A stretch of DNA of 64,000 bases from assembly GCA_030698565.1 (NCBI GenBank), contig JAUYJS010000005.1, positions 10,607 through 74,606 on the forward strand. Direction: 5' to 3'. The DNA comes from Candidatus Shapirobacteria bacterium. GTDB taxonomy: Bacteria; Patescibacteriota; Microgenomatia; UBA12405. Position 1 is the first letter of the stretch, and each line of letters starts with the position of its first letter. Below the pieces are notes generated by a model. It ran no database searches, was not told the DNA's origin, and saw nothing but the letters and a program-made list of their open reading frames with translations. Below are positions 1 to 64,000 of the stretch, piece by piece. Made by a program: the position numbers and the translations under genes.

Positions 1-2
1 AG

Positions 3-587
3 TGCAGTGGCAATATTATTTATTTTTGTATCAATGGTGTCGAGGTGAGGGACTAAACCTTCGATTGATTCTGTTAAAAATGTGATTCTATCTTCTGTTG
101 TTTTTGCATTATCGACATTGCCACCTTTTATGCCTAAAAAGTCTTTATAAGGTTCAATAACATCGATAACGATATCACCCGTATCCAATCCTTCTTTGGC
201 AATAAAAATAGCGCTATTACCGTCCTTGTAATAATTTTTTATAAAAGGTAGTTTACTTGCCCAAGAAAAACCTTTGTAGTCAGATTCTATAATTTGAATT
301 TGGCTTTTTAGTTTGGATATGCTTATTTTTGCCGAATCTAAATTTTTATCAGAGATGGCTAATTTCAGATTATCGGTTTCGATTTTAGCTTGATTTACAT
401 GGGCAAGCATTTTGTTTGCAGGTACGTAAACAAAAAAGAAGCCGAGGGTGGCAGATATGGTAACGACAATCAAAATTACTGAGAAAAAAGACAATAATAT
501 TCTTTTTAGTTTAGGACTCATGGTTATTTTTCTAGGAGTTTTTTTTGGTTCAATTTCATTTACAATAACTTGATTATTTTCTTCCAT
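3..587 (-). CDS. Partial membrane-anchored protein. The N-terminus (Met at 587) is in the window and the C-terminal part runs off the window start. It has one predicted N-terminal TM helix (ILLSFFSVILIVVTISATLGFFFVYV) followed by a hydrophilic domain. It may belong to the DUF4012-type family often found next to Bac_transf sugar transferases.
   Basis: Hand translation of the minus strand gives MEENNQVIVNEIEPKKTPRKITMSPKLKRILLSFFS... with no stop codon to the window edge. It is not in the ORF track because it is truncated. The family assignment is recollection only. Confidence 0.4.
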   Translation of the reverse strand, partial: MEENNQVIVNEIEPKKTPRKITMSPKLKRILLSFFSVILIVVTISATLGFFFVYVPANKMLAHVNQAKIETDNLKLAISDKNLDSAKISISKLKSQIQIIESDYKGFSWASKLPFIKNYYKDGNSAIFIAKEGLDTGDIVIDVIEPYKDFLGIKGGNVDNAKTTEDRITFLTESIEGLVPHLDTIDTKINNIATA

Positions 588-616
588 CTATTTAGTTTAA
601 ACTAATAAATTTATTT

Positions 617-1291
617 TTACCAGCGCGATAGCATGGCCATAGGAGTCTTAAAAATAATCAAAATTTCTTGCCTAACCGATCTGTTTCGAATATAGTGAGA
701 GTCAAGTTTGGCCCTTTGTTCGAAGGTTAGTTCGTTCCTTCCTGATGTTTGCCAGGGACCAGTGATACCTGGTTTGGCTGAACGGATATCCTTTATGTAG
801 TTTTTGGTTTGAGGAAATAATTTCTCATACTCCTTTAGCTCTTCTTCTCGGTAGGCTCTTGGACCAATCAAGCTCATATTACCTTTTAAAACATTAAATA
901 ACTGAGGAAATTCATCAATAGTTAGTGATCTGATAACCCGGCCGATTGGGGTTATTCTTGGGTCTTCACACATGGGCAATTTCCAACCAGCTTTTTTGTA
1001 TTTTTCCCACAATTCGGGATAATTTTCTTTGAGTCTTATGTCGTTGTCTCCAATATACATAGATCGAAATTTGTACATCCAGAATTCTTTACTGTTTTTG
1101 CCAATTCGCTTTTGTCGAAATAATATTGGTCCTGGAGAAGTAAATTTAATCAATAAAGCAGTAATTAGAATTATTGGAAAAAAAATAATTAATAGGGAGA
1201 TAGAACTGATAATATCGACGATTCTTTTGAATAAATCAAAAAGCCAGATTCTTTGGTTTAGCAAAAATTTGCTTGATTTTTCATTGATCAT
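617..1291 (-). CDS. Polyprenyl-phosphate sugar phosphotransferase (Bac_transf / WbaP-PglC family). This is the priming enzyme.
   Basis: One N-terminal TM helix, then the conserved KFRSM and SLIGPRA motifs and a C-terminal QRxxLDxxY-like segment typical of the bacterial sugar transferase domain. Confidence 0.85.
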   Translation of the reverse strand: MINEKSSKFLLNQRIWLFDLFKRIVDIISSISLLIIFFPIILITALLIKFTSPGPILFRQKRIGKNSKEFWMYKFRSMYIGDNDIRLKENYPELWEKYKKAGWKLPMCEDPRITPIGRVIRSLTIDEFPQLFNVLKGNMSLIGPRAYREEELKEYEKLFPQTKNYIKDIRSAKPGITGPWQTSGRNELTFEQRAKLDSHYIRNRSVRQEILIIFKTPMAMLSRW

Positions 1292-2372
1292 TTTGATTAA
1301 GAAAATACTTTTCTTGATTTTTATTTTTAACTATTTTGGTGACAATGTCTCTAACATTATAACTGTCTTTTAGATTGCAAATTAGGAGACAGTCAGGGGT
1401 GTCGATAATTGCCAAATTGTGGACACCAACTAAACCGATCATTTTGTTTTTACTGCCTGATACTAAACAATTTGACGAGTTTGTTTGCAAATACTGAGTG
1501 TCTAAATTTAATTTAGCATGTCCTTGTTTATCTTTGTTGGTATTAATGTAAACAGCTCGCCACTCTCCCACATCACTCCAATCAAACTTAGAAGGAATTA
1601 AAATTAAATTTTTGGACTTTTCTGATATAGCGGTATCGATAGCTAAAGAGGGAGAAATTTTATATATATCACTTATATTTTTTTGAGAACTAAAAAGTTT
1701 ATAAAGTTTAAAATATTTATTTTCGTGAGTTTTAAATTCATTAATGAGAGTGTTGATAGAAAAAATATAAATTCCGGAATTCCAAAGGGATCCCTCTTGA
1801 ATTAATTTTTGGGCCTGATCTGTGTTTGGTTTTTCAATAAAACTATTGACTGGGAAATATTTTTTTATTTTTTTATCGGGATTAATGTAACCATATGATT
1901 GACTGGGATTGTCTGGTTTTATACCAATAGTAATAATGGAGTTTTGAATCTCAGCTAATTTGTAAGCCAGATCTATGGTTTTTTTGAAACCTGATAAGTT
2001 CTTTATAAGGTGATCAGAAGGAAGCGTGGCGATCAGAGCATTGGGATTAATTTTGTTAATAATAAATGTTCCATAAAGTATGGCTAAAGCAGTGTTTTTC
2101 TTTTCAGGTTCAAAAATTAAATTTTGAGAATTTAAATATTTTTGAGAAATATTTTTGATTTTAACAGAAAATTTATTATTGGATATTAAAAAAACATTGG
2201 AAGCTGGAACTGTTTTAATAGCTCGAATAATGGTCTGTTCTAAAAGACTTTCTTTGCCAAAAAGAGACAGGAATTGCTTTGGATTTGATGCTCGGGAAAG
2301 CGGCCAAAGCCGTGGACCAGTGCCTCCGCAAAGAATTAAAATGTAGTGATTTTTTTTTGATGTTCCGACCAT
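1281..2372 (-). CDS. manC: Mannose-1-phosphate guanylyltransferase (GDP-mannose pyrophosphorylase, nucleotidyltransferase fold).
   Basis: N-terminal ILCGGTGPRLWPLSRASNPKQF matches the ManC/CpsB signature (ILAGGSGTRLWPLSR..PKQF). The protein is 363 aa. Confidence 0.7.
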   Translation of the reverse strand: MVGTSKKNHYILILCGGTGPRLWPLSRASNPKQFLSLFGKESLLEQTIIRAIKTVPASNVFLISNNKFSVKIKNISQKYLNSQNLIFEPEKKNTALAILYGTFIINKINPNALIATLPSDHLIKNLSGFKKTIDLAYKLAEIQNSIITIGIKPDNPSQSYGYINPDKKIKKYFPVNSFIEKPNTDQAQKLIQEGSLWNSGIYIFSINTLINEFKTHENKYFKLYKLFSSQKNISDIYKISPSLAIDTAISEKSKNLILIPSKFDWSDVGEWRAVYINTNKDKQGHAKLNLDTQYLQTNSSNCLVSGSKNKMIGLVGVHNLAIIDTPDCLLICNLKDSYNVRDIVTKIVKNKNQEKYFLNQNDQ

Positions 2373-3442
2373 AACCGATTAATCTTTTGGTTAAAGTTTA
2401 ACATAAACAATTGGTTGGAATAATGTTGAGCATTTTTAATACAATCTTCTGAATTTAAGCGGATTTTCTTGAATTTAATAATTGCTTGGCTGAGCGACTC
2501 AACAGTTTGGTGTTCAAATAAAATTCCGGTTTTTTCATTTATAACTGTTTCCGTTATTCCACCTTGGTTATAGGCAATTACTGGTTTGCCGCAAGCCTGG
2601 GCTTCAATTGGAGTTAAACCAAAGTCTTCTTCTTGGGGGCAAATTAGGGCCGAACAATTTTGATAAAGAGTTGTAAGTTTTTTATCAGAAATTTGTCCAA
2701 CAAATTGAATATTTGGGTCATTTAATTTTTGTTTGAGTTTTATAAATTGTTTTTGATCACGACCAGTGCCTACAATTATAAGTTTACTTTTAGTGGCATG
2801 ACAGGCGTTTATGGCTAATTCAATTTTTTTATGGGAAACAAGTCGAGAAACTAACAAGAAATAATCATTAAAATCTTGACTTTTTGATGGTTTAAATAAA
2901 GTGTTGTCTATACCCGGATAAATAACATCGGCTGGACGACGATAATTCGTTTCGATTTTGTTTTGGACGTTTTTAGAATTACATAAAATATGATCAGGTC
3001 GTTGCGAATAAATTTTATCAATTTTTTTATATAAATTTAAAATTGGTGAAAATATTTTGTATGAGGAGGGTGTTTCGTATATATAGCGATTAATATTGTG
3101 AAAATAACAAACAAACATAGTATGAGGTTGGGTTAGAAGACAATGACCAACTGTAGATGTGGTTGAGATAACTATGTCGTATGAGGAAAAATTAAATTGT
3201 TCCAACGCTAAAGCATAAAAGGGTGTATATATAGGTGAATTTGAACTAGCTAACGGAAGATTATTTAGACAAGAACTAATCACTTTGGTTTTTGGGGGCA
3301 ACCAGTTGGCTAATTTTTGATCATAAACTAAGGTATAAAGTGGAGCTTCTGGAAAAATTTTAATCAAATCGAGGAGAACTTTTTCGGCTCCTCCCCACTG
3401 ATTTAGCCAATCATAAAAAAGTGCTACTTTGGGTTGTTTCAT
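2336..3442 (-). CDS. Glycosyltransferase, GT4 (GT-B fold, retaining family).
   Basis: C-terminal EDFGLTPIEAQACGKPVIA motif (E-x7-E / GT1-4 nucleotide-sugar binding). Confidence 0.75.
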   Translation of the reverse strand: MKQPKVALFYDWLNQWGGAEKVLLDLIKIFPEAPLYTLVYDQKLANWLPPKTKVISSCLNNLPLASSNSPIYTPFYALALEQFNFSSYDIVISTTSTVGHCLLTQPHTMFVCYFHNINRYIYETPSSYKIFSPILNLYKKIDKIYSQRPDHILCNSKNVQNKIETNYRRPADVIYPGIDNTLFKPSKSQDFNDYFLLVSRLVSHKKIELAINACHATKSKLIIVGTGRDQKQFIKLKQKLNDPNIQFVGQISDKKLTTLYQNCSALICPQEEDFGLTPIEAQACGKPVIAYNQGGITETVINEKTGILFEHQTVESLSQAIIKFKKIRLNSEDCIKNAQHYSNQLFMLNFNQKINRLWSEHQKKITTF

Positions 3443-4560
3443 TTTAAAATATTTTTGTAGGTATCTAAAGTATTCTGAGCAGTTTTGTTCCAGGAATATT
3501 TTTGGAGTTGTTTTTTTCCTAAATTAATTAATTTAGAACGTAATGTTTTGGAGCTTTGAAGTAGCTTAATTTTACTTACTAAATCTGTGGAACTATAGGG
3601 ATCGAAATAGAGAACTGATTGATCATAAATTTCTGGCAAGCAACTAGAATTGGAAGATATAACCGGACAATTAAGTGCCATTGCTTCAAGACCAGTCAGA
3701 CTAAACCCTTCCATTAAAGATGGATGAACTAAGGCAATAGCCTTGGAATAAATTTGGGCAAATTTTGCATCGTCAATATAACCTAAAAAAGAAACTCTTT
3801 TAATCAATTTTGAATGTTTGATAATTTTTTCTAATCTTTGAGAAAAGACAGTTCGGGCACAAATTATTTTAAGTTGAATATTGGGCATTTTTTTTAGTGC
3901 TTGAATAACTACCGATATATTTTTGTGAGGATAAAGATTGCCGGTATAAATAATATAATTACTGACTATTAAATTGGGTTTTTGCGAAGTTTTTATAAAT
4001 TGTGGATCGACAGCTTCGTAAGTTGTTTGAATGTTTTGGGGGTTAATTTTAAATTTTTTAATTATAATTTCTTTCCAATAATTACTGGGTACAATAATGT
4101 AACTGGTTTTTATGGCGATCCAACTAACTATCAAATAGCCCAAGTGCTTAATCCAATAAATTCCTGGGTTTTTAGTGGTAGTTTCTTTGCCTTTGAAATA
4201 GTGTTTGATTAAATCGTGAACAGTGACAATAGACCTACCAAAATATAATATCGGTTTATTGAAGTGAGTAAAATGAACTAAATCTGGCTTGAGTTTATAT
4301 AAAATAAATGGGAGTTTAATTTGTTCTTGCCAGGAATAATGAGCAATATTGGTGGAGACATAGCCGAAGTTTTCTTGGAGATCGTTTTTGATTTCAGACT
4401 CGATGGATTTGTTAATTATCAAGGTAAATTTGTATTTATTAAAGTCTTTTGTCTGACTTAAAAAAAGGAGTAGGTTCTTGGTATAACGACCGATGCCAGT
4501 ATTTTTGGGACCATAAAGCCGAGCGTCGATAATGATATGGGGTTTTTTGTTATTTACCAT
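3439..4560 (-). CDS. Glycosyltransferase, GT4.
   Basis: EGFSLTGLEAMALNCPVISSNSSCLPEI motif. The start overlaps the upstream stop. Confidence 0.8.
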   Translation of the reverse strand: MVNNKKPHIIIDARLYGPKNTGIGRYTKNLLLFLSQTKDFNKYKFTLIINKSIESEIKNDLQENFGYVSTNIAHYSWQEQIKLPFILYKLKPDLVHFTHFNKPILYFGRSIVTVHDLIKHYFKGKETTTKNPGIYWIKHLGYLIVSWIAIKTSYIIVPSNYWKEIIIKKFKINPQNIQTTYEAVDPQFIKTSQKPNLIVSNYIIYTGNLYPHKNISVVIQALKKMPNIQLKIICARTVFSQRLEKIIKHSKLIKRVSFLGYIDDAKFAQIYSKAIALVHPSLMEGFSLTGLEAMALNCPVISSNSSCLPEIYDQSVLYFDPYSSTDLVSKIKLLQSSKTLRSKLINLGKKQLQKYSWNKTAQNTLDTYKNILK

Positions 4561-5502
4561 TTATAAATATTTCGCTTTGGAAACTCGATAAAATTCGAGA
4601 ATTTTTATGCCACTCATGACTAAAGATTTCATGGGAAAAGAATAATCTTTGAGTAAATTTTCTTGATAAAAAATTTTCATGGCTTGTGTACTGGCAAGGG
4701 CAACTTTGACTTTAGTTTGTCTTGAAGCCTGGGATATGTTTTTGGATTTACTAATTAAACCTGAAGAAACTCCCTGAAAATGGGTAATTTTACAAAAAGG
4801 ATAAAAATAAAGGTTGTATCCCCTTTTGAAAAGTTGATAACAAAAATCTAAATCTTCGCCATAGAAAAAATATTTTTCATTCCACCAATTAATTTCTTGA
4901 CCGACATTTTTTTTCACCATTAAAAAAGCTCCAACACAAGCCTCAATTTTGTGGGTTTTTTGAGTATTTAAATTACCTAAAAAATAGCCATTAAAAAAAT
5001 TGGTCTTGGGAAAAAGTTTATATAGTCCAGTGAAATAAGAAAAAGAGCGCCAGGGAGTGGGAAAACCGCGATGACATTCTGGTTGTAATTTTCCAGTGAT
5101 AGCTAATTTGATAAAGCAAGTGGCGGCGTCAACTTTTTCGTTTTTTTCAAAAAAACTAATCATTTTGGCAAAAGTATTTGATTCAACAACGGTATCTGGA
5201 TTCAAAAAAAGCACGTATTTAGAATCTTTATCTATTACTTTTAATCCTCTATTATTACCTGTGGCAAAACCCAGGTTTTTTTCGATGTGTAAAAACTTAA
5301 AAGAAATTTGTTTGTTAGTTGATTTAATGGTTTGGATATTTTGAAAAGATGTGTCTGTAGAAGCGTTGTCGGCGATAATTATTTCTATTTTATATTTATT
5401 TATCTTTGATTTATTTATACTCTCGAGACATTTTTGAAGATAAACACCTGAATTATAATTTAGAATTATTATGGAAAGATCTGTCAATTTATTTTTTAAC
5501 AT
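4561..5502 (-). CDS. Glycosyltransferase, GT2 (GT-A fold).
   Basis: N-terminal LSIIILNYNSGVYLQKCLESI...IIADNASTD (DXD-type GT2 signature). Confidence 0.75.
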   Translation of the reverse strand: MLKNKLTDLSIIILNYNSGVYLQKCLESINKSKINKYKIEIIIADNASTDTSFQNIQTIKSTNKQISFKFLHIEKNLGFATGNNRGLKVIDKDSKYVLFLNPDTVVESNTFAKMISFFEKNEKVDAATCFIKLAITGKLQPECHRGFPTPWRSFSYFTGLYKLFPKTNFFNGYFLGNLNTQKTHKIEACVGAFLMVKKNVGQEINWWNEKYFFYGEDLDFCYQLFKRGYNLYFYPFCKITHFQGVSSGLISKSKNISQASRQTKVKVALASTQAMKIFYQENLLKDYSFPMKSLVMSGIKILEFYRVSKAKYL

Positions 5503-6703
5503 TAGTAATCTCCTGATAAATTTGATTTAAACCTTGAGCACTTTTTTCATATGAATAATTATTTTTTATTAACAAATTTGTTTGTTTTCCAATTTCTTCT
5601 CGTTGAGATTTGTTGTTTAATAATTCAATAGTGTATTTGGCAATTTCATCATAATCACAGACAATGGCATGTTTAAAATTATCAATTTTAATTCCACCCA
5701 TGCCTTGATGAGTGGTTATAATGGGCAATCTGCAGGCCATAGCCTCAAAAAATTTATTGCGACTACCGCCACCACTGCCAATTGGAGCTACTAAAGTCCA
5801 ACAGTGATTGTAGTAATATTGGGGATCTTTTGGTTCTCCGTCGCCCTGTGCCTCTTCAATTACAACGTCTTTAGCTCGCCAATGACCATAAGTTTCCGGA
5901 GCGTTTCGACCAATTATATATAATTTAGCATCAGGAATTTTTGTCTTAATTTGTGGCCAAATTTCTTGATATAAAAGTTCAGCAGCTTCTCTGTTTTGCA
6001 TCCACTTCATATTGGAAACACCAAAGAGGACTGATGGGTGTTTGCTTTTTGGTGTTTTGGGAACGGATTCATAAAATCTTTTATCAACTCCATTTTGAAA
6101 TAATTTAATATCTTTTCTATTGGTTATTTTGGAAATAATGGCTTGGTCTTCGGTAGAAAACGCAGTAACAGTGTGGGTTGTTTTCCAAAAAAATATTTCC
6201 CAATATTTTAATTTAATAACGTCAAGCCATAGGAGTGGATATAGAATTTTTTTGAAACCTTTTAGGGTTTCTACATAATGTTGGTAAACAGCATATTCGA
6301 TGGTTTGGTCAACTAAAACAATAGGTATTCCTGTTTTGGGAATATTGGGCATTAAATAAAAGCACTCACAATGGATTAGATCGTATTTATGATCGTGCAA
6401 TTCTTTTTCTATTGTTTTTTTTAAGTCTGGAGATATATAGTTGGTAACTAAAAAAGGATAGGTACTAAATCCTGTATAAAGTATTTTTTTAAAATCCCAA
6501 GTTTTTCCTCTTTTGACAACTATCACTTTGGAACAAAATTGTTTAATTTCTTCCAAACCTTCTTTGTCGCGACTAAAACTTATAAGAGTTATGTCGTTTT
6601 CATTGCTTAGATATTTAATAGAATAATAGGAACTAGTTTGACCACCCGATTGAGATCTTCTGGGTAAATAAGGGGTAATCATTAAGATTTTTCTTTTTGA
6701 CAT
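5489..6703 (-). CDS. GT-B glycosyltransferase (GT4-like).
   Basis: N-terminal MITPYLP...SGGQ typical of a GT4 N-domain. C-terminal FFEAMACRLPIITT motif. Confidence 0.6.
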   Translation of the reverse strand: MSKRKILMITPYLPRRSQSGGQTSSYYSIKYLSNENDITLISFSRDKEGLEEIKQFCSKVIVVKRGKTWDFKKILYTGFSTYPFLVTNYISPDLKKTIEKELHDHKYDLIHCECFYLMPNIPKTGIPIVLVDQTIEYAVYQHYVETLKGFKKILYPLLWLDVIKLKYWEIFFWKTTHTVTAFSTEDQAIISKITNRKDIKLFQNGVDKRFYESVPKTPKSKHPSVLFGVSNMKWMQNREAAELLYQEIWPQIKTKIPDAKLYIIGRNAPETYGHWRAKDVVIEEAQGDGEPKDPQYYYNHCWTLVAPIGSGGGSRNKFFEAMACRLPIITTHQGMGGIKIDNFKHAIVCDYDEIAKYTIELLNNKSQREEIGKQTNLLIKNNYSYEKSAQGLNQIYQEITNVKK

Positions 6704-6704
6704 A

Positions 6705-8099
6705 TTATTCTTGAGAGAGAGTTTTATAATAAACGCCCATCATGATCCAAAACATATATGCTGTTTTGGAAGCCTCAAAAACATCAATAAAAGTAGCGTT
6801 GGCCATCATAGTTACAAGTGCACCAAGGAAGATTAAATTTAAGTTGTCTTGGTATTTTTTATTTTTCTTGAAAATAATTGGAATTGTTCTGATTATAAAA
6901 TAAAAATTAATACCCATAAAAGTTATAAAACCAAGAACGCCACTTTCTCCTAAAAGTCGCAAATAATCATTGTCAGTAGCCAAAGTGATTGAGCCAAGGC
7001 CGGTTCCAGTAATTGGGTTTTTTGTTAGAGCAGTAATGGCTCTGGGCCATTCAACATTAAATCGGATTTCGCCAGATCTAGCTACTCCAATATCACTATC
7101 GATTGGTATGAATTCTTCTGTTGGTTCATGTCTAAAAATTGTTGGTGTGGGAATAACAGGTTTGGTGATTGGTTTAATTGCAACAACAGGAGGTTTTTGA
7201 GGAGGAATAGTCGGTTCTATTTTTAGAACAGCTGGTGTGGGAGTAACTGTAAAACGTTTTTGGACTATATCGACCGTAGCTAAAAGTCTTTGATTTAAAT
7301 CTTTAGAATTAAAGATACTAAAAATCATAAGCAAGGACACTGGGATAATCCACAAATATTTTTTTATTAAAATCAAAGTCAAACACATACCAGCCCAGAA
7401 GGCAAAAGTAGAAATCCTGGAAGCAGTTAAAGTTAATATAGGGAAGACAGCTAACCAAATAATTAAACCAGTAATTTTTATCCACCATTTTTTACTAAGA
7501 AGAGTAACTCCGCCAATTATTACAAGAACAACGCTCATAAATGTAGCTAAATCATAATGACCAGCAAAAGTGGAATTTATCCTGGTCCAAACGTCCATTT
7601 GTAGTAATTGGCCTTTGGCAAACTCAGAGTTCATGGTTGAAATTACTGGAAAATTAAAATATTTTTGTCCATAACCATAAAGGGAAACTAAGGTGGTACT
7701 TAAAATTAAAAATATATAAGGGAAAGTAAAATCTTTTTTAGTTTTTATAGAATCAACGGTAATAAAAAAGAGAGACATGTATTCAAAACGGCGGAATAGA
7801 TTAAGCAAAAGAATGTTTAGTGGTTCGGTTTGGTAAATTAGAATTGCCGTAATCATACTAGTGGTAATAGCTAATAAATAAGCTATAAACAACCTGGTTA
7901 TTTTAATTTTTAAAAAAGGTAATTTGTTGGTAATTTGGTAAATCAGCCAGACTAAAACACAAAGAAGAACTACTATATCGTCTAATCTTATGGCCACATA
8001 TGTTCCTGAAACAAAGTTAAGGGGAAATTTAGGATACAGCGGGATAAACAAAATTAAAATAGCTACAATGGCTCGGAAAATATTTATATTCTTGAACAT
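6705..8099 (-). CDS. O-antigen ligase/polymerase-like membrane protein (Wzy_C domain) with a Pro/Thr-rich insert in the large periplasmic loop.
   Basis: Ten or more predicted TM helices. RFNVEWPRAITALTKNPITGTGLGS and DNDYLRLLGESGVLG resemble the R..W...P..G.G.G and NDYL..l.E.G motifs of WaaL/Wzy. The insert reads PTPAVLKIEPTIPPQKPPVVAIKPITKPVIPTPT. Confidence 0.55.
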   Translation of the reverse strand: MFKNINIFRAIVAILILFIPLYPKFPLNFVSGTYVAIRLDDIVVLLCVLVWLIYQITNKLPFLKIKITRLFIAYLLAITTSMITAILIYQTEPLNILLLNLFRRFEYMSLFFITVDSIKTKKDFTFPYIFLILSTTLVSLYGYGQKYFNFPVISTMNSEFAKGQLLQMDVWTRINSTFAGHYDLATFMSVVLVIIGGVTLLSKKWWIKITGLIIWLAVFPILTLTASRISTFAFWAGMCLTLILIKKYLWIIPVSLLMIFSIFNSKDLNQRLLATVDIVQKRFTVTPTPAVLKIEPTIPPQKPPVVAIKPITKPVIPTPTIFRHEPTEEFIPIDSDIGVARSGEIRFNVEWPRAITALTKNPITGTGLGSITLATDNDYLRLLGESGVLGFITFMGINFYFIIRTIPIIFKKNKKYQDNLNLIFLGALVTMMANATFIDVFEASKTAYMFWIMMGVYYKTLSQE

Positions 8100-9040
8100 G
8101 CTTTTAGGTAAAAAGAAGAAGTAACTTTATGACCGGAAATAAAATATATTATACTTCGAAGACAGGTGTTAATTCGAATAAAAAATTTAATTAAAGTGAG
8201 TTGCCATGGAGGTTTGTGCTTTTTAAAAAATGAAAGAATACCTAAATATTCATTAATAATCTGGTCGGCTTTGCTGGGAGAAGAGGCGCCACCGTAATGA
8301 ATGATTTGAGGACCGATAAGATACCATATCTGAGTTAATGGGTTTGCTTTTTTGATCCTGTAACATAGTTCAAGTTCTTCGCCGTACATAAAATAATCTT
8401 CATCAAACATGCCAGAATTATCTAGGGCTGACTTTCTAATCAACATAAAAGCGCCTGTTACCCATTCTTGGCAGTGATCGCTTAAGTAAAAATTATCATG
8501 AGTATAAAATTGTGGAGTATGGGGGTGAATTGGTTTGATTATTTTATTTACAAACGGCAAGTCGTCAAGACCAAAAGACCAAGTAATCACATTTAAAAGG
8601 TTGGGAAAATAACCACCAGATGCTTGAATAGTATTGTCACGGTTTAATAATTGGGCGGTACAAACTGATGCCTCGGGATGAGATGAAAGCCAATTTAAGC
8701 TTTGACTTATGGCTGAGTGAAGAATAATAGTGTCGGAATTTAAAAGTAAAACATAATTGCCGCGGGCAATTTTGATTCCTTGATTGTTTGCCTTACCAAA
8801 ACCAGTGTTTTCTTTATTGGCAATTAACTTAATGTTTTTAATTTTATTTAATTCAGTGACGGAATTATCGGAAGAATTATTGTCGATGACGATGATTTCT
8901 GTGGGGATTAAACTTTTTGAATTTATATTATCCAAATCGAAAGATAAATTTTTGTCTTTGAAAACTGAATTAATACAATCAACAGTTAGTTTGGCAGTAT
9001 TGTAGGAAACAATAATAATGGAAATGGTTGGGTTAAGCAT
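8084..9040 (-). CDS. Glycosyltransferase, GT2.
   Basis: ISIIIVSYNTAKLTVDCINSV...IVIDNNSSDNS. Confidence 0.75.
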   Translation of the reverse strand: MLNPTISIIIVSYNTAKLTVDCINSVFKDKNLSFDLDNINSKSLIPTEIIVIDNNSSDNSVTELNKIKNIKLIANKENTGFGKANNQGIKIARGNYVLLLNSDTIILHSAISQSLNWLSSHPEASVCTAQLLNRDNTIQASGGYFPNLLNVITWSFGLDDLPFVNKIIKPIHPHTPQFYTHDNFYLSDHCQEWVTGAFMLIRKSALDNSGMFDEDYFMYGEELELCYRIKKANPLTQIWYLIGPQIIHYGGASSPSKADQIINEYLGILSFFKKHKPPWQLTLIKFFIRINTCLRSIIYFISGHKVTSSFYLKACSRI

Positions 9041-9581
9041 TTTTGTCTTTTTTTAAAAATGATTTATAAATCAAAATTATAGAAATTATAGCGGTTTCAG
9101 TAGCGAAAAATGAAGCTAAGCGTTTGGGAATACTGGGTGTGAAAGTTCTAATAGTTATTTTGGCTTTATATGTTTTTCCTTCGTAAATGAGTTTATTTTT
9201 GACTCTTTTTTCTGGCTTCGTAAAAACATCATTTTCCCACTCAAAACCATTTATGTATAAAGATTCTTTAAAGGGTAGGTTATATTCTTCAAAATAATAA
9301 CTTTGAATAGTGTCTTTAATAATTTCTTTGGATTTTTCTGGAGGATAATTAAGACGAATCCTAAAAGGTCCATCAAAATTAGCTTTATAAAAATTCATGA
9401 CTTCTGTTCGAGTAAGATTGGTGTAGTAAGCAGAAACGTTGGGAATTTGAATGGTGTCGCCAGGCTCGTTTGATTTAAGACTATTGTAAAGATCGGGAAT
9501 TTTTGGTGTTGGTGTAATTAAATAAACGAGTGCGACTAAATTAAAAATTACAAGAAATATTATGAAAGCTTTTTTAATCAT
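9033..9581 (-). CDS. Hypothetical protein with hydrophobic segments at both the N- and C-terminus. No family recognised.
   Basis: 182 aa. N-terminal IIFLVIFNLVALVYLI and C-terminal AIISIILIYKSF hydrophobic stretches. No recognisable motif. Confidence 0.3.
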   Translation of the reverse strand: MIKKAFIIFLVIFNLVALVYLITPTPKIPDLYNSLKSNEPGDTIQIPNVSAYYTNLTRTEVMNFYKANFDGPFRIRLNYPPEKSKEIIKDTIQSYYFEEYNLPFKESLYINGFEWENDVFTKPEKRVKNKLIYEGKTYKAKITIRTFTPSIPKRLASFFATETAIISIILIYKSFLKKDKNA

Positions 9582-9584
9582 ATT

Positions 9585-10193
9585 TTATTGAAAAAGCATG
9601 GGTCGTCCTAGTTTGTAATTTAGATTTTTATTACGATCTCCTATTTTTTTGGCCGGTACTCCACCCCAAATTTCAAATTCTGGTATATCTTTGGTAACTA
9701 CGGCTCCAGCGGCGACAACCGCTCCTTTGCCGATTGTGATTCCGGGAAGAATAATACTGCGTGGTCCAATAAAGACATAATCCCCAATGGTTACAGGTCC
9801 AAAAGAATTGCTGTAGTCTGAGGAATTTATATTGTGTTCATCATTGTAAATCAGCACTTGACTGGCGATGCCAACATGATCACCTATTTTTAAAGGAGCA
9901 CGACCATCCAAAAAACAATGATCTCCAATTATAGTGTCTTTACCAATAGAAACATTTTTAGGATTAAAAAAATTAGCCCACATATGAATGGTGGAACCAA
10001 AGAGAGGAATCTGGACACCAGAAATTATATAAATTATTTTTCTAATCGAATGCAATGGTATGTATCCTACCCAACGAAGAACCATAAGCCAAAATTCTAA
10101 AAGAATCGTTTTCAATCGGATTAAAATTTTGTCTAGAATGTCTTGATAAGACAAAGATTTATCTGTACGGTCTTTCATGGTTTTATTATACAA
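9585..10193 (-). CDS. Hexapeptide-repeat (left-handed beta-helix) sugar O-acetyltransferase, WcaF/NodL-like.
   Basis: Repeats IGDHCFLDGRAPLKIGDHVGIASQV and IGDYVFIGPRSIILPGITIGKGAVVAAGAVV, plus C-terminal IWGGVPAKKI. Confidence 0.8.
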   Translation of the reverse strand: MYNKTMKDRTDKSLSYQDILDKILIRLKTILLEFWLMVLRWVGYIPLHSIRKIIYIISGVQIPLFGSTIHMWANFFNPKNVSIGKDTIIGDHCFLDGRAPLKIGDHVGIASQVLIYNDEHNINSSDYSNSFGPVTIGDYVFIGPRSIILPGITIGKGAVVAAGAVVTKDIPEFEIWGGVPAKKIGDRNKNLNYKLGRPMLFQ

Positions 10194-11302
10194 GAGGTTT
10201 TATCAAAAGCTTCCATTACTGATTTGGCAGTATTGGCCCAAGTATATTTTTGGGTTTGAATTAAACCCAAGGCAGAATATTTTTTTCTGTTTTTAGAATC
10301 AATAATAAGTGTCATTTTTAAACATAGATCTTTCGGATTATTTGGATCTATAAATAAACTACCTTCACCTAATACTTCTTTTAAAGATTCAATATTGCTG
10401 GCAATTACGGGTGTTCCTACTCTTAAAGACTCAATGGCCGGAATACCAAAGCCTTCGTAGGTGCTGGGTATTATTAGACTAATAGCATTTTGATAAAGAG
10501 TCCATTTTTGGGTTTCATTAATATAATCTGTAAATATTATTTTGTTTTCCAATTTTTCCTCTTTTACCGTTTTAAATATTTCATCAAATAACCAGCCCTT
10601 TTTGCCAGCTATCACCAACGTGGTAGAGCTATGTGATTTTAAAAATAGAGAGAATGATTTAATTAAAAAGGGAATATTTTTGTTGGGCTTAAGGGTGCCA
10701 ACAAAGAGAAAATAAGGTTCTAAAATTTTAAATTTATTTAGAACTTGTTTTTGAATTTTTTGGGAAATTTTGGGCGGTTCGTCAACACCGTTAAAAGCAA
10801 CTGTAATTTTTTTTGAATTTACATTGTAAATTTTCTCAATTTCTTTTTGGGAAAATTTGGAAACCGTGATTATATGTTTGGCTTTTTTAATTGAATTTTT
10901 GGTCCAATTTATTAATTGATATAAATCCTTTTTATTAAATTGATTTTTAAATTGAAGATAGCCTAGATCGTGAATTGTGGGAATGGTTGGACAAGGACAG
11001 AATTGAGGTGAATAATGGCTAGGCGAATAAAACAAATTAAGTTTTTCTTTTTGGGTGAAAAGATGAAGTGGTAAAGTAAACTTGGTCCATAGTTTTTGCG
11101 GACCAAAAACTTTGTAGGTCCAACCTTCTTTTTCTAGTGGAAGATCGTCTAGTGGTTGGTTTTTTAAATAAATAATATATTTATTTTTAGTATCAATTTT
11201 GTATAAATTCCAGAATAAATTAAATGCATATTGTCCGACTCCGACTCTATTTTTTATATTGGCTTCATTGCCATCAATACCGATAATCATTTTATTTTGC
11301 AC
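10175..11302 (-). CDS. Glycosyltransferase, GT4.
   Basis: EGFGIPAIESLRVGTPVIASNIESLKEV. Confidence 0.8.
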   Translation of the reverse strand: MQNKMIIGIDGNEANIKNRVGVGQYAFNLFWNLYKIDTKNKYIIYLKNQPLDDLPLEKEGWTYKVFGPQKLWTKFTLPLHLFTQKEKLNLFYSPSHYSPQFCPCPTIPTIHDLGYLQFKNQFNKKDLYQLINWTKNSIKKAKHIITVSKFSQKEIEKIYNVNSKKITVAFNGVDEPPKISQKIQKQVLNKFKILEPYFLFVGTLKPNKNIPFLIKSFSLFLKSHSSTTLVIAGKKGWLFDEIFKTVKEEKLENKIIFTDYINETQKWTLYQNAISLIIPSTYEGFGIPAIESLRVGTPVIASNIESLKEVLGEGSLFIDPNNPKDLCLKMTLIIDSKNRKKYSALGLIQTQKYTWANTAKSVMEAFDKTSCIIKP

Positions 11303-12428
11303 TTTGATACAAATTTAGAGTTTGTTGGGCGGTTTTAGTCCAACTAAAAATTTTAGCTTGTTGAAGTCCCCTTTTAATCATTTTTTTTCGGAGATTGCTC
11401 GATCTTGTAATTTTTTTTAAGGCGTTAGCAATATCTTCTGGTGATTCCGGATCAATTAATAAAGCACAACCGTTGGTGATTTCAGGTAAAGAAGAGACAT
11501 TACTGGTAATTATAGGTGTGCCGACTTTCATAGACTTTACTAATGGTAAACCAAAACCTTCATATAATGAAGGATAAGCTAGACAAATAGCACTGGCATG
11601 TAGAGCTACCATGTCTTTTTCGGGAATATACCCTAAAATTTTTACATAGCAATTTTTTAAATGTTTTATATCCTCTCCCCAACCGTATTTGCCAGCAATG
11701 GCCAATTCAATTTTTGATTTTGGATAAATTTTTCGAAAAGAATTAAAAGCTTGTATTAACCTTTCTAAATTTTTACGAGGTTCTCTGGTGCCTTGGGCCA
11801 ATATAAATTTATTGAGTCCATATTGTTTTCTAATAATATCCTTTTTTTGAGATTGAATATCAGTTGATAATTTTAAGAATTTATCGTATTTATTTTCAGC
11901 GGCTTCGTAAATAACCGATATCTTGTTGGGATCGATTTTGGGAAAAAGTTTCAGGAGATCATTTTGGGTGTTGCGGGAAACACAGATAATGGAAAAACAA
12001 CGGCGGGTAGCCCAAAACATTTTCTTGCGGTGGGCTTTAATGACTTTAGGATGATGCCACTTCGGATGTAAGAAAGGAGTTAAATCGTGAACGGTGGTTA
12101 TTGTTTTGGCAAAAATTGTTGGTGGTTGAGTCCAGTCAGAAGTATGAAAAACATCGCATTTACCAATAAATAATTCAATTGGAAGGATGTGAAGTCGATT
12201 CCAAATAAATTCCAGGAAAGTAAGCGGAAACTTAAAATAATAAATCTTAACATTGGGATAATTTTTGAGGGCGTTAATTTCCTTGGGGCATTTTAACCTC
12301 AGAGAAGAAAAAAATAATTTATAGGTGTTTTTCTTGTCGACCTTAATTAAGTTATGAACCAAATTTAAAGTGTAATTACTTACACCTGTGCCGTAAGGGA
12401 TAGAAGTGATATCAATTCCGATGATCAT
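11292..12428 (-). CDS. Glycosyltransferase, GT4.
   Basis: EGFGLPLVKSMKVGTPIITSNVSSLPEI. Confidence 0.8.
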   Translation of the reverse strand: MIIGIDITSIPYGTGVSNYTLNLVHNLIKVDKKNTYKLFFSSLRLKCPKEINALKNYPNVKIYYFKFPLTFLEFIWNRLHILPIELFIGKCDVFHTSDWTQPPTIFAKTITTVHDLTPFLHPKWHHPKVIKAHRKKMFWATRRCFSIICVSRNTQNDLLKLFPKIDPNKISVIYEAAENKYDKFLKLSTDIQSQKKDIIRKQYGLNKFILAQGTREPRKNLERLIQAFNSFRKIYPKSKIELAIAGKYGWGEDIKHLKNCYVKILGYIPEKDMVALHASAICLAYPSLYEGFGLPLVKSMKVGTPIITSNVSSLPEITNGCALLIDPESPEDIANALKKITRSSNLRKKMIKRGLQQAKIFSWTKTAQQTLNLYQSAK

Positions 12429-13413
12429 GTATTTGGCTAGATTTTAACATTTTTTGTATCTTTTGGCGTTTATTTAGTGTTGATGGTAAATTAAATATTA
12501 TTTCAAGTGTGATTAAAGTGAAATCTTTTAGAAAATATAGAAGTGCTTTGTTTCCATAACTTTTTTTTGTTTTTTTAAAAAGATAAGAAATATTTTTTAA
12601 TCTTTCGATTACTATTTGCGGAAAATTTTTAATTATTTGTTTTAAGGAATAATTTTTTATAATAATATAAATCCAGTTTTTAAGAACCATTTTGCTTCTG
12701 AAATTACCCAGAGAATTAGTGGTGCCACCGCCAAGATGATATGAAATAGCTTTGGGGATATATAGAGTTTTATAACCGAGATTGTGGAGCCTTAGCGATA
12801 TGTCCACATCTTCTTCATAGGCAAAAAAATCATCGTCAAAAAGACCTATTTTTATAAGTATGTCTTTTTTGTAAACTGTAAAAGCAGCAGAAGAACCCCA
12901 AGGAAAAATTTTTAATTTTAAATTTTTAATTTTTAAATCGTCATATGGTTGGCCGTCGGAAATGTTTTGACATTTGCCAGAATAATCAAACTCCAGGCCT
13001 TGGGATTCAAACTTATCCCCTTCTTTGTTTAAAACAGTGCCAAAAAAGACGGCGGTTTTGAGATCTTTTTCGTCTTGAATAGTTTGGCTTATTAACTTGA
13101 ACCAGTCAGGATTCATGGTTATATCATTATTTAGTAAAACGACATAATCATATTTAGCTTTTAAAATTCCTTGATTGACAGCTTTTGCAAAACCAAAGTT
13201 TTTGTTGTTTAAAATAATACTGGAGTAAAGACAAATTTCAGTGGCGAGCTCGTTGAAAATAGCAACACTATCGTCTTTTGAGTTGTTGTCTACAAGAATA
13301 ATTTCGAACTCATCTTCGGGATTATTAATTATTGATTGTTTTAAAGAAACTAAACAATAATTTAATAATTTAGCACCATTATAGTTTGGAATAATGATAG
13401 AGAATTTAGTCAT
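12412..13413 (-). CDS. Glycosyltransferase, GT2.
   Basis: FSIIIPNYNGAKLLNYCLVSL...ILVDNNSKDDS. Confidence 0.75.
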   Translation of the reverse strand: MTKFSIIIPNYNGAKLLNYCLVSLKQSIINNPEDEFEIILVDNNSKDDSVAIFNELATEICLYSSIILNNKNFGFAKAVNQGILKAKYDYVVLLNNDITMNPDWFKLISQTIQDEKDLKTAVFFGTVLNKEGDKFESQGLEFDYSGKCQNISDGQPYDDLKIKNLKLKIFPWGSSAAFTVYKKDILIKIGLFDDDFFAYEEDVDISLRLHNLGYKTLYIPKAISYHLGGGTTNSLGNFRSKMVLKNWIYIIIKNYSLKQIIKNFPQIVIERLKNISYLFKKTKKSYGNKALLYFLKDFTLITLEIIFNLPSTLNKRQKIQKMLKSSQIHDHRN

Positions 13414-13870
13414 TTAAATTTGGTAGCTCTATATGGTCTCCGATATGAAGACCTATTTTTTCAGAAATGCCCGGGTTTAGTTCAATAACATATTTGGCAG
13501 GCTCTGTATTTTTATAAATTTTTAGTTGATTGTTTGGGGTATTGGGTTCTGGAGAAGCGGTGGCAATATATACAACCTTTCCTTGACTATTAACCCAAAT
13601 TATATCCAAAGTAATTAATGTGTCTTTCATCCAAAATGATTGGATATCATCTTGGCTGAATAAAAAAATCATACCGCAATTGGAACATAATTCAGTTCTA
13701 TCACCTAAACCTTTGGCTTTTTGAGTTAATGTTTTGGCAACTTCTAAATTGAAATTTTTGTCTTTTATTTTGATAGAGATTGTCTTTGAGGGAGATCTTT
13801 GGGAAAATAAAAAAGAGGCAACGACCGCTAAAATTAGAAAAATTATTGTTGGAAGAATATATTTTGACAT
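13406..13870 (-). CDS. DUF192 (COG1430) domain protein with an N-terminal signal/anchor. Function unknown.
   Basis: KGLGDRTELCSNCGMIFLF...FWMKDTLITLDIIWVNSQGKVVYI matches the DUF192 pattern (GLM.R...GMLF.F...FWMKNT.IPLDI.F.D..G.V). Confidence 0.65.
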   Translation of the reverse strand: MSKYILPTIIFLILAVVASFLFSQRSPSKTISIKIKDKNFNLEVAKTLTQKAKGLGDRTELCSNCGMIFLFSQDDIQSFWMKDTLITLDIIWVNSQGKVVYIATASPEPNTPNNQLKIYKNTEPAKYVIELNPGISEKIGLHIGDHIELPNLND

Positions 13871-15063
13871 AATGTTTTACCTATTTTATCCCAAGTATAA
13901 TGGTTTTTTACAAATTCAAATCCGTTAAGCCCCAACTGCCTGGATTTAGCCTGGTGATTTAATAGATCACATATTTGGGAAGTTAAATCTTTTTCAGAAC
14001 CGGTTTTAAAAATAATCCCCCCATTTGTTTTTGTAATTAATTCTTTAAGAGGCGGAATATCAGAAGTGATTACTGGCTTACCACGAGCCATAGCTTCAAT
14101 TAAGACTAATCCAAAACTTTCTTGCAGAGACGGTAAAACTAGAATCGTTGACTGATCAATTATTTTTTTGAGATCTTTATTTTTAAAATTGTTAATAAGA
14201 TATATTTTTTTTATAATTTCTGGGTCTAGTTTATTGATAGTATTTTTAATTTTTGAAAAAAAAAGAGTTTCTTGGCCGGCCAATGTAAGTGTTAGTTTTG
14301 GAAATTTTTTTGATAATTTAGAAAAGGATTTAATCAATATTTCGAGTCCTTTGTGGGCGGAAAAACTCCCTATAAATAATAAACTTGGAGAATCAGGATA
14401 ATTTATTTTTGGATTTTTTATGATAAATTTATCGTCTACTCCGTTGCCAATGGCAAAAATTTTATTGGCTGGAATTTTAAAATTATTAATAAAATATTTT
14501 TTTTCATAATCTGTTAATGACCAGATATAGTCGGCTTTTTTTAGGCAATTTATTAAGGGTTTTTTAAAAAAATCAATGTCGGTTTGGTGAAAACTGGCGT
14601 TAATTAAAATTTGACATGATTTTTTTTGAGTCAGCCTAAGAATATTTTTAATAAAATTGGTATAAATCACACTGGTTGTAGGCAATGGGCCGGTGACCAT
14701 GAGATCTGGTTGAAACTTTATTATAAAAAATATTGATTTTAAAAATGGAAAAATTTTGAAGACTGGGCCTTTTTGAAAAACCTTAAGCAAATCGGATAAA
14801 TAAGAATTATTGGGGAGAAATAAGTTTATAAATTTAAGAGGACGACGGAGAAAATTATAGACGGGAAGACGTAAAATAGGCGGGATCGCAATGACGGATG
14901 GTCTGCTTTTTTTGTTAACAAAATCATCGGTGCTGGTGCAATTACTGGTTAAAACAAGAATTTCATGTTTTTGTTTTTTAAGATACTCGCCAAATTTATA
15001 TATAACTTTAGACCCGCCGTCGATTGCTGGGGGAAAAATATGAGTAATCAATAATACTTTCAT
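13843..15063 (-). CDS. Glycosyltransferase, GT4.
   Basis: ESFGLVLIEAMARGKPVITSDIPPLKELI. This is the first gene of the long minus-strand run (15063 down to 3). Confidence 0.8.
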   Translation of the reverse strand: MKVLLITHIFPPAIDGGSKVIYKFGEYLKKQKHEILVLTSNCTSTDDFVNKKSRPSVIAIPPILRLPVYNFLRRPLKFINLFLPNNSYLSDLLKVFQKGPVFKIFPFLKSIFFIIKFQPDLMVTGPLPTTSVIYTNFIKNILRLTQKKSCQILINASFHQTDIDFFKKPLINCLKKADYIWSLTDYEKKYFINNFKIPANKIFAIGNGVDDKFIIKNPKINYPDSPSLLFIGSFSAHKGLEILIKSFSKLSKKFPKLTLTLAGQETLFFSKIKNTINKLDPEIIKKIYLINNFKNKDLKKIIDQSTILVLPSLQESFGLVLIEAMARGKPVITSDIPPLKELITKTNGGIIFKTGSEKDLTSQICDLLNHQAKSRQLGLNGFEFVKNHYTWDKIGKTLCQNIFFQQ

Positions 15064-15082
15064 CTGCTTTAGTATAGAATAT

Positions 15083-15096
15083 AGTGTAAATTATTT
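15083..15096 (+). promoter_or_regulatory. AGTGTAAATTATTT motif ending 4 nt before the ATG at 15100. It may be a -10-like TG-TAAATT element that produces a leaderless or near-leaderless mRNA, and it lies in a divergent promoter region.
   Basis: Exact 14-mer shared with 17056-17069. It sits between divergent genes (13843..15063 on minus, 15100.. on plus). Confidence 0.35.
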
Positions 15097-15099
15097 AAT

Positions 15100-16017
15100 A
15101 TGTTTAAAAAAATTGCCTCTTCAAAGTTTCTTAGATTTGGAATTTCGGCAATTTTAGTTTATTTTGCTTTTAGAAATGTAAATGTATCTGTAATTATAAA
15201 GGAATTAATTCAAGTTCCCCTTTGGTTTATTTTAGTAAATTTATTATATTCATTACTAATTTCACTTATTGGCTCTTATCGTTGGAGTTTACTTCTATTT
15301 GACCGCCCAGGGAAAAGTGAAGTATTCAATTTTCTAAAATCAACTTATTTGGGGGCGTTTTATTCATTAGCATTTCCTACCGGATTAGCTGGTGACCTTT
15401 TAAAATGGTTTCCTTTACAAAAGAAATACCCCGAGTTAACCAAAACTAGGCTTTTAAGTTCGGTTTTATTGGATAGATTTATTGGTTTTTCCTCTTTTAC
15501 TATTTTGGCTTTGATTTCCGTAATAATTGGAAAAATATTAAAAATATCTTTTCCTGATTTTATTTTTTGGTTATTTTTGGGTCTATCTATTGGTGTTGTA
15601 TTTTTTTATATTGCAATTTTTAGCTTTGATGTGGAAAAAATAATAAAAAAGTATCCCATTTTAGAAAAGTTAAATGAGATTGTAAGTCTTTTGAAAAAGG
15701 GAAATAAAAGAAGGATAATTTTAAGTTTATTGGTTTCGTTTTTGAGCGAATTTACCTGGATTATCCAGACATGGTTTGTGTCTGATTTTTTTCATGCAGG
15801 GTTTAGTGTTATTTCTGTTTTTGTTTTTGTACCAATAATAGCTTTGGTTTTAGTGTTGCCAATTTCGTTTGCTGGTTTTGGAGCCAGGGAACAATTATAT
15901 TTATTTTTCTTTTCTCAAATAGGTATTGCTAGCGAAAAAACCCTTTTAGTTTCAACATTTTTAGGAATAACTGGAATTTTGTCTTCGTTAATCGGAGGAC
16001 TTTTTCTTTTGTTTTAA
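15100..16017 (+). CDS. Polytopic membrane protein of the lysylphosphatidylglycerol-synthase-TM / flippase-like family (PF03706-like).
   Basis: N-terminal RFGISAILVYFAFRNVNVSVIIKELIQVPLWFILVNLLYSLLISLIGSYRWSLLL resembles the conserved start of the flippase-like domain. About 8 TM helices. Confidence 0.5.
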   Translation: MFKKIASSKFLRFGISAILVYFAFRNVNVSVIIKELIQVPLWFILVNLLYSLLISLIGSYRWSLLLFDRPGKSEVFNFLKSTYLGAFYSLAFPTGLAGDLLKWFPLQKKYPELTKTRLLSSVLLDRFIGFSSFTILALISVIIGKILKISFPDFIFWLFLGLSIGVVFFYIAIFSFDVEKIIKKYPILEKLNEIVSLLKKGNKRRIILSLLVSFLSEFTWIIQTWFVSDFFHAGFSVISVFVFVPIIALVLVLPISFAGFGAREQLYLFFFSQIGIASEKTLLVSTFLGITGILSSLIGGLFLLF

Positions 16018-16071
16018 GTAAGCGATGATAAAATAGGAAAGTTAAAGTTAAAAATTTAAAATTAAAACGAA

Positions 16072-17040
16072 ATGATATTAATTGTTGGTGGGGCGGGATA
16101 TATTGGTTCACATATAAACAAGGAATTAAATAAGCAAGGATTTGAGACGGTAGTTTTTGATAATTTAGCGTCTGGTCGAAAAGAGCTGGTGAAATGGGGA
16201 GAATTGATAATTGGTGATTTGGGTAATATAGAAGAAATTAGAAACGTTTTTAAAAAATACAAAATTGATGCTGTGTTTCATTTTGCGGCTTTTAAGGCAG
16301 TTGGTGAATCGGTAACTAATCCTCAAAAATATTATAAAAATAATATCTGTAATACCCTAAACCTATTAGAAGTAATGTTGGAAAACGACGTTAAAAAGTT
16401 TATTTTTTCATCATCAGCAGCTGTTTTTGGTAGTCCCCAATACATGCCCATTGACGAGAAACATCCTCAAAATCCAATAAACCCTTATGGTGAAACTAAA
16501 TTAATTATGGAACATGTTTTGAGGGATTACTCAAAGGCTTATGGTTTGAAGTATGTGTCGTTGCGTTATTTTAATGCTTGTGGAGCTGATTTAGAAAGTG
16601 AGGTTGGTGAATGGCCAGGAAGTAGTGCTAACTTAATTCCTATGGTCTTAGACGCGGCTATTGGACGACGTGAAGATATAAAAATTTTTGGAACTGATTA
16701 TCCAACTAAGGACGGAACATGTATTCGGGATTATATTCATGTAACAGATTTGGCAGTAGCTCATATTTTGGCTTTTGAATATTTAAATAATGGTGGAGAA
16801 TCAGATTGTTTTAACTTGGGTAATGGGAGAGGTTTTTCAGTAAAAGAAGTGGTTGATATGGCAAAAGAAGTTACTAAAATTGATTTTAAAGTAGTTGAGT
16901 CTGACAAAAGAGAGGGTGATCCGGCGGTATTAGTGGCTGATAGTGCCAAGGCTCAAAAAGTATTGGGTTGGAAATCTGAATACGCTGATTTAAAAACTAT
17001 TATAGAGAGTGCTTGGAGTTGGCATTTGAAGAAGAGTTGA
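16072..17040 (+). CDS. galE: UDP-glucose 4-epimerase (SDR family).
   Basis: MILIVGGAGYIGSH (GxxGxxG), YGETK catalytic YxxxK motif, 322 aa. Confidence 0.85.
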   Translation: MILIVGGAGYIGSHINKELNKQGFETVVFDNLASGRKELVKWGELIIGDLGNIEEIRNVFKKYKIDAVFHFAAFKAVGESVTNPQKYYKNNICNTLNLLEVMLENDVKKFIFSSSAAVFGSPQYMPIDEKHPQNPINPYGETKLIMEHVLRDYSKAYGLKYVSLRYFNACGADLESEVGEWPGSSANLIPMVLDAAIGRREDIKIFGTDYPTKDGTCIRDYIHVTDLAVAHILAFEYLNNGGESDCFNLGNGRGFSVKEVVDMAKEVTKIDFKVVESDKREGDPAVLVADSAKAQKVLGWKSEYADLKTIIESAWSWHLKKS

Positions 17041-17047
17041 TTGCTTA

Positions 17048-17080
17048 TTGTATAAAGTGTAAATTATTTTTAGATATAAT
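17048..17080 (+). promoter_or_regulatory. Candidate promoter upstream of the radical SAM gene. It contains TTGTATAAAGTGTAAATTATTT plus a TATAAT hexamer at 17075-17080.
   Basis: Intergenic region between galE and the radical SAM gene. It shares the 14-mer AGTGTAAATTATTT with 15083-15096 and an 18-mer with 48074-48091. Confidence 0.4.
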
Positions 17081-17095
17081 AATGTTCATAAATAT

Positions 17096-18163
17096 ATGGA
17101 AAAAATAAAGCGTTTTATTGAATGCTTAATTCCGATAACTGTCTGCAATTTAAGATGTAGTTATTGCTACGTAGCTCAAGAAAATGGAAAGACAAACAAA
17201 ATGCCTGAATTTCAATATGGTATAAAAACTATCGCCAAAGCTTTGTCAAAAAAACGTCTTGGTGGGTGTTCGTATATTAGTATTTGTGGGGCAGGAGAAA
17301 CACTTATGCCATTTGAAATTGTGGGTATTACACATTCACTTTTAGAAAACAGTCATTATGTTAACTTGACTAATAATGGAACTCAAACTGAACGAATTAA
17401 TCAAATTTTAGATGTTTCTTTAGAATATAGATCGCGTTTACATTTTGCCTTTTCATTTCATTATTTAGAGCTAAAAAAAAATAATTTATTAGATATCTTT
17501 TTTGAAAATATTAAAAAAGTGAAAGCTGCCGGATGTTCTTTTTTAGTTCAGTTTAATATGTGCGATGAATATGTTCCTTACCTAGATGAGATGTATGACA
17601 TTTGTATAAAGGAAGTTGGAGCTCCGCCTCAAATAGCTGTCACTAGAGATGTAACTAATCTAAAGGAAATTAAATTATTAACGGCCCTTTCAAAAGAGGA
17701 ATATAAAGAACTTGGGCGAAAGTTTGATTCTCCGCTCTTTGATTTTACTCTTCAAAATTTTATGGTAAAAAGGCAAGAGTACTGTTATGCAGGAAAATGG
17801 TCTGGCGTTTTAAACTTGGCTACTGGTGAACTACGACGCTGTTATAGTGATCCTTCTCCACAGAATATTTTTGCGGATACTTCAAAGCCGATTGTTTTTC
17901 AAGCGATGGGTAAATCTTGTGTTTTAGCTTATTGTATTAACTCTTCACATTTTATGTCATTAGGTGTAATTCCATTTAAAAGAAGTCCTACCTATGCCTC
18001 ACTTAGGAATAGACAAAGTGCTCAGTGGTATTCCGCAAAGATGCAAAAATTTCTTTCTGGAAAATTAATTTATTCAAATCTTAATCTAAGTTTCTGTTTT
18101 GATTTAGTTGCTCAAATAATAAATCGTATTTATAGAAAAAAAAGACTAACTGGATTGCACTAA
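17096..18163 (+). CDS. Radical SAM enzyme with a Cys-rich C-terminal region (SPASM/twitch-like auxiliary-cluster candidate).
   Basis: CNLRCSYCY (CX3CX2C) near the N-terminus and ICGAGETLM (GGEPLL-like SAM motif). C-terminal cysteines: CYAGKWSGVLNLATGELRRCY...GKSCVLAYCINSSHF. Confidence 0.7.
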   Translation: MEKIKRFIECLIPITVCNLRCSYCYVAQENGKTNKMPEFQYGIKTIAKALSKKRLGGCSYISICGAGETLMPFEIVGITHSLLENSHYVNLTNNGTQTERINQILDVSLEYRSRLHFAFSFHYLELKKNNLLDIFFENIKKVKAAGCSFLVQFNMCDEYVPYLDEMYDICIKEVGAPPQIAVTRDVTNLKEIKLLTALSKEEYKELGRKFDSPLFDFTLQNFMVKRQEYCYAGKWSGVLNLATGELRRCYSDPSPQNIFADTSKPIVFQAMGKSCVLAYCINSSHFMSLGVIPFKRSPTYASLRNRQSAQWYSAKMQKFLSGKLIYSNLNLSFCFDLVAQIINRIYRKKRLTGLH

Positions 18164-18208
18164 AATGAAATGTTTTAAGAATTATCCAGTAAAAGTTAAT
18201 TGTAGAAA

Positions 18209-19543
18209 TTATCTTCCAATAGAAAAATAGTCAAAACCCATTTCTTTCATTTCAGATGGACGATATTGATTGCGACCATCAAAAATTATTGGATTTTTTA
18301 GGTGTTTTTTGATTAATTGAAAGTTCGGTTGTTTATAGATGTTCCATTCGGTTAAGAGTGCTAATGCGTCGCAATCTTTTAGACATTCATAGTTGTCGTC
18401 AAAATATTCAATACTGGTTTCGATATCTTTAAATAAGCGTTTGGCTTCGTTTTGGGCTTCGGGATCGTGGGCTTTAATTTTTGTTCCACCTTCGACCAAC
18501 TTTCGAATAATTACTTGAGATGGCGACTCGCGCATATCGTCGGTTTCTGGCTTGAAAGCTAATCCCCAGATAGCAATAGTTTTGCCTTTTAATCCGTCTT
18601 TTTTGTTATCAAAATAATTTTGAATTTTGTCGAATAAATGTGCTTTTTGGGTTTCGTTGATAAGTTCTACAGCTTTGAGTAGCTTCATGTCATAACCATA
18701 TTCATTGCCGGTGTTGATAATAGCTTTGACATCTTTGGGGAAACAGCTACCACCATAACCAATGCCAGGACTGATAAATGAATAGCCGATTCTTTTGTCG
18801 GCACCAACACCAAGTCGAACCATTTCTACGTTGGCATCAACCTTTTCACATAAATTTGAAATTTCGTTGATAAAGGAAATCTTGGTAGCCAACATCGAAT
18901 TTGAGGCATATTTAGTGACCTCTGCCGAACGGACATCCATAAATATGATTCTTGGTTCAGCATCTTTGAATAATCCTGAGTAAAGTTCATTCATTTGTTC
19001 TTTGGCCCGAATGCTTTCTGTCCCGATTATGACCCTGTCTGGATTCATGAAGTCCTCGATAGCGTTGCCTTCCCTTAAGAATTCTGGGTTGGAAACAATA
19101 TCGAAATCTACATTAATTCCTCTTTCCTTAATTTTTTGATCAATAAAATCTCTTAATTGTTTACCTGTACCAACTGGTACGGTTGATTTATTGATAATGA
19201 GTTTGTAGTCCTTTAAATTTTTTGCTATTTCTTCGGCGACCGCATAAACGTATTTTAAATCTACTGAACCATCAGGATTAGATGGAGTTCCAACAGCAAT
19301 AAAAATAAATTGAGACTGGTCAAATCCATCAAGCAAGTTGGTGGAAAAATGAAGTCTGCCTTCTTGAAAATTTTTATTGACTATTGGTTCTAGGCCTTTT
19401 TCATAAATAGGGATTATCCCCTGTTTAAGTTTGTCGATTTTTGTTTGGTCGACATCGACACACCAGACCTCGTTGCCTATATCAGCAAAACACGCGCCGG
19501 CGACTAATCCAACATATCCTGTACCGATAACGGTAATTTTCAT
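18209..19543 (-). CDS. ugd: UDP-glucose 6-dehydrogenase.
   Basis: MKITVIGTGYVGLVAGACFADIGNEV (Rossmann fold), catalytic GGSCFPKD, 444 aa. Confidence 0.9.
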   Translation of the reverse strand: MKITVIGTGYVGLVAGACFADIGNEVWCVDVDQTKIDKLKQGIIPIYEKGLEPIVNKNFQEGRLHFSTNLLDGFDQSQFIFIAVGTPSNPDGSVDLKYVYAVAEEIAKNLKDYKLIINKSTVPVGTGKQLRDFIDQKIKERGINVDFDIVSNPEFLREGNAIEDFMNPDRVIIGTESIRAKEQMNELYSGLFKDAEPRIIFMDVRSAEVTKYASNSMLATKISFINEISNLCEKVDANVEMVRLGVGADKRIGYSFISPGIGYGGSCFPKDVKAIINTGNEYGYDMKLLKAVELINETQKAHLFDKIQNYFDNKKDGLKGKTIAIWGLAFKPETDDMRESPSQVIIRKLVEGGTKIKAHDPEAQNEAKRLFKDIETSIEYFDDNYECLKDCDALALLTEWNIYKQPNFQLIKKHLKNPIIFDGRNQYRPSEMKEMGFDYFSIGR

Positions 19544-19617
19544 AATTATTGAACGGTTAAATTGTTTTTATTTTACCTCATTTTTAATTATTGAGAAGAC
19601 CATGTCCTGCTTGTATG

Positions 19618-19626
19618 TGGTATAAA
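19618..19626 (+). promoter_or_regulatory. Extended -10-like TGGTATAAA immediately upstream of the ATG at 19633 of the DPM1-like GT2. It may be a leaderless start.
   Basis: TGnTATAAA 7 nt before the ATG. It lies in the divergent intergenic region with ugd. Confidence 0.35.
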
Positions 19627-19632
19627 AATTTA

Positions 19633-20304
19633 ATGAGAATTTTAATTACGGTACCGGTATACAATGAAAAAAATCGGGCGGTTGAGACAATAAATAGTAT
19701 TTTGGCAATTTCTAATAATAATGTTTTGGTGGTTGATGATGGTTCAATTGATGACACTTGGAAAATACTTAAAAATAATTTTAAAGCTGTTGATAGGGTA
19801 AAACTAATTAAACATGTTTTAAATTTGGGTAAGGGAGCTGCAATGAAAACTGGGGCTGAATGGGCTTGGAAAAGTGGTTATGACGCAATAATTTATATAG
19901 ATGCGGATGGTCAGCATAATCCAAAGCATTTACCACTTTTTGAAGAAGCGATGGAAAATTATAAATTGGTTTTTGGTTATAGGCAACTTGGTAAAGGGGT
20001 TCCTTTTATTAGAAAATTTGGAAACATAATATCAGGTAATTTGATAAAAAAATTATTTGGAATTAAAAGAAAGGATGTGTTGTGTGGATTTTTGGGATTT
20101 AATAAATCTGTTTATAAAAAGATTGTATGGAATTCGACTAGGTATGGAGTTGAAAGTGAAATGACAGCTAGGGCGGGTAGAAATAAGGTTGAATTTTCGG
20201 AGATAAAAATTGATACAATCTATATTGATAAATACAAAGGGGTAACTATTTTTGATGCTATAAAAATTTTATTTAATATTCCCCTTTGGTATTTTTCAAA
20301 ATGA
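19633..20304 (+). CDS. GT2 polyprenyl-phosphate glycosyltransferase (DPM1/GtrB-like, short soluble form).
   Basis: MRILITVPVYNEKNRAVETI...VVDDGSIDDT. The ORF track starts at a TTG at 19591, but the ATG at 19633, preceded by TGGTATAAA, is the more plausible start. Confidence 0.75.
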   Translation: MRILITVPVYNEKNRAVETINSILAISNNNVLVVDDGSIDDTWKILKNNFKAVDRVKLIKHVLNLGKGAAMKTGAEWAWKSGYDAIIYIDADGQHNPKHLPLFEEAMENYKLVFGYRQLGKGVPFIRKFGNIISGNLIKKLFGIKRKDVLCGFLGFNKSVYKKIVWNSTRYGVESEMTARAGRNKVEFSEIKIDTIYIDKYKGVTIFDAIKILFNIPLWYFSK

Positions 20305-20636
20305 ATATACTTGGAGTACAATTGATACTTTTGTGTTTTGCCTTTTTCATGATTTATGTGTTGTTTTTGCATTGGAAAAAGAAAGAAATTAGTAGCTTTA
20401 GTTTTAGTGTGTGGATATTTATATGGACTGTTTTTGTTTTAATTGCAATATTTCCAAAAACTTTAGAAACATTAATTTTGAAACAATTTTTTGTAAGAGT
20501 GATGGATTTTGGGATGATTGTAGCTTTTATTATTTTGACTTATTTAACTTTTGAAAATAATGTAAAAATAAAAAAATATGAGAAACAAACAGAAAAATTG
20601 ATTAGAATTTTGGCTGTGAATAAAAAACAAAAATAA
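20301..20636 (+). CDS. Small 3-4 TM membrane protein, DUF2304-like. This family typically sits immediately downstream of DPM1-like GT2 genes.
   Basis: About 111 aa. ATGA start/stop overlap with the upstream GT2. Hydrophobic segments LGVQLILLCFAFFMIYVLF, WIFIWTVFVLIAIF and MDFGMIVAFIILTYL. Confidence 0.5.
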   Translation: MNILGVQLILLCFAFFMIYVLFLHWKKKEISSFSFSVWIFIWTVFVLIAIFPKTLETLILKQFFVRVMDFGMIVAFIILTYLTFENNVKIKKYEKQTEKLIRILAVNKKQK

Positions 20637-20639
20637 TTT

Positions 20640-22538
20640 ATGAATAAAGAAATATTTATAACTGGTAGCAATGGATTTATCGGTCAATATTTGGTCAATT
20701 ATTTAAGTCAAAAAGGGTTTGTGGTTTATGCTTTATTGAGAAAAAAATCTATTCCTGGTTTTAATTTAAATAAAAATGTTGTGTGTATTATTGGTGATTT
20801 GTTGAATAAACCTTCATTAATAACCGGAATACCTAAAAATAGCATAGTTGTTAATCTGGCCGCAAATCCTTATCACCCAAAATTGAGTTATAAAGTAAAT
20901 GTTGAAGGTACACAAAATTTAATAGATGTGTGTAAAAAAAACAAAGTAAATAGAATTATTCATATTAGTAGTCAGGCAACTAAAATTGAGAATAAAGGTG
21001 TCTATGCTAAGACAAAAAATAAAAGTGATGAAATTATTAATAACTCTGGTTTAAATTACGTTATTTTAAAACCAAGTCTGGTTTATGGTGGGGGCGAAAA
21101 AGGTTTGTTTAATAAAATTAGAAGCTTGGTTAATAAAATTCCGTTGGTACCTATATTTGGTAGTGGTAAAACAAAGGTTAATCCCGTTTATGTTGAGGAT
21201 TTATGCAAGTTTATAGAACTAACAGCTTTAAACTCCAAAGATAAAAATTCTATATACGATGTCGGAAGTGTAAAACCGATTACTTACAATCAATTATATC
21301 GGGGAATAGTTGTGGGTATAGAAAAAAATATTTGGTTTTTACACATACCAATTTGGGTGGGAATTTTGTTTGGGAAATTATTTGAATTAGCTAAACTAGG
21401 AAATCCACCTTTTTTTATTGACAATGTTTTGGGTTCTACACAAGAAACAAACTGTAACCCAGGCCCAATTATAAAAAAATATAAATACGAGCCTTTAAGT
21501 TTTATGGAAGGTTTGAAATTGATAAATAAAAAACCTGCTGTTAATGTGGGGATGGTTGGTTTGGGAAAAATGGGATTATTACATTTATCTATTTTGAGTA
21601 GTTTTAGGGATGTAGATATAGTTGCTTTAATTGATACAAATAGAAAACTGTTTACCACTATAAAGAGTATGGGAGTAGCGGGAAATTTTTATGAAAATAT
21701 TGAAGAGGCCTTGAAAAATGAAGAAATTAATGCTGTTTTTGTGTTAACACCAACTTTTACACATTTGCCAATTATTAAAACTTTACTGAAAAAAAATATT
21801 AGTATTTTTGTGGAAAAACCAGCTACCTTAAACCAAGGTCAATTAGAAGAAATTACAAAACTTAAAACAAGTTATAAAGGAATATTTAATGTTGGTTATA
21901 CATTGCTTTTTAAGAGAATTTATCGAGAAATAAAAAATATAATTGATACAAAAAAATATGGGAAAATTAAGTCGTTTGAGATAAATTTCGAACACGGTGA
22001 AGTTTTTGGAAAGAGAAATGGTTGGATGTTTAGTAAAGAAAAATCCGGAGGAGGTGTTTTAATGAATCCCGGACCTCATGTATTTTCATTGATAAATTTA
22101 TTGTTTGGAAAACCGGAAAAAATAAGTGGAGATATATATAAAATATATTCTTTAGAGGTTGATGATGAGGCAAGGTTAAATTTAGACTATAAAGATTTTG
22201 AGGGTAAAGCCTTTTTGTCTTGGTCGGTTAAAAATAGAAATATTGCGACAACAACGATTAAAATTAATTTTGAAAAATCAGAACTAAATACTGATGGAAA
22301 TATAATTGAAATTATCCCAACTAATGGGAAAATGATTAAAATAAGCGAAAAAGACTCACCTGTTTTGCTTGATGGCACCTTGAATATAAATCCCGATGCT
22401 AATGGTGAAGCGTATTATATTGAAGATAGATTGTTTGTTGATTCAGTAAAGGATAAAAAGGATGCGAATATAAATAATTTTGAGTTTGCGTATGATACGG
22501 AAAGTATGATATTTAAAAGTTATTTGAAATCAAAATGA
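20640..22538 (+). CDS. Fusion protein: N-terminal NAD-dependent epimerase/dehydratase (SDR) and C-terminal Gfo/Idh/MocA-family oxidoreductase.
   Basis: N-domain IFITGSNGFIGQYLVNYL with YAKTK. At about residue 300: VNVGMVGLGKMGLLHLSIL, a second Rossmann fold, and FVEKPATL (the EKP motif of Gfo/Idh/MocA). Confidence 0.7.
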   Translation: MNKEIFITGSNGFIGQYLVNYLSQKGFVVYALLRKKSIPGFNLNKNVVCIIGDLLNKPSLITGIPKNSIVVNLAANPYHPKLSYKVNVEGTQNLIDVCKKNKVNRIIHISSQATKIENKGVYAKTKNKSDEIINNSGLNYVILKPSLVYGGGEKGLFNKIRSLVNKIPLVPIFGSGKTKVNPVYVEDLCKFIELTALNSKDKNSIYDVGSVKPITYNQLYRGIVVGIEKNIWFLHIPIWVGILFGKLFELAKLGNPPFFIDNVLGSTQETNCNPGPIIKKYKYEPLSFMEGLKLINKKPAVNVGMVGLGKMGLLHLSILSSFRDVDIVALIDTNRKLFTTIKSMGVAGNFYENIEEALKNEEINAVFVLTPTFTHLPIIKTLLKKNISIFVEKPATLNQGQLEEITKLKTSYKGIFNVGYTLLFKRIYREIKNIIDTKKYGKIKSFEINFEHGEVFGKRNGWMFSKEKSGGGVLMNPGPHVFSLINLLFGKPEKISGDIYKIYSLEVDDEARLNLDYKDFEGKAFLSWSVKNRNIATTTIKINFEKSELNTDGNIIEIIPTNGKMIKISEKDSPVLLDGTLNINPDANGEAYYIEDRLFVDSVKDKKDANINNFEFAYDTESMIFKSYLKSK

Positions 22539-23125
22539 TTCTCGGAAATATAAAAAAAATAGATTTTGATTATGTGAGTTTTGATAAAAAAAATAAGAAA
22601 AATAAATTGACAATAATTCCCAATGTTGGCGGAATTGCCAGGGAAATGACTGGTGGTTCACAAATAGGAATTATTTTAAAAAAATTTTTATCTTTAACTC
22701 TTAAAAATAAACTTACTCTTTGTTTGAATAATATTTCTTTTTTACCTCAATTAGCTAAAATGGATTATGCAGTGGGCGTAAAGTTGTTGTGTGAATTAGA
22801 AATATTGAAAGCCAAGGATGTTAATGTTAAAAAAAATAAATTTATTTTACATAACCAAATGGTAGATATGGCTTTGGCTTTAAATAACAAAAAGGTGTTT
22901 ATTAATTATTTTTATTTATCTAAAAAATATTGTTTTGATCCTGCTTTAATAACGTACAATATTGGACCATTAATAAAAATGCTTTCATCTCTTCCAAGTA
23001 TTTCGGAAAATTTAACAATCTATACACCAATAAACAAAGATAATTATTTAATGAATCCGGGTTTAGAAGATGTTTCAGACTATTTAAATAAATCTGGAAT
23101 TAATTTTATAAATATTTATGAATAA
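22535..23125 (+). CDS. Hypothetical protein. No family recognised.
   Basis: 196 aa, no TM helix and no recognisable motif. It overlaps the upstream stop and the downstream start, so it is part of the operon. Confidence 0.3.
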   Translation: MILGNIKKIDFDYVSFDKKNKKNKLTIIPNVGGIAREMTGGSQIGIILKKFLSLTLKNKLTLCLNNISFLPQLAKMDYAVGVKLLCELEILKAKDVNVKKNKFILHNQMVDMALALNNKKVFINYFYLSKKYCFDPALITYNIGPLIKMLSSLPSISENLTIYTPINKDNYLMNPGLEDVSDYLNKSGINFINIYE

Positions 23126-24059
23126 AGAAAATACCATTGATCTTAATAAAATAGGTTTAGATTTTCTACGGTGGAGTAAAAAAAATCCCGTAGGTAAAAT
23201 TCCACGAGGTGTATCGAAAGAGGGGGCTGGAGAAAACAGAGTACCTTTTGCGCACTTAGCCAATTCGGTTCCGGTGTATTTGACTTTTCGAGAGATCTTG
23301 AAATTATCAAAACATGAAAGAGCCTTTGTTTTGGATATTGGCTGCGGTACTGGTAGAAATATTTCTTATGTAAAGGAAAGCGTAAAAAAAACCGAATATG
23401 AGTTCTTTGGCGTTGATTATTCAAAATCCTGTATTGACTTTGCACGAAGTCAATATAAAAAACAAGGCGTAACTTTCGTTCAGCATGACGGTAAATATTT
23501 ACCGTTTCCAGATTCTTGTTTTGATTTTGTAGTATCATCCCATGTGCTAGAGCATATAGATAAAGAGGGTGGTATATTTTACTTTAAAGAAATTTCCCGT
23601 ATTTTGAAGAAAGGTGGTGTTGCGATAATTGGGACTCCTAACCGTAAACATTGCCAGGATCTATTTGCAATAAATATAAATGATGATAAACAATACAGGT
23701 TAATATTGCCGCATTTACACGAATATTATTATGATGAATTAAAAAAAATGGTGATTAACTCTTCTATTTTTTCAAAGGTCTCGGTAGATCAGACAGTTAA
23801 TCTAGTTAACAGGAAACTAATGGTTGATTCAATTGAAAAAATTAAGCCAAGAGCTGGTTTTCTGAATAAAATTAAGTATACTATATATACCGTTCTAAGA
23901 AGTAATATAAGACTGCAAGATTTGATGGCAAGAATTGGAACCGAATATATTCTTAAAAGAATGGGTGTTGGTTATAAGGATCTAATAAAGAGTACTTATT
24001 ATATAAAAGATGATGGTAAGGGTGATGGTGACAATTTTATAGTTATTGCAGAAAAATAA
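23118..24059 (+). CDS. Class I SAM-dependent methyltransferase.
   Basis: VLDIGCGTGRN (motif I), FDFVVSSHVLEHI, LKKGGVAII (post-I/II). Confidence 0.8.
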   Translation: MNKENTIDLNKIGLDFLRWSKKNPVGKIPRGVSKEGAGENRVPFAHLANSVPVYLTFREILKLSKHERAFVLDIGCGTGRNISYVKESVKKTEYEFFGVDYSKSCIDFARSQYKKQGVTFVQHDGKYLPFPDSCFDFVVSSHVLEHIDKEGGIFYFKEISRILKKGGVAIIGTPNRKHCQDLFAININDDKQYRLILPHLHEYYYDELKKMVINSSIFSKVSVDQTVNLVNRKLMVDSIEKIKPRAGFLNKIKYTIYTVLRSNIRLQDLMARIGTEYILKRMGVGYKDLIKSTYYIKDDGKGDGDNFIVIAEK

Positions 24060-24061
24060 AT

Positions 24062-25519
24062 CTAGTTTTTTGAAAATAAGATAAAATTGCTTGTTTCTTT
24101 AAGAATTCGATATTCCTTGTTGTTTTTAAATTGGTGTATATATCCAAATTGTTCTTTTTCTGTCAAAGGCCAATAATTATTATCTTTACCCAACAACAGA
24201 TATTTTACCTTGTCATAATAAACTGGAAAAATGTATAAATTTTGTCTGTTAGTTAAATGGCCAGATATATAATCTTGAGTAGACACGGGTGAATTTTCGG
24301 GGATTAATTTGATCATGTCGTCCATTTCCCTATCTAATGGAGTGTAAAAACTTTGAAGTAATAGGTGAAAGTTTAATTTTGGAGAAGTAAATTTTTTATA
24401 ACCCGTATACATAAAAATAACTACTATAAATAGTATTATGAAATTATAATTAATATTAAATATTTTTTTAGAAATTTTACTAAAATTATTAATTCCTAAA
24501 ATTACTGCATAAATAAAAAAAGGTATACTTAAAGATTCATAGTGCATGGTAGTTGATTTTAAAAGTAAATCGGTGGAGAGAAGATTGGCTGATAAGGCAC
24601 TAAGACCAACTAAAGTAATCAATGGAGCAAAAAAGAAAAAAGGAAAAATGGGAAAAAATAATTTTGATAAATAACTTATATTTTGACTCGTAAATACACT
24701 TTTAAAAAATAAAACAGGATTTTTAATTGAATTTACAATAATATTAAAAATTGAGCTGCCAAGAGGATTGCCATAAATACTCTCAAAAATATAAGTATGA
24801 TAATTTGAAAGTTGGGGTATAAAAACTTTTATTGTCAAAAAAAAGTAGACCAAACTTATTAGGGCTGTGGTTATCCCCCTTCTTTTGTTTTTTGAGGTCA
24901 AAATTAAATATAGACCAAAGAAAAAGGCAGTAATGGCTACATTTTCTTGAACTAGTAGGAAAAGAGCTAGGGAAATATAATAAAACTTTTGATTTAATTT
25001 TTCATTTGCATAAATGAGTAATAAACCAAAAAAAATTGACAAGGAAAATGCGTGAAATTCACTAAGTACCGCTGAAACCGAAGTAAAATAAGTGAGAAAT
25101 AGTGTTTGGATAATTATGGCTATATAAAAGTTTTTTAATTTATCTTTGGCCAATAAAAAAACTATAAATCCACCTAGTGCCGTTAGAAGTGACTGAATTA
25201 TTAAAAGTGTTTGAGGGACAGGGAAAATATAATAAAAAGGTACAAATAAAAAAATAATCGGATTAAAGTGTATACCGAAAACATTGCTGTTGGTGGGGAT
25301 CTCCATATTTCTATCCCCCCAAAAATTGTGAATACTGTAATTGAATGTATTTTGCATCGGTCGACCATGCACCGTATTCCACATAGCCTGGGCAAAATTA
25401 GTTAAATCTCCCCTGGTCCTGTGGGCATTATATAACTCAATTGATTGAGTAAAATATGCTATAAAAAAAACTAAACACAAACCTAGGCTAATTAAATATA
25501 AATAATATTTTTTTTTCAT
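24062..25519 (-). CDS. Polytopic membrane protein, DUF2079-like (GT-C clan candidate).
   Basis: 11 or more TM helices. The first extracytoplasmic loop RTRGDLTNFAQAMWNTVHGRP...FGIHFNPI resembles the DUF2079 N-terminal signature. The family call is from memory. Confidence 0.45.
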   Translation of the reverse strand: MKKKYYLYLISLGLCLVFFIAYFTQSIELYNAHRTRGDLTNFAQAMWNTVHGRPMQNTFNYSIHNFWGDRNMEIPTNSNVFGIHFNPIIFLFVPFYYIFPVPQTLLIIQSLLTALGGFIVFLLAKDKLKNFYIAIIIQTLFLTYFTSVSAVLSEFHAFSLSIFFGLLLIYANEKLNQKFYYISLALFLLVQENVAITAFFFGLYLILTSKNKRRGITTALISLVYFFLTIKVFIPQLSNYHTYIFESIYGNPLGSSIFNIIVNSIKNPVLFFKSVFTSQNISYLSKLFFPIFPFFFFAPLITLVGLSALSANLLSTDLLLKSTTMHYESLSIPFFIYAVILGINNFSKISKKIFNINYNFIILFIVVIFMYTGYKKFTSPKLNFHLLLQSFYTPLDREMDDMIKLIPENSPVSTQDYISGHLTNRQNLYIFPVYYDKVKYLLLGKDNNYWPLTEKEQFGYIHQFKNNKEYRILKETSNFILFSKN

Positions 25520-27489
25520 TTTTTATTTTCGTAAATTAAGTAATTTTGATCTTGATAAACCGGTTTAATATTTTTTAATTTTGTTAAAACAAAATCTTGG
25601 CAATAATTATTGGATAATTCGATGGGATTGTTGGTGATTATGTAATCAAAACTACTAAGGGTATCACTATAATAGTTGCTGTTGGTTTTAAAAAAATTTT
25701 GCCAACCGATCCAATACCAATTACATTGGTGTGTTTGAGCAGAAAAATTGACACGTGGAAGAATATGTTTAGATGCATCTAAAACCTTTTTATGGACATT
25801 ATTTTGGGTTGATTTATTAATAAAAACAATTGGTCCATTGTCAGCGTTTGGTTGGTTGTAGTATTCTGGTTGAAAAAATTGTTTCGTATATAAAGGGAAA
25901 GCTCTGAAATATTTATACGTGTTAAATATGTTGAAAATAATTATGATTGTGGAAAGAGGTATGATATATTTTTGAAATCTAGATAAATTAAGTTTAGAAA
26001 TGTAAATAACCGTTACTAGCGCCAATATAAATTGATAAGGCCATACGTATCGGTAATATCGAGTCACTATTCCTACGGCAAAGTAGGCAATAAAACTATA
26101 AAGAAAAATAATTTGGATTTGCTCAAACTTTTGTCGTTTTACAATTTGGATTGCAAGTTTAACGAGGATTACTAAAAAAATAATCGCAAACAGGATATAG
26201 GCTAAGGTGGTATAACCAGGAGTTGCTTCTAAAAATGAACTAGACTTAATGAAAGTTAAGAGTGGGTATGTGACAAAGCCCCCCGTAATCCATTGATATT
26301 TATTAAGTGTTGTCTGAATCATAAAATTATTTTCCAAAATATCATTCGGCGCCCAAATTTTTGGAGTTGGAAATAAGTATTGAGCGAAAGGAAAGACGGG
26401 ACTACCAGTAAAACTGTAAGTTCTAAAAAGCCAAATGGTTAAAGGAAAAAGGAAAATAAAAGAAATTAATGCAAAGTTTTTTAGTGTTAAATGAACTTTT
26501 GATAGACAAACTATTATTAGTGGTAAAAAGAAAAAAACCAATGGGAAGTATTTCATGCCCGAGGCAAAACCGAAAAGAAAGGACGAAAAGTAAACCAAAT
26601 AAATATTTGGTTTTTCTAAATAGAGATAGCAAAAGTAAATAGAGATAAGACAGATTACTAATAAAAGCAAATCATAATATCCATTTGAGGATTGAAAAAT
26701 AACAATGGGTGTAAGAAGGATGGTGTAAGACAGGACTTGCAGTGAGGTACTCAAATTAAATTTTTTGAATATTTCTTTTAAAAAATAAATAAGTAATATT
26801 AATGGAAATACAAAGGAAAATTGAAAACCCCTTAGCCCCCCTATCTGATAAAAGAAACTAAAAAAACCAATTCCGTTTTGAGGAAATAATGAAGAAATAC
26901 TTTCTAAAATTGGCGCGAAAGAATTGTTGAGTATATACCATTTGGCATTATACAAATTAGCCATAACTGCATCCCAGTGGTATTGAGGTTGAGAACTAAT
27001 TATAAAACTCAAATTAATTATAAAAAGATCGATAATATTGAGTTTTATAATAAATTGAATTAAGTTTTTATGTATCTGTGTTGGAATCTTTTTATTTAAT
27101 TTAAATTTGTAGAAGATAGAGATAAATAAAACAGAACAGATAAAAATAAGCGATAGCTTGGGATTTAAAATTAAGCCGGCCACTATATAAACTTCTATGA
27201 GTAAAATAAAAAGACCAAATGAAAGTAGTAATTTACTTTTAAAATCGGGAAATATTTTATAAGAAATAAAATTGAGAGTATAAAAGATAAATATTAGAAA
27301 TAAAGAAAATGAAAATCGAAAATAAACGAAAAACAATAAAAATAAGCAAGTAATAATTACTGTTTTATATTTTTTATGCCAAGAAGCTGTCTTAATTAAA
27401 AATAATTCAATAAGAGTAAAAAAGAATGACAGATAAAAAATATATATGACACTATTGGGATGAATTAGTTTTGAAATTAACTGGATCAT
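25516..27489 (-). CDS. Large polytopic membrane protein (657 aa, 15 or more TM helices). It is a putative GT-C-type glycosyltransferase of unassigned family.
   Basis: Hydrophobicity pattern only. The C-terminal roughly 120 aa are hydrophilic. No definitive motif. Confidence 0.35.
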   Translation of the reverse strand: MIQLISKLIHPNSVIYIFYLSFFFTLIELFLIKTASWHKKYKTVIITCLFLLFFVYFRFSFSLFLIFIFYTLNFISYKIFPDFKSKLLLSFGLFILLIEVYIVAGLILNPKLSLIFICSVLFISIFYKFKLNKKIPTQIHKNLIQFIIKLNIIDLFIINLSFIISSQPQYHWDAVMANLYNAKWYILNNSFAPILESISSLFPQNGIGFFSFFYQIGGLRGFQFSFVFPLILLIYFLKEIFKKFNLSTSLQVLSYTILLTPIVIFQSSNGYYDLLLLVICLISIYFCYLYLEKPNIYLVYFSSFLFGFASGMKYFPLVFFFLPLIIVCLSKVHLTLKNFALISFIFLFPLTIWLFRTYSFTGSPVFPFAQYLFPTPKIWAPNDILENNFMIQTTLNKYQWITGGFVTYPLLTFIKSSSFLEATPGYTTLAYILFAIIFLVILVKLAIQIVKRQKFEQIQIIFLYSFIAYFAVGIVTRYYRYVWPYQFILALVTVIYISKLNLSRFQKYIIPLSTIIIIFNIFNTYKYFRAFPLYTKQFFQPEYYNQPNADNGPIVFINKSTQNNVHKKVLDASKHILPRVNFSAQTHQCNWYWIGWQNFFKTNSNYYSDTLSSFDYIITNNPIELSNNYCQDFVLTKLKNIKPVYQDQNYLIYENKK

Positions 27490-27491
27490 AA

Positions 27492-28487
27492 TTACTTCTT
27501 TGAATATATTCCAAAAAATGTTTCTGGTTTTAAAATATTGTTTTCCAGATAGTACTTATCTAAGTTAACAATAAAGTCGAAGATTGATCGGTCTAGTGCT
27601 TGTCTTAGATCAAAATTGGGGCCAAATTTGGTGTCGAAAAATCTGCGACAAAGCGAAAAGGCTGGGATGTAATAAACCTCATTTAAGTGTTTTCTTAGGG
27701 ACGGAAGTATGGCTTCAGAATTGATACATTCAAATGAATTAATGGAATAATCGACATTCTCATAAGTTTCGGCGTAAACAGGATCGGCGTGTTTAGTATA
27801 ATCAATTTTAAATTTAGGAGGTAATATTTTCCAGATATTATTAACAACTTTAAATGTTTCGTCCCACATTAAATAACCATTTTTAGTTGGAATGTCTACG
27901 GTTACAAAAATACCACCTGGTTTTAAACTTTTATTAATTTCTTTACAGATATGATCAAGTTTAAGAAAGTGATGTAGTGAGGCGTGGGCAAGAATGACAT
28001 CATATTTATTTTCAGGAAGGGAGATTTTATTTACGTCTTGAGTGATAGCATTAAACTTTATATTTTGTTTTTTAGCTTCGTTTTCGCCTTGTTTTAGGGC
28101 TGATTCATTTATATCGACACAAGATAACTCCAGTTCAGTGCCGTTCTTTTTGAGAAGTGGGGCAATTCCTAGAAGTTCTAAACCACATGCTCCTGATCCT
28201 AGACCTAATAATTTAATTTTTTTCTTATTTTTTGTGTGTCGACTAATATATTCATTTAGACTTGAAACACCGGTTTTTTTTTTGATATTTTCCACAAAAT
28301 GGATATCGGTGTCAGTCCAAACTGGTGGAACATCTTGAAATAATTTATCTTTAAAAATATTTTTATAATGTTCTATTTCCCCTTCCATTTTTTGAGAATA
28401 ATTTTTATTATTCTCTTTTCGCTTTTTATCTGACAATTGGTTGGTTAAGGATTTGAACAATTTTTTCAGACGAGTCACCTGTTCCAT
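27492..28487 (-). CDS. Class I SAM-dependent methyltransferase.
   Basis: LLGLGSGACGLELL, VILAHASLHHF, LKPGGIFV. The true start is probably an internal Met (MEGEIEHY), which would reduce the 62-bp overlap with wecB. Confidence 0.75.
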   Translation of the reverse strand: MEQVTRLKKLFKSLTNQLSDKKRKENNKNYSQKMEGEIEHYKNIFKDKLFQDVPPVWTDTDIHFVENIKKKTGVSSLNEYISRHTKNKKKIKLLGLGSGACGLELLGIAPLLKKNGTELELSCVDINESALKQGENEAKKQNIKFNAITQDVNKISLPENKYDVILAHASLHHFLKLDHICKEINKSLKPGGIFVTVDIPTKNGYLMWDETFKVVNNIWKILPPKFKIDYTKHADPVYAETYENVDYSINSFECINSEAILPSLRKHLNEVYYIPAFSLCRRFFDTKFGPNFDLRQALDRSIFDFIVNLDKYYLENNILKPETFFGIYSKK

Positions 28488-29538
28488 AGGGATTGTTTGA
28501 TTTTGAAATTTTTAAATAATGTTTTTTATTTTCTAAAACATCTTTTATATTTTTATATATTTTATCTTTTTTAGTGCCTACTAAAATTAGTGTCCCTGCC
28601 TTAATCCCCTCTTGTCTTTCAGTTTCGTCTCTTAAAACCAGGACTGGTTTGTGAAATGTAGGAGCTTCTTCTTGAAGTCCTCCAGAATCGGTAGCAACCA
28701 AGAAGCATTGACTCATTAATTTAACCATATCTGTGTAAATTAATGGCTTAGTTAAATATATTCTATTATGGTTACTTAGTATTTTTTTGGCAATGTCTTG
28801 AATAAGTGGATTTAGATGAACGGAAAAAATTACTTGAGTGTCGGGGTAATCAATAATTATATTTTTTATAGCTTGAAAAATATCTTTCATGGGTTTGCCA
28901 ATAGATTCGCGGCGATGACAAGTTAGGAGAATAGTTTTTTTACTAAAATCTATGGTTTTTAATATTGGTTCTTGATAACCAATATTTTTTTGAGCAATAA
29001 ATTTAATGGCATCGATGACAGTATTGCCTGTAACAAAAATATTATCCTTTATATTTTCTTTTAATAAGTTATTTTTATTGTTTTGAGTTGGACAAAAATA
29101 AATATTGGATAATTTATCTACAAGTTGACGATTAATTTCTTCGGGGAATGGGTTTTGATTGTCGTATGTTCTTAACCCTGCTTCAATATGACCAATGGGG
29201 ATGTGTAGGTAAAATCCTGCTAAGGCAGAAACAAATGCAGTGGTGGTGTCACCGTGGACTAAAATTAAATCCGGTTTTTCGGTTTCAAATATTTTTTGAA
29301 TCTTTGATAATACTTTTTGGGTAATATCGAAAAGTGTTTGGTTTTGAGTCATAATATCCAGATCATAATCTGGTTTTATATTAAAAATGTCCAAGACTTG
29401 GTCGAGCATTTCTCGGTGTTGGGCGGTAGCAACTACAATTGTTTGAATTTTGGTTTTTCTTAAAGCCATAATAATTGGAGCCATCTTTATAGCTTCGGGT
29501 CGAGTACCAAAAACACAGATTATTTTTTTGTATTTCAT
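28426..29538 (-). CDS. wecB: UDP-N-acetylglucosamine 2-epimerase (non-hydrolysing).
   Basis: KIICVFGTRPEAIKMAPII, HIEAGLRT, 370 aa. Confidence 0.85.
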   Translation of the reverse strand: MKYKKIICVFGTRPEAIKMAPIIMALRKTKIQTIVVATAQHREMLDQVLDIFNIKPDYDLDIMTQNQTLFDITQKVLSKIQKIFETEKPDLILVHGDTTTAFVSALAGFYLHIPIGHIEAGLRTYDNQNPFPEEINRQLVDKLSNIYFCPTQNNKNNLLKENIKDNIFVTGNTVIDAIKFIAQKNIGYQEPILKTIDFSKKTILLTCHRRESIGKPMKDIFQAIKNIIIDYPDTQVIFSVHLNPLIQDIAKKILSNHNRIYLTKPLIYTDMVKLMSQCFLVATDSGGLQEEAPTFHKPVLVLRDETERQEGIKAGTLILVGTKKDKIYKNIKDVLENKKHYLKISKSNNPYGTGDSSEKIVQILNQPIVR

Positions 29539-31748
29539 ATTTTTTGATTTCTATAAACATGTGGAATCCAAGTTGTATTCCACTTAGTTTCGAATAACTT
29601 TTTGTTGTCATTAAATAATTTTTGATATTCTTCGGTTCGGATTTTTTTGAATGATACTTCGCCATAGTGATGAATAAAAACGTCTTCGGCACATAATATT
29701 TCCATCCTCGCTTTTTTGATACGAACACAATAATCATCATCTTCAAACATGCCCCGACCGAATCTTTCGTCTAAATCTCCGATTTTTTTGTAAGTATTTT
29801 TGGACATTATCCAACAAAAAGCGGCAAGATTTTCTAGATTCAGAGTTTCACCCCAATGAGATGTGGTGTAGTTTTTGGCTTTAGTTTCCAGATCTTTTAT
29901 ATTTTTTGGATCATAAACAATATCGATCTTAGCTTCGTTGCCGATACTATTGGTTACTGGACCAACCAAGCCGACATTTTGTTTTTGACAGTGAAAAACA
30001 AGTCGATTTATCCAACCTGGGGTAACTAAAATGTCGTTGTTTAATAAAATTAAATAATCTCCGGTCGCCTTTTTTAGTCCAATATTGTTGCCTTTGGCAA
30101 AGCCGTAATTTTTGTTGTTTAAAATTATTTTTACATTTTTACAATCAGAATAGCTTTTAACAACATCTTTTGTTTCTTCATTAGAATTATTATCGACGAT
30201 TATTAATTCCATATTGGGATAAAATGACCTGTTTAGGACACTGTCAATTGAATCTTTGGACATTTCTGGGTTGTTATAGATCAATATAATTATGCTAACT
30301 TTCGGAAAAATATTTTTTTGGAGACACTGATCTAGTGTTTCTCCTCGATGTTGCCAATCGTTTTCTTTGGCGATGTTGGTTCTTTTTTTAACAAGTGTCT
30401 TATCTTTTTCTTTTAAGGCTCGATCAACTTGATCATTGAAGTTATTTTTGTTAGCAAAATACATAATGTCTTTATATTCTTCTATTTCTGGAAGTTTAGT
30501 ACTTACGACTGGTTTACCTGTAGCAAAAAATTCAAATATTTTTACAGGATGAGTTGCTTTGATTAATTCATTTAATATAAAGGGTATTATGCAGACATCA
30601 AATTGTTGCAAATAATTGGGTAAGTCTTGGTATTTCTTTTCTCCAAGAAGATAAATGTTTCTATATTTTAAAGCAAGACTTTGTACCTTATTATTGGTAA
30701 CTTCACCAATCAAAACTATTGAATATTTTGGATTTGCTTTAGCTACGGCTTCAAGTATTTTAGTATCAAACCATTGGGCAATCGCTCCATAATATCCAAT
30801 TATTGGATGGGATATATTTTTAATATCTTTGGGTGTTGGTAGTTTTATGGACAATACTTTATTAAAGTGTTTATAATCTCCGGCGTTTTTTAAAATTATA
30901 TTTCTGCTGCTATATTTTTGGGCTATCTTGAAAAGATAATTAGATGAGACAAAATTAATTAAACTGGTTTTGAATAAAAATTGTTCTTGTTTTGGTAAAT
31001 TACTTCCTGATTCAGTGAAGCCTTGATGATTGTCCATACAATCATAAAAATATGGAATTTGAAGGTCTTTAATTAAGTAGCTCCAAAAAGGATGGTCTAT
31101 TTTGGCGATTGGGCTGGAAATGTTGGCTAATTTTAGTAATGTCTTAATGGAGGCTAATATTATCTTAATATCTTTCTTAGTAGGAATATCGTTATAAATA
31201 AATAAGTTTTTGTGAGAACTTAAAATTACTTTGTAGATATTAGTCCCTCTTTTTTCAACTCGAATAGGTGCTAACGTTTTTTGATAATTTTTAAAAGTTA
31301 GGAATTCGTTTTCAATATAAAAAATTCGGTGGCCTTTTTTAGCCATTTCGGTAGCTAATTGTTGTGGTCGTTGATAACGAAAATCCCAGCAAATAACACT
31401 GAAATTTAAAATATCTAGATTAGAATTTTCCGTGTAGTTTTTACTCCAACTATTCCATTCTTTAATAATTTCTGGAGGAACGGAAGTCTTTGGTACTTTT
31501 AAAAAAATGTATTGATAAAAAGATAAAACCTTTTTTCTAAACCAAACTGGTGTAACTATTTTTATTGTTTTTATAAAAAATCCAATGACTTTTTTATAAA
31601 TACTTAACAAGAACCATGTTTTTGAATGGTAAATCTTATTTAACATAAAGAATAATTTATTTATCTCATCGTCTTTGGATTTTATCCTTTCTTTTAAACG
31701 ACGTATTTGACGATCTTTATTGTTAGCGTTTAATTTAACGCTTTTCAT
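29535..31748 (-). CDS. Two-domain glycosyltransferase: an N-terminal GT-B (GT4-like) region and a C-terminal GT2 domain.
   Basis: N-part WDFRYQRPQQLA and GKPVVSTKLPEIEEY. C-part VSIIILIYNNPEMSKDSIDSV...IIVDNNSNEE. 737 aa. Confidence 0.65.
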   Translation of the reverse strand: MKSVKLNANNKDRQIRRLKERIKSKDDEINKLFFMLNKIYHSKTWFLLSIYKKVIGFFIKTIKIVTPVWFRKKVLSFYQYIFLKVPKTSVPPEIIKEWNSWSKNYTENSNLDILNFSVICWDFRYQRPQQLATEMAKKGHRIFYIENEFLTFKNYQKTLAPIRVEKRGTNIYKVILSSHKNLFIYNDIPTKKDIKIILASIKTLLKLANISSPIAKIDHPFWSYLIKDLQIPYFYDCMDNHQGFTESGSNLPKQEQFLFKTSLINFVSSNYLFKIAQKYSSRNIILKNAGDYKHFNKVLSIKLPTPKDIKNISHPIIGYYGAIAQWFDTKILEAVAKANPKYSIVLIGEVTNNKVQSLALKYRNIYLLGEKKYQDLPNYLQQFDVCIIPFILNELIKATHPVKIFEFFATGKPVVSTKLPEIEEYKDIMYFANKNNFNDQVDRALKEKDKTLVKKRTNIAKENDWQHRGETLDQCLQKNIFPKVSIIILIYNNPEMSKDSIDSVLNRSFYPNMELIIVDNNSNEETKDVVKSYSDCKNVKIILNNKNYGFAKGNNIGLKKATGDYLILLNNDILVTPGWINRLVFHCQKQNVGLVGPVTNSIGNEAKIDIVYDPKNIKDLETKAKNYTTSHWGETLNLENLAAFCWIMSKNTYKKIGDLDERFGRGMFEDDDYCVRIKKARMEILCAEDVFIHHYGEVSFKKIRTEEYQKLFNDNKKLFETKWNTTWIPHVYRNQKI

Positions 31749-32676
31749 TCTTAATTAAATTAATAAGTCTAATTTTAAATAATGAATATAAATCTTTTAA
31801 AATAGAAACGAATGTAGTTTTTGTAACAGTGAGTTGTTGATTTAAAATCAAAACTTTATTTTGTAAATCATTAATTTGTATTTGATATTCTCTATTTTTT
31901 GAAACAATCATTTCCCAATCTTTATACCAAAACTCCATCGGTTTTATAATATCTTTATTTTTATATGAAACATAGTTTTTCGGCTTTTGTTTCATCGCAC
32001 TTATTATGAATTGAAAAACTTTTGAATGCGGTTGATTTAATATATCAATGAGATGTTTATTTTTTTTTTGTTTTTTGTTTAGAAATATTTTTAAAATATC
32101 GGTCGGTATGTCCGCAACTGTAAAATCAACTTTATCAATATAGAGGCCAGAATTTTCTACTAAACTTATTGCTCCATTGTAATCAAAAAAGTGGACATGG
32201 GTTTTATCTAATAAGCCGCTTTCCTCATAATTCCATTGGCCGTTTATTAATTCTATTAATATTGATTGATGAGTAATGTTTGGCACAGAAATATAGACAT
32301 GTCCATTTTCTTTTAAAACTGAACAGGAACTAGTTAAAACTTCTTGAGGGTTTCTTAAATGTTCTAAAACATCAGCAAAAATTAAACTATCGAATCTTTT
32401 ATTTAAAAATGTTTTTTTCCAATTCAAATTTTCTAGGTTACTAATTATCACACGATCTAAGAGCGTTTGAGCTTCTTTGGCGTCATCCTTATTCATTTCA
32501 ATACCCCAGACCTCAAAATTTTTGTGATCTTTTATAAATTTTCCAAAATATCCGGATGAACAACCTACATCCAATATTGTTTGAGTGTTTACTCCAATCA
32601 AATTATTAATTTTATTAAGTGATGAATTAGGATTGTTCAATATTTCTGTTGTAAAACTTTCTGAATATATACTCAT
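31735..32676 (-). CDS. Class I SAM-dependent methyltransferase.
   Basis: ILDVGCSSGYFGKF, FDSLIFADVLEHLRNP. Confidence 0.75.
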   Translation of the reverse strand: MSIYSESFTTEILNNPNSSLNKINNLIGVNTQTILDVGCSSGYFGKFIKDHKNFEVWGIEMNKDDAKEAQTLLDRVIISNLENLNWKKTFLNKRFDSLIFADVLEHLRNPQEVLTSSCSVLKENGHVYISVPNITHQSILIELINGQWNYEESGLLDKTHVHFFDYNGAISLVENSGLYIDKVDFTVADIPTDILKIFLNKKQKKNKHLIDILNQPHSKVFQFIISAMKQKPKNYVSYKNKDIIKPMEFWYKDWEMIVSKNREYQIQINDLQNKVLILNQQLTVTKTTFVSILKDLYSLFKIRLINLIKNEKR

Positions 32677-32744
32677 AATTTTCGGTATTTAAGTTAAAAT
32701 AGTATATCGTTTTTTATTATTTATTGGTTGATTAAATTTACCGT

Positions 32745-33998
32745 TTAGTTAAAGATTAGGTTTTTATAAAACTTATTATCGAGAGTGGAAAATTGTTTGT
32801 TTATATCTGTTATATATTTTTTTTCCTTATCTATATTTTTTAAAATCCTTTCGGTTTTATTTTTAAGTTCATTAAAAATGTTTTTGTTATTTAGATTTAT
32901 ACTGTAATCAGAGTACTTTTCGGAATAATAAAAATTTAAAGCACCAATATTTTTTTGTGAGTAATATTCGTCTGAAATGAATGTCATACAGGGGACGTTT
33001 TCTGATAATGAGAAGACAATACCGTGATATCTTGATGAAAAAACTAAATCACAAGTGGATGTAAGCGTCTTACTAATCTGAGCTATTTCATAATTTGTTT
33101 GCGTATAAAAATTTATATCTAGTCCAAGAACAATAATAGAATTCTTCAATTTTTTTGTAATTTTTGACATATATATTACATCTCCATAACTTTCAAATTC
33201 ATTTGTCGCTATAATGTGTGGAATCAATAATATTTCTATAGAGTACTTCTTAGATATTTGTTGTATAAGACGTACCAAATTGCTTACTAGAATTTCGTTA
33301 TAATTTTTCCATTGATGTATACTAATTCCAATTCTGATTTTTGATTGTCGAGCAATATTTATATTTTTATTTTTTATTGTAGGTAAAGAATGGGCTGCGT
33401 CAAGTGTTTTTCCTATGTTGGGTAGTATTATTCCATATTTTAATAGAGAATTATTGGGTTCACGAATATTTATTACTTTGACTAAATTTAGGACAAAAAA
33501 AGAAATAACCTTATCAGTAAAATTAAAAGGACCAATTGTTTGACTGGTTAGAAATATTTTCTTTCCTAATATTTTAGCTATTACAATTAAAGAATAAGAA
33601 TAAAAAAGCCATGGTTTAAAAAGACTGGTTAAATTACCACCTCCACAAAAATGAATTATGTCTTGTTCTCTTATAATATTTATAAACTCAAACTCATTTT
33701 TTGATAAAAAGTTTGTTTTTGAAAATTTATATAATAAAAATTTTAAAATGAGTTTCAAAAAATATATTCTTGGCTTTTCATTATTGAAATCAAAATTTAA
33801 TAATTCTGTAACTTTTAAATTTTGATGATTTTTTTTACTAGTAAAGATACTGAGATTTGTACTTTTATGATTTTTTTGATACCAATAGTAGGTTTCCAAA
33901 AACATTGCCTCATCACCTATATGATAAAAACCATTGTTGGCTGTTCCAATATTGGCAAAAAGTAATATTTTCATGTTGTATAATAAAAATGATATCAA
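32745..33998 (-). CDS. Polysaccharide pyruvyl transferase (CsaB/WcaK-like, PS_pyruv_trans) candidate.
   Basis: N-terminal MKILLFANIGTANNGFYHIGDEAMF resembles the G.N.GDEA signature at the start of pyruvyl transferases. The call is moderate only. Confidence 0.45.
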   Translation of the reverse strand: MISFLLYNMKILLFANIGTANNGFYHIGDEAMFLETYYWYQKNHKSTNLSIFTSKKNHQNLKVTELLNFDFNNEKPRIYFLKLILKFLLYKFSKTNFLSKNEFEFINIIREQDIIHFCGGGNLTSLFKPWLFYSYSLIVIAKILGKKIFLTSQTIGPFNFTDKVISFFVLNLVKVINIREPNNSLLKYGIILPNIGKTLDAAHSLPTIKNKNINIARQSKIRIGISIHQWKNYNEILVSNLVRLIQQISKKYSIEILLIPHIIATNEFESYGDVIYMSKITKKLKNSIIVLGLDINFYTQTNYEIAQISKTLTSTCDLVFSSRYHGIVFSLSENVPCMTFISDEYYSQKNIGALNFYYSEKYSDYSINLNNKNIFNELKNKTERILKNIDKEKKYITDINKQFSTLDNKFYKNLIFN

Positions 33999-33999
33999 A

Positions 34000-34008
34000 A
34001 GTATGCTT
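34000..34008 (+). promoter_or_regulatory. TTGTATAAT promoter-like element in the divergent intergenic region, 27 nt upstream of the 34036 start.
   Basis: Same TTGTATAA core as at 17048 and 37082. Confidence 0.35.
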
Positions 34009-34035
34009 GAAAATTATACCTTAATAACGAGTTGA

Positions 34036-34935
34036 ATGAAAAAAACTAAAAAATTAATAATGACCTTATTGGTTAGAGATGAAGATGATATTTTAGAAAA
34101 AAATATAATATTTCATTTAAATCAAGGAGTTGACCATATTGTTGTTACTGATAATGACTCTGTTGATGGAACCAGGGATATCTTAGAAAAGTATAAGAAG
34201 AAGGGTGTGTTGTCTTATGTAATTGAAAGTAAGCATACGTACGAACAAGATGTGTGGGTGTCTAATATGGCTAAAAATGCCATTCGTAACTATGATGCTG
34301 ATTATGTTTTACATTGTGATGCGGATGAATTTTGGTTATCTGACGTGGGCGATTTAAAAAGTATAATATTTAAAGAAAGTTCTGATATTTTACATGTACC
34401 AGTAATTAATTATTTGCCGCCAAAAGACACTAATATAGATGGCTTTAACTTCGATAATTATAATTATATTGTTTCTTTAACAAGAGGTTGTCCTGGAGTA
34501 CTTAAAGATAGAATCAGTAGTGATTTGTTGTTATACACTTATCCAGAAAAAATAATTACTTCAAAAAAGATAGTAGATATTGGTTACGGTAACGATTCGG
34601 CTACATTTAATGGTGAGATAGAAGAAAAACATACCGATAAAATTCATATTCATCATTTTCCAATAAGAAATTGGAATCAGTTTGAAAGAAAAGTCTTTAA
34701 TGGCGGAAGTTCATATAAAAATAATCCAATAAAAAATCCAAGTATAGGTTGGCATTGGAAATCATGGTTTAGGATATACAAAAATGGTGGGTTATATAAG
34801 GAGTATGAAAAGATATCGCTAAAATATGATTTTTCTAATTATCTAGAAAACGGAATAGTAAAATATAGTTCTGTGCCTTTTAAAATTAAATATGCAGATA
34901 TTTTAAGGAAATTACACTTAACTTTTAAATTCTAG
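34036..34935 (+). CDS. Putative GT-A-like glycosyltransferase (GT2-like/GT92-like).
   Basis: LVRDEDDILEKNIIFHLNQGVDHIVVTDNDSVDGTRDIL is a DXD-containing nucleotide-binding start. The family is uncertain. Confidence 0.4.
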   Translation: MKKTKKLIMTLLVRDEDDILEKNIIFHLNQGVDHIVVTDNDSVDGTRDILEKYKKKGVLSYVIESKHTYEQDVWVSNMAKNAIRNYDADYVLHCDADEFWLSDVGDLKSIIFKESSDILHVPVINYLPPKDTNIDGFNFDNYNYIVSLTRGCPGVLKDRISSDLLLYTYPEKIITSKKIVDIGYGNDSATFNGEIEEKHTDKIHIHHFPIRNWNQFERKVFNGGSSYKNNPIKNPSIGWHWKSWFRIYKNGGLYKEYEKISLKYDFSNYLENGIVKYSSVPFKIKYADILRKLHLTFKF

Positions 34936-35668
34936 GTATTTTGTTTTTGATATAAATATTTGTTATTTTTTCAGGTTTACCGATTGCTTGGAGTTGTCCA
35001 TTTTTCAGAAATATGGCTTTTGTACAAAAAGATTTTATTTGTTCTTGCGAGTGGGATACAAATAGAATTGTTACTCCTTGTTGCTTAAACTCTTCCATTT
35101 TTTTGAAACATTTTGCTTGAAACGCGGTGTCGCCGACAGCGAGGATTTCGTCGACAATTAATATTTCCGGATTGACGTGGATAGCGACGGCAAAAGCTAA
35201 GCGCATATACATGCCAGAAGAATAGTGCTTGACTGGTTGATCGATAAATTCCCATAATTCGGCAAAATCGACAATGCTTTTAAATTTTTCGTCAATTTCT
35301 TTTTTCTTTAATCCCAAAATAGCACCATTTAAATACACATTTTCGTAGCCTGTTAATTCTGGATGCATGCCAGCACCTAGCTCGATTAGAGGTGAAATTT
35401 TACCTCTAACTATGACCTTGCCTGTTGTGGGCCACATGACACCGGCGACTAACTTTAGAATAGTTGATTTACCTGAACCGTTTGGCCCAATAATACCTAG
35501 AGTTTCTCCTTTGTTAACTTTGAAACTGATATTGGATAATGCTTTGAAGGCTTGTTTGGTTTCTTTGCCACTAAATAAGGCCGGTAAAAATTCTTTAAAA
35601 GTTTTTTGACTTAGTTTACTGAATTCTTTGGTAACGTTTTGGAATTCGATTATTGGTTCGTTTGACAT
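34925..35668 (-). CDS. wzt: ABC transporter ATP-binding protein of the polysaccharide/teichoic-acid exporter type (Wzt/TagH/KpsT-like).
   Basis: Walker A GIIGPNGSGKST, signature YSSGMYMRLAFAVA (the SSGM..RLAFA variant typical of Wzt/TagH), Walker B ILIVDE. Confidence 0.85.
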   Translation of the reverse strand: MSNEPIIEFQNVTKEFSKLSQKTFKEFLPALFSGKETKQAFKALSNISFKVNKGETLGIIGPNGSGKSTILKLVAGVMWPTTGKVIVRGKISPLIELGAGMHPELTGYENVYLNGAILGLKKKEIDEKFKSIVDFAELWEFIDQPVKHYSSGMYMRLAFAVAIHVNPEILIVDEILAVGDTAFQAKCFKKMEEFKQQGVTILFVSHSQEQIKSFCTKAIFLKNGQLQAIGKPEKITNIYIKNKIPRI

Positions 35669-35726
35669 TGATTTGTTTTATTATATAATTGCTTTATCAC
35701 GATGAGAGGACTACCAAAGGGCAATC

Positions 35727-36248
35727 TTATTTCCCGCGGGAATGCCTCTCTTTTTCTTTTTTAATTTGTAACTTTTCTTTGGCAATATTGAGTGGAAAAA
35801 TATGACTGGCATATTTTCTTAGTAATGATGAATATTTTTGATTTGGAACAATCACTTTCGCTAGTTTATGGTTTTTTTCTAAATATTCAACAAGGCAATA
35901 AAAATCACCGTCTCCTGAAACGATTATTGCTTGATTGTAGTGTGGATATTCAATCATGGCATGTAAGACTAATTCAGCATCTACATTGCCTTTGACAGTA
36001 GTTTTATCATCTTTTTTAACTTCCAAAACATGCTTAAAAATTAAAATATATCCAACTTCTTGTAAGTAATGATAAAGGCTTGAGTTTCCTTCGATATAAC
36101 CAATAAAAAGATACGTTTTTTTAACTTTGAATTTATTTAATAAATATGTTCTAAATTTACCAAAATCAAGTTTCCATCCGTTGAGTTGAGTACCTAAATT
36201 AAGATTTTGACTGTCGATGAAAGCATATGTAAGAGTATTGGACTTCAT
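35727..36248 (-). CDS. NYN-domain protein (LabA/PIN-like nuclease fold, COG1432).
   Basis: AFIDSQNL near the N-terminus, GNVDAELVLHAM, VSGDGDFYCLVEYL. 173 aa. Confidence 0.7.
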   Translation of the reverse strand: MKSNTLTYAFIDSQNLNLGTQLNGWKLDFGKFRTYLLNKFKVKKTYLFIGYIEGNSSLYHYLQEVGYILIFKHVLEVKKDDKTTVKGNVDAELVLHAMIEYPHYNQAIIVSGDGDFYCLVEYLEKNHKLAKVIVPNQKYSSLLRKYASHIFPLNIAKEKLQIKKEKERHSRGK

Positions 36249-36260
36249 TTTTTGTATGTT

Positions 36261-37061
36261 TTAGACATTATCGGCAAATATTTTTTCTTTATTTTTAAAG
36301 TATGCCAGGCCTAAAAATAAAGTTACTAGAGATAAAAGTAAACCGATACCTAGACTATTTATATTTGGTGATCCCCCGCCTAGCACTGTTTGTCGATAGG
36401 CGTTAACTATAACACTCATTGGATTTAGCTGGAAGAAAATTTTGAAACGTTCGGGTACAATATCGACTGGATAAATTATGGGGGTTATGTATAACCATAA
36501 AGTTAGTAGAAGAGCCAATAGATATTGAATGTCTCGGTATAAAAGATTGGCGGCAGCAAAGAAAAGTGATAAACCCAAAGTAAAAATTTGTTGAATTAAA
36601 AATATAGGAATTACCCAAAGAATATTTAGGTTTATAGAAATTTTAAAATAAATCATGTATATAAGTAGAATACTTAAAGCAAATAAAAAATCGATTATTT
36701 TTGCAACAACAGTAGAAATTACTAAAATAGTTCTTGGAAAATAAATCTTTGTTATTAAACTAGAAGAACCGACCAAGGCATTGCTGGCAGAGGAAAGTGA
36801 GGTGGAGAAAAGATTCCAAGGCAAAAGTGCTACGAAAAGGAAAACAGAATAAGGAATATGGCTACTAGCGTTTGTGGGAATACGTAAGATAACTGAAAAG
36901 GCAAAGCTCATTACAAGCATTTGAGCTAAAGGATTTAAAATTACCCAAAAATAACCTAATACAGATTGTTTGTAGCGGGCCTTGACTTCTCTGCCAACCA
37001 TTTGCCAAAGTAGTTCTTTCCATTTAATTATGTCCCTAATCTCAGTTACTATTTGGAGCAT
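36261..37061 (-). CDS. wzm: ABC-2 type transporter permease (Wzm/TagG/KpsM-like).
   Basis: 266 aa with 6 TM helices. The N-terminal LWQMVGREVKARYKQSVLGYFWVILNP is typical of ABC-2 permeases. Confidence 0.75.
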   Translation of the reverse strand: MLQIVTEIRDIIKWKELLWQMVGREVKARYKQSVLGYFWVILNPLAQMLVMSFAFSVILRIPTNASSHIPYSVFLFVALLPWNLFSTSLSSASNALVGSSSLITKIYFPRTILVISTVVAKIIDFLFALSILLIYMIYFKISINLNILWVIPIFLIQQIFTLGLSLFFAAANLLYRDIQYLLALLLTLWLYITPIIYPVDIVPERFKIFFQLNPMSVIVNAYRQTVLGGGSPNINSLGIGLLLSLVTLFLGLAYFKNKEKIFADNV

Positions 37062-37081
37062 GAGCTTATTATAACTTATTA

Positions 37082-37090
37082 TTGTATAAT
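37082..37090 (+). promoter_or_regulatory. TTGTATAAT promoter-like element 11 nt upstream of the YvcK-like gene start, in the divergent region with wzm.
   Basis: Same TTGTATAA core. Intergenic 37062-37101. Confidence 0.35.
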
Positions 37091-37101
37091 TCGTTTTATA
37101 T

Positions 37102-38079
37102 ATGAATAATAAAATGAAAGTTTGTACTATTGGTGGCGGGTCGGGTATGCCGATTGTTAATAAAAGTTTGGTTGATGCTGGTTTTGAAGATATTCATTCT
37201 ATCGTAACTACATTTGATAGCGGTGGCGATAGTGGCAGAATGAGAACTGATGAAAGAGGTAAAATTTTAGCTTATTCCGATTATTGGCGATCTTTAATTT
37301 CTATTTGGAAAGATGGTAAACAAAAAGCCATTTGGGAAGAAATGTTGAGGTATCGTGATGGTCGAGGCAGGAATTTTGGAAATATATTTTTTCAATTTTT
37401 AGCGGAAAAAGAAGGAAACTTATCAAAAGTCGATGCGGTTTTTGCCACTTTAATTGATGCTCAGTTTAAAGGAGAAGTTATCCCGGTTTCGTTGTCCCCT
37501 GCCGATGTTTGTTTTAGAACAATTACTGGAAAGGAATATTATGGTGAACATAATTTGGATGATCTTAGAATGTCTTTGGACAAAGTAGAAGAGGTTTGGT
37601 TAGAACCAAATGTGCAAGCCAATCCTGAGGCAATTGAGACACTAAAAACTGCTAACTTAATAATTTTATGTCCTGGTACTATGTATGGTTCTATTATTCC
37701 TAACTTTTTACCAGTCGGAATGAGGGAGGCTTATAATGAAAGCAAGTCAAAAAAGATTTTAATGACCAATATAATGTCTGTGGCAAATGAAGACGAGGGA
37801 TTTTGTCAGGATGATTACGTAAAGGTTTTTGGTAATTACTTAAGAACTGAAAGACCGTTTGATTATATTTTAATGGCTGATTTAGAAAATCTAGATAAGG
37901 ATTTATTAAAAAAAGCCTTGCTTTCTTATTCTTTGGAACACTCATCGCCTATTAAATATAATTCAGAAAGTACTGTTGAAACTATCTTGGCTGATATAGC
38001 AACGATCGATGAAACTAATTTGAGGTTGAGACATGATAATAATAAGGTTGCCGAGTTTTTTAAATCATTTGAGCCCTAG
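37102..38079 (+). CDS. YvcK/CofD-family (UPF0052) protein. It is a gluconeogenesis-factor / 2-phospho-L-lactate-transferase fold and a likely UDP-sugar binding protein.
   Basis: VCTIGGGSG near the N-terminus and ILCPGTMYGSIIPNFLPV, matching the GPGSLYTS..PNLLV motif of the family. Confidence 0.65.
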   Translation: MNNKMKVCTIGGGSGMPIVNKSLVDAGFEDIHSIVTTFDSGGDSGRMRTDERGKILAYSDYWRSLISIWKDGKQKAIWEEMLRYRDGRGRNFGNIFFQFLAEKEGNLSKVDAVFATLIDAQFKGEVIPVSLSPADVCFRTITGKEYYGEHNLDDLRMSLDKVEEVWLEPNVQANPEAIETLKTANLIILCPGTMYGSIIPNFLPVGMREAYNESKSKKILMTNIMSVANEDEGFCQDDYVKVFGNYLRTERPFDYILMADLENLDKDLLKKALLSYSLEHSSPIKYNSESTVETILADIATIDETNLRLRHDNNKVAEFFKSFEP

Positions 38080-38085
38080 GTATTT

Positions 38086-39828
38086 TTGTTAGAATATTTT
38101 ATGTCTCAGAAAAAAAATAAGGCCTTAAGAAAGCAGCAAAAAATTGAAGTAGCTATTCCGGTTAATGTGGTTGATAATAATCTTGGTTTTTTTAAAAAAA
38201 TCAAGGATAATTGGAAGTTTTTGGTAGTTTTATGCTTAGGGATTATTGCTTTGTATTGGAACTCATTGCACGGAGCTTTTGTGTCTGATGATTATGCATC
38301 GATTCCTCAAAATCCGCTAATAACTAACTTTAGTGTTGGAGTTGGTGGTTTATTGGTTGGAATTTCCAATTGGTTAATTGCTGTCATTTTTGGTACTGTC
38401 AATCCTTTTTACTATCATTTGCTTAGTCTTTTATTTTATCTGCTGACTTGTTTGGTGGCTTTTGTACTTGTATCTATTATTTTTAATGAAATTATTGCCA
38501 AATATACACTTATTATTTTTGCTGTTTTACCTGTACATGTAGAGGCGGTCACTTGGATTTCGGGTAAACCTTATCTTTTTAACGCTTTTTTTGTTTTACT
38601 TTCCTTAACTATTTTTGTTTTATTTTTGAAAACAGACAATAAAAAGTATTTATACTACTTATTAGCTTTATTGCCATTGACTTTTTTTGCGGAAAAAGTC
38701 AGATCGACAGCATTGTTATTGTTGGCCTTTTTGTATTTTATATCTTTTGAGACTAACTATAGAAAAAAAATTAGTTTATCAAAATTTTTTATTATTTTTA
38801 GTCTTTTGTTAATATTTTCCGGAATTATTTTGAGATCTCAAATAATTAACAGAGTACAAATTGTAAATTCTGGATACAACTTTTCAGGTGATGTTTTTTA
38901 TAATCCATTTTTTCAGTATCCAACAGCCATAGCAAAATATTTACAATTAATTTTTATTCCAACTGATTTAACTTTGTACCATACCATGTTTGTACTGCCA
39001 ATATGGTTAAACTGGGCCATTTTAATCAACTATTTAATTTTGGTTGTTTATTTTTATTTTAAAGATAAAAGATACTTTTTTGTACTCGCTTTTATCTTTG
39101 TTGCTACCGCTCCGTCAATGGCACCTATAAAAGTTAGTTGGTTAGTGGCCGAAAGGTATGTATTTTTGGGTTCTTTGGGATTTTGTTTGTTACTGGCCTT
39201 ACTTTTGGATAGTTTTAAAAAAAATAAAACACTACTACTTTCGGTATTTACTATATTTTTATTGTTACCTTATGCAGTATTAACTTTTTTGAGAAACATT
39301 GATTGGCAAACTAACCACAATTTATGGGTTAAAACTGTTCAAGTATCGCCAAATAGTCATAACGCTTGGAATAATATTGGTGACGATTACGATAAATTAA
39401 AACAATATGATAATGCCATCAAAGGATTTAGCCAATCGACTATTGTTAAGCCAGATTATGCTGATGCCTATCACAACAGAGCAAACATTTTTTATAAAAC
39501 AGGAAGGTTGGACTTGGCTATAGATAGCTATGAAACGGCGTTAAAATATTCACCTACCCTTTACCAAACACATACTAGTTTGGTTCAAATAGGGTTGATG
39601 ATGAAGGATTACAAATTGGCTATTGATCATGCTAAAAAATTGATAGAAATTCAAAATAATAACCCAACATCATATTACATTTATGGAATAGTAATGCTGC
39701 AGACCGAACAAATAGATGAAGCCAAAAATGCAATGGAAATGGCATTAAAGATCTACCCTGAGTATAAACAAGCCAAGGATGTTTTAATGCAATTGAAACA
39801 ATCTACTGTACCGGAAACACAGAGATAA
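38086..39828 (+). CDS. TMTC-like membrane glycosyltransferase: an N-terminal polytopic DUF1736-type GT-C domain and C-terminal TPR repeats.
   Basis: First loop HGAFVSDDYASIPQNP (F.FDD..AI..N-like). About 11 TM helices. The C-terminal roughly 170 aa are TPR-like (AWNNIGDDYDKLKQYDNAIKGF..., AYHNRANIFYKTGRLDLAIDSYETALKYSP...). Confidence 0.65.
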   Translation: MLEYFMSQKKNKALRKQQKIEVAIPVNVVDNNLGFFKKIKDNWKFLVVLCLGIIALYWNSLHGAFVSDDYASIPQNPLITNFSVGVGGLLVGISNWLIAVIFGTVNPFYYHLLSLLFYLLTCLVAFVLVSIIFNEIIAKYTLIIFAVLPVHVEAVTWISGKPYLFNAFFVLLSLTIFVLFLKTDNKKYLYYLLALLPLTFFAEKVRSTALLLLAFLYFISFETNYRKKISLSKFFIIFSLLLIFSGIILRSQIINRVQIVNSGYNFSGDVFYNPFFQYPTAIAKYLQLIFIPTDLTLYHTMFVLPIWLNWAILINYLILVVYFYFKDKRYFFVLAFIFVATAPSMAPIKVSWLVAERYVFLGSLGFCLLLALLLDSFKKNKTLLLSVFTIFLLLPYAVLTFLRNIDWQTNHNLWVKTVQVSPNSHNAWNNIGDDYDKLKQYDNAIKGFSQSTIVKPDYADAYHNRANIFYKTGRLDLAIDSYETALKYSPTLYQTHTSLVQIGLMMKDYKLAIDHAKKLIEIQNNNPTSYYIYGIVMLQTEQIDEAKNAMEMALKIYPEYKQAKDVLMQLKQSTVPETQR

Positions 39829-39860
39829 CCAAAGTAGGTCCAGAAACTAGAAGTATATAG

Positions 39861-40538
39861 CTATTTTTTGGATTTCTGACACAAGCAAATTATACTTTGT
39901 CCAATAGTCGGTAATATTTTTGGAACGAGTTTTGATTGTATTTTTCCTTGAGGATGGAAATTAATTAAATCCGAAAAAATTTTTATTATATTAAAATTAT
40001 TTTCTTCGATTAATTTAGAAAGATTTTTGAATGTGAAATAGCGGATATGTCCAGAGCTATCAAGGCGATTAGGTGAAATTTCAATAATAGGATTCATACC
40101 AAGGAGTAACATTATACGCCGGGGCAATGAAGCTATGTTTGGCGTACTTAGAACAAGATAGCCATTCGGTTTTAATAAGCGATAAATTTCATTTAAAAAT
40201 TGATCAGTATCATATATGTGTTCGATAATCTCACCGGCAATAATAATATCAAAGCTTGATGATTTATAGGGAAATTTGTCGTCATTGAAAAAAAATTGAG
40301 TTACATTAATCCCCTTTTTTAAACAAGTTTTATAACCAAAATCGCTAGCTTCAACTCCGTAAAGAAAATTATCTGGAGGGAGAGAAGAAAGGAGTGTGCC
40401 GTCGAAGCAGCCGATATCAAGTATTTTTTGGTTGACGGGCTTTAAATTTTTGATTGCGTTTATCATTAACTTAACCCGATAGTTATTTTTGATATTTAAT
40501 TTTTTGTGTCGATAAAGGTGTTTGTAAATATTTTTCAT
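39861..40538 (-). CDS. Class I SAM-dependent methyltransferase.
   Basis: ILDIGCFDGTLL, FDIIIAGEIIEHIYD, LKPNGYLVLSTPN. Confidence 0.75.
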   Translation of the reverse strand: MKNIYKHLYRHKKLNIKNNYRVKLMINAIKNLKPVNQKILDIGCFDGTLLSSLPPDNFLYGVEASDFGYKTCLKKGINVTQFFFNDDKFPYKSSSFDIIIAGEIIEHIYDTDQFLNEIYRLLKPNGYLVLSTPNIASLPRRIMLLLGMNPIIEISPNRLDSSGHIRYFTFKNLSKLIEENNFNIIKIFSDLINFHPQGKIQSKLVPKILPTIGQSIICLCQKSKK

Positions 40539-40542
40539 GTCT

Positions 40543-41787
40543 TTAGTAGTTATAGTGTTTAATTTTAATAATTTGTTTGGAATAGTACCAGGAAAATACG
40601 ATAGCTGGAATTATCGGTACCATCATCGAATAAATAATATTTGTCAAACTTTGATGATAAAACAAAATCAGGATAGTCTGAGTTAAAACTGTTATACCAG
40701 AAACAAAAGCAGAAGACGAATTTTGCTGTGATAAAAGAAATTGAATCAGAAAATAAAAAATAGACAAAAAAAACATAAAAATTGATAGTAATGGCAACAT
40801 ATTTGCTGCAGCAATGAATTTGGTACCAAAAAGAAGACTGAGGATTAATGAAGGGTATAAACTATAGATCAACACAAATCCTGCGCAGACCAGTACAATG
40901 AACATCATACCGGTTAATAAAAGTTTATTAAGGTGTCTTTTATTGTCGTTTTGGTTAAATAATGGATAGTATACAATTAGAATTGCGGTTGAAAAAAAGA
41001 AAATTATTTTACTTACTAAAGAAATGGCCGCATAGCTACCAGCGGACGATTCAGATAGAAAATATCGAGCAATAATTGTATCTTGATTAATAATAATTGT
41101 TAGAAAAAAATTTGTTACAAGGCTAAGAAATGAAAATGAGGCCAATTTTTTTAAGGATACAGAAAATTGTTTGGCTGTATTCTTAGACAATTGTCTGTTG
41201 ATAATTATTGCTGAGATTATAGCGGTGAAAGCGTAAGATAGGCTGAGCGAAAGATTGGAAACAATGTCTGAAAATCCAAGATGAAAAAAAATAAATATAA
41301 AGAATATTTTGGATAAAGAAAAAAAAATGCCCAACAATAGAAAAGTAAATATTTTAAATTGAGCCTGCAAAATAGATTGATAAAAAATCAGATAAAATGA
41401 TGAGATTATTTGAATAAGAAATAATAGGTAAATAAAAAAATTTTCGTTTTTAAGTATTGAATTAAAAACTGGATACCCGATACTTAATATAAGAGTTAGC
41501 ACAAAAGACATGGCAATTAGTTTATTTTGAAAAAATAGAATAATGCTGGAAATTTTTTTGGGTGAATTATGTGTGATCTGATTAATTATTACAGGACCAA
41601 TGGCACCTGTTAAAACACTAGTAATGGCAAATAAGCCAATGAAACTTTCTAACTGTCCAAAATTATTTACGCTAAGAATCTTGCCACTTAGGAAATGGAA
41701 AAGGTAATTTAAAATAGCTGCAATCATATTGCCAAATAAAGCTATTAAAGTTAATTTGTTTGTTTTTGAAAATAAATTAAATTTCAT
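40543..41787 (-). CDS. Polysaccharide biosynthesis (Wzx-like, MOP superfamily) flippase candidate.
   Basis: 414 aa with about 12 TM helices. The N-terminal LIALFGNMIAAILNYLFHFLSGKILSVNNFGQLESF is like Wzx/RfbX N-termini. Confidence 0.5.
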   Translation of the reverse strand: MKFNLFSKTNKLTLIALFGNMIAAILNYLFHFLSGKILSVNNFGQLESFIGLFAITSVLTGAIGPVIINQITHNSPKKISSIILFFQNKLIAMSFVLTLILSIGYPVFNSILKNENFFIYLLFLIQIISSFYLIFYQSILQAQFKIFTFLLLGIFFSLSKIFFIFIFFHLGFSDIVSNLSLSLSYAFTAIISAIIINRQLSKNTAKQFSVSLKKLASFSFLSLVTNFFLTIIINQDTIIARYFLSESSAGSYAAISLVSKIIFFFSTAILIVYYPLFNQNDNKRHLNKLLLTGMMFIVLVCAGFVLIYSLYPSLILSLLFGTKFIAAANMLPLLSIFMFFLSIFYFLIQFLLSQQNSSSAFVSGITVLTQTILILFYHQSLTNIIYSMMVPIIPAIVFSWYYSKQIIKIKHYNY

Positions 41788-42929
41788 AAAATATTCACTA
41801 AAGTTCTGTATTCGAGAGCGGCAATGTGTTTCCAGCTATATTTATCTATCATTTTTTTGTCAATGATATTATGGTAGTCACCTGATTTTAGGGTTTTTAT
41901 TAATACTCTTGCTACTGAATTAGTATCGCCAATTTGAAAGCGGTATATTTCATTATTTTTATAAATATTATTGTAAGCCGGAAGATCGTAGGCAAAAGCT
42001 TTTAGTCCACAACAGACAGCTTCAAGAAGGGCGACTCCAAAACTTTCACTTTTGCTTTTACTTAAGAAGATAAATGTTTTAGAGCTTTTAATAAGTTTGA
42101 ACTTTTCGATACCGTCAATAAATCCAAGTAAAATAATATTTTTAGTTAATCTCATTTGTTTGATCCTATGACGAAATTTTGTTTCCGTAGGCTTATCACC
42201 CTTGCCTATAATAGCTAATTTAAATTTTGGGTATTCTATTTTAATCTTACTTACTACATCTAACATATCAAAAATACCTTTGGTTTCGTTGATTCGCCCG
42301 ATATATATTGAATCATATTTCAAAGTGTTTGGTGCAATTGTTTTTTTAATCAAATCTCCTTCAACGGCGTTTCCAGTGATAGTAACTTTGTTTAGGCTAA
42401 ATCCGTGGGTTATTAGGTAATTTTTGAGTTCTGGAGAAATAGCAAAAATATTATCGGTTTTTTTTAGTAAGAGTAGACTAATATGAAAAAAAAGCCAGGC
42501 CAGAAAACGGATTAATTTAGGTCCTGGGTCATTTAAAGGAACTATGTTGTCGAAGACAGCAACCCATTTAATGTGTTTATCAATAAGTTTTAAAGCGAAC
42601 GGTAATATACAAAGATCAAGTACGGAAAGGCTGTAAACATAATCATATTTTTGGAATTTAATAGAATTTAATAAACCGATAATCTTGATATTTCTTTTTA
42701 ATGATTCTTTCAAAAATTCTGTTTTAGTAAATGCTTCCCGAGTATTTTTGATGATCAAGAAATTGAAATTAGAATTTGGGCTTAATCTATTGATCTTATT
42801 TTTTACTTTTGTGCTGCTACAAATAACTATTGTTAACCCCTGTTTTTGATAATAAAGGCATTTTAAAATTGTAGGTGTAAGGTTGGCAGATTCCGGGGTG
42901 GTTACTAAATTAATTAGTATTTTTTTCAT
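41784..42929 (-). CDS. Glycosyltransferase, GT4.
   Basis: ESFGVALLEAVCCGLKAFAYDLPAYNNIY. Confidence 0.7.
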   Translation of the reverse strand: MKKILINLVTTPESANLTPTILKCLYYQKQGLTIVICSSTKVKNKINRLSPNSNFNFLIIKNTREAFTKTEFLKESLKRNIKIIGLLNSIKFQKYDYVYSLSVLDLCILPFALKLIDKHIKWVAVFDNIVPLNDPGPKLIRFLAWLFFHISLLLLKKTDNIFAISPELKNYLITHGFSLNKVTITGNAVEGDLIKKTIAPNTLKYDSIYIGRINETKGIFDMLDVVSKIKIEYPKFKLAIIGKGDKPTETKFRHRIKQMRLTKNIILLGFIDGIEKFKLIKSSKTFIFLSKSKSESFGVALLEAVCCGLKAFAYDLPAYNNIYKNNEIYRFQIGDTNSVARVLIKTLKSGDYHNIIDKKMIDKYSWKHIAALEYRTLVNIL

Positions 42930-43584
42930 TATTTTTTACACAAACAAATATTAGGTTGTAACCCAATATTGATCCAAAGAAAGGTAATAGTTTGATTAGA
43001 CCACCAAAACGGTTGGACGAATACTTGATTTTGTTTATTTTAAGTCCAGAGGATTCGATTAGCTTTTTGGCTGTACTGACTGTATAAAGATGCATGTGAG
43101 TATTGTCGAGAATTCCACATCGAGTATAATTAAACCGGCCCAATAGTAAATTGATTCTGATTGACAGATGAGCAACATTTGGTAAAGAAATAATTACCTT
43201 GCCTCTAGTTTTCAAAGATTTAATTAAAATCTTTAATACTTTTTTAGGAAAATTTAGGTGTTCTAAAATATCAGCAAAAACTAAAATGTCAAAGGATTCT
43301 GATGGGAATAATCGGTTTAGCTTGCGAGTATTATTTAGGTTTACGCCTAAATAATTTTTATAACCATTATTTAATACCTTGAGGGCGTATTCGTGGGATT
43401 TATCAATGCCGTATAGGATATTTGACTGGTCTAAAAAATTTTTTAAATAACCGTAATTACAACCGATGTCCAGAATTTTTTTATTTTTGGTAATCTCTTC
43501 TGCAATCAGACGATGTGTGCCATAAGGTAGGGTGTTTGGTCCGTAATTGGTTTGCATATTATATTGTCTGCTTACCGGCAGCAA
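42910..43584 (-). CDS. Class I SAM-dependent methyltransferase.
   Basis: ILDIGCNYGYLKNFL, FDILVFADILEHLNFP, KTRGKVIISLPN. Confidence 0.75.
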   Translation of the reverse strand: MLPVSRQYNMQTNYGPNTLPYGTHRLIAEEITKNKKILDIGCNYGYLKNFLDQSNILYGIDKSHEYALKVLNNGYKNYLGVNLNNTRKLNRLFPSESFDILVFADILEHLNFPKKVLKILIKSLKTRGKVIISLPNVAHLSIRINLLLGRFNYTRCGILDNTHMHLYTVSTAKKLIESSGLKINKIKYSSNRFGGLIKLLPFFGSILGYNLIFVCVKNNEKNTN

Positions 43585-44542
43585 AAGATTTAATTGTAGA
43601 ATAAATATTGGACATAAAAAGGGCGATATTTACTAGTGGTAAAAATATTCTATGTTTATCTTTTATAAGAAATAATCTCCAATTATAGAAAAAAATATAT
43701 AATATAAATAAAAGAACAGAAAGGGGTCTGGTGTAATAAAAAACAAGTCCTAGTAAAATTACTTCCCTAAAAAAAGATTTATAGATTGGAATGAATGGAC
43801 CGTGAAGCCTTAATAAGACACCTTTGGTTTCAGCCAATTGCATTTCTTTTTTAAGTAGATTTCTAAACGAAAAATTTTTTTGAGTATTGTGAATATGAAT
43901 TACTTTTATGCCGCTTTTTATGGATTTAAAACCGTGTTTTTTGCTTTGAATAATCATTTCAATGTCTTCACCAGCAGTACGAAAATGTTTGGTGTCAAAC
44001 AAGCCGATATTGATTAATTTTTGTCGATTAAAACAATCAAATTTTTGAATCGGTAAACTGTGTATGACATTTACATATCGAGAAAATAAACATTTTTGCC
44101 AAAAATTATATTGATTCCAAATCCTTTTTGGGTGCAAAATAGTTGGATACGCACAAAATAGATCTTTATCAGTAAAAATTTTAGCCAGAATTCCAAAGCT
44201 ATTTTTATTGGTAATTAATATATCTTGATGCATAATAATAACCATCTGGGACTTGGATTTTATTATGGCTTGATTGTAACTTTGTGCCAAACCTTTTGGA
44301 TACTTGTGTTTTATTACGGATACAGTGTAATTAGATGTTTTTATAAATTCTCGGATATTGTCGACAGAGTTGTCGGTGGAACCATCGTTGATGATAATGA
44401 TTTGAGAGACCAAGTCTTGATGGGTTTGGTCTTTGAGTGATTCAAGGGTTTTGGTTAAGGTTGATGAGCCGTTGTGTACAGGAATTACTATGGTAAAAAG
44501 TCTTTTATGTTCATGCATATGGTAATTAGTATAGCCTATCAA
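43559..44542 (-). CDS. GT2 glycosyltransferase with C-terminal TM helices (GtrB/ArnC-type polyprenyl-phosphate glycosyltransferase candidate).
   Basis: FTIVIPVHNGSSTLTKTLESL...IIINDGSTDNS. C-terminal hydrophobic VILLGLVFYYTRPLSVLLFILYIFFY. Confidence 0.7.
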   Translation of the reverse strand: MIGYTNYHMHEHKRLFTIVIPVHNGSSTLTKTLESLKDQTHQDLVSQIIIINDGSTDNSVDNIREFIKTSNYTVSVIKHKYPKGLAQSYNQAIIKSKSQMVIIMHQDILITNKNSFGILAKIFTDKDLFCAYPTILHPKRIWNQYNFWQKCLFSRYVNVIHSLPIQKFDCFNRQKLINIGLFDTKHFRTAGEDIEMIIQSKKHGFKSIKSGIKVIHIHNTQKNFSFRNLLKKEMQLAETKGVLLRLHGPFIPIYKSFFREVILLGLVFYYTRPLSVLLFILYIFFYNWRLFLIKDKHRIFLPLVNIALFMSNIYSTIKSFAAGKQTI

Positions 44543-44598
44543 TTAACCATTCCACGCCGTTTTTGTATGGGGTATAACAATTAGAACAAATTGGCATT

Positions 44599-45999
44599 TT
44601 ATTTAAGAATGTAGGGTTTTCTGGACGAAACACCTTTAAAAATTAAATATATTAAATCTTTAAAATCATTTTTTATTTTATTAAAAGAAGTGAAGTCTTC
44701 CAAAATTTTTTTAATAATTATTCGTGGTTGAAAATAAAATTTACGATTAATTTCTTGTAATTGTGAATATACATATTTTTTGCTTAGTCCTTTAGGTATA
44801 TAAACTGGATAAATTCCCGTATAACCCTCACCTCTTTTTTTAAGTGCATATTGATTAATATATTTTTGGGAAATTACTTTTTCTTTTTTAGCGATATTGT
44901 ATAAAGGTGACCCTGGAAAAGGAATAGGTATGGATAATCCTAAAACGTTTATTGGAGATTTTAAAATCATTCTTTTAGTATCATCTATTTCCTTCTTGGT
45001 CTCCGAGGGGTGTCCAATCATGAAGTAACAAGCAATTTTTATTTTATATTTTTGGCACCACTCAAAAACTTGATAAATAGTTTGATTGGTAAACAAACCT
45101 TTGTGAATAATTTCTTGCCTAACTCTTTCATTACCAGATTCAATTCCAAAATTTATTTGTTGACAACCAGCCTGACTCATTATTTTTAATAGCTTCTGAT
45201 TTACTAGATCAATTCTAGTATTACATTCCCAATATATTTTTATTTTTTCTTTTATTATTTTTTTGCAAAAATTGGTTACTTTTTTTTGATTTAAGGTAAA
45301 AGTGTCGTCTTGAAAATTAATTTTGCCGTTACAAAACGAATAACAATATTTAATTTCTTTAATTAAATTAGAAACAGATCGATAACGGACGGCTTTACTT
45401 ATGGAGGGGCGACTGCAATAGTAACAATTAAAAGGACAACCTCGAGAAAAAAGCATTGATTCTGGTTGGTTGTACAAAGATCTTTTAATTAACTTTTTGT
45501 CTGGAATAGGTAATTTATCTAAATCGATTGGAATTTGACTGTTTTGAATTTTAGGAATTTTTTTATTTTTAGATAAACTAATGATTGAATCTAAAAATGT
45601 AATTTCTGATTCCCCGGTGATTGCATAATCAAAGAGTTTTGAATGTTTATTTATAAAATCAGGATCAGCACTAATATGAGGACCACCTAAAAAAATAATT
45701 GATTTCGGAAAAACATTTTTTATGTTTTGGGCTAATTCAATGGCTCCTTGTAGTTGAGGAGTCATTGAGGAAATACCAATAATAAATGGTTCCTTTTTTT
45801 TAATTATTGAGATAATTTCGTTTAAATTGATATTTTCTTTACCTATATCAATGATTTCTGAACGGAATTTTTTTTTAGCGTAATAGTTAATATATGAAGA
45901 TAGATATAATAAACCAAGTGGTGGGACGGAAACATCTAGGGATTTTGGGACTCCATTTTGAAAAAAAAGTGGAGGATTAAATAATAATATTTTTTTCAT
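44599..45999 (-). CDS. Cobalamin-binding radical SAM enzyme (class B): an N-terminal B12-binding-like domain and a radical SAM core.
   Basis: SRGCPFNCYYCS (CX3CX2C) at about residue 185. The N-terminal roughly 150 aa are Rossmann-like (IIGISSMTPQLQGAIELAQNIK..FLGGPHIS). 466 aa. Confidence 0.75.
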   Translation of the reverse strand: MKKILLFNPPLFFQNGVPKSLDVSVPPLGLLYLSSYINYYAKKKFRSEIIDIGKENINLNEIISIIKKKEPFIIGISSMTPQLQGAIELAQNIKNVFPKSIIFLGGPHISADPDFINKHSKLFDYAITGESEITFLDSIISLSKNKKIPKIQNSQIPIDLDKLPIPDKKLIKRSLYNQPESMLFSRGCPFNCYYCSRPSISKAVRYRSVSNLIKEIKYCYSFCNGKINFQDDTFTLNQKKVTNFCKKIIKEKIKIYWECNTRIDLVNQKLLKIMSQAGCQQINFGIESGNERVRQEIIHKGLFTNQTIYQVFEWCQKYKIKIACYFMIGHPSETKKEIDDTKRMILKSPINVLGLSIPIPFPGSPLYNIAKKEKVISQKYINQYALKKRGEGYTGIYPVYIPKGLSKKYVYSQLQEINRKFYFQPRIIIKKILEDFTSFNKIKNDFKDLIYLIFKGVSSRKPYILK

Positions 46000-46952
46000 T
46001 TCTTTTGATAAATTGCATTTAATTGGACACCGGTTGAATTATTATTGATGTCTATTTTTTCTATTTTCCACCATAATTTATTACTAATAATACTTGTTTT
46101 TTCTAAAAATAGTTGAAGGAATTTGATTAAATGTCCGTTGTAAAAGTTTGTTTTGAGTTGAAAATTAAATTCTTTTAGAAGTTTGTTTAATTGTTTAATA
46201 GAATAATGTCTTTTGTGACCAATTTTAATATCATTAAAATAATAAAATGGCCAAATAAACGGCCATATTTTTAAATATGTATTAGGAACACAAATATATA
46301 AAAACTTGTTCTTTTTTAAAATATATTTGATCTGATTTATGGCTTTTTTGTCATCTTCTAAGTGTTCAAGTAATGAAATGGCGGATATGTAATCAAAAAT
46401 ATTTTTTTTGAATGGTAGGTTTTGGGCTGATGATACTACAAAAGCGGTTTTACTACCGACATTTTGAATTTCAGCAAAATGTTGAGATTTAATCATGGCT
46501 TCGAGAGAAATATCAACTCCAAAACTTAACCAATTATTTTGTTTGGCGGCCTCAATAACGGTATAGCCTGTGGCTCCACAACCAATATCTAGATAGGTTT
46601 TAATTTTTTTTGAAAATTTTTGTTTAAAAATTCGATTCAACATACTTATTCGCCAGTTTTCGAGTTGATTTTTGTCTTTAAATTGAGAATAATGCTTATC
46701 AAACCAAATTGTTTGTTTTTTTTCTTGTGGATCAAGATTTTTTTTGTTGATTAATACGGGGATATTATTAATTATTGGATATGATTGAGAGCATTTTGGA
46801 CAAGTAAGTTTTTTTGGACTAATTAATTTAAGGTCCTGGTTATTGCAATAAGGACAGGCTAAAAATGTTAACAATTTATTTATTTCCATAGGAGTAATTG
46901 AATTTAATGTGTTTAAGAGTTTGTGAATAAATATAATTTTTATACCAATCAA
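45996..46952 (-). CDS. Class I SAM-dependent methyltransferase with an N-terminal Zn-ribbon (Trm112-like CxxC...CxxC).
   Basis: CPYCNNQDL...CPKCSQSY, then YLDIGCGATGYTVIEAA, DYISAISLLEHLED. The probable true start is the internal Met (MEINKLL, about 46889). Confidence 0.7.
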   Translation of the reverse strand: MIGIKIIFIHKLLNTLNSITPMEINKLLTFLACPYCNNQDLKLISPKKLTCPKCSQSYPIINNIPVLINKKNLDPQEKKQTIWFDKHYSQFKDKNQLENWRISMLNRIFKQKFSKKIKTYLDIGCGATGYTVIEAAKQNNWLSFGVDISLEAMIKSQHFAEIQNVGSKTAFVVSSAQNLPFKKNIFDYISAISLLEHLEDDKKAINQIKYILKKNKFLYICVPNTYLKIWPFIWPFYYFNDIKIGHKRHYSIKQLNKLLKEFNFQLKTNFYNGHLIKFLQLFLEKTSIISNKLWWKIEKIDINNNSTGVQLNAIYQKK

Positions 46953-47910
46953 CTAGTGGAATCAAAATGCTTGGGGGTACGATTATGCAGCCAATGGAAA
47001 AAAACCAGAAAGCAGAATTAAATATGTTTTGCCATTTAAATTTAATTAGATACCAAATTTCCCGGAGAAAGTAAGAATACTTGGCGTAATTGCGAAGTTG
47101 AACTAATCCTACATAATTTTTGGCAATGAAATCAGCTATTAGGTATTTTTTGATTTTTTCGAATTTTTTTTCTGAGTAAACACTACTAACCATTTCTACC
47201 CAGCTTTGCATTGGAGATTTATTGTAAATAGAAGAAAGTTTACGTGTTTGGCTACTACTGATACGTACGGCAATATTGTAGTCTTTTAGAAACACTACCG
47301 GGTGCTTTTTGAAGATAGAGGCGAATGGATAAATATGACAAGGGAAAATATCCTGATGGAATGGCATATCCATATATTTTCTCCTGTAAGCCAAGCCAGA
47401 CAGTTGGTCTAGTGTTTCGAAAACTTTGATGACCTTTTTGGGGTTGTCAGAAATTCTAATGATGGAGTCTTTTTTGGGATTAAGTTGACCCTTGGCTCTA
47501 ACTGGAACCGTGATATCTTTATCGAACCAAAAGTATGGCCTGGTGACTGCTCCAATATTGTTGGAAATTGAAAAAGCTTTGATGGTATTTAATAAGGTGT
47601 CGTTGGCCATGATATCGTCTTGTCCCATTAGATAAATAATGTCGGCAGTTGCTAATTGTCGGCACCTTTCTAGATTGTCGGAATAGCCTAAATTGTTTTT
47701 GTAATCATGAATTATAAGGCGCTTATCTTTAATTTTTTTGAGAATAGCTACGGTATTGTCTTTTGAAGCATCGTCACCAACAATTATCCTAAAATTAGGG
47801 TAACTTTGAAATAAAATGCTTTTGAGTGTTGGAAAAATATATTTAGAACCGTTGTATGTGGGAATTAGAATATCAATAGTTATTTTTTTATTTTGGTTTA
47901 TTGTTGCCAT
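46876..47910 (-). CDS. Glycosyltransferase, GT2.
   Basis: IDILIPTYNGSKYIFPTLKSI...IIVGDDASKDNT. Confidence 0.75.
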   Translation of the reverse strand: MATINQNKKITIDILIPTYNGSKYIFPTLKSILFQSYPNFRIIVGDDASKDNTVAILKKIKDKRLIIHDYKNNLGYSDNLERCRQLATADIIYLMGQDDIMANDTLLNTIKAFSISNNIGAVTRPYFWFDKDITVPVRAKGQLNPKKDSIIRISDNPKKVIKVFETLDQLSGLAYRRKYMDMPFHQDIFPCHIYPFASIFKKHPVVFLKDYNIAVRISSSQTRKLSSIYNKSPMQSWVEMVSSVYSEKKFEKIKKYLIADFIAKNYVGLVQLRNYAKYSYFLREIWYLIKFKWQNIFNSAFWFFSIGCIIVPPSILIPLVDWYKNYIYSQTLKHIKFNYSYGNK

Positions 47911-48929
47911 TGAGTACGGTTTGTTTGATTAAGTAAACCAAGTTTATACATTAAGCTGCTTTTAGTATATACATATAAAGTGATAAAACAGGCTAATGGA
48001 TGAAATATCCAGGCGGTGTCGGGTTGGTGAATAAAGCCGATTATTGAATGGTAAACTGCCGGAAAAATTGTTGTTGTATAAAGTGTAAATTTTAAAATTC
48101 CAGAACCGTTAGTAGTTTTCCAGTCGTATTGGCGATAATTTTTGTAAAAATAATAATCATTTATCCGTCGATTTTGTTTTTTGATAAATTTAGAAATTGA
48201 AGATTCGCAATAGGTGTGAATTATGCCGATTTTTACTTTGGCAAAATATAATTTTACTTGATTTTTTTGTAATGCGTAAGAAATAATGTCGATATCAAAA
48301 AGATAATCGGAGTTTATATTTTTACGAATAAAATCGGTTCTAAAAATTGTTCCATTGGCGCCAATTGTTGGAATTGGTTTGCCGGGTTCTAAAAAAAGTT
48401 TTAAATATTTTTTATAATTTAAGGTTTTTATTTTAAGCCCGGTCCATTTAAAATTTATATAATTTTTTCTATCATAAACGCCGGATATAAACGCATAGGG
48501 ATCATTGGCGCCGATAAGGGCAGAGTATCTTTCGATTAATCCAGCTTTTTTTCTGTATGTGAACTTCCAGGGTTCTGCGCCAATCAGGTGCTTATCTTTT
48601 TCTAAAACGTTAATCATTGTCGTTAACCAAGAAGAATCAGGTAAAATATTATCTGAATCGATTAGAGCAAGATATTTACCCTGGGCATTTTTGATTCCGA
48701 TGGCTTTACCTGCTTCAGCAGTTTTTAAGGGGTTAAAAATTATTTTAGCTAAATATTTTTTGGCAATTTCTACAGTTTTGTCAGTCGATCCACCGTCAGC
48801 AATGATTATTTCATATTTATTTTTGGGAAAATTTTGTTTAAAAATTGATTTTAGACATATTTCTAAAACTTTTTGAGCGTTGAGAGTGGGAATAATAAAA
48901 CTAATTTCGATTTGATTTTTTTCAGCCAT
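47898..48929 (-). CDS. Glycosyltransferase, GT2.
   Basis: ISFIIPTLNAQKVLEICLKSI...IIADGGSTDKT. Confidence 0.75.
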   Translation of the reverse strand: MAEKNQIEISFIIPTLNAQKVLEICLKSIFKQNFPKNKYEIIIADGGSTDKTVEIAKKYLAKIIFNPLKTAEAGKAIGIKNAQGKYLALIDSDNILPDSSWLTTMINVLEKDKHLIGAEPWKFTYRKKAGLIERYSALIGANDPYAFISGVYDRKNYINFKWTGLKIKTLNYKKYLKLFLEPGKPIPTIGANGTIFRTDFIRKNINSDYLFDIDIISYALQKNQVKLYFAKVKIGIIHTYCESSISKFIKKQNRRINDYYFYKNYRQYDWKTTNGSGILKFTLYTTTIFPAVYHSIIGFIHQPDTAWIFHPLACFITLYVYTKSSLMYKLGLLNQTNRTQWQQ

Positions 48930-50415
48930 TCTTTATTGGAAAATCTTGAAGTTTCTGAATATATTTTACAGCATAACGACTAAGAAATTTGATGTCTTTA
49001 AATGACCGAATCGATACTATTTTTCTAATTAAAAACTTGGGTGTAATAACGCCTTTAAATAAGCCTTGTACTAGATTAACTTGATCTACACCGGAAATTT
49101 TTGATTTAATAATTTGCTGGCGCATGTCATAATCGTCCCAATTTTCAGTTAAAAGTAAATTTTCTTTTTGGCATTCTTTGAAAAGCGGTGTGCCAGGATA
49201 TGGAATTATTATAGTAGCTTGCATACTATCTGCTAGACCATCTTTGAACAACTCTCTGGCTTCATTTAAAGTTCTGGTGGCATCTTCTTTCGTCTCCCAT
49301 GGATATCCAATCATAATGGTTAAATGGGGTTCTAATCCAGCTTTTTTTGCCATAATCAAAGTTGATCTACTGTCTTTTACTTTAGTATTTTTTTTGATTT
49401 TATCTAAGGTCTCTTGATTGGATGATTCTAATCCGTATAAAATAAATCTAAATCCAGCTTTACCCATTAAATCATACTGTTCTTGGTTTAATGCAGCAAA
49501 ACGCATATTGCAGCCAAATTTTATTTTTTTATTGTAGCCTCTTTCTATCATGCCCTCGCAGAATTCTTTTAACCAAGGTCCAATAGGAAAAGTGCCGGCA
49601 TCATCAAAAATTTCTTTGATGTGATATTTTTCAATTAGATTACCAATTTCGTCTAAAGTGTGTTTAACTGAAAAAGCTCGAAAAGTAGTTCCTGGGTGAG
49701 TAGTTGTCCAAGAGCAAAAAGTACATTTTCCCCACCAACAATCTCTGCCAGACATCATGTAAGTTCCTGGAACGAACTTGTAATTTGTATTGTTATACGC
49801 ATAAAGTTTCCATTTGGTTAAATCACGATCAATAATTGGTAGAGAATCTAAATTGTGGTGCTTTAAAGCAAAGGCACCTGTATTTTTATTTACCTTTTTT
49901 TCTCTAAACCAAAACCCTGGTTCTAACTTTGTTTTATTGACGAGATGGTCGACAAGATTTAAAAGCATGAAATCAAAATCACCACCAGTTATGACGTAGT
50001 CGACTGGGCTATTGTTTAAAGATTCTTCGGGAAGAGCAGTGACATGATCACCTATTAGGACAATTTTTAATTTCCAATTTTTAATTTTTAATGATTCTTG
50101 TTTTAATTGTTCTATTATTTGCCAATGAGTTTTAATGACTGGAGTTTTGGATTCCATAACTACAAGATTGGGTTTTCTTTTTAGAATTCTTTTGAGCCAT
50201 TGCTCGTAACTAATTTTTTCGGCAATAGCATCGTCCCAAAAAACTTTGTAACCCTTTTGTTTTAGAGCAGAAGCGGCATAGGCTGGAATTACGGGGTATA
50301 TTACATTACCAGTATTGGTCCATTGAAATTGTCTGTTTTGAGCTAAAAAAGGGATACCTTTTTTAGAAATTAGTGGCGGGTAAGAAATGGAAATTGAAAT
50401 TTTATTTGTTTTCAT
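48922..50415 (-). CDS. Cobalamin-binding radical SAM enzyme candidate with an atypical CX4CX2C cluster motif.
   Basis: GRDCWWGKCTFCSW at about residue 225. The N-terminal region is B12-binding-like (PVIPAYAASALKQKGYKVFWDDAI..LIGDHVTALP). 497 aa. The cysteine spacing is non-canonical. Confidence 0.6.
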   Translation of the reverse strand: MKTNKISISISYPPLISKKGIPFLAQNRQFQWTNTGNVIYPVIPAYAASALKQKGYKVFWDDAIAEKISYEQWLKRILKRKPNLVVMESKTPVIKTHWQIIEQLKQESLKIKNWKLKIVLIGDHVTALPEESLNNSPVDYVITGGDFDFMLLNLVDHLVNKTKLEPGFWFREKKVNKNTGAFALKHHNLDSLPIIDRDLTKWKLYAYNNTNYKFVPGTYMMSGRDCWWGKCTFCSWTTTHPGTTFRAFSVKHTLDEIGNLIEKYHIKEIFDDAGTFPIGPWLKEFCEGMIERGYNKKIKFGCNMRFAALNQEQYDLMGKAGFRFILYGLESSNQETLDKIKKNTKVKDSRSTLIMAKKAGLEPHLTIMIGYPWETKEDATRTLNEARELFKDGLADSMQATIIIPYPGTPLFKECQKENLLLTENWDDYDMRQQIIKSKISGVDQVNLVQGLFKGVITPKFLIRKIVSIRSFKDIKFLSRYAVKYIQKLQDFPIKNG

Positions 50416-50446
50416 TAATTTATACTACTATTGTAGTGGTTTATAA

Positions 50447-51478
50447 TCAACCGCCAATATATTCCCCAGTTTTTGTATTAACTTTGTGGGGCTGAAAATC
50501 TAAACTATTTTTTGATAATCCCCACAAAAATAAGCTGCCGTAATATATGTGAGTGATTGGGATAGAAATAATAGTAATAATGCTGGTAGGCAAATTAATT
50601 TTGTTTAATAAGAATATAAATAAATTATAAAAAAGTAATATTAAATAACAAAATAAAGGGATACTAAATAACCATAAAAATAATTGATTTAGGGGTGAAA
50701 TAATTGCTGAAGAAAGATTAATAAGTAGAAGAGCAAAAATATATAGGGTAAAAAATGAGGGTAAAAAGTAACCAATTTTAAAACTGGTTTCGGGAAATTT
50801 TTTGGCAAAGAAACCGCGATGAATAGCGTATCGAGTAATTTGCTGAAGATGAGGTATCATTACCTCTCGACGATGATGAAATACTTTAATTGAAGGATCA
50901 TAAACTATTTGTTTTTTTAGTTTCTTGATAATATCTAAACACAAAATAGTATCTTCCCCGGGCCAATACTGATTATTGAAACCTTTAATTTTAAGGAAAT
51001 CTTTTTTTCTAACGATCAGGTTTACTGTTGGATAATCGGAAACATATCTTTTATCTCTGACACTATTTCTATATACACCGGCTCCCCCGCTACCCATCCA
51101 AGTGGACCAAAATAAACCAGAGGCTTGTTGGAGCCAGTTATCTTTTGGAGGAGTGAGACATGGGCCGCAAACAGCGGCTGCGTTTTTTTCCAGTTTAAAT
51201 ATTTTTTGTGCATTTTTGAGCCAATTTAAATCAGGATAAGAATCGTCATCAAGAAAGGCTAAATATTGACCTTTGGCCATTTTTGCACCTAAATTGCGCT
51301 TAAAACTTGGTCCAAGATGATGTAAGCTTGCAGACTTGTCAATAGAAATTTTATCTGTAATTACCAATATCTCAAATGATTTTAATGACTGTTTATTAAT
51401 ATGGTTTACAGTTTCTTTTAGGTAATCGTTTGTTTTGCGAACCGGAATAATAATAGAAAAAAGTGGTTTTTTGGTCAT
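50447..51478 (-). CDS. GT2 glycosyltransferase with a C-terminal multi-TM region (polyprenyl-phosphate glycosyltransferase candidate).
   Basis: FSIIIPVRKTNDYLKETVNHI... The C-terminal roughly 100 aa have 3-4 TM helices (IGYFLPSFFTLYIFALLLINL...). Confidence 0.7.
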   Translation of the reverse strand: MTKKPLFSIIIPVRKTNDYLKETVNHINKQSLKSFEILVITDKISIDKSASLHHLGPSFKRNLGAKMAKGQYLAFLDDDSYPDLNWLKNAQKIFKLEKNAAAVCGPCLTPPKDNWLQQASGLFWSTWMGSGGAGVYRNSVRDKRYVSDYPTVNLIVRKKDFLKIKGFNNQYWPGEDTILCLDIIKKLKKQIVYDPSIKVFHHRREVMIPHLQQITRYAIHRGFFAKKFPETSFKIGYFLPSFFTLYIFALLLINLSSAIISPLNQLFLWLFSIPLFCYLILLFYNLFIFLLNKINLPTSIITIISIPITHIYYGSLFLWGLSKNSLDFQPHKVNTKTGEYIGG

Positions 51479-51481
51479 ATT

Positions 51482-52366
51482 TTACTGTCCAGTATTGATT
51501 CTCATTTCTAAATCAGGATCGTATGTCCATTTACGTTTATTTTTGTCATCATAAAAGTGATGTATTTTTAGGCGATAAAATATGGCTAGTGTATCAATTA
51601 GACAATTATAAATGGTTTTAAATCCAGTAGCGTGGGTGATGCTATCAAAACCGTATTTTAATTTTATCGGTGCTTCGTATATTTTGTTAAATCCTAACCT
51701 GTTGGCCACCGAAAGAATCTCTATGTCAAATGCGTAGCTTTTAACGAGTAATCGTGGCAAAACTTTTAACAAAACTTCTCTTTTGAAAATTTTTAATCCA
51801 GCTTGGGTATCCTTGATATTTAAACCAAGAAGAACTTGAATGATGATTTGAGCAATAAAACTAATAATAACCCTATCGAGAGGATATATTACTTTGGAAG
51901 CAGGGTGTCGCTTTGAAGCGACAATAATATCGGCACCGTACCACTCCATGTGTTCTAAAACCATAGATATCCCATTGGGATCTATTTCCATTCCAGCATC
52001 AATAAAAGCAACATAATCTCCTTTGGTTTTGGTCATACCATAGCGAACAGCATAACCTTTACCGTGATTATATTTGTAACTAAAAACTTTAACTTTAGAT
52101 AATTTGCATTTTTTAATTATGTCGTAGGATTTGTCTGTGGAAATGCCGTCTACTACCGCAATAATTTCGTAGTCATATCTAATTTGTTTAAGAGTATTAG
52201 CTATATTAATAATATCTTGCTTAATGGTTTTATCTTGTTTATAGATTGGAATTATGACTGATAAAAAATGGCCTTTATTTTTCATATTCTGTGGCCAATC
52301 GATAAAGAGCAAGGGTTTGGAGGGCGGTACTTTTCCAAGAAAAAACTTTAGATCTTTCGACACCAA
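51482..52366 (-). CDS. Glycosyltransferase, GT2.
   Basis: LSVIIPIYKQDKTIKQDIINI...IAVVDGISTDKS. The true start is probably the internal Met (MKNKGHFLSVII, about 52285). Confidence 0.75.
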   Translation of the reverse strand: MVSKDLKFFLGKVPPSKPLLFIDWPQNMKNKGHFLSVIIPIYKQDKTIKQDIINIANTLKQIRYDYEIIAVVDGISTDKSYDIIKKCKLSKVKVFSYKYNHGKGYAVRYGMTKTKGDYVAFIDAGMEIDPNGISMVLEHMEWYGADIIVASKRHPASKVIYPLDRVIISFIAQIIIQVLLGLNIKDTQAGLKIFKREVLLKVLPRLLVKSYAFDIEILSVANRLGFNKIYEAPIKLKYGFDSITHATGFKTIYNCLIDTLAIFYRLKIHHFYDDKNKRKWTYDPDLEMRINTGQ

Positions 52367-53369
52367 GTTTTGAATATTTTTGTCTTAATTTCACATCCAC
52401 CCAAAGACTAGTTAATGCATTTTTAATATCTTTTGTGGAATAGGGATCAAAAAAAACTCCATTGTAATCCATAATTTCTGGTAGACTAGTTTCTTTGCTA
52501 TAAGCAATAGGGCAGCCTGATTGCATGGCTTGAATTAATGGTAACCCAAATCCTTCGGCAAAAGATGGCTGACAATATATTGTGGCTAGATTGTAAAAAT
52601 AAGGTAAATCATCGTCTGATATAAATCCAGTTAAAATTAATTCATTAGAATTTTTATGTGTTGCAGCGATAGATTGGAGCCAAATTAAATCTTGGTTCCA
52701 AGGATGATTTTCAACGTTTAGTCTGGTGGCAGCGGAACCAACAACAACTAAAGGATATTTGAGATGTAAACAAGCTTTTACTAAATTTGGAATATTTTTA
52801 TTCCAATTAATATCACCTACAAATAAAATAAATTTGTCTGGAAGATTGTATTTTTGTTTGATCAAATTTAGTTTGTTTTTATCCGTGATTTTTTTAAATG
52901 ATTTATCGGCTGCTTCATGAGTTACAAATATACGATCCTCTGGGTATTTAATAATATTTTTAATTATATATTTTGAATAATGGGAAACGCTAATTATGTA
53001 ATTAGATTGTAAAAGCCTTAGTTTTTGAATAAACCATATTATTTCGCCTTTAATTCCAACCGGAAACTCTTTTTTAAATTGACGAGGAATAAGGTCGTGA
53101 ACAGTTACTATGGTTATAGTAGGTGTATTTTTCTTGGCAGGTAGAGTTAGTTTAAATGGATCAAAATAAGGATAGTGGATTAGATTGTAGCTGTTAATTT
53201 TAAATTTACTATTTTTGATCAAATCAATTTGCCAATTTTTATATTCAGGATTATTTTTTATTTCTTGTTGGAGGGCGTCAACTAAATGTTTGGTATAGTG
53301 ACCGACACCACGGACAGAATTACCATCGTATAAAGGCGAAACATCAATTGCAATTTTTATTTTTGCCAT
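52275..53369 (-). CDS. Glycosyltransferase, GT4.
   Basis: EGFGLPLIQAMQSGCPIAYSKETSLPEI. Confidence 0.8.
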   Translation of the reverse strand: MAKIKIAIDVSPLYDGNSVRGVGHYTKHLVDALQQEIKNNPEYKNWQIDLIKNSKFKINSYNLIHYPYFDPFKLTLPAKKNTPTITIVTVHDLIPRQFKKEFPVGIKGEIIWFIQKLRLLQSNYIISVSHYSKYIIKNIIKYPEDRIFVTHEAADKSFKKITDKNKLNLIKQKYNLPDKFILFVGDINWNKNIPNLVKACLHLKYPLVVVGSAATRLNVENHPWNQDLIWLQSIAATHKNSNELILTGFISDDDLPYFYNLATIYCQPSFAEGFGLPLIQAMQSGCPIAYSKETSLPEIMDYNGVFFDPYSTKDIKNALTSLWVDVKLRQKYSKLGVERSKVFSWKSTALQTLALYRLATEYEK

Positions 53370-54200
53370 CTATTTTTTGTCCCAATCATCAGAAATATTA
53401 ATGTTTCTTTTTGTCTTATTTAGCTCCCAGTATTTGGTGTAAGCTATGGGAAAGCGAAGGGCAGAATAAAAAGAAAAGACAAAACCAGGAAATCCGTCAT
53501 AGAAACCCTTGTGTCGGAAGAAGGTTGAGAGGAACCAAGAAACTGGTTTTAAAAAATAATAGTTTAAAAAAGAAAGAAAATTAATTGGTATATGTTTGTC
53601 TTGAAATTCTTGAGCAAAAAGAGTTGTATAACGATTATGTCTTAAAAGGTAATGAGAAAATGAAGTGTCGGCATAATGTTCCAAATCATTTTGAAGCCAG
53701 CCAATCTTACCTTCAATTTTGGCTTGCTCGTGAACATCTTTACATGGAAGTCTACCTTTCCCTTTTTTGTAAAGTCTAACTGTGGGGTCGGGGTATTGCC
53801 CACCTTTTTTTAAAAATGCTCCGATAAAATAATTTTTTCTTTTGATCCAAAATCCATTTTCGGATATATTTTTTATATCTTTTTTTAATAAAGCCATTAT
53901 TTCATTTTTCAATTCAGCCGTAATTATTTCGTCGGCATCAAGTTGAAGAATCCAGTCGCTTTGACAAGCGTCGATGGCTAAGTTTTTATTGATATGGAAC
54001 ATTGGCTTGTTGGTGGTAGAAATTGTTTTGACTTTTGAATATTTTTTGGCGATCTCTATTGTTTTATCTTGAGATTCACCGTCAACAATTATAATTTCAT
54101 CTACCCAATCATGAACAGCATCTAGACAACGAGCGATATTTTTTTCTTCATTATAAGTGGCAATGGCTACTGAAATTGTTTGGTTATTTTTTGATTTCAT
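53370..54200 (-). CDS. Glycosyltransferase, GT2.
   Basis: ISVAIATYNEEKNIARCLDAV...IIVDGESQDKT. Confidence 0.75.
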   Translation of the reverse strand: MKSKNNQTISVAIATYNEEKNIARCLDAVHDWVDEIIIVDGESQDKTIEIAKKYSKVKTISTTNKPMFHINKNLAIDACQSDWILQLDADEIITAELKNEIMALLKKDIKNISENGFWIKRKNYFIGAFLKKGGQYPDPTVRLYKKGKGRLPCKDVHEQAKIEGKIGWLQNDLEHYADTSFSHYLLRHNRYTTLFAQEFQDKHIPINFLSFLNYYFLKPVSWFLSTFFRHKGFYDGFPGFVFSFYSALRFPIAYTKYWELNKTKRNINISDDWDKK

Positions 54201-55822
54201 GGTTTTATATATATTTTAAATGCAAAGCTCTTGTTTGGGAAATATATGTTTTTTAAAGGTGTGACAGGAACTGTCTCGTCGCTGGTCACAACCAATGAAT
54301 TTGAGGGAATTTTATCCCAATCTATTTTTTGAAAATATAAATTACTGAAATGATTAACAGTGGAAAAACCAAATTTGTCCGGTGGTGTCAATTTTATCTC
54401 TTTCTGAATTTGAGATGGCGAATACTTGGAATAAAAAAGAAATAAAATATATGGTTGATCATATTTGTCGGTAATATAAACGGAGTTATATTTATCTTTG
54501 TTAGCCATTACGTAGGGTACTAATTCATCGAACCCATATTGCCAAGCGAAGGGATATCTTTTGGGATAATGGATGAAATAAGCGTCTAAATAATAAGTAA
54601 AAGAATATATAAAAAGAATAGAAGTGATAATTATGAGAGGTATCTTTAGTTTATTAGTTTTTGAAATTTGAAGAAAAAACTGATAAATTCCGATTGATAT
54701 TAAAACTGAAAGCGGAATAAGCAAGGGCAACGATCTAAGAGCTGAAGGTGCCTGAAAAGTTAACGAAGAAGCTAGTGGTGCGAAAATTAACCAGGAAAAA
54801 ATAACGGGTTTTAGGGCACTATATTGTTTGAATTTTAAAATAAAAACTAAACCTAATAATAGAAATAGTAGTTCAATTAAATAAAATTGACCCATGTCGG
54901 GAACTTTTGAACGGGGGACTTCGTCGCCCGAAATGAATAGATAATTTAGGTCAAAATGGGAAAAATATTTTTCGCCCCAAGAAATTAAATAAAGATTTTT
55001 TTGATTGTGAATTATACGATCGGTAATTCTTAAATTTTGCTGATGTTGGTTTAGTAATTCGTTAGCTCGCCAAAGTGGTCCTTGATCGGCAGTCAAACCT
55101 ACACCGCCAAATCTTGTGGCTCCCCCATTGTTCAAAAAGGAAACTCCAACCGGAATAACCAATAAAACTCCAATTAGTAATGGAAATAAAATTTTGGGAA
55201 ATTTAGTTAAAATTAATTTTAGATTGGTTAAGATATAGGATAGGGCGATTAAAGGAGCAAAGATTCTGGCTGAATGATAAATATAAAGAGATAGTGCAAA
55301 AAAAATAACAAATAGGGAAAAATTCCAAAAGAAGTTTTTAACTTTAGATATATAAAAGAAATAGGTCCCGATAATTATAAAAGAAAGTGCGGCCGATGAC
55401 TCCCAAGCGCCTCGACTAAAATGGATATGCCACGGAGAAATAGCCAGAATAAGTGCACTTAAAAGCGATAACTCTTTTGATTTTGAGAGAAGAAAGATAA
55501 GCTTATATAGAAAATATATGGTGATAATGGATAGAATTAAATTGGGCAATCTAACTGCTAATGGGGTAAGCCCCATTAATTTGACAAAGGGCAAAACTAA
55601 ATAAAAATAACCACCTGGTTTATAATCGCCAAAAGATTTGAAGTGAAGAGGCCAGGAAATTCCATGCTCGTCTTTGCCCGTTTGAATCAAGGAATAGGCG
55701 TCGTATCCAATTGCGGCTTCGTCGGGGTTTAAAGCGGGAGTAACATTGATTTGATAGGCTCGAACAAAAAAAGCCAAAAGTAAAATAACCCAAATTAAAT
55801 GTTTATTTAGTCGAGTAAGCAT
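54197..55822 (-). CDS. GT-C membrane glycosyltransferase, GT39/ArnT/PMT_2 family. Paralog 1 of 5.
   Basis: Loop-1 PDEAAIGYDAYSL..GKDEHG. FKSFGDYKPGGYFYLVLPFVKLMGLTPLAVRLPNLI. About 12 TM helices plus a C-terminal soluble domain carrying DQPYILFLFYSKYSP. Confidence 0.75.
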   Translation of the reverse strand: MLTRLNKHLIWVILLLAFFVRAYQINVTPALNPDEAAIGYDAYSLIQTGKDEHGISWPLHFKSFGDYKPGGYFYLVLPFVKLMGLTPLAVRLPNLILSIITIYFLYKLIFLLSKSKELSLLSALILAISPWHIHFSRGAWESSAALSFIIIGTYFFYISKVKNFFWNFSLFVIFFALSLYIYHSARIFAPLIALSYILTNLKLILTKFPKILFPLLIGVLLVIPVGVSFLNNGGATRFGGVGLTADQGPLWRANELLNQHQQNLRITDRIIHNQKNLYLISWGEKYFSHFDLNYLFISGDEVPRSKVPDMGQFYLIELLFLLLGLVFILKFKQYSALKPVIFSWLIFAPLASSLTFQAPSALRSLPLLIPLSVLISIGIYQFFLQISKTNKLKIPLIIITSILFIYSFTYYLDAYFIHYPKRYPFAWQYGFDELVPYVMANKDKYNSVYITDKYDQPYILFLFYSKYSPSQIQKEIKLTPPDKFGFSTVNHFSNLYFQKIDWDKIPSNSLVVTSDETVPVTPLKNIYFPNKSFAFKIYIKP

Positions 55823-57443
55823 AAAAAGTTGAAATATTATTAATTGGACTTAGGGCGGTAAATTGATTTTTATCTAATCCTTGCCTTAAGATTTCATCAT
55901 TGGAAATGATTATTAAAGTATTTGCTTGTTGTTTGTAGGCGGCAAAATTAATGGGCACGAATTGAATATTGTCGATTTTTTCTACTGTGCCAGTGTCACC
56001 TGAAATGTTTTCTGTAAGTTTAGCTTGAGACTGATACTTAAGAGGAGAATATTGACTATAGAAAAGATAAAAAATATAAGGTTGACCATAGAAATCAGTA
56101 AAATAAATATGATCGTATTGGTATTGACGGGTAGAGACATAAGTGACTGCTTGCTTATATCCGTAAAGAAAATCAGAAGGAGATTTCTTGACCATGTGGT
56201 TGTAGTAAAGATCGCTGTAATAAATAAATGACAGAAGATAGGTCAGAATAATAAAGACTAAGAAGGTTTTGTTTTTTATAAAATTTAAAACGTAGATTGC
56301 GCCTTGGGCGGTAAAGTAGATTAATGGTATTGAAAATGACATTGATCGCACCGGTTGAATAATGTCTCGGGTTAAAGCAGCGAGAATCGGAGCTAATAAT
56401 AACCAAAAAAGAAAAAAAAGATTCATTTTGTCCTGTTTTTTGGCTAAAGAAGTAAAGAAACCGATTACAAGAAATATGATACTAGGATAAAGAAGTACGC
56501 CAATATAAGGAGCTGAATGACGGGCATTTTGCCAATCTCCTTCAAACACAAGGAATTTAGTTGAAAAATGATTGAAGTAACGGGTTGAAATTTCTCTTAA
56601 ATAAAAAATGACTGGATTGTGAAAAATTAAGTAATCGAAGTTGTTTGATTCACTGATTATCTGAGATGTTTCCTGCTGACTTCGAGAATATGAAAAGATA
56701 CTAACTACTTTTAGTCGATTGGAGTCTTGGGAAAAGAACATACCATAAACGATCGGTAAAGCGAAAATAAACAAAGGAAAGACGAAAAATTTGAAAAAAG
56801 ATAATTTACGCTTCGCTAGATCCTTCGTTGCACTCAGGATGACAAGAATGACTATTAAAAACAGACTGATCATTTTGCTGGCTTGATATGTGTAAAGGGT
56901 AGTGCCAAAAACTAACGCAGAAAGAAATAGCGAGGAATTCTTTTTGGTGTTTATGTATTTAAAGAAATAATAAGACGCCAAAACTAATTCAAAGGTGAGT
57001 ATATTTGTCTCCCAGGCGGTTTTGGAAAAATGAATATTATAAGGATTAAATGCCAGAAGGATGGTAGCGATGGATGCGAGTTTTATTTTTCTAGGATCTA
57101 TTTGGCAAATTAGAAAATAAAGCAAAATCGGTGTGAGCGATCCTAAAATTATAGAGGGAAGCCGGATTGAAAGATCATTTAAACCAAGAATATATACAAA
57201 TGGTATAGCTAAATATGCATAAAGCCCCGGCTTGTAATCACCAAAAGATTTTAAAATCAAAGGTAAAAATTTGCCGTATTCATCGCGACCAGTTTGAAGA
57301 ATGGAAAAAGCATTATAACCCAAAGCAGCCTCATCCCAGACTAGTGAAGGATAATTCCAAGATAAATAAACTCGAATAATAAACGATATAAAAAAAATTG
57401 AAATTAGAAATATTTTGATTTTATTCATAGCTGACAATATCAA
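55803..57443 (-). CDS. GT-C membrane glycosyltransferase, GT39/ArnT/PMT_2 family. Paralog 2.
   Basis: WDEAALGYNAFSILQTGRDEYG..LKSFGDYKPGLYAYLAIPFVYILGLNDLSIRLPSII. C-terminal GQPYIFYLFYSQYSP. Confidence 0.75.
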   Translation of the reverse strand: MILSAMNKIKIFLISIFFISFIIRVYLSWNYPSLVWDEAALGYNAFSILQTGRDEYGKFLPLILKSFGDYKPGLYAYLAIPFVYILGLNDLSIRLPSIILGSLTPILLYFLICQIDPRKIKLASIATILLAFNPYNIHFSKTAWETNILTFELVLASYYFFKYINTKKNSSLFLSALVFGTTLYTYQASKMISLFLIVILVILSATKDLAKRKLSFFKFFVFPLFIFALPIVYGMFFSQDSNRLKVVSIFSYSRSQQETSQIISESNNFDYLIFHNPVIFYLREISTRYFNHFSTKFLVFEGDWQNARHSAPYIGVLLYPSIIFLVIGFFTSLAKKQDKMNLFFLFWLLLAPILAALTRDIIQPVRSMSFSIPLIYFTAQGAIYVLNFIKNKTFLVFIILTYLLSFIYYSDLYYNHMVKKSPSDFLYGYKQAVTYVSTRQYQYDHIYFTDFYGQPYIFYLFYSQYSPLKYQSQAKLTENISGDTGTVEKIDNIQFVPINFAAYKQQANTLIIISNDEILRQGLDKNQFTALSPINNISTFYAYSTK

Positions 57444-59091
57444 ACGCCGGTTTATTATCTAAAAATTTAATTGTACTTAGTTTTTTAGAATTTTTTTCGG
57501 TGAAATTATTCGGACTGGTAATTAAGAGGTTTTTTTGTTTAGTTGATAATTGACTCGTGTAGGATTTTATTTCCCAATCATTTACAAATTTAAATTTATC
57601 AAAAGAATCAACCCAATACCAGTCGGCATGAAAATTCCAAGATTTGTTTTTGTCGTTTTGGTATTTTGCCGGATCCCATGGCCAGTAGAACAAAACAAAT
57701 TCATGAGGCTCACCATATTTTTTGGTAAAAATAATTTGATCATAATTGTCGTAATTCGCCTTAGCAAAAGTAACGGCTTCTTTGTAACCATATTGCCAGG
57801 ATTCTGAATAATTAAGAAAATAACTCTTGGTGTAGTTTTGCCAGTAAGAATAAAGTTGAAGTAAACTTATAAAAGTAATAATCAACAAAAATGTTGTTTT
57901 AGACGATTGTTTGTGAAGAAGATCGTATACTTTGAAAATTCCTAAGGTAATAGCAATTTGAGGAAGCGGCAAAATGGACATGGCCCGAATTACAGGAAAG
58001 TCACCGGCAGTAATTACGGACGGAATTAATCCGACAATATACCAGGCTAATAAAAATAAATAATTTTGGTTTTTATAATTTAATAACAATATTATTAAAC
58101 CAATATAGAAAAATGGTAGCCAAGAACTAAAAAGAATGCCGGTATTTGGAACATTAAATTGAAAGTTTTTACTACCTTCAAAAAAAATAGTTTTAGGATT
58201 GATAAATTCTAAATAATTTCCAAAAACATTAACCGTAAAATAGGTTGGTTTGTTATAAATTATCTTGGCGATTAACGGGTTTCCTTTAAAGTTATTTCTT
58301 TGTTGCTCAAGGTAATTTATAGCATTTTCGTTGATGACAAAAACCCAGCGACTTCTAGCTCTTGATTCCGGAGTTAGAAGATTGACGAGTTGAGGAATAG
58401 TTATAAATAAAAAAAGAAATAAAGAAATAAAAACAACAGTTTTGTTGGTTTTAAATATCCTTAATAATTGTTGCCTAAAAAACAATATAAATAAAACGAA
58501 AAGAAATGGAGCGACTATTCTAGTATTGTGATAAGCATAAGCAGATAAGGCCCAGAAAATCGTTCCTGGAATTAATAGAGTAGCCTTTTTAAGGCCATAA
58601 AAGTTGAGAGTAATGCCGAGTAGTAGAAAAAATAAAGCTATTGTTGATTGAAACACGGCCCTAGAAGAAAAGACTGTCCAGGGTGAAATTGCCACTAATA
58701 ACATAACTATCAGGGCATAATTTTTATTTTTAAAAATAATTTTGCTTAGAAAATATGACAAAGGCACAATCAAAAAGCCTAAAATTGCTGTTGGCAGACG
58801 AGTAGATAATTCGTTTAATCCTAAAAATTTAATGAAAGGAATGGTTAGATAGAGATTAGCTACGGTAGGATAATCGCCATAAGCCCTAAAATTAAAAATT
58901 GGCCACTGGTTTCCCCATTGATCTTTGCCTGTTTGCAATAGACTGTAAGCATCGTAGCCATGACTAATCTCGTCCCAATTTAGGCTTGGGGGTAATTTAG
59001 AAATGTTCCAAAATCTTAGAAAAAAGGCAAGTATTAAAATTAATGTAAAAGATAATTTATGAAGATTTGACATGGTTGCGGTTGATGACAA
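57421..59091 (-). CDS. GT-C membrane glycosyltransferase, GT39/ArnT/PMT_2 family. Paralog 3.
   Basis: WDEISHGYDAYSLLQTGKDQWG..FRAYGDYPTVANLYLTIPFIKFLGLNELSTRLPTAI. C-terminal GEPHEFVLFYWPWDP. Confidence 0.75.
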   Translation of the reverse strand: MSSTATMSNLHKLSFTLILILAFFLRFWNISKLPPSLNWDEISHGYDAYSLLQTGKDQWGNQWPIFNFRAYGDYPTVANLYLTIPFIKFLGLNELSTRLPTAILGFLIVPLSYFLSKIIFKNKNYALIVMLLVAISPWTVFSSRAVFQSTIALFFLLLGITLNFYGLKKATLLIPGTIFWALSAYAYHNTRIVAPFLFVLFILFFRQQLLRIFKTNKTVVFISLFLFLFITIPQLVNLLTPESRARSRWVFVINENAINYLEQQRNNFKGNPLIAKIIYNKPTYFTVNVFGNYLEFINPKTIFFEGSKNFQFNVPNTGILFSSWLPFFYIGLIILLLNYKNQNYLFLLAWYIVGLIPSVITAGDFPVIRAMSILPLPQIAITLGIFKVYDLLHKQSSKTTFLLIITFISLLQLYSYWQNYTKSYFLNYSESWQYGYKEAVTFAKANYDNYDQIIFTKKYGEPHEFVLFYWPWDPAKYQNDKNKSWNFHADWYWVDSFDKFKFVNDWEIKSYTSQLSTKQKNLLITSPNNFTEKNSKKLSTIKFLDNKPAFDIVSYE

Positions 59092-60757
59092 CTAAGGATA
59101 TCATAAGCCCAAATAAACTAATTAAGCTTAAGAGATTGGCAATTTTTCTTATGGGGGTGTCAACGAAATTTAGTTCAACTTCATAATCCCCTTTTGGTAA
59201 AGTGATCTTTATTAATCCGAGGTTTGGATCGATTTGATAGTCAGAGGGTTTATCATTTATTTTTATTCTCCATTTTGGAAAATAAACTAAAGGAAAAGTA
59301 ATTTCAGCTGAGCTGGAAATTACTTTTATTTGTGAATTTACATAATTACTTTTTTTGTCAAAGTATATTACTTCAATATTTGAATCTGGATTAGATGTTG
59401 GATTTTGTGGGGCAAAATAATCTGGAACTTTTTGGCTAAATTTGGGCCAATAATCTTTTAGTCCGGCACCACTTTGACTTATCAATTGTTCACCTTGGAG
59501 TTTTTGACTGTCGGTTAGATTGTTGTACCACAGGTCTTCTTTAAAGTAAGGTAAATTTATTAAAACGACCGAAACAATAAGCATTGATGAAATCAAATAT
59601 GAATAACGGGTATTTTTGATGATTTTGGGAAAATAACCCACAATAAAAGACAAACCAAAAATAGCTGGACCCAAAAAGCGCCAAGGAAATTGAAAATAAG
59701 GCATAAACGGTAGTAATTTCCAAATAAAAGTGGATCGGGAGTGAACTAAAAAAAGTGAAAACAAACTTAGCAAAAGAAAAAAGATAAAAAATACTTTTTG
59801 ATTTAATTTAATTTTGCGAAAATTTAAAAAAAGATAAATGGTTAGAATAATAGGAATAATCCAATGTAAAATACCTACTTGAAAAGACATACCATCGATA
59901 GGTCCCCATAAAGATGCGCCGTATCCCCAAAAATGGGAGAGCAAAAGTTGGTTTAAACCAACGAAGTGGATGGCATAATAAAAATAACCTTGGGTCATAG
60001 TGTCGAGAGTTACTAGGTTTTTTTCAAATACAGCAGGAAGTAAAAAGAAACTAGAAAGTAAAAGACTGAAAATAATTGGTGTAAAAGAGATAAATAAGGA
60101 TTTGAAATTAAATTTCTTATTTAGTAATAGTGTTATAAAAATAAAAATAGTTAATATAATTAGAACAACAAAACTAGTTAAATTGTGGCTCAAAATTAGA
60201 AGGGTTAAGAAAAATATAGGTGAAAATATGTTTTTAATATTTAAGTTTTTGGATGTAATTAATTTATAAATTGACCAAAAAACTAGAGGTACTAAACTAA
60301 GTGCCAAGAATTCAGCAATAGAACCTCGGACAAAAGAGTCGACTGCCATATAGGGAGAGAAAACGAAAAATATTGAAGAAACGATACCTCCCAAGCTTCC
60401 CCAAAATAAACTCGAAAAAAGATACATACCTATTCCGGCTATAACACGAGAAAAAACAAATGTAATTTTGATACTATTAATAAAACTAAAACCTAAGAGA
60501 TGAAAAATTTCCGATATAAAATAAGGTAGTGGTGAATAATAATTAAATAATGGGTAACCATAGCCCAGGCCGCCATCGGGAATATAACGACAAGGTATTT
60601 GAAGATCTTGGACACATTTGTCAAACTGCTCTAGGCGAAATATTTGCATGTCATCTTGCATGGAAAAGTACCCGGTGCGGAAAAGTCTAAAAGAGCTAAT
60701 TAACGAAAGGCTTAAAACTAGAATTATAGGAATTGTTTTTTTCCAATTTATTTTCAT
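59057..60757 (-). CDS. Polytopic membrane protein of a different family inserted in the GT39 array. It is a GT-C-like candidate.
   Basis: 566 aa with 14 or more TM helices. The first loop GYFSMQDDMQIFRLEQFDKC...DGGLGYGYPLFNYY has an acidic DD pair where GT-C enzymes carry their catalytic loop-1 acidic residues. The family is not assigned. Confidence 0.45.
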   Translation of the reverse strand: MKINWKKTIPIILVLSLSLISSFRLFRTGYFSMQDDMQIFRLEQFDKCVQDLQIPCRYIPDGGLGYGYPLFNYYSPLPYFISEIFHLLGFSFINSIKITFVFSRVIAGIGMYLFSSLFWGSLGGIVSSIFFVFSPYMAVDSFVRGSIAEFLALSLVPLVFWSIYKLITSKNLNIKNIFSPIFFLTLLILSHNLTSFVVLIILTIFIFITLLLNKKFNFKSLFISFTPIIFSLLLSSFFLLPAVFEKNLVTLDTMTQGYFYYAIHFVGLNQLLLSHFWGYGASLWGPIDGMSFQVGILHWIIPIILTIYLFLNFRKIKLNQKVFFIFFLLLSLFSLFLVHSRSTFIWKLLPFMPYFQFPWRFLGPAIFGLSFIVGYFPKIIKNTRYSYLISSMLIVSVVLINLPYFKEDLWYNNLTDSQKLQGEQLISQSGAGLKDYWPKFSQKVPDYFAPQNPTSNPDSNIEVIYFDKKSNYVNSQIKVISSSAEITFPLVYFPKWRIKINDKPSDYQIDPNLGLIKITLPKGDYEVELNFVDTPIRKIANLLSLISLFGLMISLVVINRNHVKSS

Positions 60758-60760
60758 CTT

Positions 60761-62530
60761 TTAATTAAGGCTAACAAAATAAAATTCTTCTTGATTTAAG
60801 TATTTGGTAGAAGTTTTGTTTATAAGTGTTATTTTAATATCTTTTCCGTTGGATTGATTATAATCCCTAATGCCATTTTCCATCCTTTCTTTTTCGTCTT
60901 TGGGGATAACAAAGATGCTTCCTGTAATATTGTTCCTATCTCTGGCTAATTTATTCCACTCTAGATGTCCAAAATAATATTTTTGTTCGGTTTGCATACC
61001 AGTAAAAAAATCGTTATTATCCCAGATTAAATTTTTGGCCGGAGAGCAAGTATTGTGAGTAGGAAGATATTTTTTGTAAAACAGAAAAAAAGGAATAAAA
61101 GACTCATGCTCGTTGCTAAAATAAATTTTTGTGGATGGAGGTAAGGATTCAGAAAATATAATCGTTTCTTTCATGCCGGTGTGCCAATCTCTGGCACTAT
61201 TTTGAGGATAGTGATATGTATAAAAATGATAAAAATCAAAGAAACAAAAAAGATAAAGACCAAGAGTCAATGTTAAAAAGATTTTGGAAAGTAATGGTTT
61301 TATTTTATTAAAATGTTCAAAAATATAATAAATACCAGAAAATGAGAAAAATAGCAGAGGGATAGACATAATAATTAATCTGGTACCATGGGCAGAATTG
61401 GAGTCACGAGTGAGAGCAAAAGGTATTGGTGCAAAAAATAGCCAGAGGATCATAAATTCGGAAAATTTAATCAGTAAGGTGCGTTTTGATTTTGGTTTTA
61501 ATAAAAACTGAAACGACGAGGTAATACCAATGAGTACAAAAATTAAATCAGGATAGAGCAGATAACCTCTTTGACCAAAGCCTTGACGAAGGTTGCTGTC
61601 CCCTTTCAAAAACAGAAAGTCAGTTGAAAAAGAAGAAAAATAATTGGTTATAAATTTAGACGAAACTTCAGTTAAATAATTGTGGGAAATTTTTGATAAT
61701 AATGAAGTTTGAAGGCCGATTTCTCCGTAATGATTTAATATGGCGTCTTCGTAACGAAGATAAGAATTGGTGGTTGGTATCACTGGGTTTCCAAAAATAT
61801 TTATGTAAGAAAATCTAAAACCGGCTCGGCCACGTAAACTATCAACAATAAAAGGTAATATAAAAATTATAATTAGCAAAAATATTTTTGTTTTATTTTT
61901 GATAGAAAATATTTCTTTTGACCAAACTAGGATCATCGATAGAGCAACAAAAACTAAAAATAATTTAGCGGTACTATAAAAATAGATAGAACTTATAAAA
62001 AAAAGTGCCGATAAAATCAAATGTAGGTTTTTTTTGCTGTCTAAATATTTTAGCCAATACAAAATTCCCAAAAGAAGAACTAATATCATACCGCTGACTT
62101 CAAACCCGGTGCGACTGTAATGAACAATCCAAGGTGAAATAGAAAAAAAGAATATACTTAAAAGTGCCCACCACTTATTATTTAATAGTTTTTTAATAAT
62201 AAAATAAAAAACTAAAGGTGAGATAAAACCAAAAATAACCGAGGGGAGCCGGACCGATAACTCGTTGGCACCGGTAAACTTTTGAACAAGAGATGTGGAA
62301 TAAATATATAAAGAAGTGCGCCAGTCGGAAAATGAATGGAAATGGGTGGGAAATTTATTACCAAAATAATCAGAAAAACAATTATTAAAAACAAAAGCTT
62401 GGTAACCAGCATCGACTTCGTCAGAAAATAAGGCTGGTGGGAGTTGAGTTAACCGGTATGTTTTAAAAAATCCATTAATAAAAAGTGTCGCTAAAAACAA
62501 AAAAATAAAGAATATGTTTTTAAATTTCAT
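60761..62530 (-). CDS. GT-C membrane glycosyltransferase, GT39/ArnT/PMT_2 family. Paralog 4.
   Basis: FSDEVDAGYQAFVF..FHSFSDWRTSLYIYSTSLVQKFTGANELSVRLPSVI. ISPWIVHYSRTGFE. Confidence 0.7.
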   Translation of the reverse strand: MKFKNIFFIFLFLATLFINGFFKTYRLTQLPPALFSDEVDAGYQAFVFNNCFSDYFGNKFPTHFHSFSDWRTSLYIYSTSLVQKFTGANELSVRLPSVIFGFISPLVFYFIIKKLLNNKWWALLSIFFFSISPWIVHYSRTGFEVSGMILVLLLGILYWLKYLDSKKNLHLILSALFFISSIYFYSTAKLFLVFVALSMILVWSKEIFSIKNKTKIFLLIIIFILPFIVDSLRGRAGFRFSYINIFGNPVIPTTNSYLRYEDAILNHYGEIGLQTSLLSKISHNYLTEVSSKFITNYFSSFSTDFLFLKGDSNLRQGFGQRGYLLYPDLIFVLIGITSSFQFLLKPKSKRTLLIKFSEFMILWLFFAPIPFALTRDSNSAHGTRLIIMSIPLLFFSFSGIYYIFEHFNKIKPLLSKIFLTLTLGLYLFCFFDFYHFYTYHYPQNSARDWHTGMKETIIFSESLPPSTKIYFSNEHESFIPFFLFYKKYLPTHNTCSPAKNLIWDNNDFFTGMQTEQKYYFGHLEWNKLARDRNNITGSIFVIPKDEKERMENGIRDYNQSNGKDIKITLINKTSTKYLNQEEFYFVSLN

Positions 62531-62563
62531 TTATATAGCTTATTTTATACTAACGTTAGGTTT

Positions 62564-64000
62564 TTATTGAGAAATGAATTTTGAACAAAAATAATTTTCT
62601 GTTTGCTTTTCCAAAACGAAATCGGATAATTTAAACAATTTATCTTTATTTACTGGGTTTGAATCAGAATTGCGGCAAGTGTGTCCATTATAAATAGAGT
62701 ACATTTCAATTTGGTCGGTTATTTTATTTATTGATAATTTTGATTGTTGAAAAAAGGCTATCGGAGTGATTTCTTTGTCGACTATTAATGTATATTTCCC
62801 TGTTTTAGGTAATTTTTCGCTGTCGTTTGTAAAGTGGATATCATTAAAATCAAATTGAGTTCTATCTTTTTGCTTGTAAAGTTTTTCAATTTTATTAAAA
62901 TTTGCTTTGGTTAACATGTTTGAATAAAACAAATAGTTGCGGAATAAAGAGTCTGGTTCTTTAGTTAGGATATAAATAGGTTGATTGTTGACTGTTTCGA
63001 ACTTAATATAATTACTGATTACCCTATAGCTTAAGTTAAATCCTTCAGATTGATAAATTGGATATCGGAAAAAATAAATATCTGAAAAATTTATAAAACT
63101 TAAAGTATAAATTAAAGATAAACTGACGAAAATTATTCTTTTAATTATTAATTTATTGGACCAGTTGATAAGTGCCACAAAACCAAGCCCGATCAAGATA
63201 TAAAAATATGGATACTGGAAACTCGAATGAAAGGCATAAGAGGGAATATCATCTGATCTGATGGCTTCGGGTATGGGTGACAATAATATTAATGATGTAA
63301 TTAATAGAAATTTTGGTTTACTCTTGGAGTAAAGATAAGCTAGTCCTAAAAGAATAAGAACAAGATCAAAGTAATAAAAGTAACCGTGTTGCCATAAAGA
63401 AATTAGGTAGGTGTGGTCGCCATGAAGAAAAAGAATGTCAGTTGAAAAATTATTTATATATTTTTCTAAAAATCTTTTGCTATAAACCGTATATTTATTG
63501 ACCATGAAATTTTTTAGTGGAGATTGAATAGTTTGGTTTCTTGTGGCTTCGACAATATTGGTAATTTTTATATCGTTAAATGTAGATAGCTCAGAAACAC
63601 GGCTATTTAATGATTGATGGCGGAGATTGAAAAAGAAATTTAAGATTAAGACTAAAACTAATAAGTTCAGGATTAAGTATTGTTTGGTGTATTTTTTATG
63701 ATTTAAGTAGATCCAGCAAAATAAGGTGGTGACAATAATAAAGGGAAGGATAAGAATTTTGGTACCAATATAGGTATAGAAAGCAAAAACTATTGGTATA
63801 AAGGTAAAAATAATTTTCCACTTTTTTTGAGTAATCAAAAGATAAAACGCTAAAAGGAAAAAGAAAGAGGCAATGGGAGCATCGAATGATGTTCGACTGA
63901 CAAAAATACTCCAGGGATTTATAGCAGCAGCAAAAGCCGCGAATTGAGCGATTTTAATGTCAAATAGTTTTAATGAAATTAAATATACAAGAATAATTGT
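62564..64000 (-). CDS. GT39/ArnT/PMT_2-family GT-C glycosyltransferase, paralog 5. It is partial because the N-terminus lies beyond the window end.
   Basis: The ORF track starts at a TTG at 63838, but the frame stays open to 64000. Hand translation upstream gives ...AAFAAAINPWSIFVSRTSFDAPIASFFFLLAFYLL, which aligns with the ISPW.(H/F).SR block of paralogs 1-4. The C-terminal motif NQPIYILTKEPDSLFRNYLFYSNM matches the shared C-terminal block. Confidence 0.6.
   Translation of the reverse strand, partial: TIILVYLISLKLFDIKIAQFAAFAAAINPWSIFVSRTSFDAPIASFFFLLAFYLLITQKKWKIIFTFIPIVFAFYTYIGTKILILPFIIVTTLFCWIYLNHKKYTKQYLILNLLVLVLILNFFFNLRHQSLNSRVSELSTFNDIKITNIVEATRNQTIQSPLKNFMVNKYTVYSKRFLEKYINNFSTDILFLHGDHTYLISLWQHGYFYYFDLVLILLGLAYLYSKSKPKFLLITSLILLSPIPEAIRSDDIPSYAFHSSFQYPYFYILIGLGFVALINWSNKLIIKRIIFVSLSLIYTLSFINFSDIYFFRYPIYQSEGFNLSYRVISNYIKFETVNNQPIYILTKEPDSLFRNYLFYSNMLTKANFNKIEKLYKQKDRTQFDFNDIHFTNDSEKLPKTGKYTLIVDKEITPIAFFQQSKLSINKITDQIEMYSIYNGHTCRNSDSNPVNKDKLFKLSDFVLEKQTENYFCSKFISQ

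What the first reader, a model, noticed from the sequence alone, without database searches (positions are those of the whole stretch)
17096..18163. Radical SAM enzyme with a Cys-rich C-terminus between galE and ugd
A 355-aa protein with an N-terminal CX3CX2C (CNLRCSYCY), a GGE-type SAM motif and five or more C-terminal cysteines (CYAGKWSG...RRCY...GKSCVLAYC) sits as the last gene of the plus-strand run flippase-like, galE, radical SAM. Those cysteines suggest an auxiliary Fe-S cluster of the SPASM/twitch type. Radical SAM enzymes that act on nucleotide sugars are rare but known (radical epimerases, dehydratases, C-methylases). No precursor-peptide-like small ORF is evident nearby, so a sugar or lipid substrate is more likely than a RiPP.
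Basis: partly seen in the sequence, partly recalled or inferred. Interest (0 to 1): 0.6.

Follow-up and report, generated by a model that had tools for sequence, protein, structure and literature searches.

The report
Radical SAM partner of glycan pyruvyltransferases
This gene encodes a real iron-sulfur radical enzyme from a widespread uncharacterised family that almost always sits beside, or is fused to, the enzyme that adds pyruvate to surface sugars, so it probably makes an undescribed sugar decoration in anaerobic bacteria.

Summary
The ORF at 17096-18163 (+) is real. It is identical to NCBI MDP4009642.1, 'radical SAM protein', from a Candidatus Shapirobacteria MAG.

It has CX3CX2C (aa 17-24) and a GxGE SAM motif (aa 64-69). 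Four C-terminal cysteines (C230, C249, C275, C280) are kept in at least 246 of 247 family members. C230-x13-G-x4-C249 fits the SPASM/twitch signature, but there is no CX2CX5CX3C block and no SPASM profile hit. This points to a twitch-like domain with a single auxiliary cluster.

- In 46 of 54 distinct loci from other genomes, a PS_pyruv_trans (Pvg1/CsaB-type) gene is the immediate neighbour, and in 51 of 54 it lies within three genes.
- Twenty of the 150 best cluster representatives are rSAM::pyruvyltransferase fusions, in both domain orders.
- galE and ugd are not conserved neighbours.
- In this window the partner lies 14.6 kb away (32745-33998, -). In the two closest homologues it is adjacent.

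Best reading: a glycan-tailoring radical SAM enzyme that works with a PEP-dependent pyruvyltransferase. The chemistry is unknown and I found no literature on it. It is not a RiPP maturase.

The parts
17096..18163 (+). Radical SAM enzyme gene (355 aa), member of an unnamed glycan-cluster rSAM family
17144..17167 (+). CX3CX2C motif (C17, C21, C24) that would bind the SAM-cleaving [4Fe-4S] cluster
   Evidence: Invariant in the 117-sequence alignment. Present in 240-241 of 247 family members; the rest are gaps.
17285..17302 (+). C64-G-A-G-E-T69, the GGE-type SAM-binding motif at the end of predicted beta-2
   Evidence: G67, E68 and T69 are invariant. C64 is kept in 226 of 247 members. Strand E59-65 is seen in the model.
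17783..17935 (+). Twitch-like C-terminal Cys region: C230-x13-G244-x4-C249, then C275-x4-C280 followed by NSSHF. Putative ligands of one auxiliary Fe-S cluster.
   Evidence: C230 in 246/247, C249 in 246/247, C275 in 247/247, C280 in 247/247. A beta-hairpin (E236-240, E245-247) lies between C230 and C249 in the model. Cluster binding itself is inferred, not shown.
18083..18151 (+). C-terminal basic amphipathic helix (aa 330-352), a possible in-plane membrane anchor
   Evidence: Helix H331-352 in the AF2 model. It has the highest hydrophobic moment of any 18-residue window in the protein. The membrane role is inferred.
32745..33998 (-). PS_pyruv_trans (Pvg1/CsaB-type, PEP-dependent polysaccharide pyruvyltransferase), the inferred functional partner, unlinked in this genome
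   Evidence: PF04230, 58.3 bits against a cutoff of 25.3. Weak CsaB hit. Its orthologues (46% and 33% identity) lie directly beside the rSAM orthologues in L004 and L005. It is the only such gene in the window.
34925..35668 (-). Wzt-like ABC ATPase of the glycan exporter that flanks the rSAM/pyruvyltransferase pair in the closest relatives
   Evidence: PF00005. 70% and 59% identical orthologues lie next to the rSAM gene in L004 and L005.
36261..37061 (-). Wzm-like ABC-2 permease of the same exporter
   Evidence: PF01061. Orthologues are present in L004 and L005. The same pair lies upstream of the rSAM gene in L040 and of the fusion gene in L063.
28426..29538 (-). UDP-GlcNAc 2-epimerase (makes UDP-ManNAc). 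Its counterpart is the other immediate neighbour of the rSAM gene in L004.
   Evidence: PF02350 E=2.6e-119. L004 9916-10986 is its best match.
15100..17040 (+). Co-directional upstream genes in this window: an LPG_synthase_TM/flippase-like gene (15100-16017) and galE (16072-17040). They are local operon mates, not conserved partners.
   Evidence: A galE-like gene lies within 5 genes in only 3 of 54 loci.
18209..19543 (-). UDP-glucose 6-dehydrogenase (ugd), convergent neighbour, not a conserved partner
   Evidence: PF03721, PF00984 and PF03720. A ugd-like gene lies within 5 genes in 6 of 54 loci.

Best explanation
The gene encodes a radical SAM enzyme with one twitch-like auxiliary Fe-S cluster. 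It is one half of a conserved two-enzyme glycan-tailoring module. The other half is a PEP-dependent polysaccharide pyruvyltransferase of the Pvg1/CsaB type (PF04230), which here is the gene at 32745-33998.

Proposed mechanism:
1. The transferase places a pyruvate-derived unit (a 1-carboxyethylidene ketal or its enolpyruvyl/phospholactoyl precursor) on a sugar of a lipid-linked, ABC-exported surface glycan at the cytoplasmic face of the membrane.
2. The rSAM enzyme reductively cleaves SAM. The resulting 5'-deoxyadenosyl radical abstracts a hydrogen from the pyruvate-derived group, most plausibly its unactivated methyl, or from the carbon next to it.
3. The fully Cys-ligated auxiliary cluster passes one electron, and the group is converted into a different substituent.

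What is shown:
- rSAM identity, the conserved four-Cys C-terminal motif and the twitch/SPASM-clade fold.
- The glycan context.
- Near-obligate adjacency and fusion to pyruvyltransferases.
- That the partner is a true Pvg1-like enzyme.

What is inferred:
- That the substrate is the pyruvylated sugar rather than its precursor.
- That the substrate is lipid-linked.
- The role of the auxiliary cluster.
- The product.

Candidate products, in my order of preference, none above about 0.2:
- BlsE-like radical decarboxylation of the ketal carboxylate.
- PolH-like C-C cyclisation onto an enolpyruvyl ether.
- Ring-opening to a 1-carboxyethyl (lactyl) ether.
For: rSAM identity and the Cys motif:
-. One search shows C230, C249, C275 and C280 kept in at least 246 of 247 members.

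Fold:
- AF2 pLDDT 95.7.
- BlsE acts on a sugar carboxylate and was reported with 6.8 Fe per monomer.

Coupling to the pyruvyltransferase:
- A PS_pyruv_trans gene is the immediate neighbour in 46 of 54 distinct loci, on the same strand in 45, and on either side. Many pairs overlap by 4-8 bp. It lies within 3 genes in 51 of 54 loci.
- Under random placement in a cluster of about 17 genes, binomial P is about 3e-35.
- Twenty of the 150 best 50%-identity cluster representatives are rSAM::pyruvyltransferase fusions, in both domain orders. One was verified as a single ORF on its contig.

Window-specific evidence:
- In the closest homologues, L004 (72% identity) and L005 (69%), the rSAM gene lies directly beside the orthologue of window 32745-33998 and the Wzm/Wzt orthologues. 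Window 24062-39828 is colinear with L004.

Partner identity:
- A profile of 41 partner proteins hits Pvg1 (5AX7) at E=7e-51. It keeps the GGGN.GD and TDRLH motifs.

Constant substrate:
- The rSAM enzymes are far more conserved than their partners: mean pairwise identity 52% against 27%, Mantel r=0.40, with 0 of 2000 permutations reaching it. This fits an rSAM that recognises the constant pyruvate-derived part while the transferases adapt to different acceptors.

Other evidence:
- Other fusions of the family are all to glycan-tailoring domains: GT2, GT-D, FkbM methyltransferase, SGNH, NodB.
- All the source organisms come from anaerobic or gut/sediment habitats.
Against: - In this window the two genes are 14.6 kb apart and on opposite strands. 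The rSAM gene sits in a run with a flippase-like gene and galE, so in this genome it could have been recruited to another task.
- L040 has no pyruvyltransferase within 10 kb. Many family members are fused to domains other than a pyruvyltransferase.
- Adjacency and fusion do not give the order of the two reactions or the substrate.
- No biochemical data exist for any member.
- Four cysteines could bind a structural Zn instead of an Fe-S cluster.
- Characterised pyruvyltransferases (Pvg1, CsaB, WcfO) need no radical partner.
Confidence: 0.55

Rival explanations
1. The rSAM enzyme acts before the transferase. It remodels the acceptor sugar by BtrN/DesII/AprD4-style oxidation, deoxygenation or epimerisation of a sugar carbon, creating the diol geometry or keto-sugar that the pyruvyltransferase then caps.
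For: - The twitch-type relatives BtrN, SpeY, DesII and AprD4 act directly on sugar or cyclitol carbons and all appear among the structural hits.
- A four-Cys auxiliary cluster is typical of rSAM dehydrogenases (established knowledge of BtrN and anSME).
- Adjacency and fusions are equally compatible with this order of reactions.
Against: - The rSAM enzymes are much more conserved (52% mean identity) than the transferases (27%), although the acceptor glycans and glycosyltransferase sets differ widely between loci. An enzyme that recognises variable sugars would be expected to diverge as the transferases do.
- Activated sugar C-H bonds are normally handled by cheap NAD-dependent SDR enzymes.
Confidence: 0.2
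2. The rSAM enzyme makes a modified small-molecule donor, a PEP- or pyruvate-derived compound. The PS_pyruv_trans homologue then transfers it in place of plain enolpyruvate.
For: - High cross-phylum conservation of the rSAM enzyme would fit a universal small substrate.
- Fusion in both domain orders is compatible with channelling.
- TYW1, which uses pyruvate, is a weak sequence and fold hit.
Against: - The partner retains the Pvg1 PEP-binding motifs.
- No extra genes for donor activation are conserved in the loci.
- The amphipathic C-terminal helix suggests action at the membrane.
- There is no precedent.
Confidence: 0.08
3. One reading: a nucleotide-sugar enzyme working with GalE and Ugd, for example a BlsE-like radical decarboxylase or epimerase acting on UDP-glucuronate or UDP-galacturonate.
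For: - The gene lies between galE and ugd in this window.
- The best structural match, BlsE, decarboxylates a glucuronic acid nucleoside.
Against: - ugd-like and galE-like genes lie within 5 genes in only 6 and 3 of 54 loci.
- The closest homologues, L004 and L005, lack them next to the rSAM gene.
- Identity to BlsE is 12%, and the fold similarity (TM about 0.6) is at clade level only.
Confidence: 0.07
4. The rSAM enzyme is a protein maturase, as anSME is for sulfatases. It would post-translationally modify the pyruvyltransferase or another cluster protein.
For: - anSME, SkfB, SuiB and PqqE, which act on proteins or peptides, are among the top structural neighbours.
- Tight pairing and fusion with a single protein partner.
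Against: - Characterised pyruvyltransferases need no maturation (Pvg1 structure 5AX7; review PMC6801904 does not contain the word 'radical').
- The partners are only about 27% identical, and apart from the Gly run and the PEP-binding R-x-H only D200 and K349 are invariant, so there is no obvious conserved modification target.
- The family is also fused to unrelated tailoring domains.
Confidence: 0.04
5. RiPP maturase acting on a small precursor peptide.
For: Weak N-terminal NCBIfam hits to RiPP rSAM maturases. Fold neighbours include RiPP maturases.
Against: - There is no room for a precursor ORF next to the gene.
- Every locus examined is a glycan cluster.
- There is no SPASM or RRE domain.
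Confidence: 0.01

Closest known systems
BlsE (cytosylglucuronate decarboxylase, blasticidin S pathway; PDB 7VOB)
   Different: Identity is only 12%, with no significant sequence match. BlsE's proposed second-cluster motif is CxCxxC near the C-terminus, not C-x18-C-x25-C-x4-C. BlsE is a nucleoside-antibiotic enzyme with no pyruvyltransferase partner.
Twitch-domain radical SAM enzymes (BtrN, SpeY, MoaA, SkfB)
   Same: They share a CX9-15GX4C-type motif on a beta-hairpin after the partial TIM barrel, with further Cys completing one auxiliary cluster. All appear among the structural hits.
   Different: There are no profile hits to SPASM or twitch models. The spacing of the last two Cys (CX4C followed by NSSHF) and the partner enzyme are specific to this family. 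The substrate class, a pyruvylated glycan, is inferred and unprecedented.
PolH/NikJ with PolA/NikO (octosyl acid formation in polyoxin/nikkomycin biosynthesis)
   Same: It is the only characterised pathway I know of in which a PEP-dependent enolpyruvyl transfer to a sugar hydroxyl is followed by a radical SAM step on that group: 3'-enolpyruvyl-UMP to octosyl acid phosphate (PMC5365060). This is a working analogy for the module.
   Different: PolH has its CX3CX2C at residue 225 and contains one cluster, so the architecture differs. The transferase there is MurA-like, not PF04230. The substrate is a nucleotide, not a glycan.
Polysaccharide pyruvyltransferases Pvg1 / CsaB / WcfO (for the partner gene)
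   Same: The partner profile hits Pvg1 at E=7e-51 and keeps the GGGN.GD and TDRLH motifs. The window copy hits PF04230 and, weakly, CsaB. The UDP-GlcNAc 2-epimerase and ABC exporter context in L004 and the window resembles CsaB-type cell-wall polymer pathways.
   Different: None of the characterised members has or needs a radical SAM partner. The 2019 review of glycan pyruvylation does not mention one.
STM4011 family radical SAM protein (NCBIfam NF038073)
   Same: It is the best NCBIfam hit, and the match spans both the core and the C-terminal region (aa 14-280 onto positions 9-251 of 278).
   Different: The score is 29.4 bits against a cutoff of 200, so this protein is not a member. STM4011 is itself uncharacterised.

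Membership tests
Radical SAM superfamily (PF04055) | CX3CX2C motif with an aromatic residue before the third Cys | tested here: met
   C17-NLR-C21-SY-C24. Invariant in 117 sequences, and kept in 240-241 of 247 with the rest gaps.
Radical SAM superfamily (PF04055) | Profile match at or above the Pfam gathering score | tested here: inconclusive
   29.2 bits against a cutoff of 29.5, E=1.2e-6, for the window protein. Family members score 29-50 bits.
Radical SAM superfamily (PF04055) | GGE SAM-binding motif and a partial TIM-barrel fold | tested here: met
SPASM domain rSAM (PF13186 / TIGR04085) | Seven-Cys motif CX9-15GX4C ... CX2CX5CX3C ... C binding two auxiliary clusters | tested here: not met
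   Only the first element is present (C230-x13-G-x4-C249). The rest is C275-x4-C280, giving four conserved Cys in total.
SPASM domain rSAM (PF13186 / TIGR04085) | Profile hit to PF13186 or TIGR04085 | tested here: not met
   There is no Pfam hit other than PF04055 at E<=1. TIGR04085 is not among the 25 NCBIfam families shown, and any unlisted hit would have E>0.078.
Twitch-domain rSAM (BtrN/MoaA/SkfB type) | CX9-15GX4C on a beta-hairpin directly after the rSAM core, with further Cys completing a single auxiliary cluster | tested here: met
   The motif is met. A hairpin (E236-240, E245-247) lies between C230 and C249 in the model. C275 and C280 are invariant.
Twitch-domain rSAM (BtrN/MoaA/SkfB type) | The four Cys actually bind an Fe-S cluster (geometry, Fe content) | not testable with these tools
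   Model coordinates are not returned, so S-S distances could not be measured. Fe/S analysis and EPR are needed.
BlsE-type sugar-acid decarboxylase | Significant sequence similarity, or shared active-site and second-cluster motif, with BlsE | tested here: not met
   BlsE is absent from PDB sequence searches even at E<=10. Identity in the structural alignment is 12%. BlsE's motif is C317xC319xxC322.
STM4011 family (NF038073) | Score at or above the curated cutoff (200 bits) | tested here: not met
   29.4 bits.
RiPP-maturing radical SAM enzymes | Co-occurring precursor peptide, an RRE domain, or a peptide-maturation context | tested here: not met
   The flanking gaps are 55 and 45 bp. All loci examined are glycan clusters. 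No RRE or SPASM hits.
PolH/NikJ octosyl-acid synthase | PolH architecture (N-terminal extension, CX3CX2C near residue 225) with a MurA-like enolpyruvyl transferase partner | tested here: not met
   CX3CX2C is at residue 17 here, and the partner belongs to PF04230. The analogy is mechanistic only.
Polysaccharide pyruvyltransferase PF04230 (partner gene 32745-33998) | Profile hit above the cutoff and retention of the Pvg1 PEP-binding R-L-H motif | tested here: met
   58.3 bits against a cutoff of 25.3. The partner-family profile hits Pvg1 5AX7 at E=7e-51, with R323 and H325 invariant within TDRLH. That these residues bind PEP is from my recollection of the Pvg1 structure paper.

The most novel reading that the evidence does not exclude
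A radical SAM plus pyruvyltransferase module, found across anaerobic Firmicutes, Bacteroidota, Synergistota and CPR bacteria, installs a chemically new pyruvate-derived substituent on surface glycans. Candidates are a decarboxylated acetal, a C-C-bridged bicyclic sugar acid, or a radical-made lactyl ether. This would be the first radical SAM chemistry on a glycan pyruvate group and a new class of glycan decoration in gut commensals.
Probability: 0.4. Interest if true: 0.8.

Novelty: new variant of a known kind. Interest (0 to 1): 0.62.

Why it matters
Pyruvate ketals on surface glycans serve as anchors for S-layer proteins, as immune epitopes and as phage receptors. Their biosynthesis is thought to need only a PEP-dependent transferase.

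This family is large: 333 50%-identity clusters at E<=1e-30. It is highly conserved, found in anaerobes, and almost always adjacent or fused to those transferases. That implies an undescribed second, radical step. It therefore implies an undescribed glycan substituent in many gut and rumen Clostridia, Bacteroidales and CPR bacteria.

The prediction can be tested directly, because cultured carriers and natural single-polypeptide fusions both exist. Success would add a new reaction type to radical SAM enzymology. It would also give a function to a family currently annotated only as 'radical SAM protein'.

Tried and rejected
- **SPASM assignment.** No PF13186 or TIGR04085 hit and no CX2CX5CX3C block. 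Rejected in favour of a one-cluster twitch-like domain.
- **RiPP maturase.** Rejected on context.
- **galE/ugd as functional partners.** They are not conserved neighbours.
- **PDB sequence searches.** Searches with the protein and with a 117-sequence profile gave only weak N-terminal hits: AbmM 8wm2 at E=0.0046 and TYW1 2yx0 at E=0.049. These were uninformative.
- **hhalign comparison.** The family profile against the SPASM rSAM protein of L004 aligned only the CX3CX2C region, with probability 2.9%. Uninformative.
- **afdb50 fold library.** Unavailable.
- **Literature.** Five searches on radical SAM with pyruvyl, pyruvyltransferase, capsule or O-antigen found no paper on such a pairing. The STM4011 search found one unrelated paper. 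'BlsE twitch' found nothing relevant.
- **Neighbour clustering.** Single-linkage clustering merged glycosyltransferases with pyruvyltransferases through fusion proteins. I replaced it with a dedicated HMM.
- **Auxiliary-cluster geometry.** It could not be measured because model coordinates are not exposed.
- **Terminator between the convergent genes.** No intrinsic terminator was seen between the rSAM gene and ugd.
Full report
**Observation**

The ORF at 17096-18163 (+) exists as described: 355 aa with an ATG start. It carries CNLRCSYCY at aa 17-25 and a GGE-type motif, C64-GAGET. Cysteines lie at 10, 17, 21, 24, 58, 64, 147, 156, 170, 230, 249, 275, 280 and 334.

It is the last gene of a plus-strand run:
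- an LPG_synthase_TM/flippase-like gene at 15100-16017;
- galE at 16072-17040 (TIGR01179, 457 bits against a cutoff of 262);
- the rSAM gene.

ugd (18209-19543, -) is convergent on it. The flanking gaps of 55 and 45 bp leave no room for a precursor ORF.

The protein is identical to NCBI MDP4009642.1, 'radical SAM protein [Candidatus Shapirobacteria bacterium]', on a 232-kb contig. PF04055 matches at E=1.2e-6, 29.2 bits, just under the 29.5 gathering score. No other Pfam domain matches at E<=1. The best NCBIfam hit is the uncharacterised STM4011 family, at 29 bits against a cutoff of 200.

**The family**

The word-indexed search found 1063 homologues. The best 120 are 52-72% identical, 316-391 aa long, and all named only 'radical SAM protein'. 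A profile search of 1.84 billion cluster representatives found 1284 at E<=1e-3 and 333 at E<=1e-30.

In a 117-sequence alignment the invariant cysteines are C10, C17, C21, C24, C230, C249, C275 and C280. Across 247 near-full-length members, including the divergent representatives:
- C230 and C249 are kept in 246;
- C275 and C280 are kept in all 247;
- C64 is kept in 226, and C10 in only 170.

C230-x13-G244-x4-C249 fits the CX9-15GX4C signature of SPASM/twitch domains. It is followed by C275-x4-C280-x-NSSHF rather than by CX2CX5CX3C. The sequence therefore argues for one auxiliary cluster with four Cys ligands (twitch-like), not a two-cluster SPASM domain.

**Structure**

AF2 run on the 117-sequence alignment gave pLDDT 95.7 and pTM 0.93. 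The model shows a beta-hairpin (236-240, 245-247) between C230 and C249, and a long C-terminal helix at 331-352.

So the protein belongs to the SPASM/twitch structural clade but has no close solved relative. PDB sequence searches give only weak N-terminal hits. BlsE was reported with 6.8 Fe per monomer and a proposed C-terminal second-cluster motif (PMC3715490).

I could not measure the Cys geometry, because coordinates are not exposed.

**Context: the main result**

The first three homologue loci all had a PS_pyruv_trans (PF04230) gene next to the rSAM gene. I then fetched 58 loci from one-genome-per-species contigs, using rSAM peptide patterns only. I called ORFs and searched them with an HMM built from four PF04230 seeds.

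Among 54 loci with distinct rSAM sequences:

| Position of the pyruvyltransferase gene | Loci |
|---|---|
| Immediate neighbour | 46 |
| 2-3 ORFs away | 5 |
| 13 genes (14.6 kb) away, opposite strand (this window) | 1 |
| Absent from the fetched region | 2 |

- Of the 46 immediate neighbours, 45 are on the same strand, 26 downstream and 19 upstream. Gaps run from -76 to +188 bp, and many pairs overlap by 4 or 8 bp.
- Two of the five '2-3 ORFs away' cases are separated only by spurious small ORFs.
- Of the two loci with no pyruvyltransferase, L031 is cut at the contig edge. L040 has a Wzm/Wzt exporter upstream instead.
- Random placement in clusters of about 17 genes gives P of about 3e-35 for this adjacency.
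- By contrast, ugd-like and galE-like genes lie within five genes in only 6 and 3 loci.

Fusions give independent support. Twenty of the 150 best 50%-identity cluster representatives are fusions of this rSAM domain with a PF04230 domain. Both orders occur: rSAM-pyruvyltransferase, and GT2-pyruvyltransferase-rSAM. One of them, P0122, was confirmed as a single ORF on its contig, directly after ABC2_membrane and ABC_tran genes. Other fusion partners are GT2, GT-D, FkbM and class-I methyltransferases, SGNH/GDSL, NodB, and a recurrent domain of about 125 aa that is weakly PglD_N-like. All are glycan-tailoring modules.

**This window**

The two closest homologues are L004 (72% identical) and L005 (69%), both from unclassified MAGs. 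In both, the rSAM gene lies directly beside the orthologue of window 32745-33998 (46% and 33% identity) and beside orthologues of the window's Wzt (34925-35668) and Wzm (36261-37061). Window 24062-39828 is colinear with L004 1-15346, except that the rSAM gene is missing from it.

The simplest reading is that the rSAM gene was relocated about 15 kb within the same glycan supercluster. It most likely still works with the gene at 32745-33998, the only PF04230 gene in the window. L004 also places a UDP-GlcNAc 2-epimerase next to the pair (window 28426-29538). This resembles CsaB-type pathways for pyruvylated ManNAc cell-wall polymers.

**The partner is a true pyruvyltransferase**

A profile of 41 partner proteins hits S. 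pombe Pvg1 (5AX7) at E=7e-51 over the whole domain. It keeps the GGGN.GD and TDRLH motifs; R323, H325, K349 and D200 are invariant.

The partners are as similar to Pvg1 as they are to each other, with a mean pairwise identity of 27%. The rSAM proteins average 52%. Their distance matrices correlate at Mantel r 0.40, and 0 of 2000 permutations reach that value.

I infer that the rSAM enzyme recognises something constant, namely the pyruvate-derived group. The transferases meanwhile diverge with their acceptor sugars.

**Mechanism**

What is shown:
- an rSAM core;
- a conserved four-Cys twitch-like motif;
- a fold in the twitch/SPASM clade;
- a glycan context;
- near-obligate coupling to a Pvg1-type transferase.

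What is inferred:
1. The transferase installs the pyruvate unit on a lipid-linked intermediate at the membrane. The most amphipathic segment of the rSAM protein is its basic C-terminal helix.
2. 5'-dA radical then abstracts a hydrogen from the pyruvate-derived group or an adjacent carbon. The ketal methyl is the only unactivated C-H that would justify radical chemistry.
3. The auxiliary cluster passes an electron.

Candidate outcomes:
- BlsE-like decarboxylation of the ketal carboxylate.
- PolH-like C-C cyclisation onto an enolpyruvyl ether. The precedent is PolA/PolH, which convert 3'-enolpyruvyl-UMP to octosyl acid phosphate (PMC5365060).
- Ring-opening to a lactyl ether.

None of these can be chosen from sequence alone.

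The rivals are given with their scores in the rival explanations:
- the rSAM enzyme acts first, on the acceptor sugar;
- it makes a modified donor;
- it acts on UDP-uronates with GalE and Ugd;
- it matures the transferase;
- it is a RiPP maturase.

**Comparison with what is known, and novelty**

The protein fails the membership tests for SPASM, BlsE, STM4011, PolH and RiPP maturases. It meets the sequence and topology criteria of a twitch-type rSAM enzyme.

I found no paper describing a radical SAM partner for polysaccharide pyruvyltransferases. The 2019 review of glycan pyruvylation does not contain the word 'radical' (PMC6801904). The held library is incomplete, so absence there is not proof.

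I rate this a new variant of a known kind: a twitch-type rSAM enzyme with an unprecedented partner and an inferred new substrate class. All source organisms come from anaerobic, gut or sediment settings, which fits an oxygen-sensitive enzyme.

**Limits**

- No biochemistry exists for any member of the family.
- Cluster binding, the order of the two reactions and the product are all inferences.
- In this genome the two genes are unlinked.

Noticed in passing
window 44599-45999 (-) and 48922-50415 (-): Two B12-binding radical SAM genes (PF02310 + PF04055) lie among GT2 and methyltransferase genes of the same glycan supercluster. They are probably class-B rSAM enzymes that modify sugars. With the gene under study, that makes three rSAM enzymes in one CPR glycan region.
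   Followed up: partly
window 54197-62530 (-), plus 62564-63838: A tandem array of five GT-C/PMT_2-like membrane glycosyltransferase paralogues (541-589 aa, 26-33% identical to one another, apart from the 59057-60757 copy, which gave no BLASTP hit to the other four) is followed by a shorter, weakly related ORF.
   Followed up: partly
window 35727-36248 (-): A NYN-domain (RNase-like) gene is inserted between the Wzt and Wzm exporter genes. The colinear locus L004 has no gene there.
   Followed up: no
window 37102-39828 (+); L004 12633-15346: A CofD-family gene (2-phospho-L-lactate transferase/YvcK-like) is followed by a 580-aa TPR protein. The pair is conserved next to the exporter in both the window and L004 (58% and 56% identity). 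Its role in the glycan pathway is unknown.
   Followed up: no
window 20640-22538 (+): This gene is an unusual fusion of an SDR epimerase/dehydratase domain with a GFO/IDH/MocA oxidoreductase (632 aa). It follows a GT2 gene and a DUF2304 gene, an arrangement reminiscent of polyprenyl-phosphate sugar modification cassettes.
   Followed up: no
window 24062-27489 (-); L004 24-3430: A DUF2079 membrane protein plus a 657-aa protein with no Pfam hit here (annotated DUF8201 in L004) form a pair conserved between the two CPR loci.
   Followed up: no
L004 17111-19658 (-): The closest relative's cluster also carries a B12-binding rSAM gene next to an rSAM/SPASM gene and a hexapeptide acyltransferase. This is another uncharacterised rSAM pair in a CPR glycan locus.
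   Followed up: no
L054 10159-13001 and L055 4598-6960: Two tandem paralogues of the rSAM gene precede a single pyruvyltransferase gene in Pygmaiobacter massiliensis and in a Lachnospiraceae genome.
   Followed up: no
family-level (P0180, P0193, P0196 and others; P0141, P0257): A recurrent domain of about 125 aa is fused to the rSAM enzyme in many cluster representatives, at either the N- or the C-terminus (41 extension segments cluster together). It looks Rossmann-like and is weakly PglD_N-like. It is absent from the window protein.
   Followed up: partly
window 13406-13870 (-): A DUF192 (COG1430) gene lies between GT2 and GT4 genes of the minus-strand glycan operon. Its function there is unknown.
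   Followed up: no

What the first reader, a model, noticed from the sequence alone, without database searches (positions are those of the whole stretch)
20640..22538. Single polypeptide fusing an SDR-type NAD-epimerase/dehydratase to a Gfo/Idh/MocA oxidoreductase
The ORF has two successive Rossmann dinucleotide-binding motifs (GSNGFIGQY and GMVGLGKMG), a YAKTK catalytic motif in the first half and the EKP motif of Gfo/Idh/MocA in the second. In nucleotide-sugar pathways these are normally separate enzymes, for example a 4,6-dehydratase or epimerase and a WbpB-type 3-dehydrogenase. A fusion implies substrate channelling for a two-step oxidation/epimerisation of a UDP-sugar. With ugd and wecB nearby this could feed a uronic or keto sugar.
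Basis: seen in the sequence. Interest (0 to 1): 0.55.

Follow-up and report, generated by a model that had tools for sequence, protein, structure and literature searches.

The report
Fused two-cofactor sugar oxidoreductase, Patescibacteria
A real, widely conserved single protein in Patescibacteria joins an NADPH-type reductase to an NAD-type sugar dehydrogenase. It sits in an operon that loads a sugar onto a lipid carrier for cell-surface glycosylation, always beside a small uncharacterised partner protein, and its exact chemistry is still unknown.

Summary
Pfam supports an SDR half (aa 5-209) and a Gfo/Idh/MocA half (aa 301-546). It is not a frameshift artefact: more than 100 distinct full-length homologues (31-61% identity, mostly Patescibacteria) keep the same fusion and the catalytic residues of both halves.

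The interpretation needs revision.
- The N-half is an NDUFA9-like SDR with an NADP-type Arg, not a GalE/RmlB-type enzyme.
- The C-half belongs to a Gfo subfamily that is always followed by an uncharacterised partner gene (52/52 stand-alone loci, 9/9 fusion loci). The partner's long form is an aldo-keto-reductase-like TIM barrel. Some proteins fuse all three.
- The window operon is GacI/GacJ-like GT2 + DUF2304, fusion, partner, methyltransferase. A flippase-like protein and DUF2079 membrane proteins lie nearby.
- Stand-alone N-half orthologues pair or fuse with an FAD oxidoreductase instead.

Best reading (about 0.45): an oxidise-then-reduce sugar modifier, DprE1/DprE2-like in logic, feeding a polyprenyl-phosphate sugar donor. 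Whether the substrate is lipid- or UDP-linked is unresolved. It is an uncharacterised variant of a known kind and moderately interesting.

The parts
20640..22538 (+). SDR-Gfo/Idh/MocA fusion ORF, 632 aa (stop codon 22536-22538)
20640..21524 (+). N-half: extended, NDUFA9-like SDR (aa 1-295). TGxxGxxG at aa 8-15, Arg34 (NADP-type), Asn87/Ser110/Tyr122/Lys126, family signature DNVLGSTQxTxC at aa 261-272
21525..21539 (+). short linker (aa 296-300). Length is conserved in most members and longer in a few distant ones
21540..22535 (+). C-half: Gfo/Idh/MocA dehydrogenase (aa 301-632). GLGKMG aa 307-312, Asp332 (NAD-type), Glu392-Lys393-Pro394, GGGxxxN476xxxH480
22535..23125 (+). conserved partner, 196 aa, no Pfam or NCBIfam family. 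It is a shortened form of a ~290-aa AKR-like TIM-barrel family. Its start overlaps the fusion's stop codon (ATGA)
19591..20304 (+). small GT2 (probable true start ATG 19633). GacI/PpgS/AglJ-like polyprenyl-phosphate sugar synthase candidate
20286..20636 (+). DUF2304 membrane protein with 3 TM-like segments, GacJ/Rv3632-like activator subunit candidate
23118..24059 (+). class I SAM-dependent methyltransferase, last gene of the operon. Syntenic in 6 of 9 fusion loci
24062..25519 (-). DUF2079 polytopic membrane protein with an invariant Gly37-Asp38 after TM1. Candidate GT-C type transferase (fold not tested)
25516..27489 (-). 657-aa polytopic membrane protein with no Pfam hit. The syntenic homologue in L072 is called DUF8201
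15100..16017 (+). LPG_synthase_TM / flippase-like membrane protein. Recurs within 8 kb in 5 of 9 fusion loci
16072..17040 (+). GalE UDP-glucose 4-epimerase (TIGR01179, 457 bits against a cut-off of 262)
18209..19543 (-). UDP-glucose/GDP-mannose dehydrogenase family (Ugd), divergent from the operon

Best explanation
The ORF encodes a genuine bifunctional, two-cofactor sugar oxidoreductase. It works with the small partner protein encoded immediately downstream. The Gfo/Idh/MocA half uses NAD+ to oxidise a secondary hydroxyl of a hexose or HexNAc to a ketone; C3 is the most likely position by analogy with its structural neighbours. The N-terminal NDUFA9-like SDR half uses NADPH to reduce a keto group again. 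The net result is an inverted (epimeric) or otherwise re-set stereocentre. This is the same logic as DprE1/DprE2 or IolG/IolW, with both steps on one polypeptide. The enzyme serves the sugar that the co-transcribed GacI/GacJ-like GT2 + DUF2304 pair loads onto polyprenyl phosphate. That sugar is probably also methylated by the operon's methyltransferase, flipped by the LPG_synthase_TM-like protein, and transferred outside the cell by DUF2079-type membrane transferases. Shown: the fusion, the conservation of both active sites, the cofactor-type residues, the obligatory partner, and the synteny. Inferred: the direction of each half-reaction, the carbon attacked, net epimerisation, and the carrier of the substrate. 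I marginally favour the polyprenyl-phosphate-linked sugar over the UDP-sugar.
Confidence: 0.45

Rival explanations
1. Same two-step redox chemistry, but entirely at the nucleotide-sugar level. The fusion (with the partner) converts UDP-GlcNAc, UDP-GalNAc or UDP-Glc(A) into a modified UDP-sugar, and the GacI-like GT2 then transfers it to polyprenyl phosphate.
For: Soluble proteins without TM segments. The ancestral stand-alone Gfo+partner pair lies mostly in Leloir-type GT4/GT26 clusters (L077-L079). WlbA and GnnA are close structural neighbours. GalE, Ugd and WecB are in the window.
Against: The small GT2 is almost invariably adjacent in fusion loci (8/9). N-half orthologues carry membrane anchors and pair with FAD oxidoreductases next to GT2 and GT-C genes. 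The N-half's closest sequence relatives are NDUFA9, 3beta-HSD, HpnA and OleD, which act on or beside lipids. Scores for UDP-sugar enzyme equivalogs are very low.
Confidence: 0.35
2. Reversed roles. The SDR half makes a keto-sugar as a 4,6-dehydratase or a UDP-GlcA decarboxylase of ArnA/UXS type, and the Gfo half acts as the ketoreductase (KijD10-like).
Against: Arg34 (NADP-type) and the absence of an acidic residue at the end of beta2 argue against an enzyme that keeps NAD+ bound. Scores are far below dehydratase and decarboxylase equivalogs. Asp332 makes the Gfo half NAD-type, which is unusual for a biosynthetic reductase. Ugd is not conserved in other fusion loci (L072, L073).
Confidence: 0.1
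3. More than an epimerase. The Gfo half makes a 3-keto intermediate. On this the partner (a TIM barrel) and/or the methyltransferase perform enolisation-dependent chemistry, such as C2/C4 inversion, elimination or C-methylation. The SDR half then reduces the product, giving a rare or branched sugar.
For: The partner is obligatory, and its long form has about 60 positions conserved at 90% or more, many of them at the barrel's strand ends. The methyltransferase is syntenic (6/9). GenD2 and KanD2, the top Foldseek hits, create keto groups for further tailoring.
Against: In the window the partner is truncated and has lost most long-form conserved residues, so it may be only structural here. The methyltransferase is a generic class I enzyme.
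Confidence: 0.2
4. The fusion is a sequencing or assembly artefact, or one half is a dead domain.
For: There is an A-rich run near the junction (nt ~21525-21535).
Against: More than 100 independent fusion homologues are colinear through the junction. The catalytic residues of both halves are invariant.
Confidence: 0.01

Closest known systems
DprE1/DprE2 decaprenylphosphoryl-ribose 2'-epimerase (Mycobacterium)
   Same: An oxidase plus an SDR-type reductase together invert one sugar carbon through a keto intermediate. The product is a polyprenyl-P-sugar donor for GT-C transferases. Orthologues of the N-half also pair or fuse with an FAD oxidoreductase.
   Different: The oxidase here is an NAD-type Gfo/Idh/MocA domain, not a VAO-type flavoenzyme. 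The SDR is an extended NDUFA9-like type. The two are fused, and a third TIM-barrel-derived protein is obligatory. The sugar is probably a hexose or HexNAc, since the synthase is GacI-like rather than PRPP-based. The lipid-linked substrate is inferred, not shown.
Three-component extracytoplasmic glycosylation systems: GtrA/B/V, GacI/J/K/L, PpgS/Rv3632/Rv3779, C. youngae ORF12-15 (PMC11127046; 10.1101/180810)
   Same: A small GT2 with a DUF2304 subunit, a flippase-like membrane protein and polytopic membrane transferases, with auxiliary sugar-modifying enzymes encoded alongside.
   Different: The auxiliary enzyme set (SDR-Gfo fusion + partner + methyltransferase) has not been described. The flippase candidate is LPG_synthase_TM-type, not GtrA, Wzx or MATE. 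The transferase candidates are DUF2079 and an unannotated 657-aa protein.
WbpB/WlbA and GnnA UDP-GlcNAc(A) 3-dehydrogenases; GenD2/KanD2 glycoside 3''-dehydrogenases
   Different: Sequence scores are far below family cut-offs. No partner aminotransferase is present. Asn replaces the triad Asp. The enzyme is coupled to an SDR and to the TIM-barrel partner.
NDUFA9 / 39-kDa complex I subunit-like extended SDRs (also HpnA, OleD, 3beta-HSD/NSDHL)
   Same: These are the best sequence and structural matches of the N-half. They share the NADPH-type Rossmann region and the C-terminal helical segment with the PPF..DNV-type motif.
   Different: The N-half is not part of a respiratory complex, keeps a full Asn-Ser-Tyr-Lys catalytic set, and is fused to a dehydrogenase in a glycan operon.
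Dehydrogenase + aldo-keto reductase two-enzyme epimerisation (DON 3-epimerase DepA/DepB; engineered DADH-AKR13B3 fusion, PMC13566255)
   Different: The substrate class differs. The partner does not match the Pfam AKR model (no Pfam hit) and lacks an evident D-Y-K-H tetrad. In the window it is truncated.

Membership tests
Extended SDR / PF01370 NAD-dependent epimerase/dehydratase superfamily (N-half) | Pfam score above the gathering threshold | tested here: met
   83.5 bits against 20.9, aa 5-209
Extended SDR / PF01370 (N-half) | TGxxGxxG dinucleotide motif and the Ser-Tyr-Lys (YxxxK) catalytic residues | tested here: met
   T8 nearly invariant (at least 90%). G9, G12 and G15 92/92. S110 91/92. 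Y122 and K126 92/92
GalE/RmlB/UXS-type NDP-sugar 4-epimerase, 4,6-dehydratase or decarboxylase (N-half) | Score reaching the NCBIfam equivalog cut-offs | tested here: not met
   galE 26.7 against 262; dTDP-glucose 4,6-dehydratase 28.4 against 365; PseB 27.9 against 408; LegB 38.8 against 475
GalE/RmlB/UXS-type enzymes (N-half) | Retained NAD+ bound through an acidic residue at the end of beta2 | tested here: not met
   Arg34 follows beta2 in 89/92 members and there is no acidic residue. The rule itself is established SDR knowledge, not tested here
Gfo/Idh/MocA oxidoreductases (C-half) | PF01408 N-terminal Rossmann domain and PF22725/PF02894 C-terminal domain above gathering thresholds | tested here: met
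   75.2 against 24; 61.8 against 27; 29.9 against 22.9
Gfo/Idh/MocA oxidoreductases (C-half) | GxGxxG motif, EKP motif with the catalytic Lys, and the downstream Asp-x3-His | tested here: inconclusive
   GLGKMG, E392-K393-P394 and H480 are invariant. The Asp position is Asn476 in 91/92 fusion members, whereas 53/60 stand-alone relatives have Asp
WbpB/WlbA/archaeal UDP-GlcNAc 3-dehydrogenase (C-half) | Equivalog score, and an adjacent WbpE-type aminotransferase | tested here: not met
   NF040723 59.3 against 450, and only aa 302-447 match. 3o9z E 1e-4. None of the 33 annotated window ORFs (of at least 100 aa) between 6.7 and 35.7 kb is a DegT aminotransferase
myo-Inositol 2-dehydrogenase IolG (C-half) | Equivalog score | tested here: not met
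   TIGR04380 76.9 against 355, and only aa 301-454 match
DprE1/DprE2 epimerase | FAD/VAO-type oxidase DprE1, classical SDR DprE2, and a decaprenyl-P-ribose substrate made from PRPP | tested here: not met
   The oxidase half is an NAD-type Gfo and the synthase is GT2/GacI-like, not a PRPP transferase. The resemblance is mechanistic only
Three-component polyprenyl-P-sugar glycosylation system | Polyprenyl-phosphate sugar synthase (GT2 of GtrB/GacI/PpgS type), with or without a DUF2304 subunit | tested here: inconclusive
   GT2 PF00535 is met. The best NCBIfam hits are PpgS (67.9 against 370), AglJ and ArnC, all below cut-off. DUF2304 PF10066 is met at 53.7 against 25.5.
Three-component polyprenyl-P-sugar glycosylation system | Dedicated flippase | tested here: inconclusive
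   PF03706 LPG_synthase_TM 109 against 33.4. TIGR00374 flippase-like 34.1 against 43.2. Activity cannot be tested here
Three-component polyprenyl-P-sugar glycosylation system | GT-C fold transferase that uses the lipid-linked donor | tested here: inconclusive
   DUF2079 PF09852 215 bits. Polytopic, with an invariant Gly-Asp after TM1. hhalign against PMT-type proteins was uninformative and there was no PDB sequence hit. That DUF2079 belongs to the GT-C clan is recalled from memory only
Aldo-keto reductase superfamily (partner, 22535-23125) | (beta/alpha)8 barrel, a Pfam Aldo_ket_red match, and the Asp-Tyr-Lys-His tetrad | tested here: inconclusive

The most novel reading that the evidence does not exclude
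The fusion, its partner and their unfused relatives form a previously unrecognised redox module. It consists of a Gfo dehydrogenase and an AKR-like TIM-barrel protein, with an NDUFA9-like SDR added in Patescibacteria, and it is widespread in Bacteria and Archaea. In Patescibacteria the module would act as an NAD/NADPH-dependent, flavin-independent counterpart of DprE1/DprE2, epimerising a sugar after it has been loaded on polyprenyl phosphate. The SDR would have taken over the reductase role of a decaying partner.
Probability: 0.25. Interest if true: 0.7.

Novelty: new variant of a known kind. Interest (0 to 1): 0.5.

Why it matters
Patescibacteria have tiny genomes yet keep this five-gene operon and its membrane partners, which implies an important surface glycan whose sugar is unknown. 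The work also exposes two things. One is an unnamed family of about 290 aa (631 proteins, no Pfam model) that is always paired with a specific Gfo dehydrogenase subfamily across Bacteria and Archaea. The other is an SDR lineage that pairs with either an NAD-dependent or an FAD-dependent oxidase. If the oxidise-reduce model is correct, this is a second, independently evolved solution to lipid-linked or nucleotide-sugar epimerisation, and a natural one-polypeptide epimerase of interest for glycoengineering. If it is wrong, the set is still a well-defined target for enzyme discovery.

Tried and rejected
1. Frameshift or assembly artefact: rejected on the homologue evidence.
2. P0294 and P0069 as naturally split versions: P0294 ends inside the Gfo Rossmann motif and P0069 starts inside the SDR half, so both are contig-truncated fusions. 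The context look-up for P0294 found nothing.
3. SDR genes next to stand-alone Gfo+partner pairs as orthologues of the N-half: rejected, because they match the window's GalE-like SDR better.
4. Gfo-partner two-domain fusions in high-GC loci: the long open frames turned out to be different reading frames. Only L014 shares a frame, and there the Gfo domain is truncated.
5. Metagenome scan with an N-half alignment: the tool chose the generic Rossmann pattern, so L084-L163 are unrelated SDRs and were ignored.
7. hhalign of DUF2079 against PMT/PMT_2: probability 0.1 with thin alignments, uninformative. The PDB sequence search with DUF2079 gave no hit.
8. The afdb50 fold library was unavailable, so I could not ask whether AFDB holds named examples of the architecture.
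9. The promoter and terminator scan was no better than shuffles.
10. Literature searches for the fusion, for DUF2079 and for a Gfo+AKR pairing in glycan synthesis found nothing specific.

Full report
OBSERVATION. The window carries one uninterrupted ORF at 20640-22538 (+), 632 aa (sequence read). Pfam places PF01370 Epimerase on aa 5-209 (E 2e-23), PF01408 GFO_IDH_MocA on aa 301-420 (E 9e-21) and PF22725 on aa 428-546 (E 8e-17), all above gathering scores. ugd (18209-19543, -) and wecB (28426-29538, -) are nearby. An identical protein is in NCBI as 'MAG: Gfo/Idh/MocA family oxidoreductase [Candidatus Shapirobacteria bacterium]'.

NOT AN ARTEFACT. A word-indexed search found 174 homologues. Of the 120 listed, nearly all are 590-700 aa with both domain sets, at 31-61% identity, from independent assemblies named Shapirobacteria, Microgenomates, WWE3 or Patescibacteria. 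Alignments of 26 and 92 members are colinear through the junction, with a short linker. An exhaustive HMMER search of 1.84 billion cluster representatives gave 3094 hits at E<1e-30. I classified the top 150 with my own half-profiles: 51 SDR-Gfo fusions, 70 N-half-only proteins and 21 Gfo-only proteins. Two apparent 'halves' that scored like true fusions are contig-truncated fusions.

BOTH HALVES LOOK CATALYTIC AND USE DIFFERENT COFACTORS. Across 92 fusion members, G9/G12/G15, Y122, K126, G307/G309/G312, E392-K393-P394, H480, D509 and Y420 are invariant. S110 is 91/92 and N87 is 86/92. Arg34, directly after SDR strand beta2, is present in 89/92. By the established rule for extended SDRs this marks NADP(H) preference, and it is the opposite of the acidic residue found in enzymes that retain NAD+ (GalE, RmlB, UXS). 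Asp332 at the end of Gfo strand beta2 is 90/92 (+2 Glu), the NAD marker. The simplest reading is an NAD+-dependent oxidation in the Gfo half and an NADPH-dependent reduction in the SDR half. This is inferred from sequence rules, not measured. The AF2 model is confident: pLDDT 94, pTM 0.73.

OPERON AND NEIGHBOURHOOD. Five genes abut or overlap on the + strand: GT2 (19591/19633-20304), DUF2304 (20286-20636), the fusion, the partner, and a class I methyltransferase (23118-24059). The GT2's best named relatives are PpgS, AglJ, PgfS and ArnC, all polyprenyl-phosphate sugar synthases, although the scores are below cut-off. A ~230-aa GT2 followed by a DUF2304 membrane protein is exactly the GacI/GacJ and PpgS/Rv3632 arrangement, in which the small protein binds and strongly activates a HexNAc-P-polyprenol synthase (10.1101/180810). 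Convergent with the operon are DUF2079 (24062-25519) and a 657-aa polytopic protein. An LPG_synthase_TM/flippase-like protein, GalE and Ugd lie upstream. In nine fusion loci (window, L001, L002, L003, L072, L073, L075, L076, L083) I find the partner in 9/9, a small GT2 within two genes in 8/9, the methyltransferase adjacent in 6/9, LPG_synthase_TM within 8 kb in 5/9, and DUF2079, PMT or YfhO membrane proteins within 8 kb in 7/9. This matches the 'three-component' scheme of lipid-linked donor synthase, flippase and GT-C transferase, for which auxiliary epimerases acting on the lipid-linked sugar have been reported (PMC11127046). I could not demonstrate that DUF2079 has a GT-C fold.

THE SDR LINEAGE HAS A SECOND LIFE. 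Among the 70 N-half-only representatives, about 47 are 409-485 aa, with an extra C-terminal region that ends in a TM-like hydrophobic segment. They share 33-39% identity with the window's N-half and keep its signature N262/G265/S266/Q268. In two contexts such an SDR is followed, with overlapping start, by a ~530-aa FAD-type oxidoreductase. One of these loci also carries small GT2 genes and a PMT_2 GT-C. In P0378 (1014 aa) the SDR, the hydrophobic segment and an FAD/GMC-type oxidoreductase are a single protein in a glycan locus that ends with a PMT gene. One of these SDRs is from Candidatus Daviesbacteria. The same reductase lineage therefore pairs with two unrelated oxidase types. This is the DprE1 (oxidase)/DprE2 (SDR reductase) logic, and in that form it is membrane-anchored.

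MOST LIKELY MECHANISM. The Gfo half oxidises a secondary hydroxyl with NAD+, probably C3 of a hexose or HexNAc. The SDR half reduces a keto group with NADPH, giving a net stereochemical change. The partner is bound to the Gfo half. In Patescibacteria it is probably mainly structural, having lost the residues that are conserved where it stands alone. The product is the sugar carried on polyprenyl phosphate by the GacI/GacJ-like synthase, possibly methylated, then flipped and transferred outside the cell. Whether the redox steps precede or follow transfer to the lipid is not resolved. Three things favour a lipid-linked substrate: the near-invariant GT2 adjacency, the membrane-anchored SDR+FAD relatives, and the lipid-associated nearest relatives of the N-half. 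Three things favour a nucleotide sugar: the proteins are soluble, the ancestral Gfo+partner pair sits mostly among GT4/GT26 genes with a small GT2 in only 9 of 55 loci, and WlbA is structurally close. I put the overall model at about 0.45 and the purely nucleotide-level version at about 0.35.

UNEXPLAINED. The canonical Asp of the Gfo Lys-Asp-His triad is Asn476 in 91/92 fusion members. It is Asn in 11/13 triple fusions and in 28/38 of the other fusion representatives, where it can even be hydrophobic. It is Asp in 53/60 stand-alone relatives that have the long partner. The fused clade thus combines three changes: SDR gain, partner erosion, and Asp to Asn. Their mechanistic meaning is unknown, and they leave room for a non-standard role of the Gfo half.

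COMPARISON AND NOVELTY. The kinds are known: two-step oxidase/reductase sugar epimerisation (DprE1/E2, IolG/IolW, DepA/DepB) and three-component extracytoplasmic glycosylation. This particular module is not described in the literature I could search. Databases carry only generic names. The module is an NDUFA9-like SDR fused to a Gfo dehydrogenase, with an obligatory AKR-like partner, in a GacI/GacJ-type operon. I file it as a new variant of a known kind, of moderate interest (0.5). The fusion itself is ordinary in databases. The universal Gfo+partner pair and the dual oxidase partnership of the SDR lineage are the parts a specialist would want to test.

Noticed in passing
L004-L060, L077-L079 (e.g. 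L077 6969-8879, Methanothermococcus okinawensis CP002792): A Gfo/Idh/MocA subfamily is always followed by an unnamed ~290-aa AKR-like TIM-barrel protein. This holds in 52/52 loci across many bacterial and archaeal phyla. The partner family has 631 members and no Pfam model.
   Followed up: yes
L080 5186-8081; L081 7001-9920; L082 7001-10045: Orthologues of the fusion's SDR half with a C-terminal hydrophobic anchor are followed by, or fused to (P0378, 1014 aa), an FAD/GMC-type oxidoreductase. Some of these loci also have small GT2 and PMT-type genes, a DprE1/DprE2-like pairing in Patescibacteria.
   Followed up: partly
L083 7001-9880 (P0304) and 12 other representatives of 926-972 aa: These are triple fusions of SDR, Gfo and a divergent partner domain. 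In L083 the preceding gene is a methyltransferase-GT2 fusion, and three GT-C-type genes (YfhO, PMT, YfhO) lie upstream.
   Followed up: partly
window 22065-22067 (codon 476): The catalytic Asp of the Gfo triad is Asn throughout the fusion clade but Asp in stand-alone relatives that have the long partner. The significance is unknown.
   Followed up: partly
window 25516-27489 (-): This is a 657-aa protein with about 12 hydrophobic segments and no Pfam hit. It is syntenic in L072 (called DUF8201 there) and L075, and may be another membrane glycosyltransferase.
   Followed up: no
window 17096-18163 (+): A radical SAM protein lies between galE and ugd, with only weak and varied family matches (STM4011-like, HpnH, MoaA). 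Its role is unknown and it was not seen in the other fusion loci.
   Followed up: no
window 6705-15063 (-) and 27492-35668: The fusion operon sits inside a ~30-kb envelope-glycan region. It contains a Wzy-like protein, several GT2 and GT4 genes, a hexapeptide acyltransferase, a GT4-GT2 fusion of 737 aa, two more methyltransferases, WecB, a pyruvyl transferase and an ABC ATPase, which suggests at least one further glycan pathway.
   Followed up: partly
L001 (CAYILS010000053.1): A 5.9-kb contig labelled 'uncultured Pseudomonadales' carries GT2, the fusion (53% identity) and the partner in the Patescibacterial arrangement. It is probably a mis-binned contig.
   Followed up: no
L078 8911-9806 (Nitrosocaldus-type contig): The SDR gene after the Gfo+partner pair is called as three fragments of 95, 66 and 96 aa. 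It is either a pseudogene or an assembly frameshift.
   Followed up: no
P0270 (786 aa representative): This fusion variant has about 115 extra residues inserted in the middle of the SDR half (Epimerase hit aa 3-111, SDR profile resuming at aa 229). It could be an insertion or a chimeric assembly.
   Followed up: no

What the first reader, a model, noticed from the sequence alone, without database searches (positions are those of the whole stretch)
23118..46952. Six class I SAM methyltransferases dispersed through the locus, alongside a Wzm/Wzt exporter and GDP-mannose supply
Methyltransferase genes lie at 23118..24059, 27492..28487, 31735..32676, 39861..40538, 42910..43584 and 45996..46952, the last with a Zn-ribbon. 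In ABC-transporter-dependent O-polysaccharide pathways such as E. coli O8/O9a, polymannan built by GT4 mannosyltransferases is capped by a methyltransferase (WbdD) that sets chain length. Here ManC, many GT4s, Wzm/Wzt and multiple methyltransferases coexist, which suggests a heavily O-methylated, possibly methyl-capped, mannose-rich polymer. The number of methyltransferases is unusually high.
Basis: inference. Interest (0 to 1): 0.5.

Follow-up and report, generated by a model that had tools for sequence, protein, structure and literature searches.

The report
Methyl-capped glycan locus in CPR bacterium
The six methyltransferase genes are real and sit inside a huge cell-surface sugar-polymer locus of an uncultured Candidatus Shapirobacteria (CPR) bacterium; one looks like a chain-length-setting "capping" enzyme, but the E. 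coli O8/O9a-style polymannan O-antigen picture does not fit.

Summary
Observation confirmed. All six ORFs at the stated coordinates are class I SAM methyltransferases (Pfam E 1e-14 to 1e-23). MT6 has a Trm112-like Zn-ribbon. Wzm and a 247-aa Wzt without a C-terminal domain are present. ManC exists, but 21 kb from the nearest methyltransferase, in a separate cluster.

The window comes from a Candidatus Shapirobacteria MAG (Patescibacteria/CPR), a lineage without LPS, so "O-polysaccharide" is the wrong frame. The methyltransferases lie in three different glycosyltransferase operons and are only 23-39% identical to each other.

MT3 (31735-32676) is the key gene:
- It has a methyltransferase domain, a long C-terminal helix and a basic amphipathic tail.
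- It overlaps a dual-domain polymerase-like GT.
- Its family (about 6,800 cluster representatives) lies next to Wzm/Wzt and multi-domain GTs, or is fused to them.
- In 4 of 5 homologue contexts outside the Shapirobacteria-like clade (one a named cyanobacterium), the partner Wzt carries the Wzt_C carbohydrate-binding domain. In the window and its close relatives it never does.

MT3 is therefore a plausible WbdD(O8)/WsaE-like chain terminator by architecture, though not a sequence or fold relative of WbdD. Six methyltransferases is normal for this lineage (0.81 vs 0.05 per 10 kb elsewhere). Polymannan is unsupported; WecB and a CsaB-like pyruvyltransferase point to a ManNAc-containing Gram-positive-type glycan.

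The parts
31735..32676 (-). MT3: class I SAM methyltransferase (residues ~20-228) + long C-terminal helix (251-312) with a basic amphipathic tail. Predicted chain-terminating O-methyltransferase.
   Evidence: Pfam. PDB 3cc8 E 5e-33. AF2 pLDDT 86.8, helix 251-312. Heptad pattern and amphipathic tail across the family. 14-nt overlap with the dual GT. Family contexts and fusions. 100% identical protein annotated in a Ca. Shapirobacteria MAG.
29535..31748 (-). Dual-domain glycosyltransferase (GT-B/GT4-like 326-472 + GT2 482-703), 737 aa. Candidate polymerase of a disaccharide repeat.
   Evidence: Pfam. GT2 part best matches chondroitin/heparosan synthases. 50-56% homologues next to MT3 homologues and Wzm/Wzt in L007, L010, L081, L083. 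Fused to an MT3-type domain in P0210.
28426..29538 (-). UDP-GlcNAc 2-epimerase (WecB-type): supply of UDP-ManNAc.
   Evidence: Pfam Epimerase_2 E 2.6e-119. Same position in the cassette in L081 and L010.
27492..28487 (-). MT2: class I SAM methyltransferase in the same operon as MT3.
   Evidence: Pfam. 59% homologue in L010 followed by homologues of the two membrane proteins. A methyltransferase occupies the same slot in L081 and L083.
24062..27489 (-). Two polytopic membrane proteins ending the MT3 operon: a 657-aa unknown (about 11 TM) and DUF2079 (about 10 TM).
   Evidence: Pfam DUF2079 E 2e-63; no family for the 657-aa protein. TM estimate. Homologues at 38-50% in L010 and L083. No hhalign match of the 657-aa protein to the PMT paralogues.
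32745..33998 (-). Polysaccharide pyruvyl transferase (CsaB-like), first gene of the MT3 operon.
   Evidence: Pfam PS_pyruv_trans 58 bits (cut-off 25.3). CsaB model 66 bits, below its 213 cut-off.
34036..34935 (+). GT2 glycosyltransferase convergent with Wzt; conserved companion of the cassette.
   Evidence: Pfam Glyco_tranf_2_4. 49-56% homologues in L007, L081, L083.
34925..35668 (-). Wzt: ABC-transporter nucleotide-binding subunit, NBD only, no Wzt_C carbohydrate-binding domain.
   Evidence: 60-77% homologues of 242-281 aa in 18 Patescibacteria loci. The nearest non-Patescibacteria NBDs (53-56%) carry Wzt_C.
35727..36248 (-). NYN-domain ORF inserted between wzm and wzt; role unknown, probably not part of the pathway.
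   Evidence: Pfam NYN E 1.3e-13. Position varies or the gene is absent in relatives.
36261..37061 (-). Wzm: ABC-2 permease.
   Evidence: Pfam ABC2_membrane E 1.9e-15. Galactan Wzm and KpsM models below cut-off.
37102..38079 (+). CofD-family protein of the YvcK (UDP-GlcNAc-binding) type, divergent from wzm.
   Evidence: Pfam CofD E 3.8e-39. TIGR01826 YvcK 150 bits, below its 196 cut-off. Syntenic in L003, L004, L005, L008, L010, L011, L081.
38086..39828 (+). Membrane GT-C-like domain (about 10 TM, invariant FVSDDYA loop motif) + C-terminal TPR repeats.
   Evidence: TPR Pfam hits. TM estimate. Invariant motif in 8 homologues. hhalign to the window's PMT paralogues 95.3%, E 2e-8.
39861..40538 (-). 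MT4: 3cc8-type class I methyltransferase without a coiled-coil; last gene of the long minus-strand GT operon.
   Evidence: 72% homologue next to a GT4g homologue and the TPR gene in L003.
40543..41787 (-). Wzx-like (MOP-family) flippase candidate, about 14 TM.
   Evidence: Pfam Polysacc_synt E 7e-5, 22.8 bits, below its 28.2 cut-off. TM estimate.
42910..43584 (-). MT5: 3cc8-type class I methyltransferase with a C-terminal hydrophobic segment. Overlaps GT4 and GT2 genes on both sides.
45996..46952 (-). MT6: Trm112-like Zn-ribbon + class I methyltransferase. Overlaps a GT2 gene and a B12-radical SAM gene.
44599..45999 (-). B12-binding radical SAM enzyme 1 (CX3CX2C at residue 188).
   Evidence: Pfam. 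HpnJ/BchE-like, below cut-offs. Motif.
48922..50415 (-). B12-binding radical SAM enzyme 2 (CX4CX2C variant).
   Evidence: 65-68% homologues in L003 and L004.
23118..24059 (+). MT1: class I methyltransferase, last gene of a plus-strand operon.
19591..23125 (+). Operon upstream of MT1: polyprenyl-phosphate sugar synthase-like GT2 (PpgS/AglJ-like), DUF2304, SDR-epimerase/GFO-oxidoreductase fusion, 196-aa unknown.
617..15063 (-). Separate left-hand cluster: Bac_transf phosphoglycosyl transferase (617-1291), ManC (1281-2372), six GT4, four GT2, Wzy_C-like protein (6705-8099), hexapeptide acetyltransferase.
54197..63838 (-). Tandem array of PMT/ArnT-like GT-C membrane glycosyltransferase paralogues; the last ORF is a C-terminal two-thirds fragment.
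   Evidence: Pfam. hhalign 98.7% for 62564-63838.

Best explanation
The window is part of a very large cell-surface glycan locus (at least 27 glycosyltransferase genes) of an uncultured Candidatus Shapirobacteria bacterium (Patescibacteria/CPR), so the product is a cell-wall or S-layer-type glycan, not LPS. The six SAM methyltransferases are glycan-tailoring enzymes spread over three operons.

Core pathway (inferred). A polyprenyl-phosphate-linked polymer is built in the cytoplasm by the dual-domain GT at 29535-31748, probably primed by the conserved GT2 at 34036-34935. UDP-ManNAc comes from the WecB-type epimerase. A CsaB-like enzyme adds pyruvate and MT2 adds methyl groups. MT3, which is translationally coupled to the polymerase, adds a methyl group to the non-reducing end and so stops elongation. 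Its C-terminal helix and basic amphipathic tail hold the catalytic domain at a fixed distance from the membrane-bound polymerase, as in WbdD of E. coli O8 (K. pneumoniae O5), the N-terminal domain of WsaE, and the K. pneumoniae O7 terminator. The finished chain is exported by Wzm/Wzt. Because this Wzt has no carbohydrate-binding domain, the cap would set chain length but would not gate export. After export, GT-C enzymes (the TPR-bearing one next to wzm, DUF2079, the tandem PMT-like array) would decorate or transfer glycans, using polyprenyl-phosphate sugars made by the GT2/DUF2304 operon that ends in MT1.

MT4, MT5 and MT6, together with two B12-radical SAM enzymes, sit in a 14-gene GT operon with a Wzx-like flippase. 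They most likely methylate sugars of a second, heteromeric glycan.

Shown: gene identities, operon layout, synteny, domain architecture, family-wide linkage and fusions. Inferred: substrates, the site of methylation, chain termination and the final acceptor.
For: Lineage: MT3 is 100% identical to a protein annotated in a Ca. Shapirobacteria MAG. The Wzt relatives at 56-77% identity lie in 18 Patescibacteria-like loci with the same synteny.

Glycan role of the methyltransferases: start/stop overlaps with GT genes and recurrent synteny. MT4 has a 72% homologue beside a GT4g homologue in L003. MT2 has a 59% homologue in L010 with the same membrane proteins. The MT3 -> dual GT -> (WecB) -> MT cassette lies a few kb from Wzm/Wzt in L081, L082 and L083.

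MT3 as terminator:
- The AF2 model has a methyltransferase domain, a low-confidence linker and a single 62-residue helix.
- 27 homologues share a heptad-like stretch and a basic amphipathic end. Their length differences fall within the C-terminal linker/helix region, columns about 250-380 of the alignment.
- In 4 of 5 contexts outside the clade, the MT3 homologue lies beside Wzm plus a Wzt carrying Wzt_C, and beside a 520-864-aa multi-domain GT. One of these contexts is Scytonema sp. HK-05, and one includes a WsaF-like GT.
- The family has 6,797 cluster representatives at E<=1e-30.
- 8 of 9 long members tested are N-terminal MT3-type domains followed by 1-3 GT modules. P0210 has methyltransferase + GT1_4 + GT2 in the same order as the window's two genes.
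- A coiled-coil is described as the characteristic marker of terminators in ABC-dependent pathways. WbdD has an N-terminal catalytic part, a coiled-coil ruler, an amphipathic helix and a polymerase-recruiting region (PMC11231755, PMC3482155). WsaE has an N-terminal methyltransferase that forms a 2-O-methyl cap in a Gram-positive bacterium (PMC2943079).

ManNAc and pyruvate.
Wzt without a CBM throughout the clade. Its nearest outside relatives have Wzt_C.
GT-C nature of the TPR protein.
Confidence: 0.55

Rival explanations
1. One reading: an E. coli O8/O9a-like polymannan O-polysaccharide. It would be built by GT4 mannosyltransferases from GDP-mannose, capped by a WbdD-type methyltransferase and exported by Wzm/Wzt for ligation to LPS.
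For: ManC, eight GT4 genes, Wzm/Wzt and methyltransferases all occur in the window. MT3 has a terminator-like layout.
Against: The organism is a Ca. Shapirobacteria MAG, and CPR genomes lack lipid A/LPS genes (PMC5220378). ManC and six GT4 genes lie in a different cluster with a Bac_transf transferase and a Wzy_C protein, 21-32 kb away. The conserved cassette next to Wzm/Wzt contains WecB and a GT4-like+GT2 fusion, not WbdA/B/C-like genes. There is no kinase domain and no specific similarity to WbdD. There is no Wzt_C.
Confidence: 0.05
2. All six methyltransferases, MT3 included, only add internal or side-chain O-methyl (or N-methyl) groups to sugars or nucleotide-sugar precursors. There is no capping or chain-length function. 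The C-terminal helix of MT3 merely mediates oligomerisation or membrane association, and chain length is set by polymerase-exporter coupling, as in CBM-less systems such as K. pneumoniae O2a (from my own knowledge of Kos et al. 2009, not re-read here).
For: Wzt lacks a CBM in the whole clade, which is the signature of terminator-independent export. The methyltransferase domains are generic. MT4 and MT5 share the MT3 catalytic family but have no helix. The helix is short.
Against: The methyltransferase + helix + basic-tail layout is conserved over thousands of proteins, with length variation in the C-terminal linker/helix region. The family recurs beside Wzt_C-bearing transporters. It is fused N-terminally to polymerase modules exactly as known terminators are (PMC11231755, PMC2943079).
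Confidence: 0.27
3. The ABC transporter is a TagGH-type teichoic-acid exporter, and the methyltransferases are unrelated passengers acting on small molecules, proteins or RNA.
For: The best NCBIfam scores of Wzt are to teichoic-acid export NBD models (257 and 210 bits). MT6 has the Zn-ribbon + methyltransferase layout also seen in RlmA, and it gives a weak hit to that model (36.7 bits).
Against: Those scores are below the cut-offs (538 and 320). No TagF/TagB/TagD/LicD-type genes were found in any scanned ORF. The NBD is 49-56% identical to Wzt_C-bearing Wzt proteins, against 25-33% for the other non-Patescibacteria loci retrieved by the scan. Every methyltransferase overlaps or abuts GT genes on the same strand, and the synteny is conserved.
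Confidence: 0.05

Closest known systems
WbdD chain terminator with WbdA polymerase and Wzm/Wzt (E. coli O8 / K. pneumoniae O5, methyl cap; O9a/O3, methyl-phosphate cap)
   Same: N-terminal SAM methyltransferase, then an extended helix, then a basic amphipathic C-terminus. The gene is directly coupled to a multi-domain polymerase GT, with Wzm/Wzt nearby (PMC3482155, PMC11231755).
   Different: No kinase domain. The methyltransferase domain is not specifically related to WbdD. The helix is about 60 residues. Wzt has no Wzt_C. The host has no LPS, and the sugars are probably ManNAc-based rather than mannose.
WsaE and the slg (S-layer glycan) clusters of Geobacillus stearothermophilus NRS 2004/3a and Paenibacillus alvei CCM 2051T
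   Same: A monoderm-type ABC-transporter-dependent glycan with a terminal O-methyl cap made by a methyltransferase joined to the polymerising GTs. A WbaP-type initiating enzyme coexists with Wzm/Wzt. Wzy_C-domain and TPR proteins act in the transfer step. P. alvei has ManNAc-containing repeats and side-branching through a polyprenyl-phosphate sugar (PMC2943079). An MT3 homologue sits beside a WsaF-like GT in L087. Many family members are methyltransferase-GT-GT fusions like WsaE.
   Different: Here the methyltransferase and polymerase are separate, overlapping genes. No S-layer protein gene is in the window. The TPR protein is GT-C/PMT-like, not Wzy_C-like. Identity of the WsaE methyltransferase domain with the MT3 family could not be tested because no sequence was available.
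K. pneumoniae O7 ORF6 (methyltransferase-kinase - coiled-coil - two GT2 modules) and O12 WbbB
   Same: The principle of a terminator at the distal end of a coiled-coil, with polymerase modules on the same protein or a neighbouring one. Orthologues either end after the coiled-coil or continue into GT modules (PMC11231755). The same dichotomy is seen in the MT3 family.
   Different: No kinase-like or CBM-like extra domain is seen in the MT3 model. The cap chemistry is unknown.
PDB 3cc8 (BCE_1332, Bacillus cereus ATCC 10987, putative methyltransferase of unknown function)
   Different: 230 aa with no C-terminal helix. Its function is uncharacterised, and no paper mentioning it was found.
CsaB / pyruvylated ManNAc secondary cell-wall polymers of Bacillus and Paenibacillus
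   Same: A pyruvyl transferase and a UDP-GlcNAc 2-epimerase lie in one operon.
   Different: The CsaB equivalog score is far below its cut-off (66 vs 213). No SLH-domain protein is in the window.

Membership tests
WbdD-type chain-terminating methyltransferase | N-terminal SAM-dependent methyltransferase domain | tested here: met
   MT3 residues about 20-228: Pfam Methyltransf_23 E 3.8e-15; AF2 Rossmann-fold domain.
WbdD-type chain-terminating methyltransferase | Specific sequence or fold relationship of the methyltransferase domain to WbdD (PDB 4AZS family) | tested here: not met
WbdD-type chain-terminating methyltransferase | Kinase domain (O9a/O3 subtype only) | tested here: not met
   No kinase Pfam hit. 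At 313 aa the protein has no room for one. The O8/O5 subtype does not need it (PMC3482155).
WbdD-type chain-terminating methyltransferase | Extended C-terminal coiled-coil (molecular ruler) | tested here: inconclusive
   Single helix 251-312 in a monomer AF2 model. Heptad-like pattern in most of the 27 homologues, with indels falling in the C-terminal linker/helix region. The Scytonema homologue hits coiled-coil Pfam models. Oligomeric state was not modelled, and the helix is short.
WbdD-type chain-terminating methyltransferase | Membrane-binding amphipathic helix and polymerase recruitment at the C-terminus | tested here: inconclusive
   Basic amphipathic last 18-25 residues in nearly all homologues, net charge mostly +4 to +8 and +2 in MT3 itself. 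Polymerase coupling is inferred from the gene overlap and from fusion proteins.
WbdD-type chain-terminating methyltransferase | Partner Wzt with a carbohydrate-binding Wzt_C domain that reads the cap | tested here: not met
   The window Wzt is 247 aa with no Wzt_C, and the same holds in relatives. The feature is met for MT3 homologues in other lineages.
WbdD-type chain-terminating methyltransferase | Methyl (or methyl-phosphate) group on the non-reducing terminal sugar; chain length depends on the enzyme | not testable with these tools
   Requires glycan chemistry and genetics.
ABC-transporter-dependent (Wzm/Wzt) glycan export | ABC-2 permease plus a cognate NBD in one transcription unit, next to GT genes | tested here: met
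   The synteny is conserved in 18 related loci.
E. coli O8/O9a polymannan O-antigen pathway | GDP-mannose supply and WbdA/B/C-type mannosyltransferases in the same cluster as wzm/wzt/wbdD | tested here: not met
   ManC and six GT4 genes are in the separate 617-15063 cluster with a Bac_transf transferase and a Wzy_C protein. The cassette beside Wzm/Wzt has WecB and a GT4-like+GT2 fusion. Sugar specificity of the GT4s cannot be read from sequence.
E. coli O8/O9a polymannan O-antigen pathway | LPS-producing diderm host (lipid A-core acceptor, WaaL) | tested here: not met
   The host is Ca. Shapirobacteria, and CPR genomes lack lipid A/LPS genes (PMC5220378). No lipid A or core gene is in the window. 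The rest of the genome was not available.
Gram-positive S-layer glycan (slg) cluster | Wzm/Wzt + a methyltransferase coupled to polymerising GTs + a WbaP-type initiating transferase | tested here: met
   The description of slg clusters is in PMC2943079. A functional link between the transferase at 617-1291 and the Wzm/Wzt module is not shown.
Gram-positive S-layer glycan (slg) cluster | Wzy_C-domain O-oligosaccharyl transferase and an S-layer protein target | tested here: inconclusive
   The Wzy_C hit at 6705-8099 scores 27.8 bits, below the 31.7 cut-off. No S-layer gene was recognised in the window.
TagGH wall-teichoic-acid exporter | Score above the TagH model cut-off, and linked polyol-phosphate polymer genes (TagF/TagB/TagD) | tested here: not met
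   257 and 210 bits against cut-offs of 538 and 320. No such genes appear in the Pfam scans of the window's ORFs.
CsaB pyruvyl transferase (SCWP pyruvylation) | Score above the TIGR03609 cut-off | tested here: not met
   66 bits against 213. The general Pfam PS_pyruv_trans family is met.

The most novel reading that the evidence does not exclude
In Shapirobacteria-like CPR bacteria, a terminator-type methyltransferase with a short ruler helix has been kept while the cap-reading Wzt_C domain was lost. Chain termination would then be uncoupled from export gating, or the cap would be read by a different, still unknown component. The same lineage decorates its glycans unusually heavily, with six SAM methyltransferases plus two cobalamin-dependent radical SAM enzymes. 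The latter could C-methylate sugars of a cell-surface polymer, a modification I know only from small-molecule pathways.
Probability: 0.2. Interest if true: 0.65.

Novelty: new variant of a known kind. Interest (0 to 1): 0.45.

Why it matters
[quoted passage not shown] These ultra-small bacteria are thought to live attached to hosts, so their surface glycans are likely central to their biology. This locus gives a concrete, testable model: an ABC-transporter-dependent, ManNAc-based, pyruvylated and methyl-terminated polymer. It also identifies a very large uncharacterised family of methyltransferase-plus-helix proteins (about 6,800 cluster representatives) as probable glycan chain terminators across many phyla. 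The lineage-wide absence of the Wzt carbohydrate-binding domain alongside a terminator-like enzyme is a natural experiment on whether termination and export recognition must be coupled. The practical stakes are modest. The components are all known kinds, and nothing here overturns the current framework.

Tried and rejected
1. Classifying the methyltransferases by nearest characterised enzyme. NCBIfam gave only sub-threshold generic hits (UbiG, UbiE, BioC, MetW, etc.). PDB phmmer searches for all six gave only SAM-core matches. This neither supports nor refutes 'sugar O-methyltransferase'.
3. Exact-sequence look-up of Wzt in the assembly collection: not on record.
4. Literature on PDB 3cc8: none found.
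5. Relaxed Pfam scans (E<=5) of the unannotated ORFs (TPR N-terminal domain, 657-aa membrane protein, 196-aa and 182-aa ORFs) to find a stand-alone Wzt_C-like or ligase domain: nothing usable. hhalign of the 657-aa protein against the PMT paralogues: no match.
6. Recent duplication as the source of six methyltransferases: rejected, since pairwise identity is only 23-39% or undetectable.
7. Archaeal or methanogen origin, which I first suspected from the low GC, the CofD hit and the PMT-like genes: rejected. The CofD-family protein is YvcK-like.
8. tRNA and Rfam scans of the window: no hits.
9. The second structure-prediction job and two homologue searches were deliberately not spent on MT1 and MT6, whose roles remain context-based only.

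Full report
**1. The observation**

The ORF map contains all six ORFs at the coordinates given. Each hits several class I SAM-methyltransferase Pfam models above gathering score:
- MT1, 23118-24059(+): E 4.9e-23
- MT2, 27492-28487(-): E 3.5e-14
- MT3, 31735-32676(-): E 3.8e-15
- MT4, 39861-40538(-): E 3.7e-18
- MT5, 42910-43584(-): E 1.1e-14
- MT6, 45996-46952(-): E 3.7e-15

MT6 carries a Trm112p-type Zn-ribbon at residues 26-62, with two CxxC pairs.

Wzm (36261-37061) and a 247-aa Wzt (34925-35668) are present. Wzt has no Wzt_C hit, and its stop codon overlaps a convergent GT2 gene, so no split C-terminal domain can follow it.

ManC is real (1281-2372) but lies outside the flagged span.

The six methyltransferases are only 23-39% identical to one another where they align at all, so they are not recent duplicates. 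The window has no tRNA and no Rfam match.

**2. Whose genome this is**

GC content is about 30% throughout. MT3 is 100% identical to a protein annotated in a Candidatus Shapirobacteria MAG, on a 232-kb contig.

The closest relatives of Wzt (56-77% identity) lie in 18 MAG loci. The informatively titled ones are Ca. Shapirobacteria, Ca. Woesebacteria, Ca. Paceibacterota and 'Patescibacteria group'. Several others have the same synteny but carry implausible titles such as 'uncultured Gammaproteobacteria'; one of these has 'PATE' in its isolate name.

CPR genomes are reported to lack lipid A/LPS genes, and their envelope is called unclear (PMC5220378). The O-antigen frame is therefore inappropriate. 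The right comparison is with glycans of monoderm bacteria.

**3. Anatomy of the window (Pfam and NCBIfam)**

| Region | Strand | Content |
|---|---|---|
| (a) 617-15063 | - | Bac_transf phosphoglycosyl transferase, ManC, six GT4, four GT2, a weak Wzy_C protein, an acetyltransferase |
| (b) 15100-19543 | mixed | LPG_synthase_TM protein, SDR 4,6-dehydratase/epimerase, a radical SAM, a UDP-sugar dehydrogenase |
| (c) 19591-24059 | + | PpgS/AglJ-like polyprenyl-phosphate sugar synthase, DUF2304, SDR/GFO fusion, unknown ORF, MT1 |
| (d) 24062-33998 | - | CsaB-like pyruvyl transferase, MT3, a 737-aa GT4-like+GT2 fusion, WecB-type epimerase, MT2, a 657-aa 11-TM unknown, DUF2079 |
| (e) 34036-34935 | + | A GT2 |
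| (f) 34925-37061 | - | Wzm, a NYN-domain ORF, Wzt |
| (g) 37102-39828 | + | YvcK-like CofD-family protein, then a 10-TM protein with C-terminal TPRs |
| (h) 39861-54200 | - | 14 genes: seven GT2, two GT4, a Wzx-like flippase, MT4, MT5, MT6, two B12-binding radical SAM enzymes |
| (i) 54197-63838 | - | Tandem PMT/ArnT-like GT-C paralogues |

Neighbouring genes in operons (c), (d) and (h) overlap or abut. The window holds at least 27 glycosyltransferase genes. For comparison, a whole Parcubacterium genome was reported to have 20 (PMC5220378).

The TPR protein's membrane domain matches the window's PMT paralogues by profile-profile comparison (95.3%, E 2e-8). It has an invariant FVSDDYA loop motif. 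It is therefore a GT-C-type enzyme with a TPR tail.

**4. What is conserved in relatives**

In the related Patescibacteria loci the recurrent core is TPR/GT-C - YvcK-like - Wzm - Wzt, with variable flanks rich in GT2, GT4, methyltransferases and B12-radical SAM genes.

A second conserved block is MT3 -> dual GT (734-764 aa, 50-56% identical) -> (WecB) -> a methyltransferase -> large membrane protein. The GT2 of region (e) accompanies it, and the block sits a few kb from Wzm/Wzt in L081/L082 (an 837-kb contig) and L083. L010 carries the dual GT, WecB, MT2 and membrane-protein homologues but no detected MT3 homologue.

MT4 has a 72% homologue beside a GT4g homologue and the TPR gene in L003.

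Methyltransferase genes occur at 0.81 per 10 kb in the Patescibacteria Wzt loci, against 0.05 per 10 kb in 62 Wzt/TagH loci of other phyla. B12-radical SAM genes occur at 0.27 against 0. The detector was built from the window's own proteins, so the contrast is overstated to an unknown degree. Still, the window's 0.94 per 10 kb is typical of its lineage.

**5. MT3**

MT3, MT4 and MT5 share a catalytic family whose only solved member is the uncharacterised B. cereus protein 3cc8 (E 5e-33, 1e-15, 1e-19). Only MT3 has a roughly 120-residue C-terminal extension.

With a 27-sequence alignment, AF2 (pLDDT 86.8) gives a methyltransferase domain (1-228), a low-confidence linker and one 62-residue helix (251-312). 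Across the family:
- the extension shows a heptad-like pattern,
- it ends in a basic amphipathic stretch,
- the length differences between homologues fall within the C-terminal linker/helix region.

This is the layout described for WbdD: catalytic part, coiled-coil ruler, membrane-associated amphipathic helix and polymerase-recruiting region. A coiled-coil is called the characteristic marker of terminators in ABC-dependent assembly (PMC11231755, PMC3482155).

Contexts outside the clade agree. In L084, L085 (GC 66%), L086 (Scytonema sp. HK-05) and L087, the MT3 homologue lies beside Wzm, a 395-447-aa Wzt with Wzt_C, and a 520-864-aa multi-domain GT. L087 also has a WsaF-like GT. L088 has the dual GT but no transporter within 8 kb.

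The family is very large: 6,797 representatives at E<=1e-30. Of nine long members tested, eight are N-terminal MT3-type domains followed by one to three GT modules. P0210 reproduces the window's gene order (methyltransferase, GT1_4, GT2) in one polypeptide. That is the architecture of WsaE, whose N-terminal methyltransferase makes the 2-O-methyl cap of the G. stearothermophilus S-layer glycan (PMC2943079), and of the K. pneumoniae O7 terminator-polymerase (PMC11231755).

**6. Wzt**

The NBD-only form is clade-wide. The window's Wzt is 247 aa, and its relatives are 242-281 aa by ORF calling and 246 aa in the called genes of L081 and L083.

Its NCBIfam best scores are to TagH-type models but below their cut-offs (257 vs 538; 210 vs 320). 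No polyol-phosphate polymer genes are present.

By identity it is closest, outside Patescibacteria, to Wzt proteins of two MAGs titled Lachnospiraceae and Oscillospiraceae (53-56%), both of which carry Wzt_C (E 1e-41 to 1e-42). It is also 49-50% identical to the Wzt_C-bearing partners of MT3 homologues. The other non-Patescibacteria hits are at 25-33%.

The simplest reading is loss of the carbohydrate-binding domain in this clade. The canonical 'cap recognised by Wzt' step therefore cannot operate. No substitute domain was found in the window.

**7. Most likely mechanism**

Steps (a) to (c) are inferred from gene content. Steps (d) to (f) are inference by analogy.

(a) A polyprenyl-phosphate-linked primer is extended by the dual GT, using UDP-ManNAc from the WecB-type epimerase and a second sugar.
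(b) The chain is pyruvylated by the CsaB-like enzyme and methylated by MT2.
(c) MT3, docked by its tail near the polymerase, methylates the non-reducing end once the chain reaches the catalytic domain, which stops growth. The short helix predicts short chains.
(d) Wzm/Wzt exports the chain without reading the cap.
(e) Outside the membrane, GT-C enzymes add branches or transfer glycans. They would use polyprenyl-phosphate sugars from the GT2/DUF2304 operon, whose sugar may be modified by the SDR/GFO fusion and MT1, in the manner of three-component systems (PMC11127046; P. alvei side-branching, PMC2943079).
(f) MT4-6 and the two B12-radical SAM enzymes tailor the product of the 14-gene GT operon, which contains a Wzx-like flippase.

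The acceptor (peptidoglycan, lipid or protein) is unknown.

**8. Comparison, novelty and verdict**

The locus works like a Gram-positive slg-type or WbdD(O8)-type ABC-dependent pathway. It is not a member of the WbdD family, not a polymannan O-antigen cluster and not a TagGH teichoic-acid cluster (see the membership table).

New elements:
- the host lineage (CPR),
- a terminator-like methyltransferase paired with a CBM-less Wzt,
- the density of methyltransferases and B12-radical SAM enzymes in these loci.

All parts are known kinds, and the key functional claims are untested. I rate it a new variant of a known kind, of moderate interest (0.45). Confidence in the overall explanation is 0.55.

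Methylation of a glycan and a possible methyl cap stand. Polymannan, O-antigen and a single pathway for all six methyltransferases do not.

Noticed in passing
window 35727-36248 (-): A NYN-domain (PIN-like nuclease fold) ORF sits between wzm and wzt. Homologues lie after wzt in L002 (56%) and upstream of wzm in L005 (48%), and are absent in L003 and L004. The recurrent but positionally variable association with this transporter is unexplained.
   Followed up: partly
window 44599-45999 (-) and 48922-50415 (-): Two B12-binding radical SAM enzymes lie inside a glycosyltransferase operon. They are HpnJ/BchE-like below cut-off; one has CX3CX2C and the other a CX4CX2C variant. Such genes occurred 7 times in 259 kb of Patescibacteria Wzt loci and 0 times in 1067 kb of other phyla. 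They may carry out radical C-methylation or another radical modification of sugars, and they imply a cobalamin requirement in a reduced genome.
   Followed up: partly
window 37102-39828 (+): A YvcK-like (UDP-GlcNAc-binding, CofD-family) protein and a GT-C + TPR membrane protein are transcribed divergently from wzm. One or both genes are conserved at this position in L002-L005, L008-L011 and L081. The GT-C/TPR layout, with its invariant FVSDDYA loop motif, recalls eukaryotic TMTC O-mannosyltransferases (from memory, not tested).
   Followed up: partly
window 54197-63838 (-): A tandem array of five or six PMT/ArnT-like GT-C paralogues (24-31% identical to each other). The last ORF (62564-63838) aligns only to the C-terminal two-thirds of the others (hhalign 98.7%), so it may be truncated or mis-started.
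   Followed up: partly
window 617-15063 (-): A separate cluster with a short Bac_transf phosphoglycosyl transferase, ManC, six GT4, four GT2, a hexapeptide acetyltransferase, DUF192 and a weak Wzy_C protein (6705-8099). The Wzy_C protein could be a polymerase or an O-oligosaccharyl transferase/ligase like WsaB.
   Followed up: no
window 19591-24059 (+): An operon of a PpgS/AglJ-like polyprenyl-phosphate sugar synthase, DUF2304, a 632-aa SDR-epimerase + GFO/IDH/MocA oxidoreductase fusion, a 196-aa ORF with no family, and MT1. This suggests modification of a lipid-linked monosaccharide donor.
   Followed up: no
window 32745-33998 (-) and 28426-29538 (-): A CsaB-like pyruvyl transferase and a UDP-GlcNAc 2-epimerase share one operon. 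This is reminiscent of the pyruvylated ManNAc secondary cell-wall polymers that anchor SLH-domain proteins in Firmicutes. No SLH gene is in the window.
   Followed up: partly
P0121-P0258; P0147, P0152, P0140, P0195, P0200, P0210, P0224: The MT3-type methyltransferase + helix module forms a very large, apparently uncharacterised family (6,797 cluster representatives at E<=1e-30). Many members are fused N-terminally to GT2/GT4/RgpF/WbsX modules.
   Followed up: partly
L001, L005, L009, L013-L016: MAG records titled 'uncultured Gammaproteobacteria' or 'Pseudomonadales' carry loci with Patescibacteria-type synteny, 27-42% GC and 58-74% identical Wzt. Their taxonomic labels look wrong.
   Followed up: no
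window 17096-18163 (+): A 355-aa radical SAM protein (no B12 domain) has a 45% homologue next to a pyruvyl-transferase homologue in L004. Function unknown.
   Followed up: no
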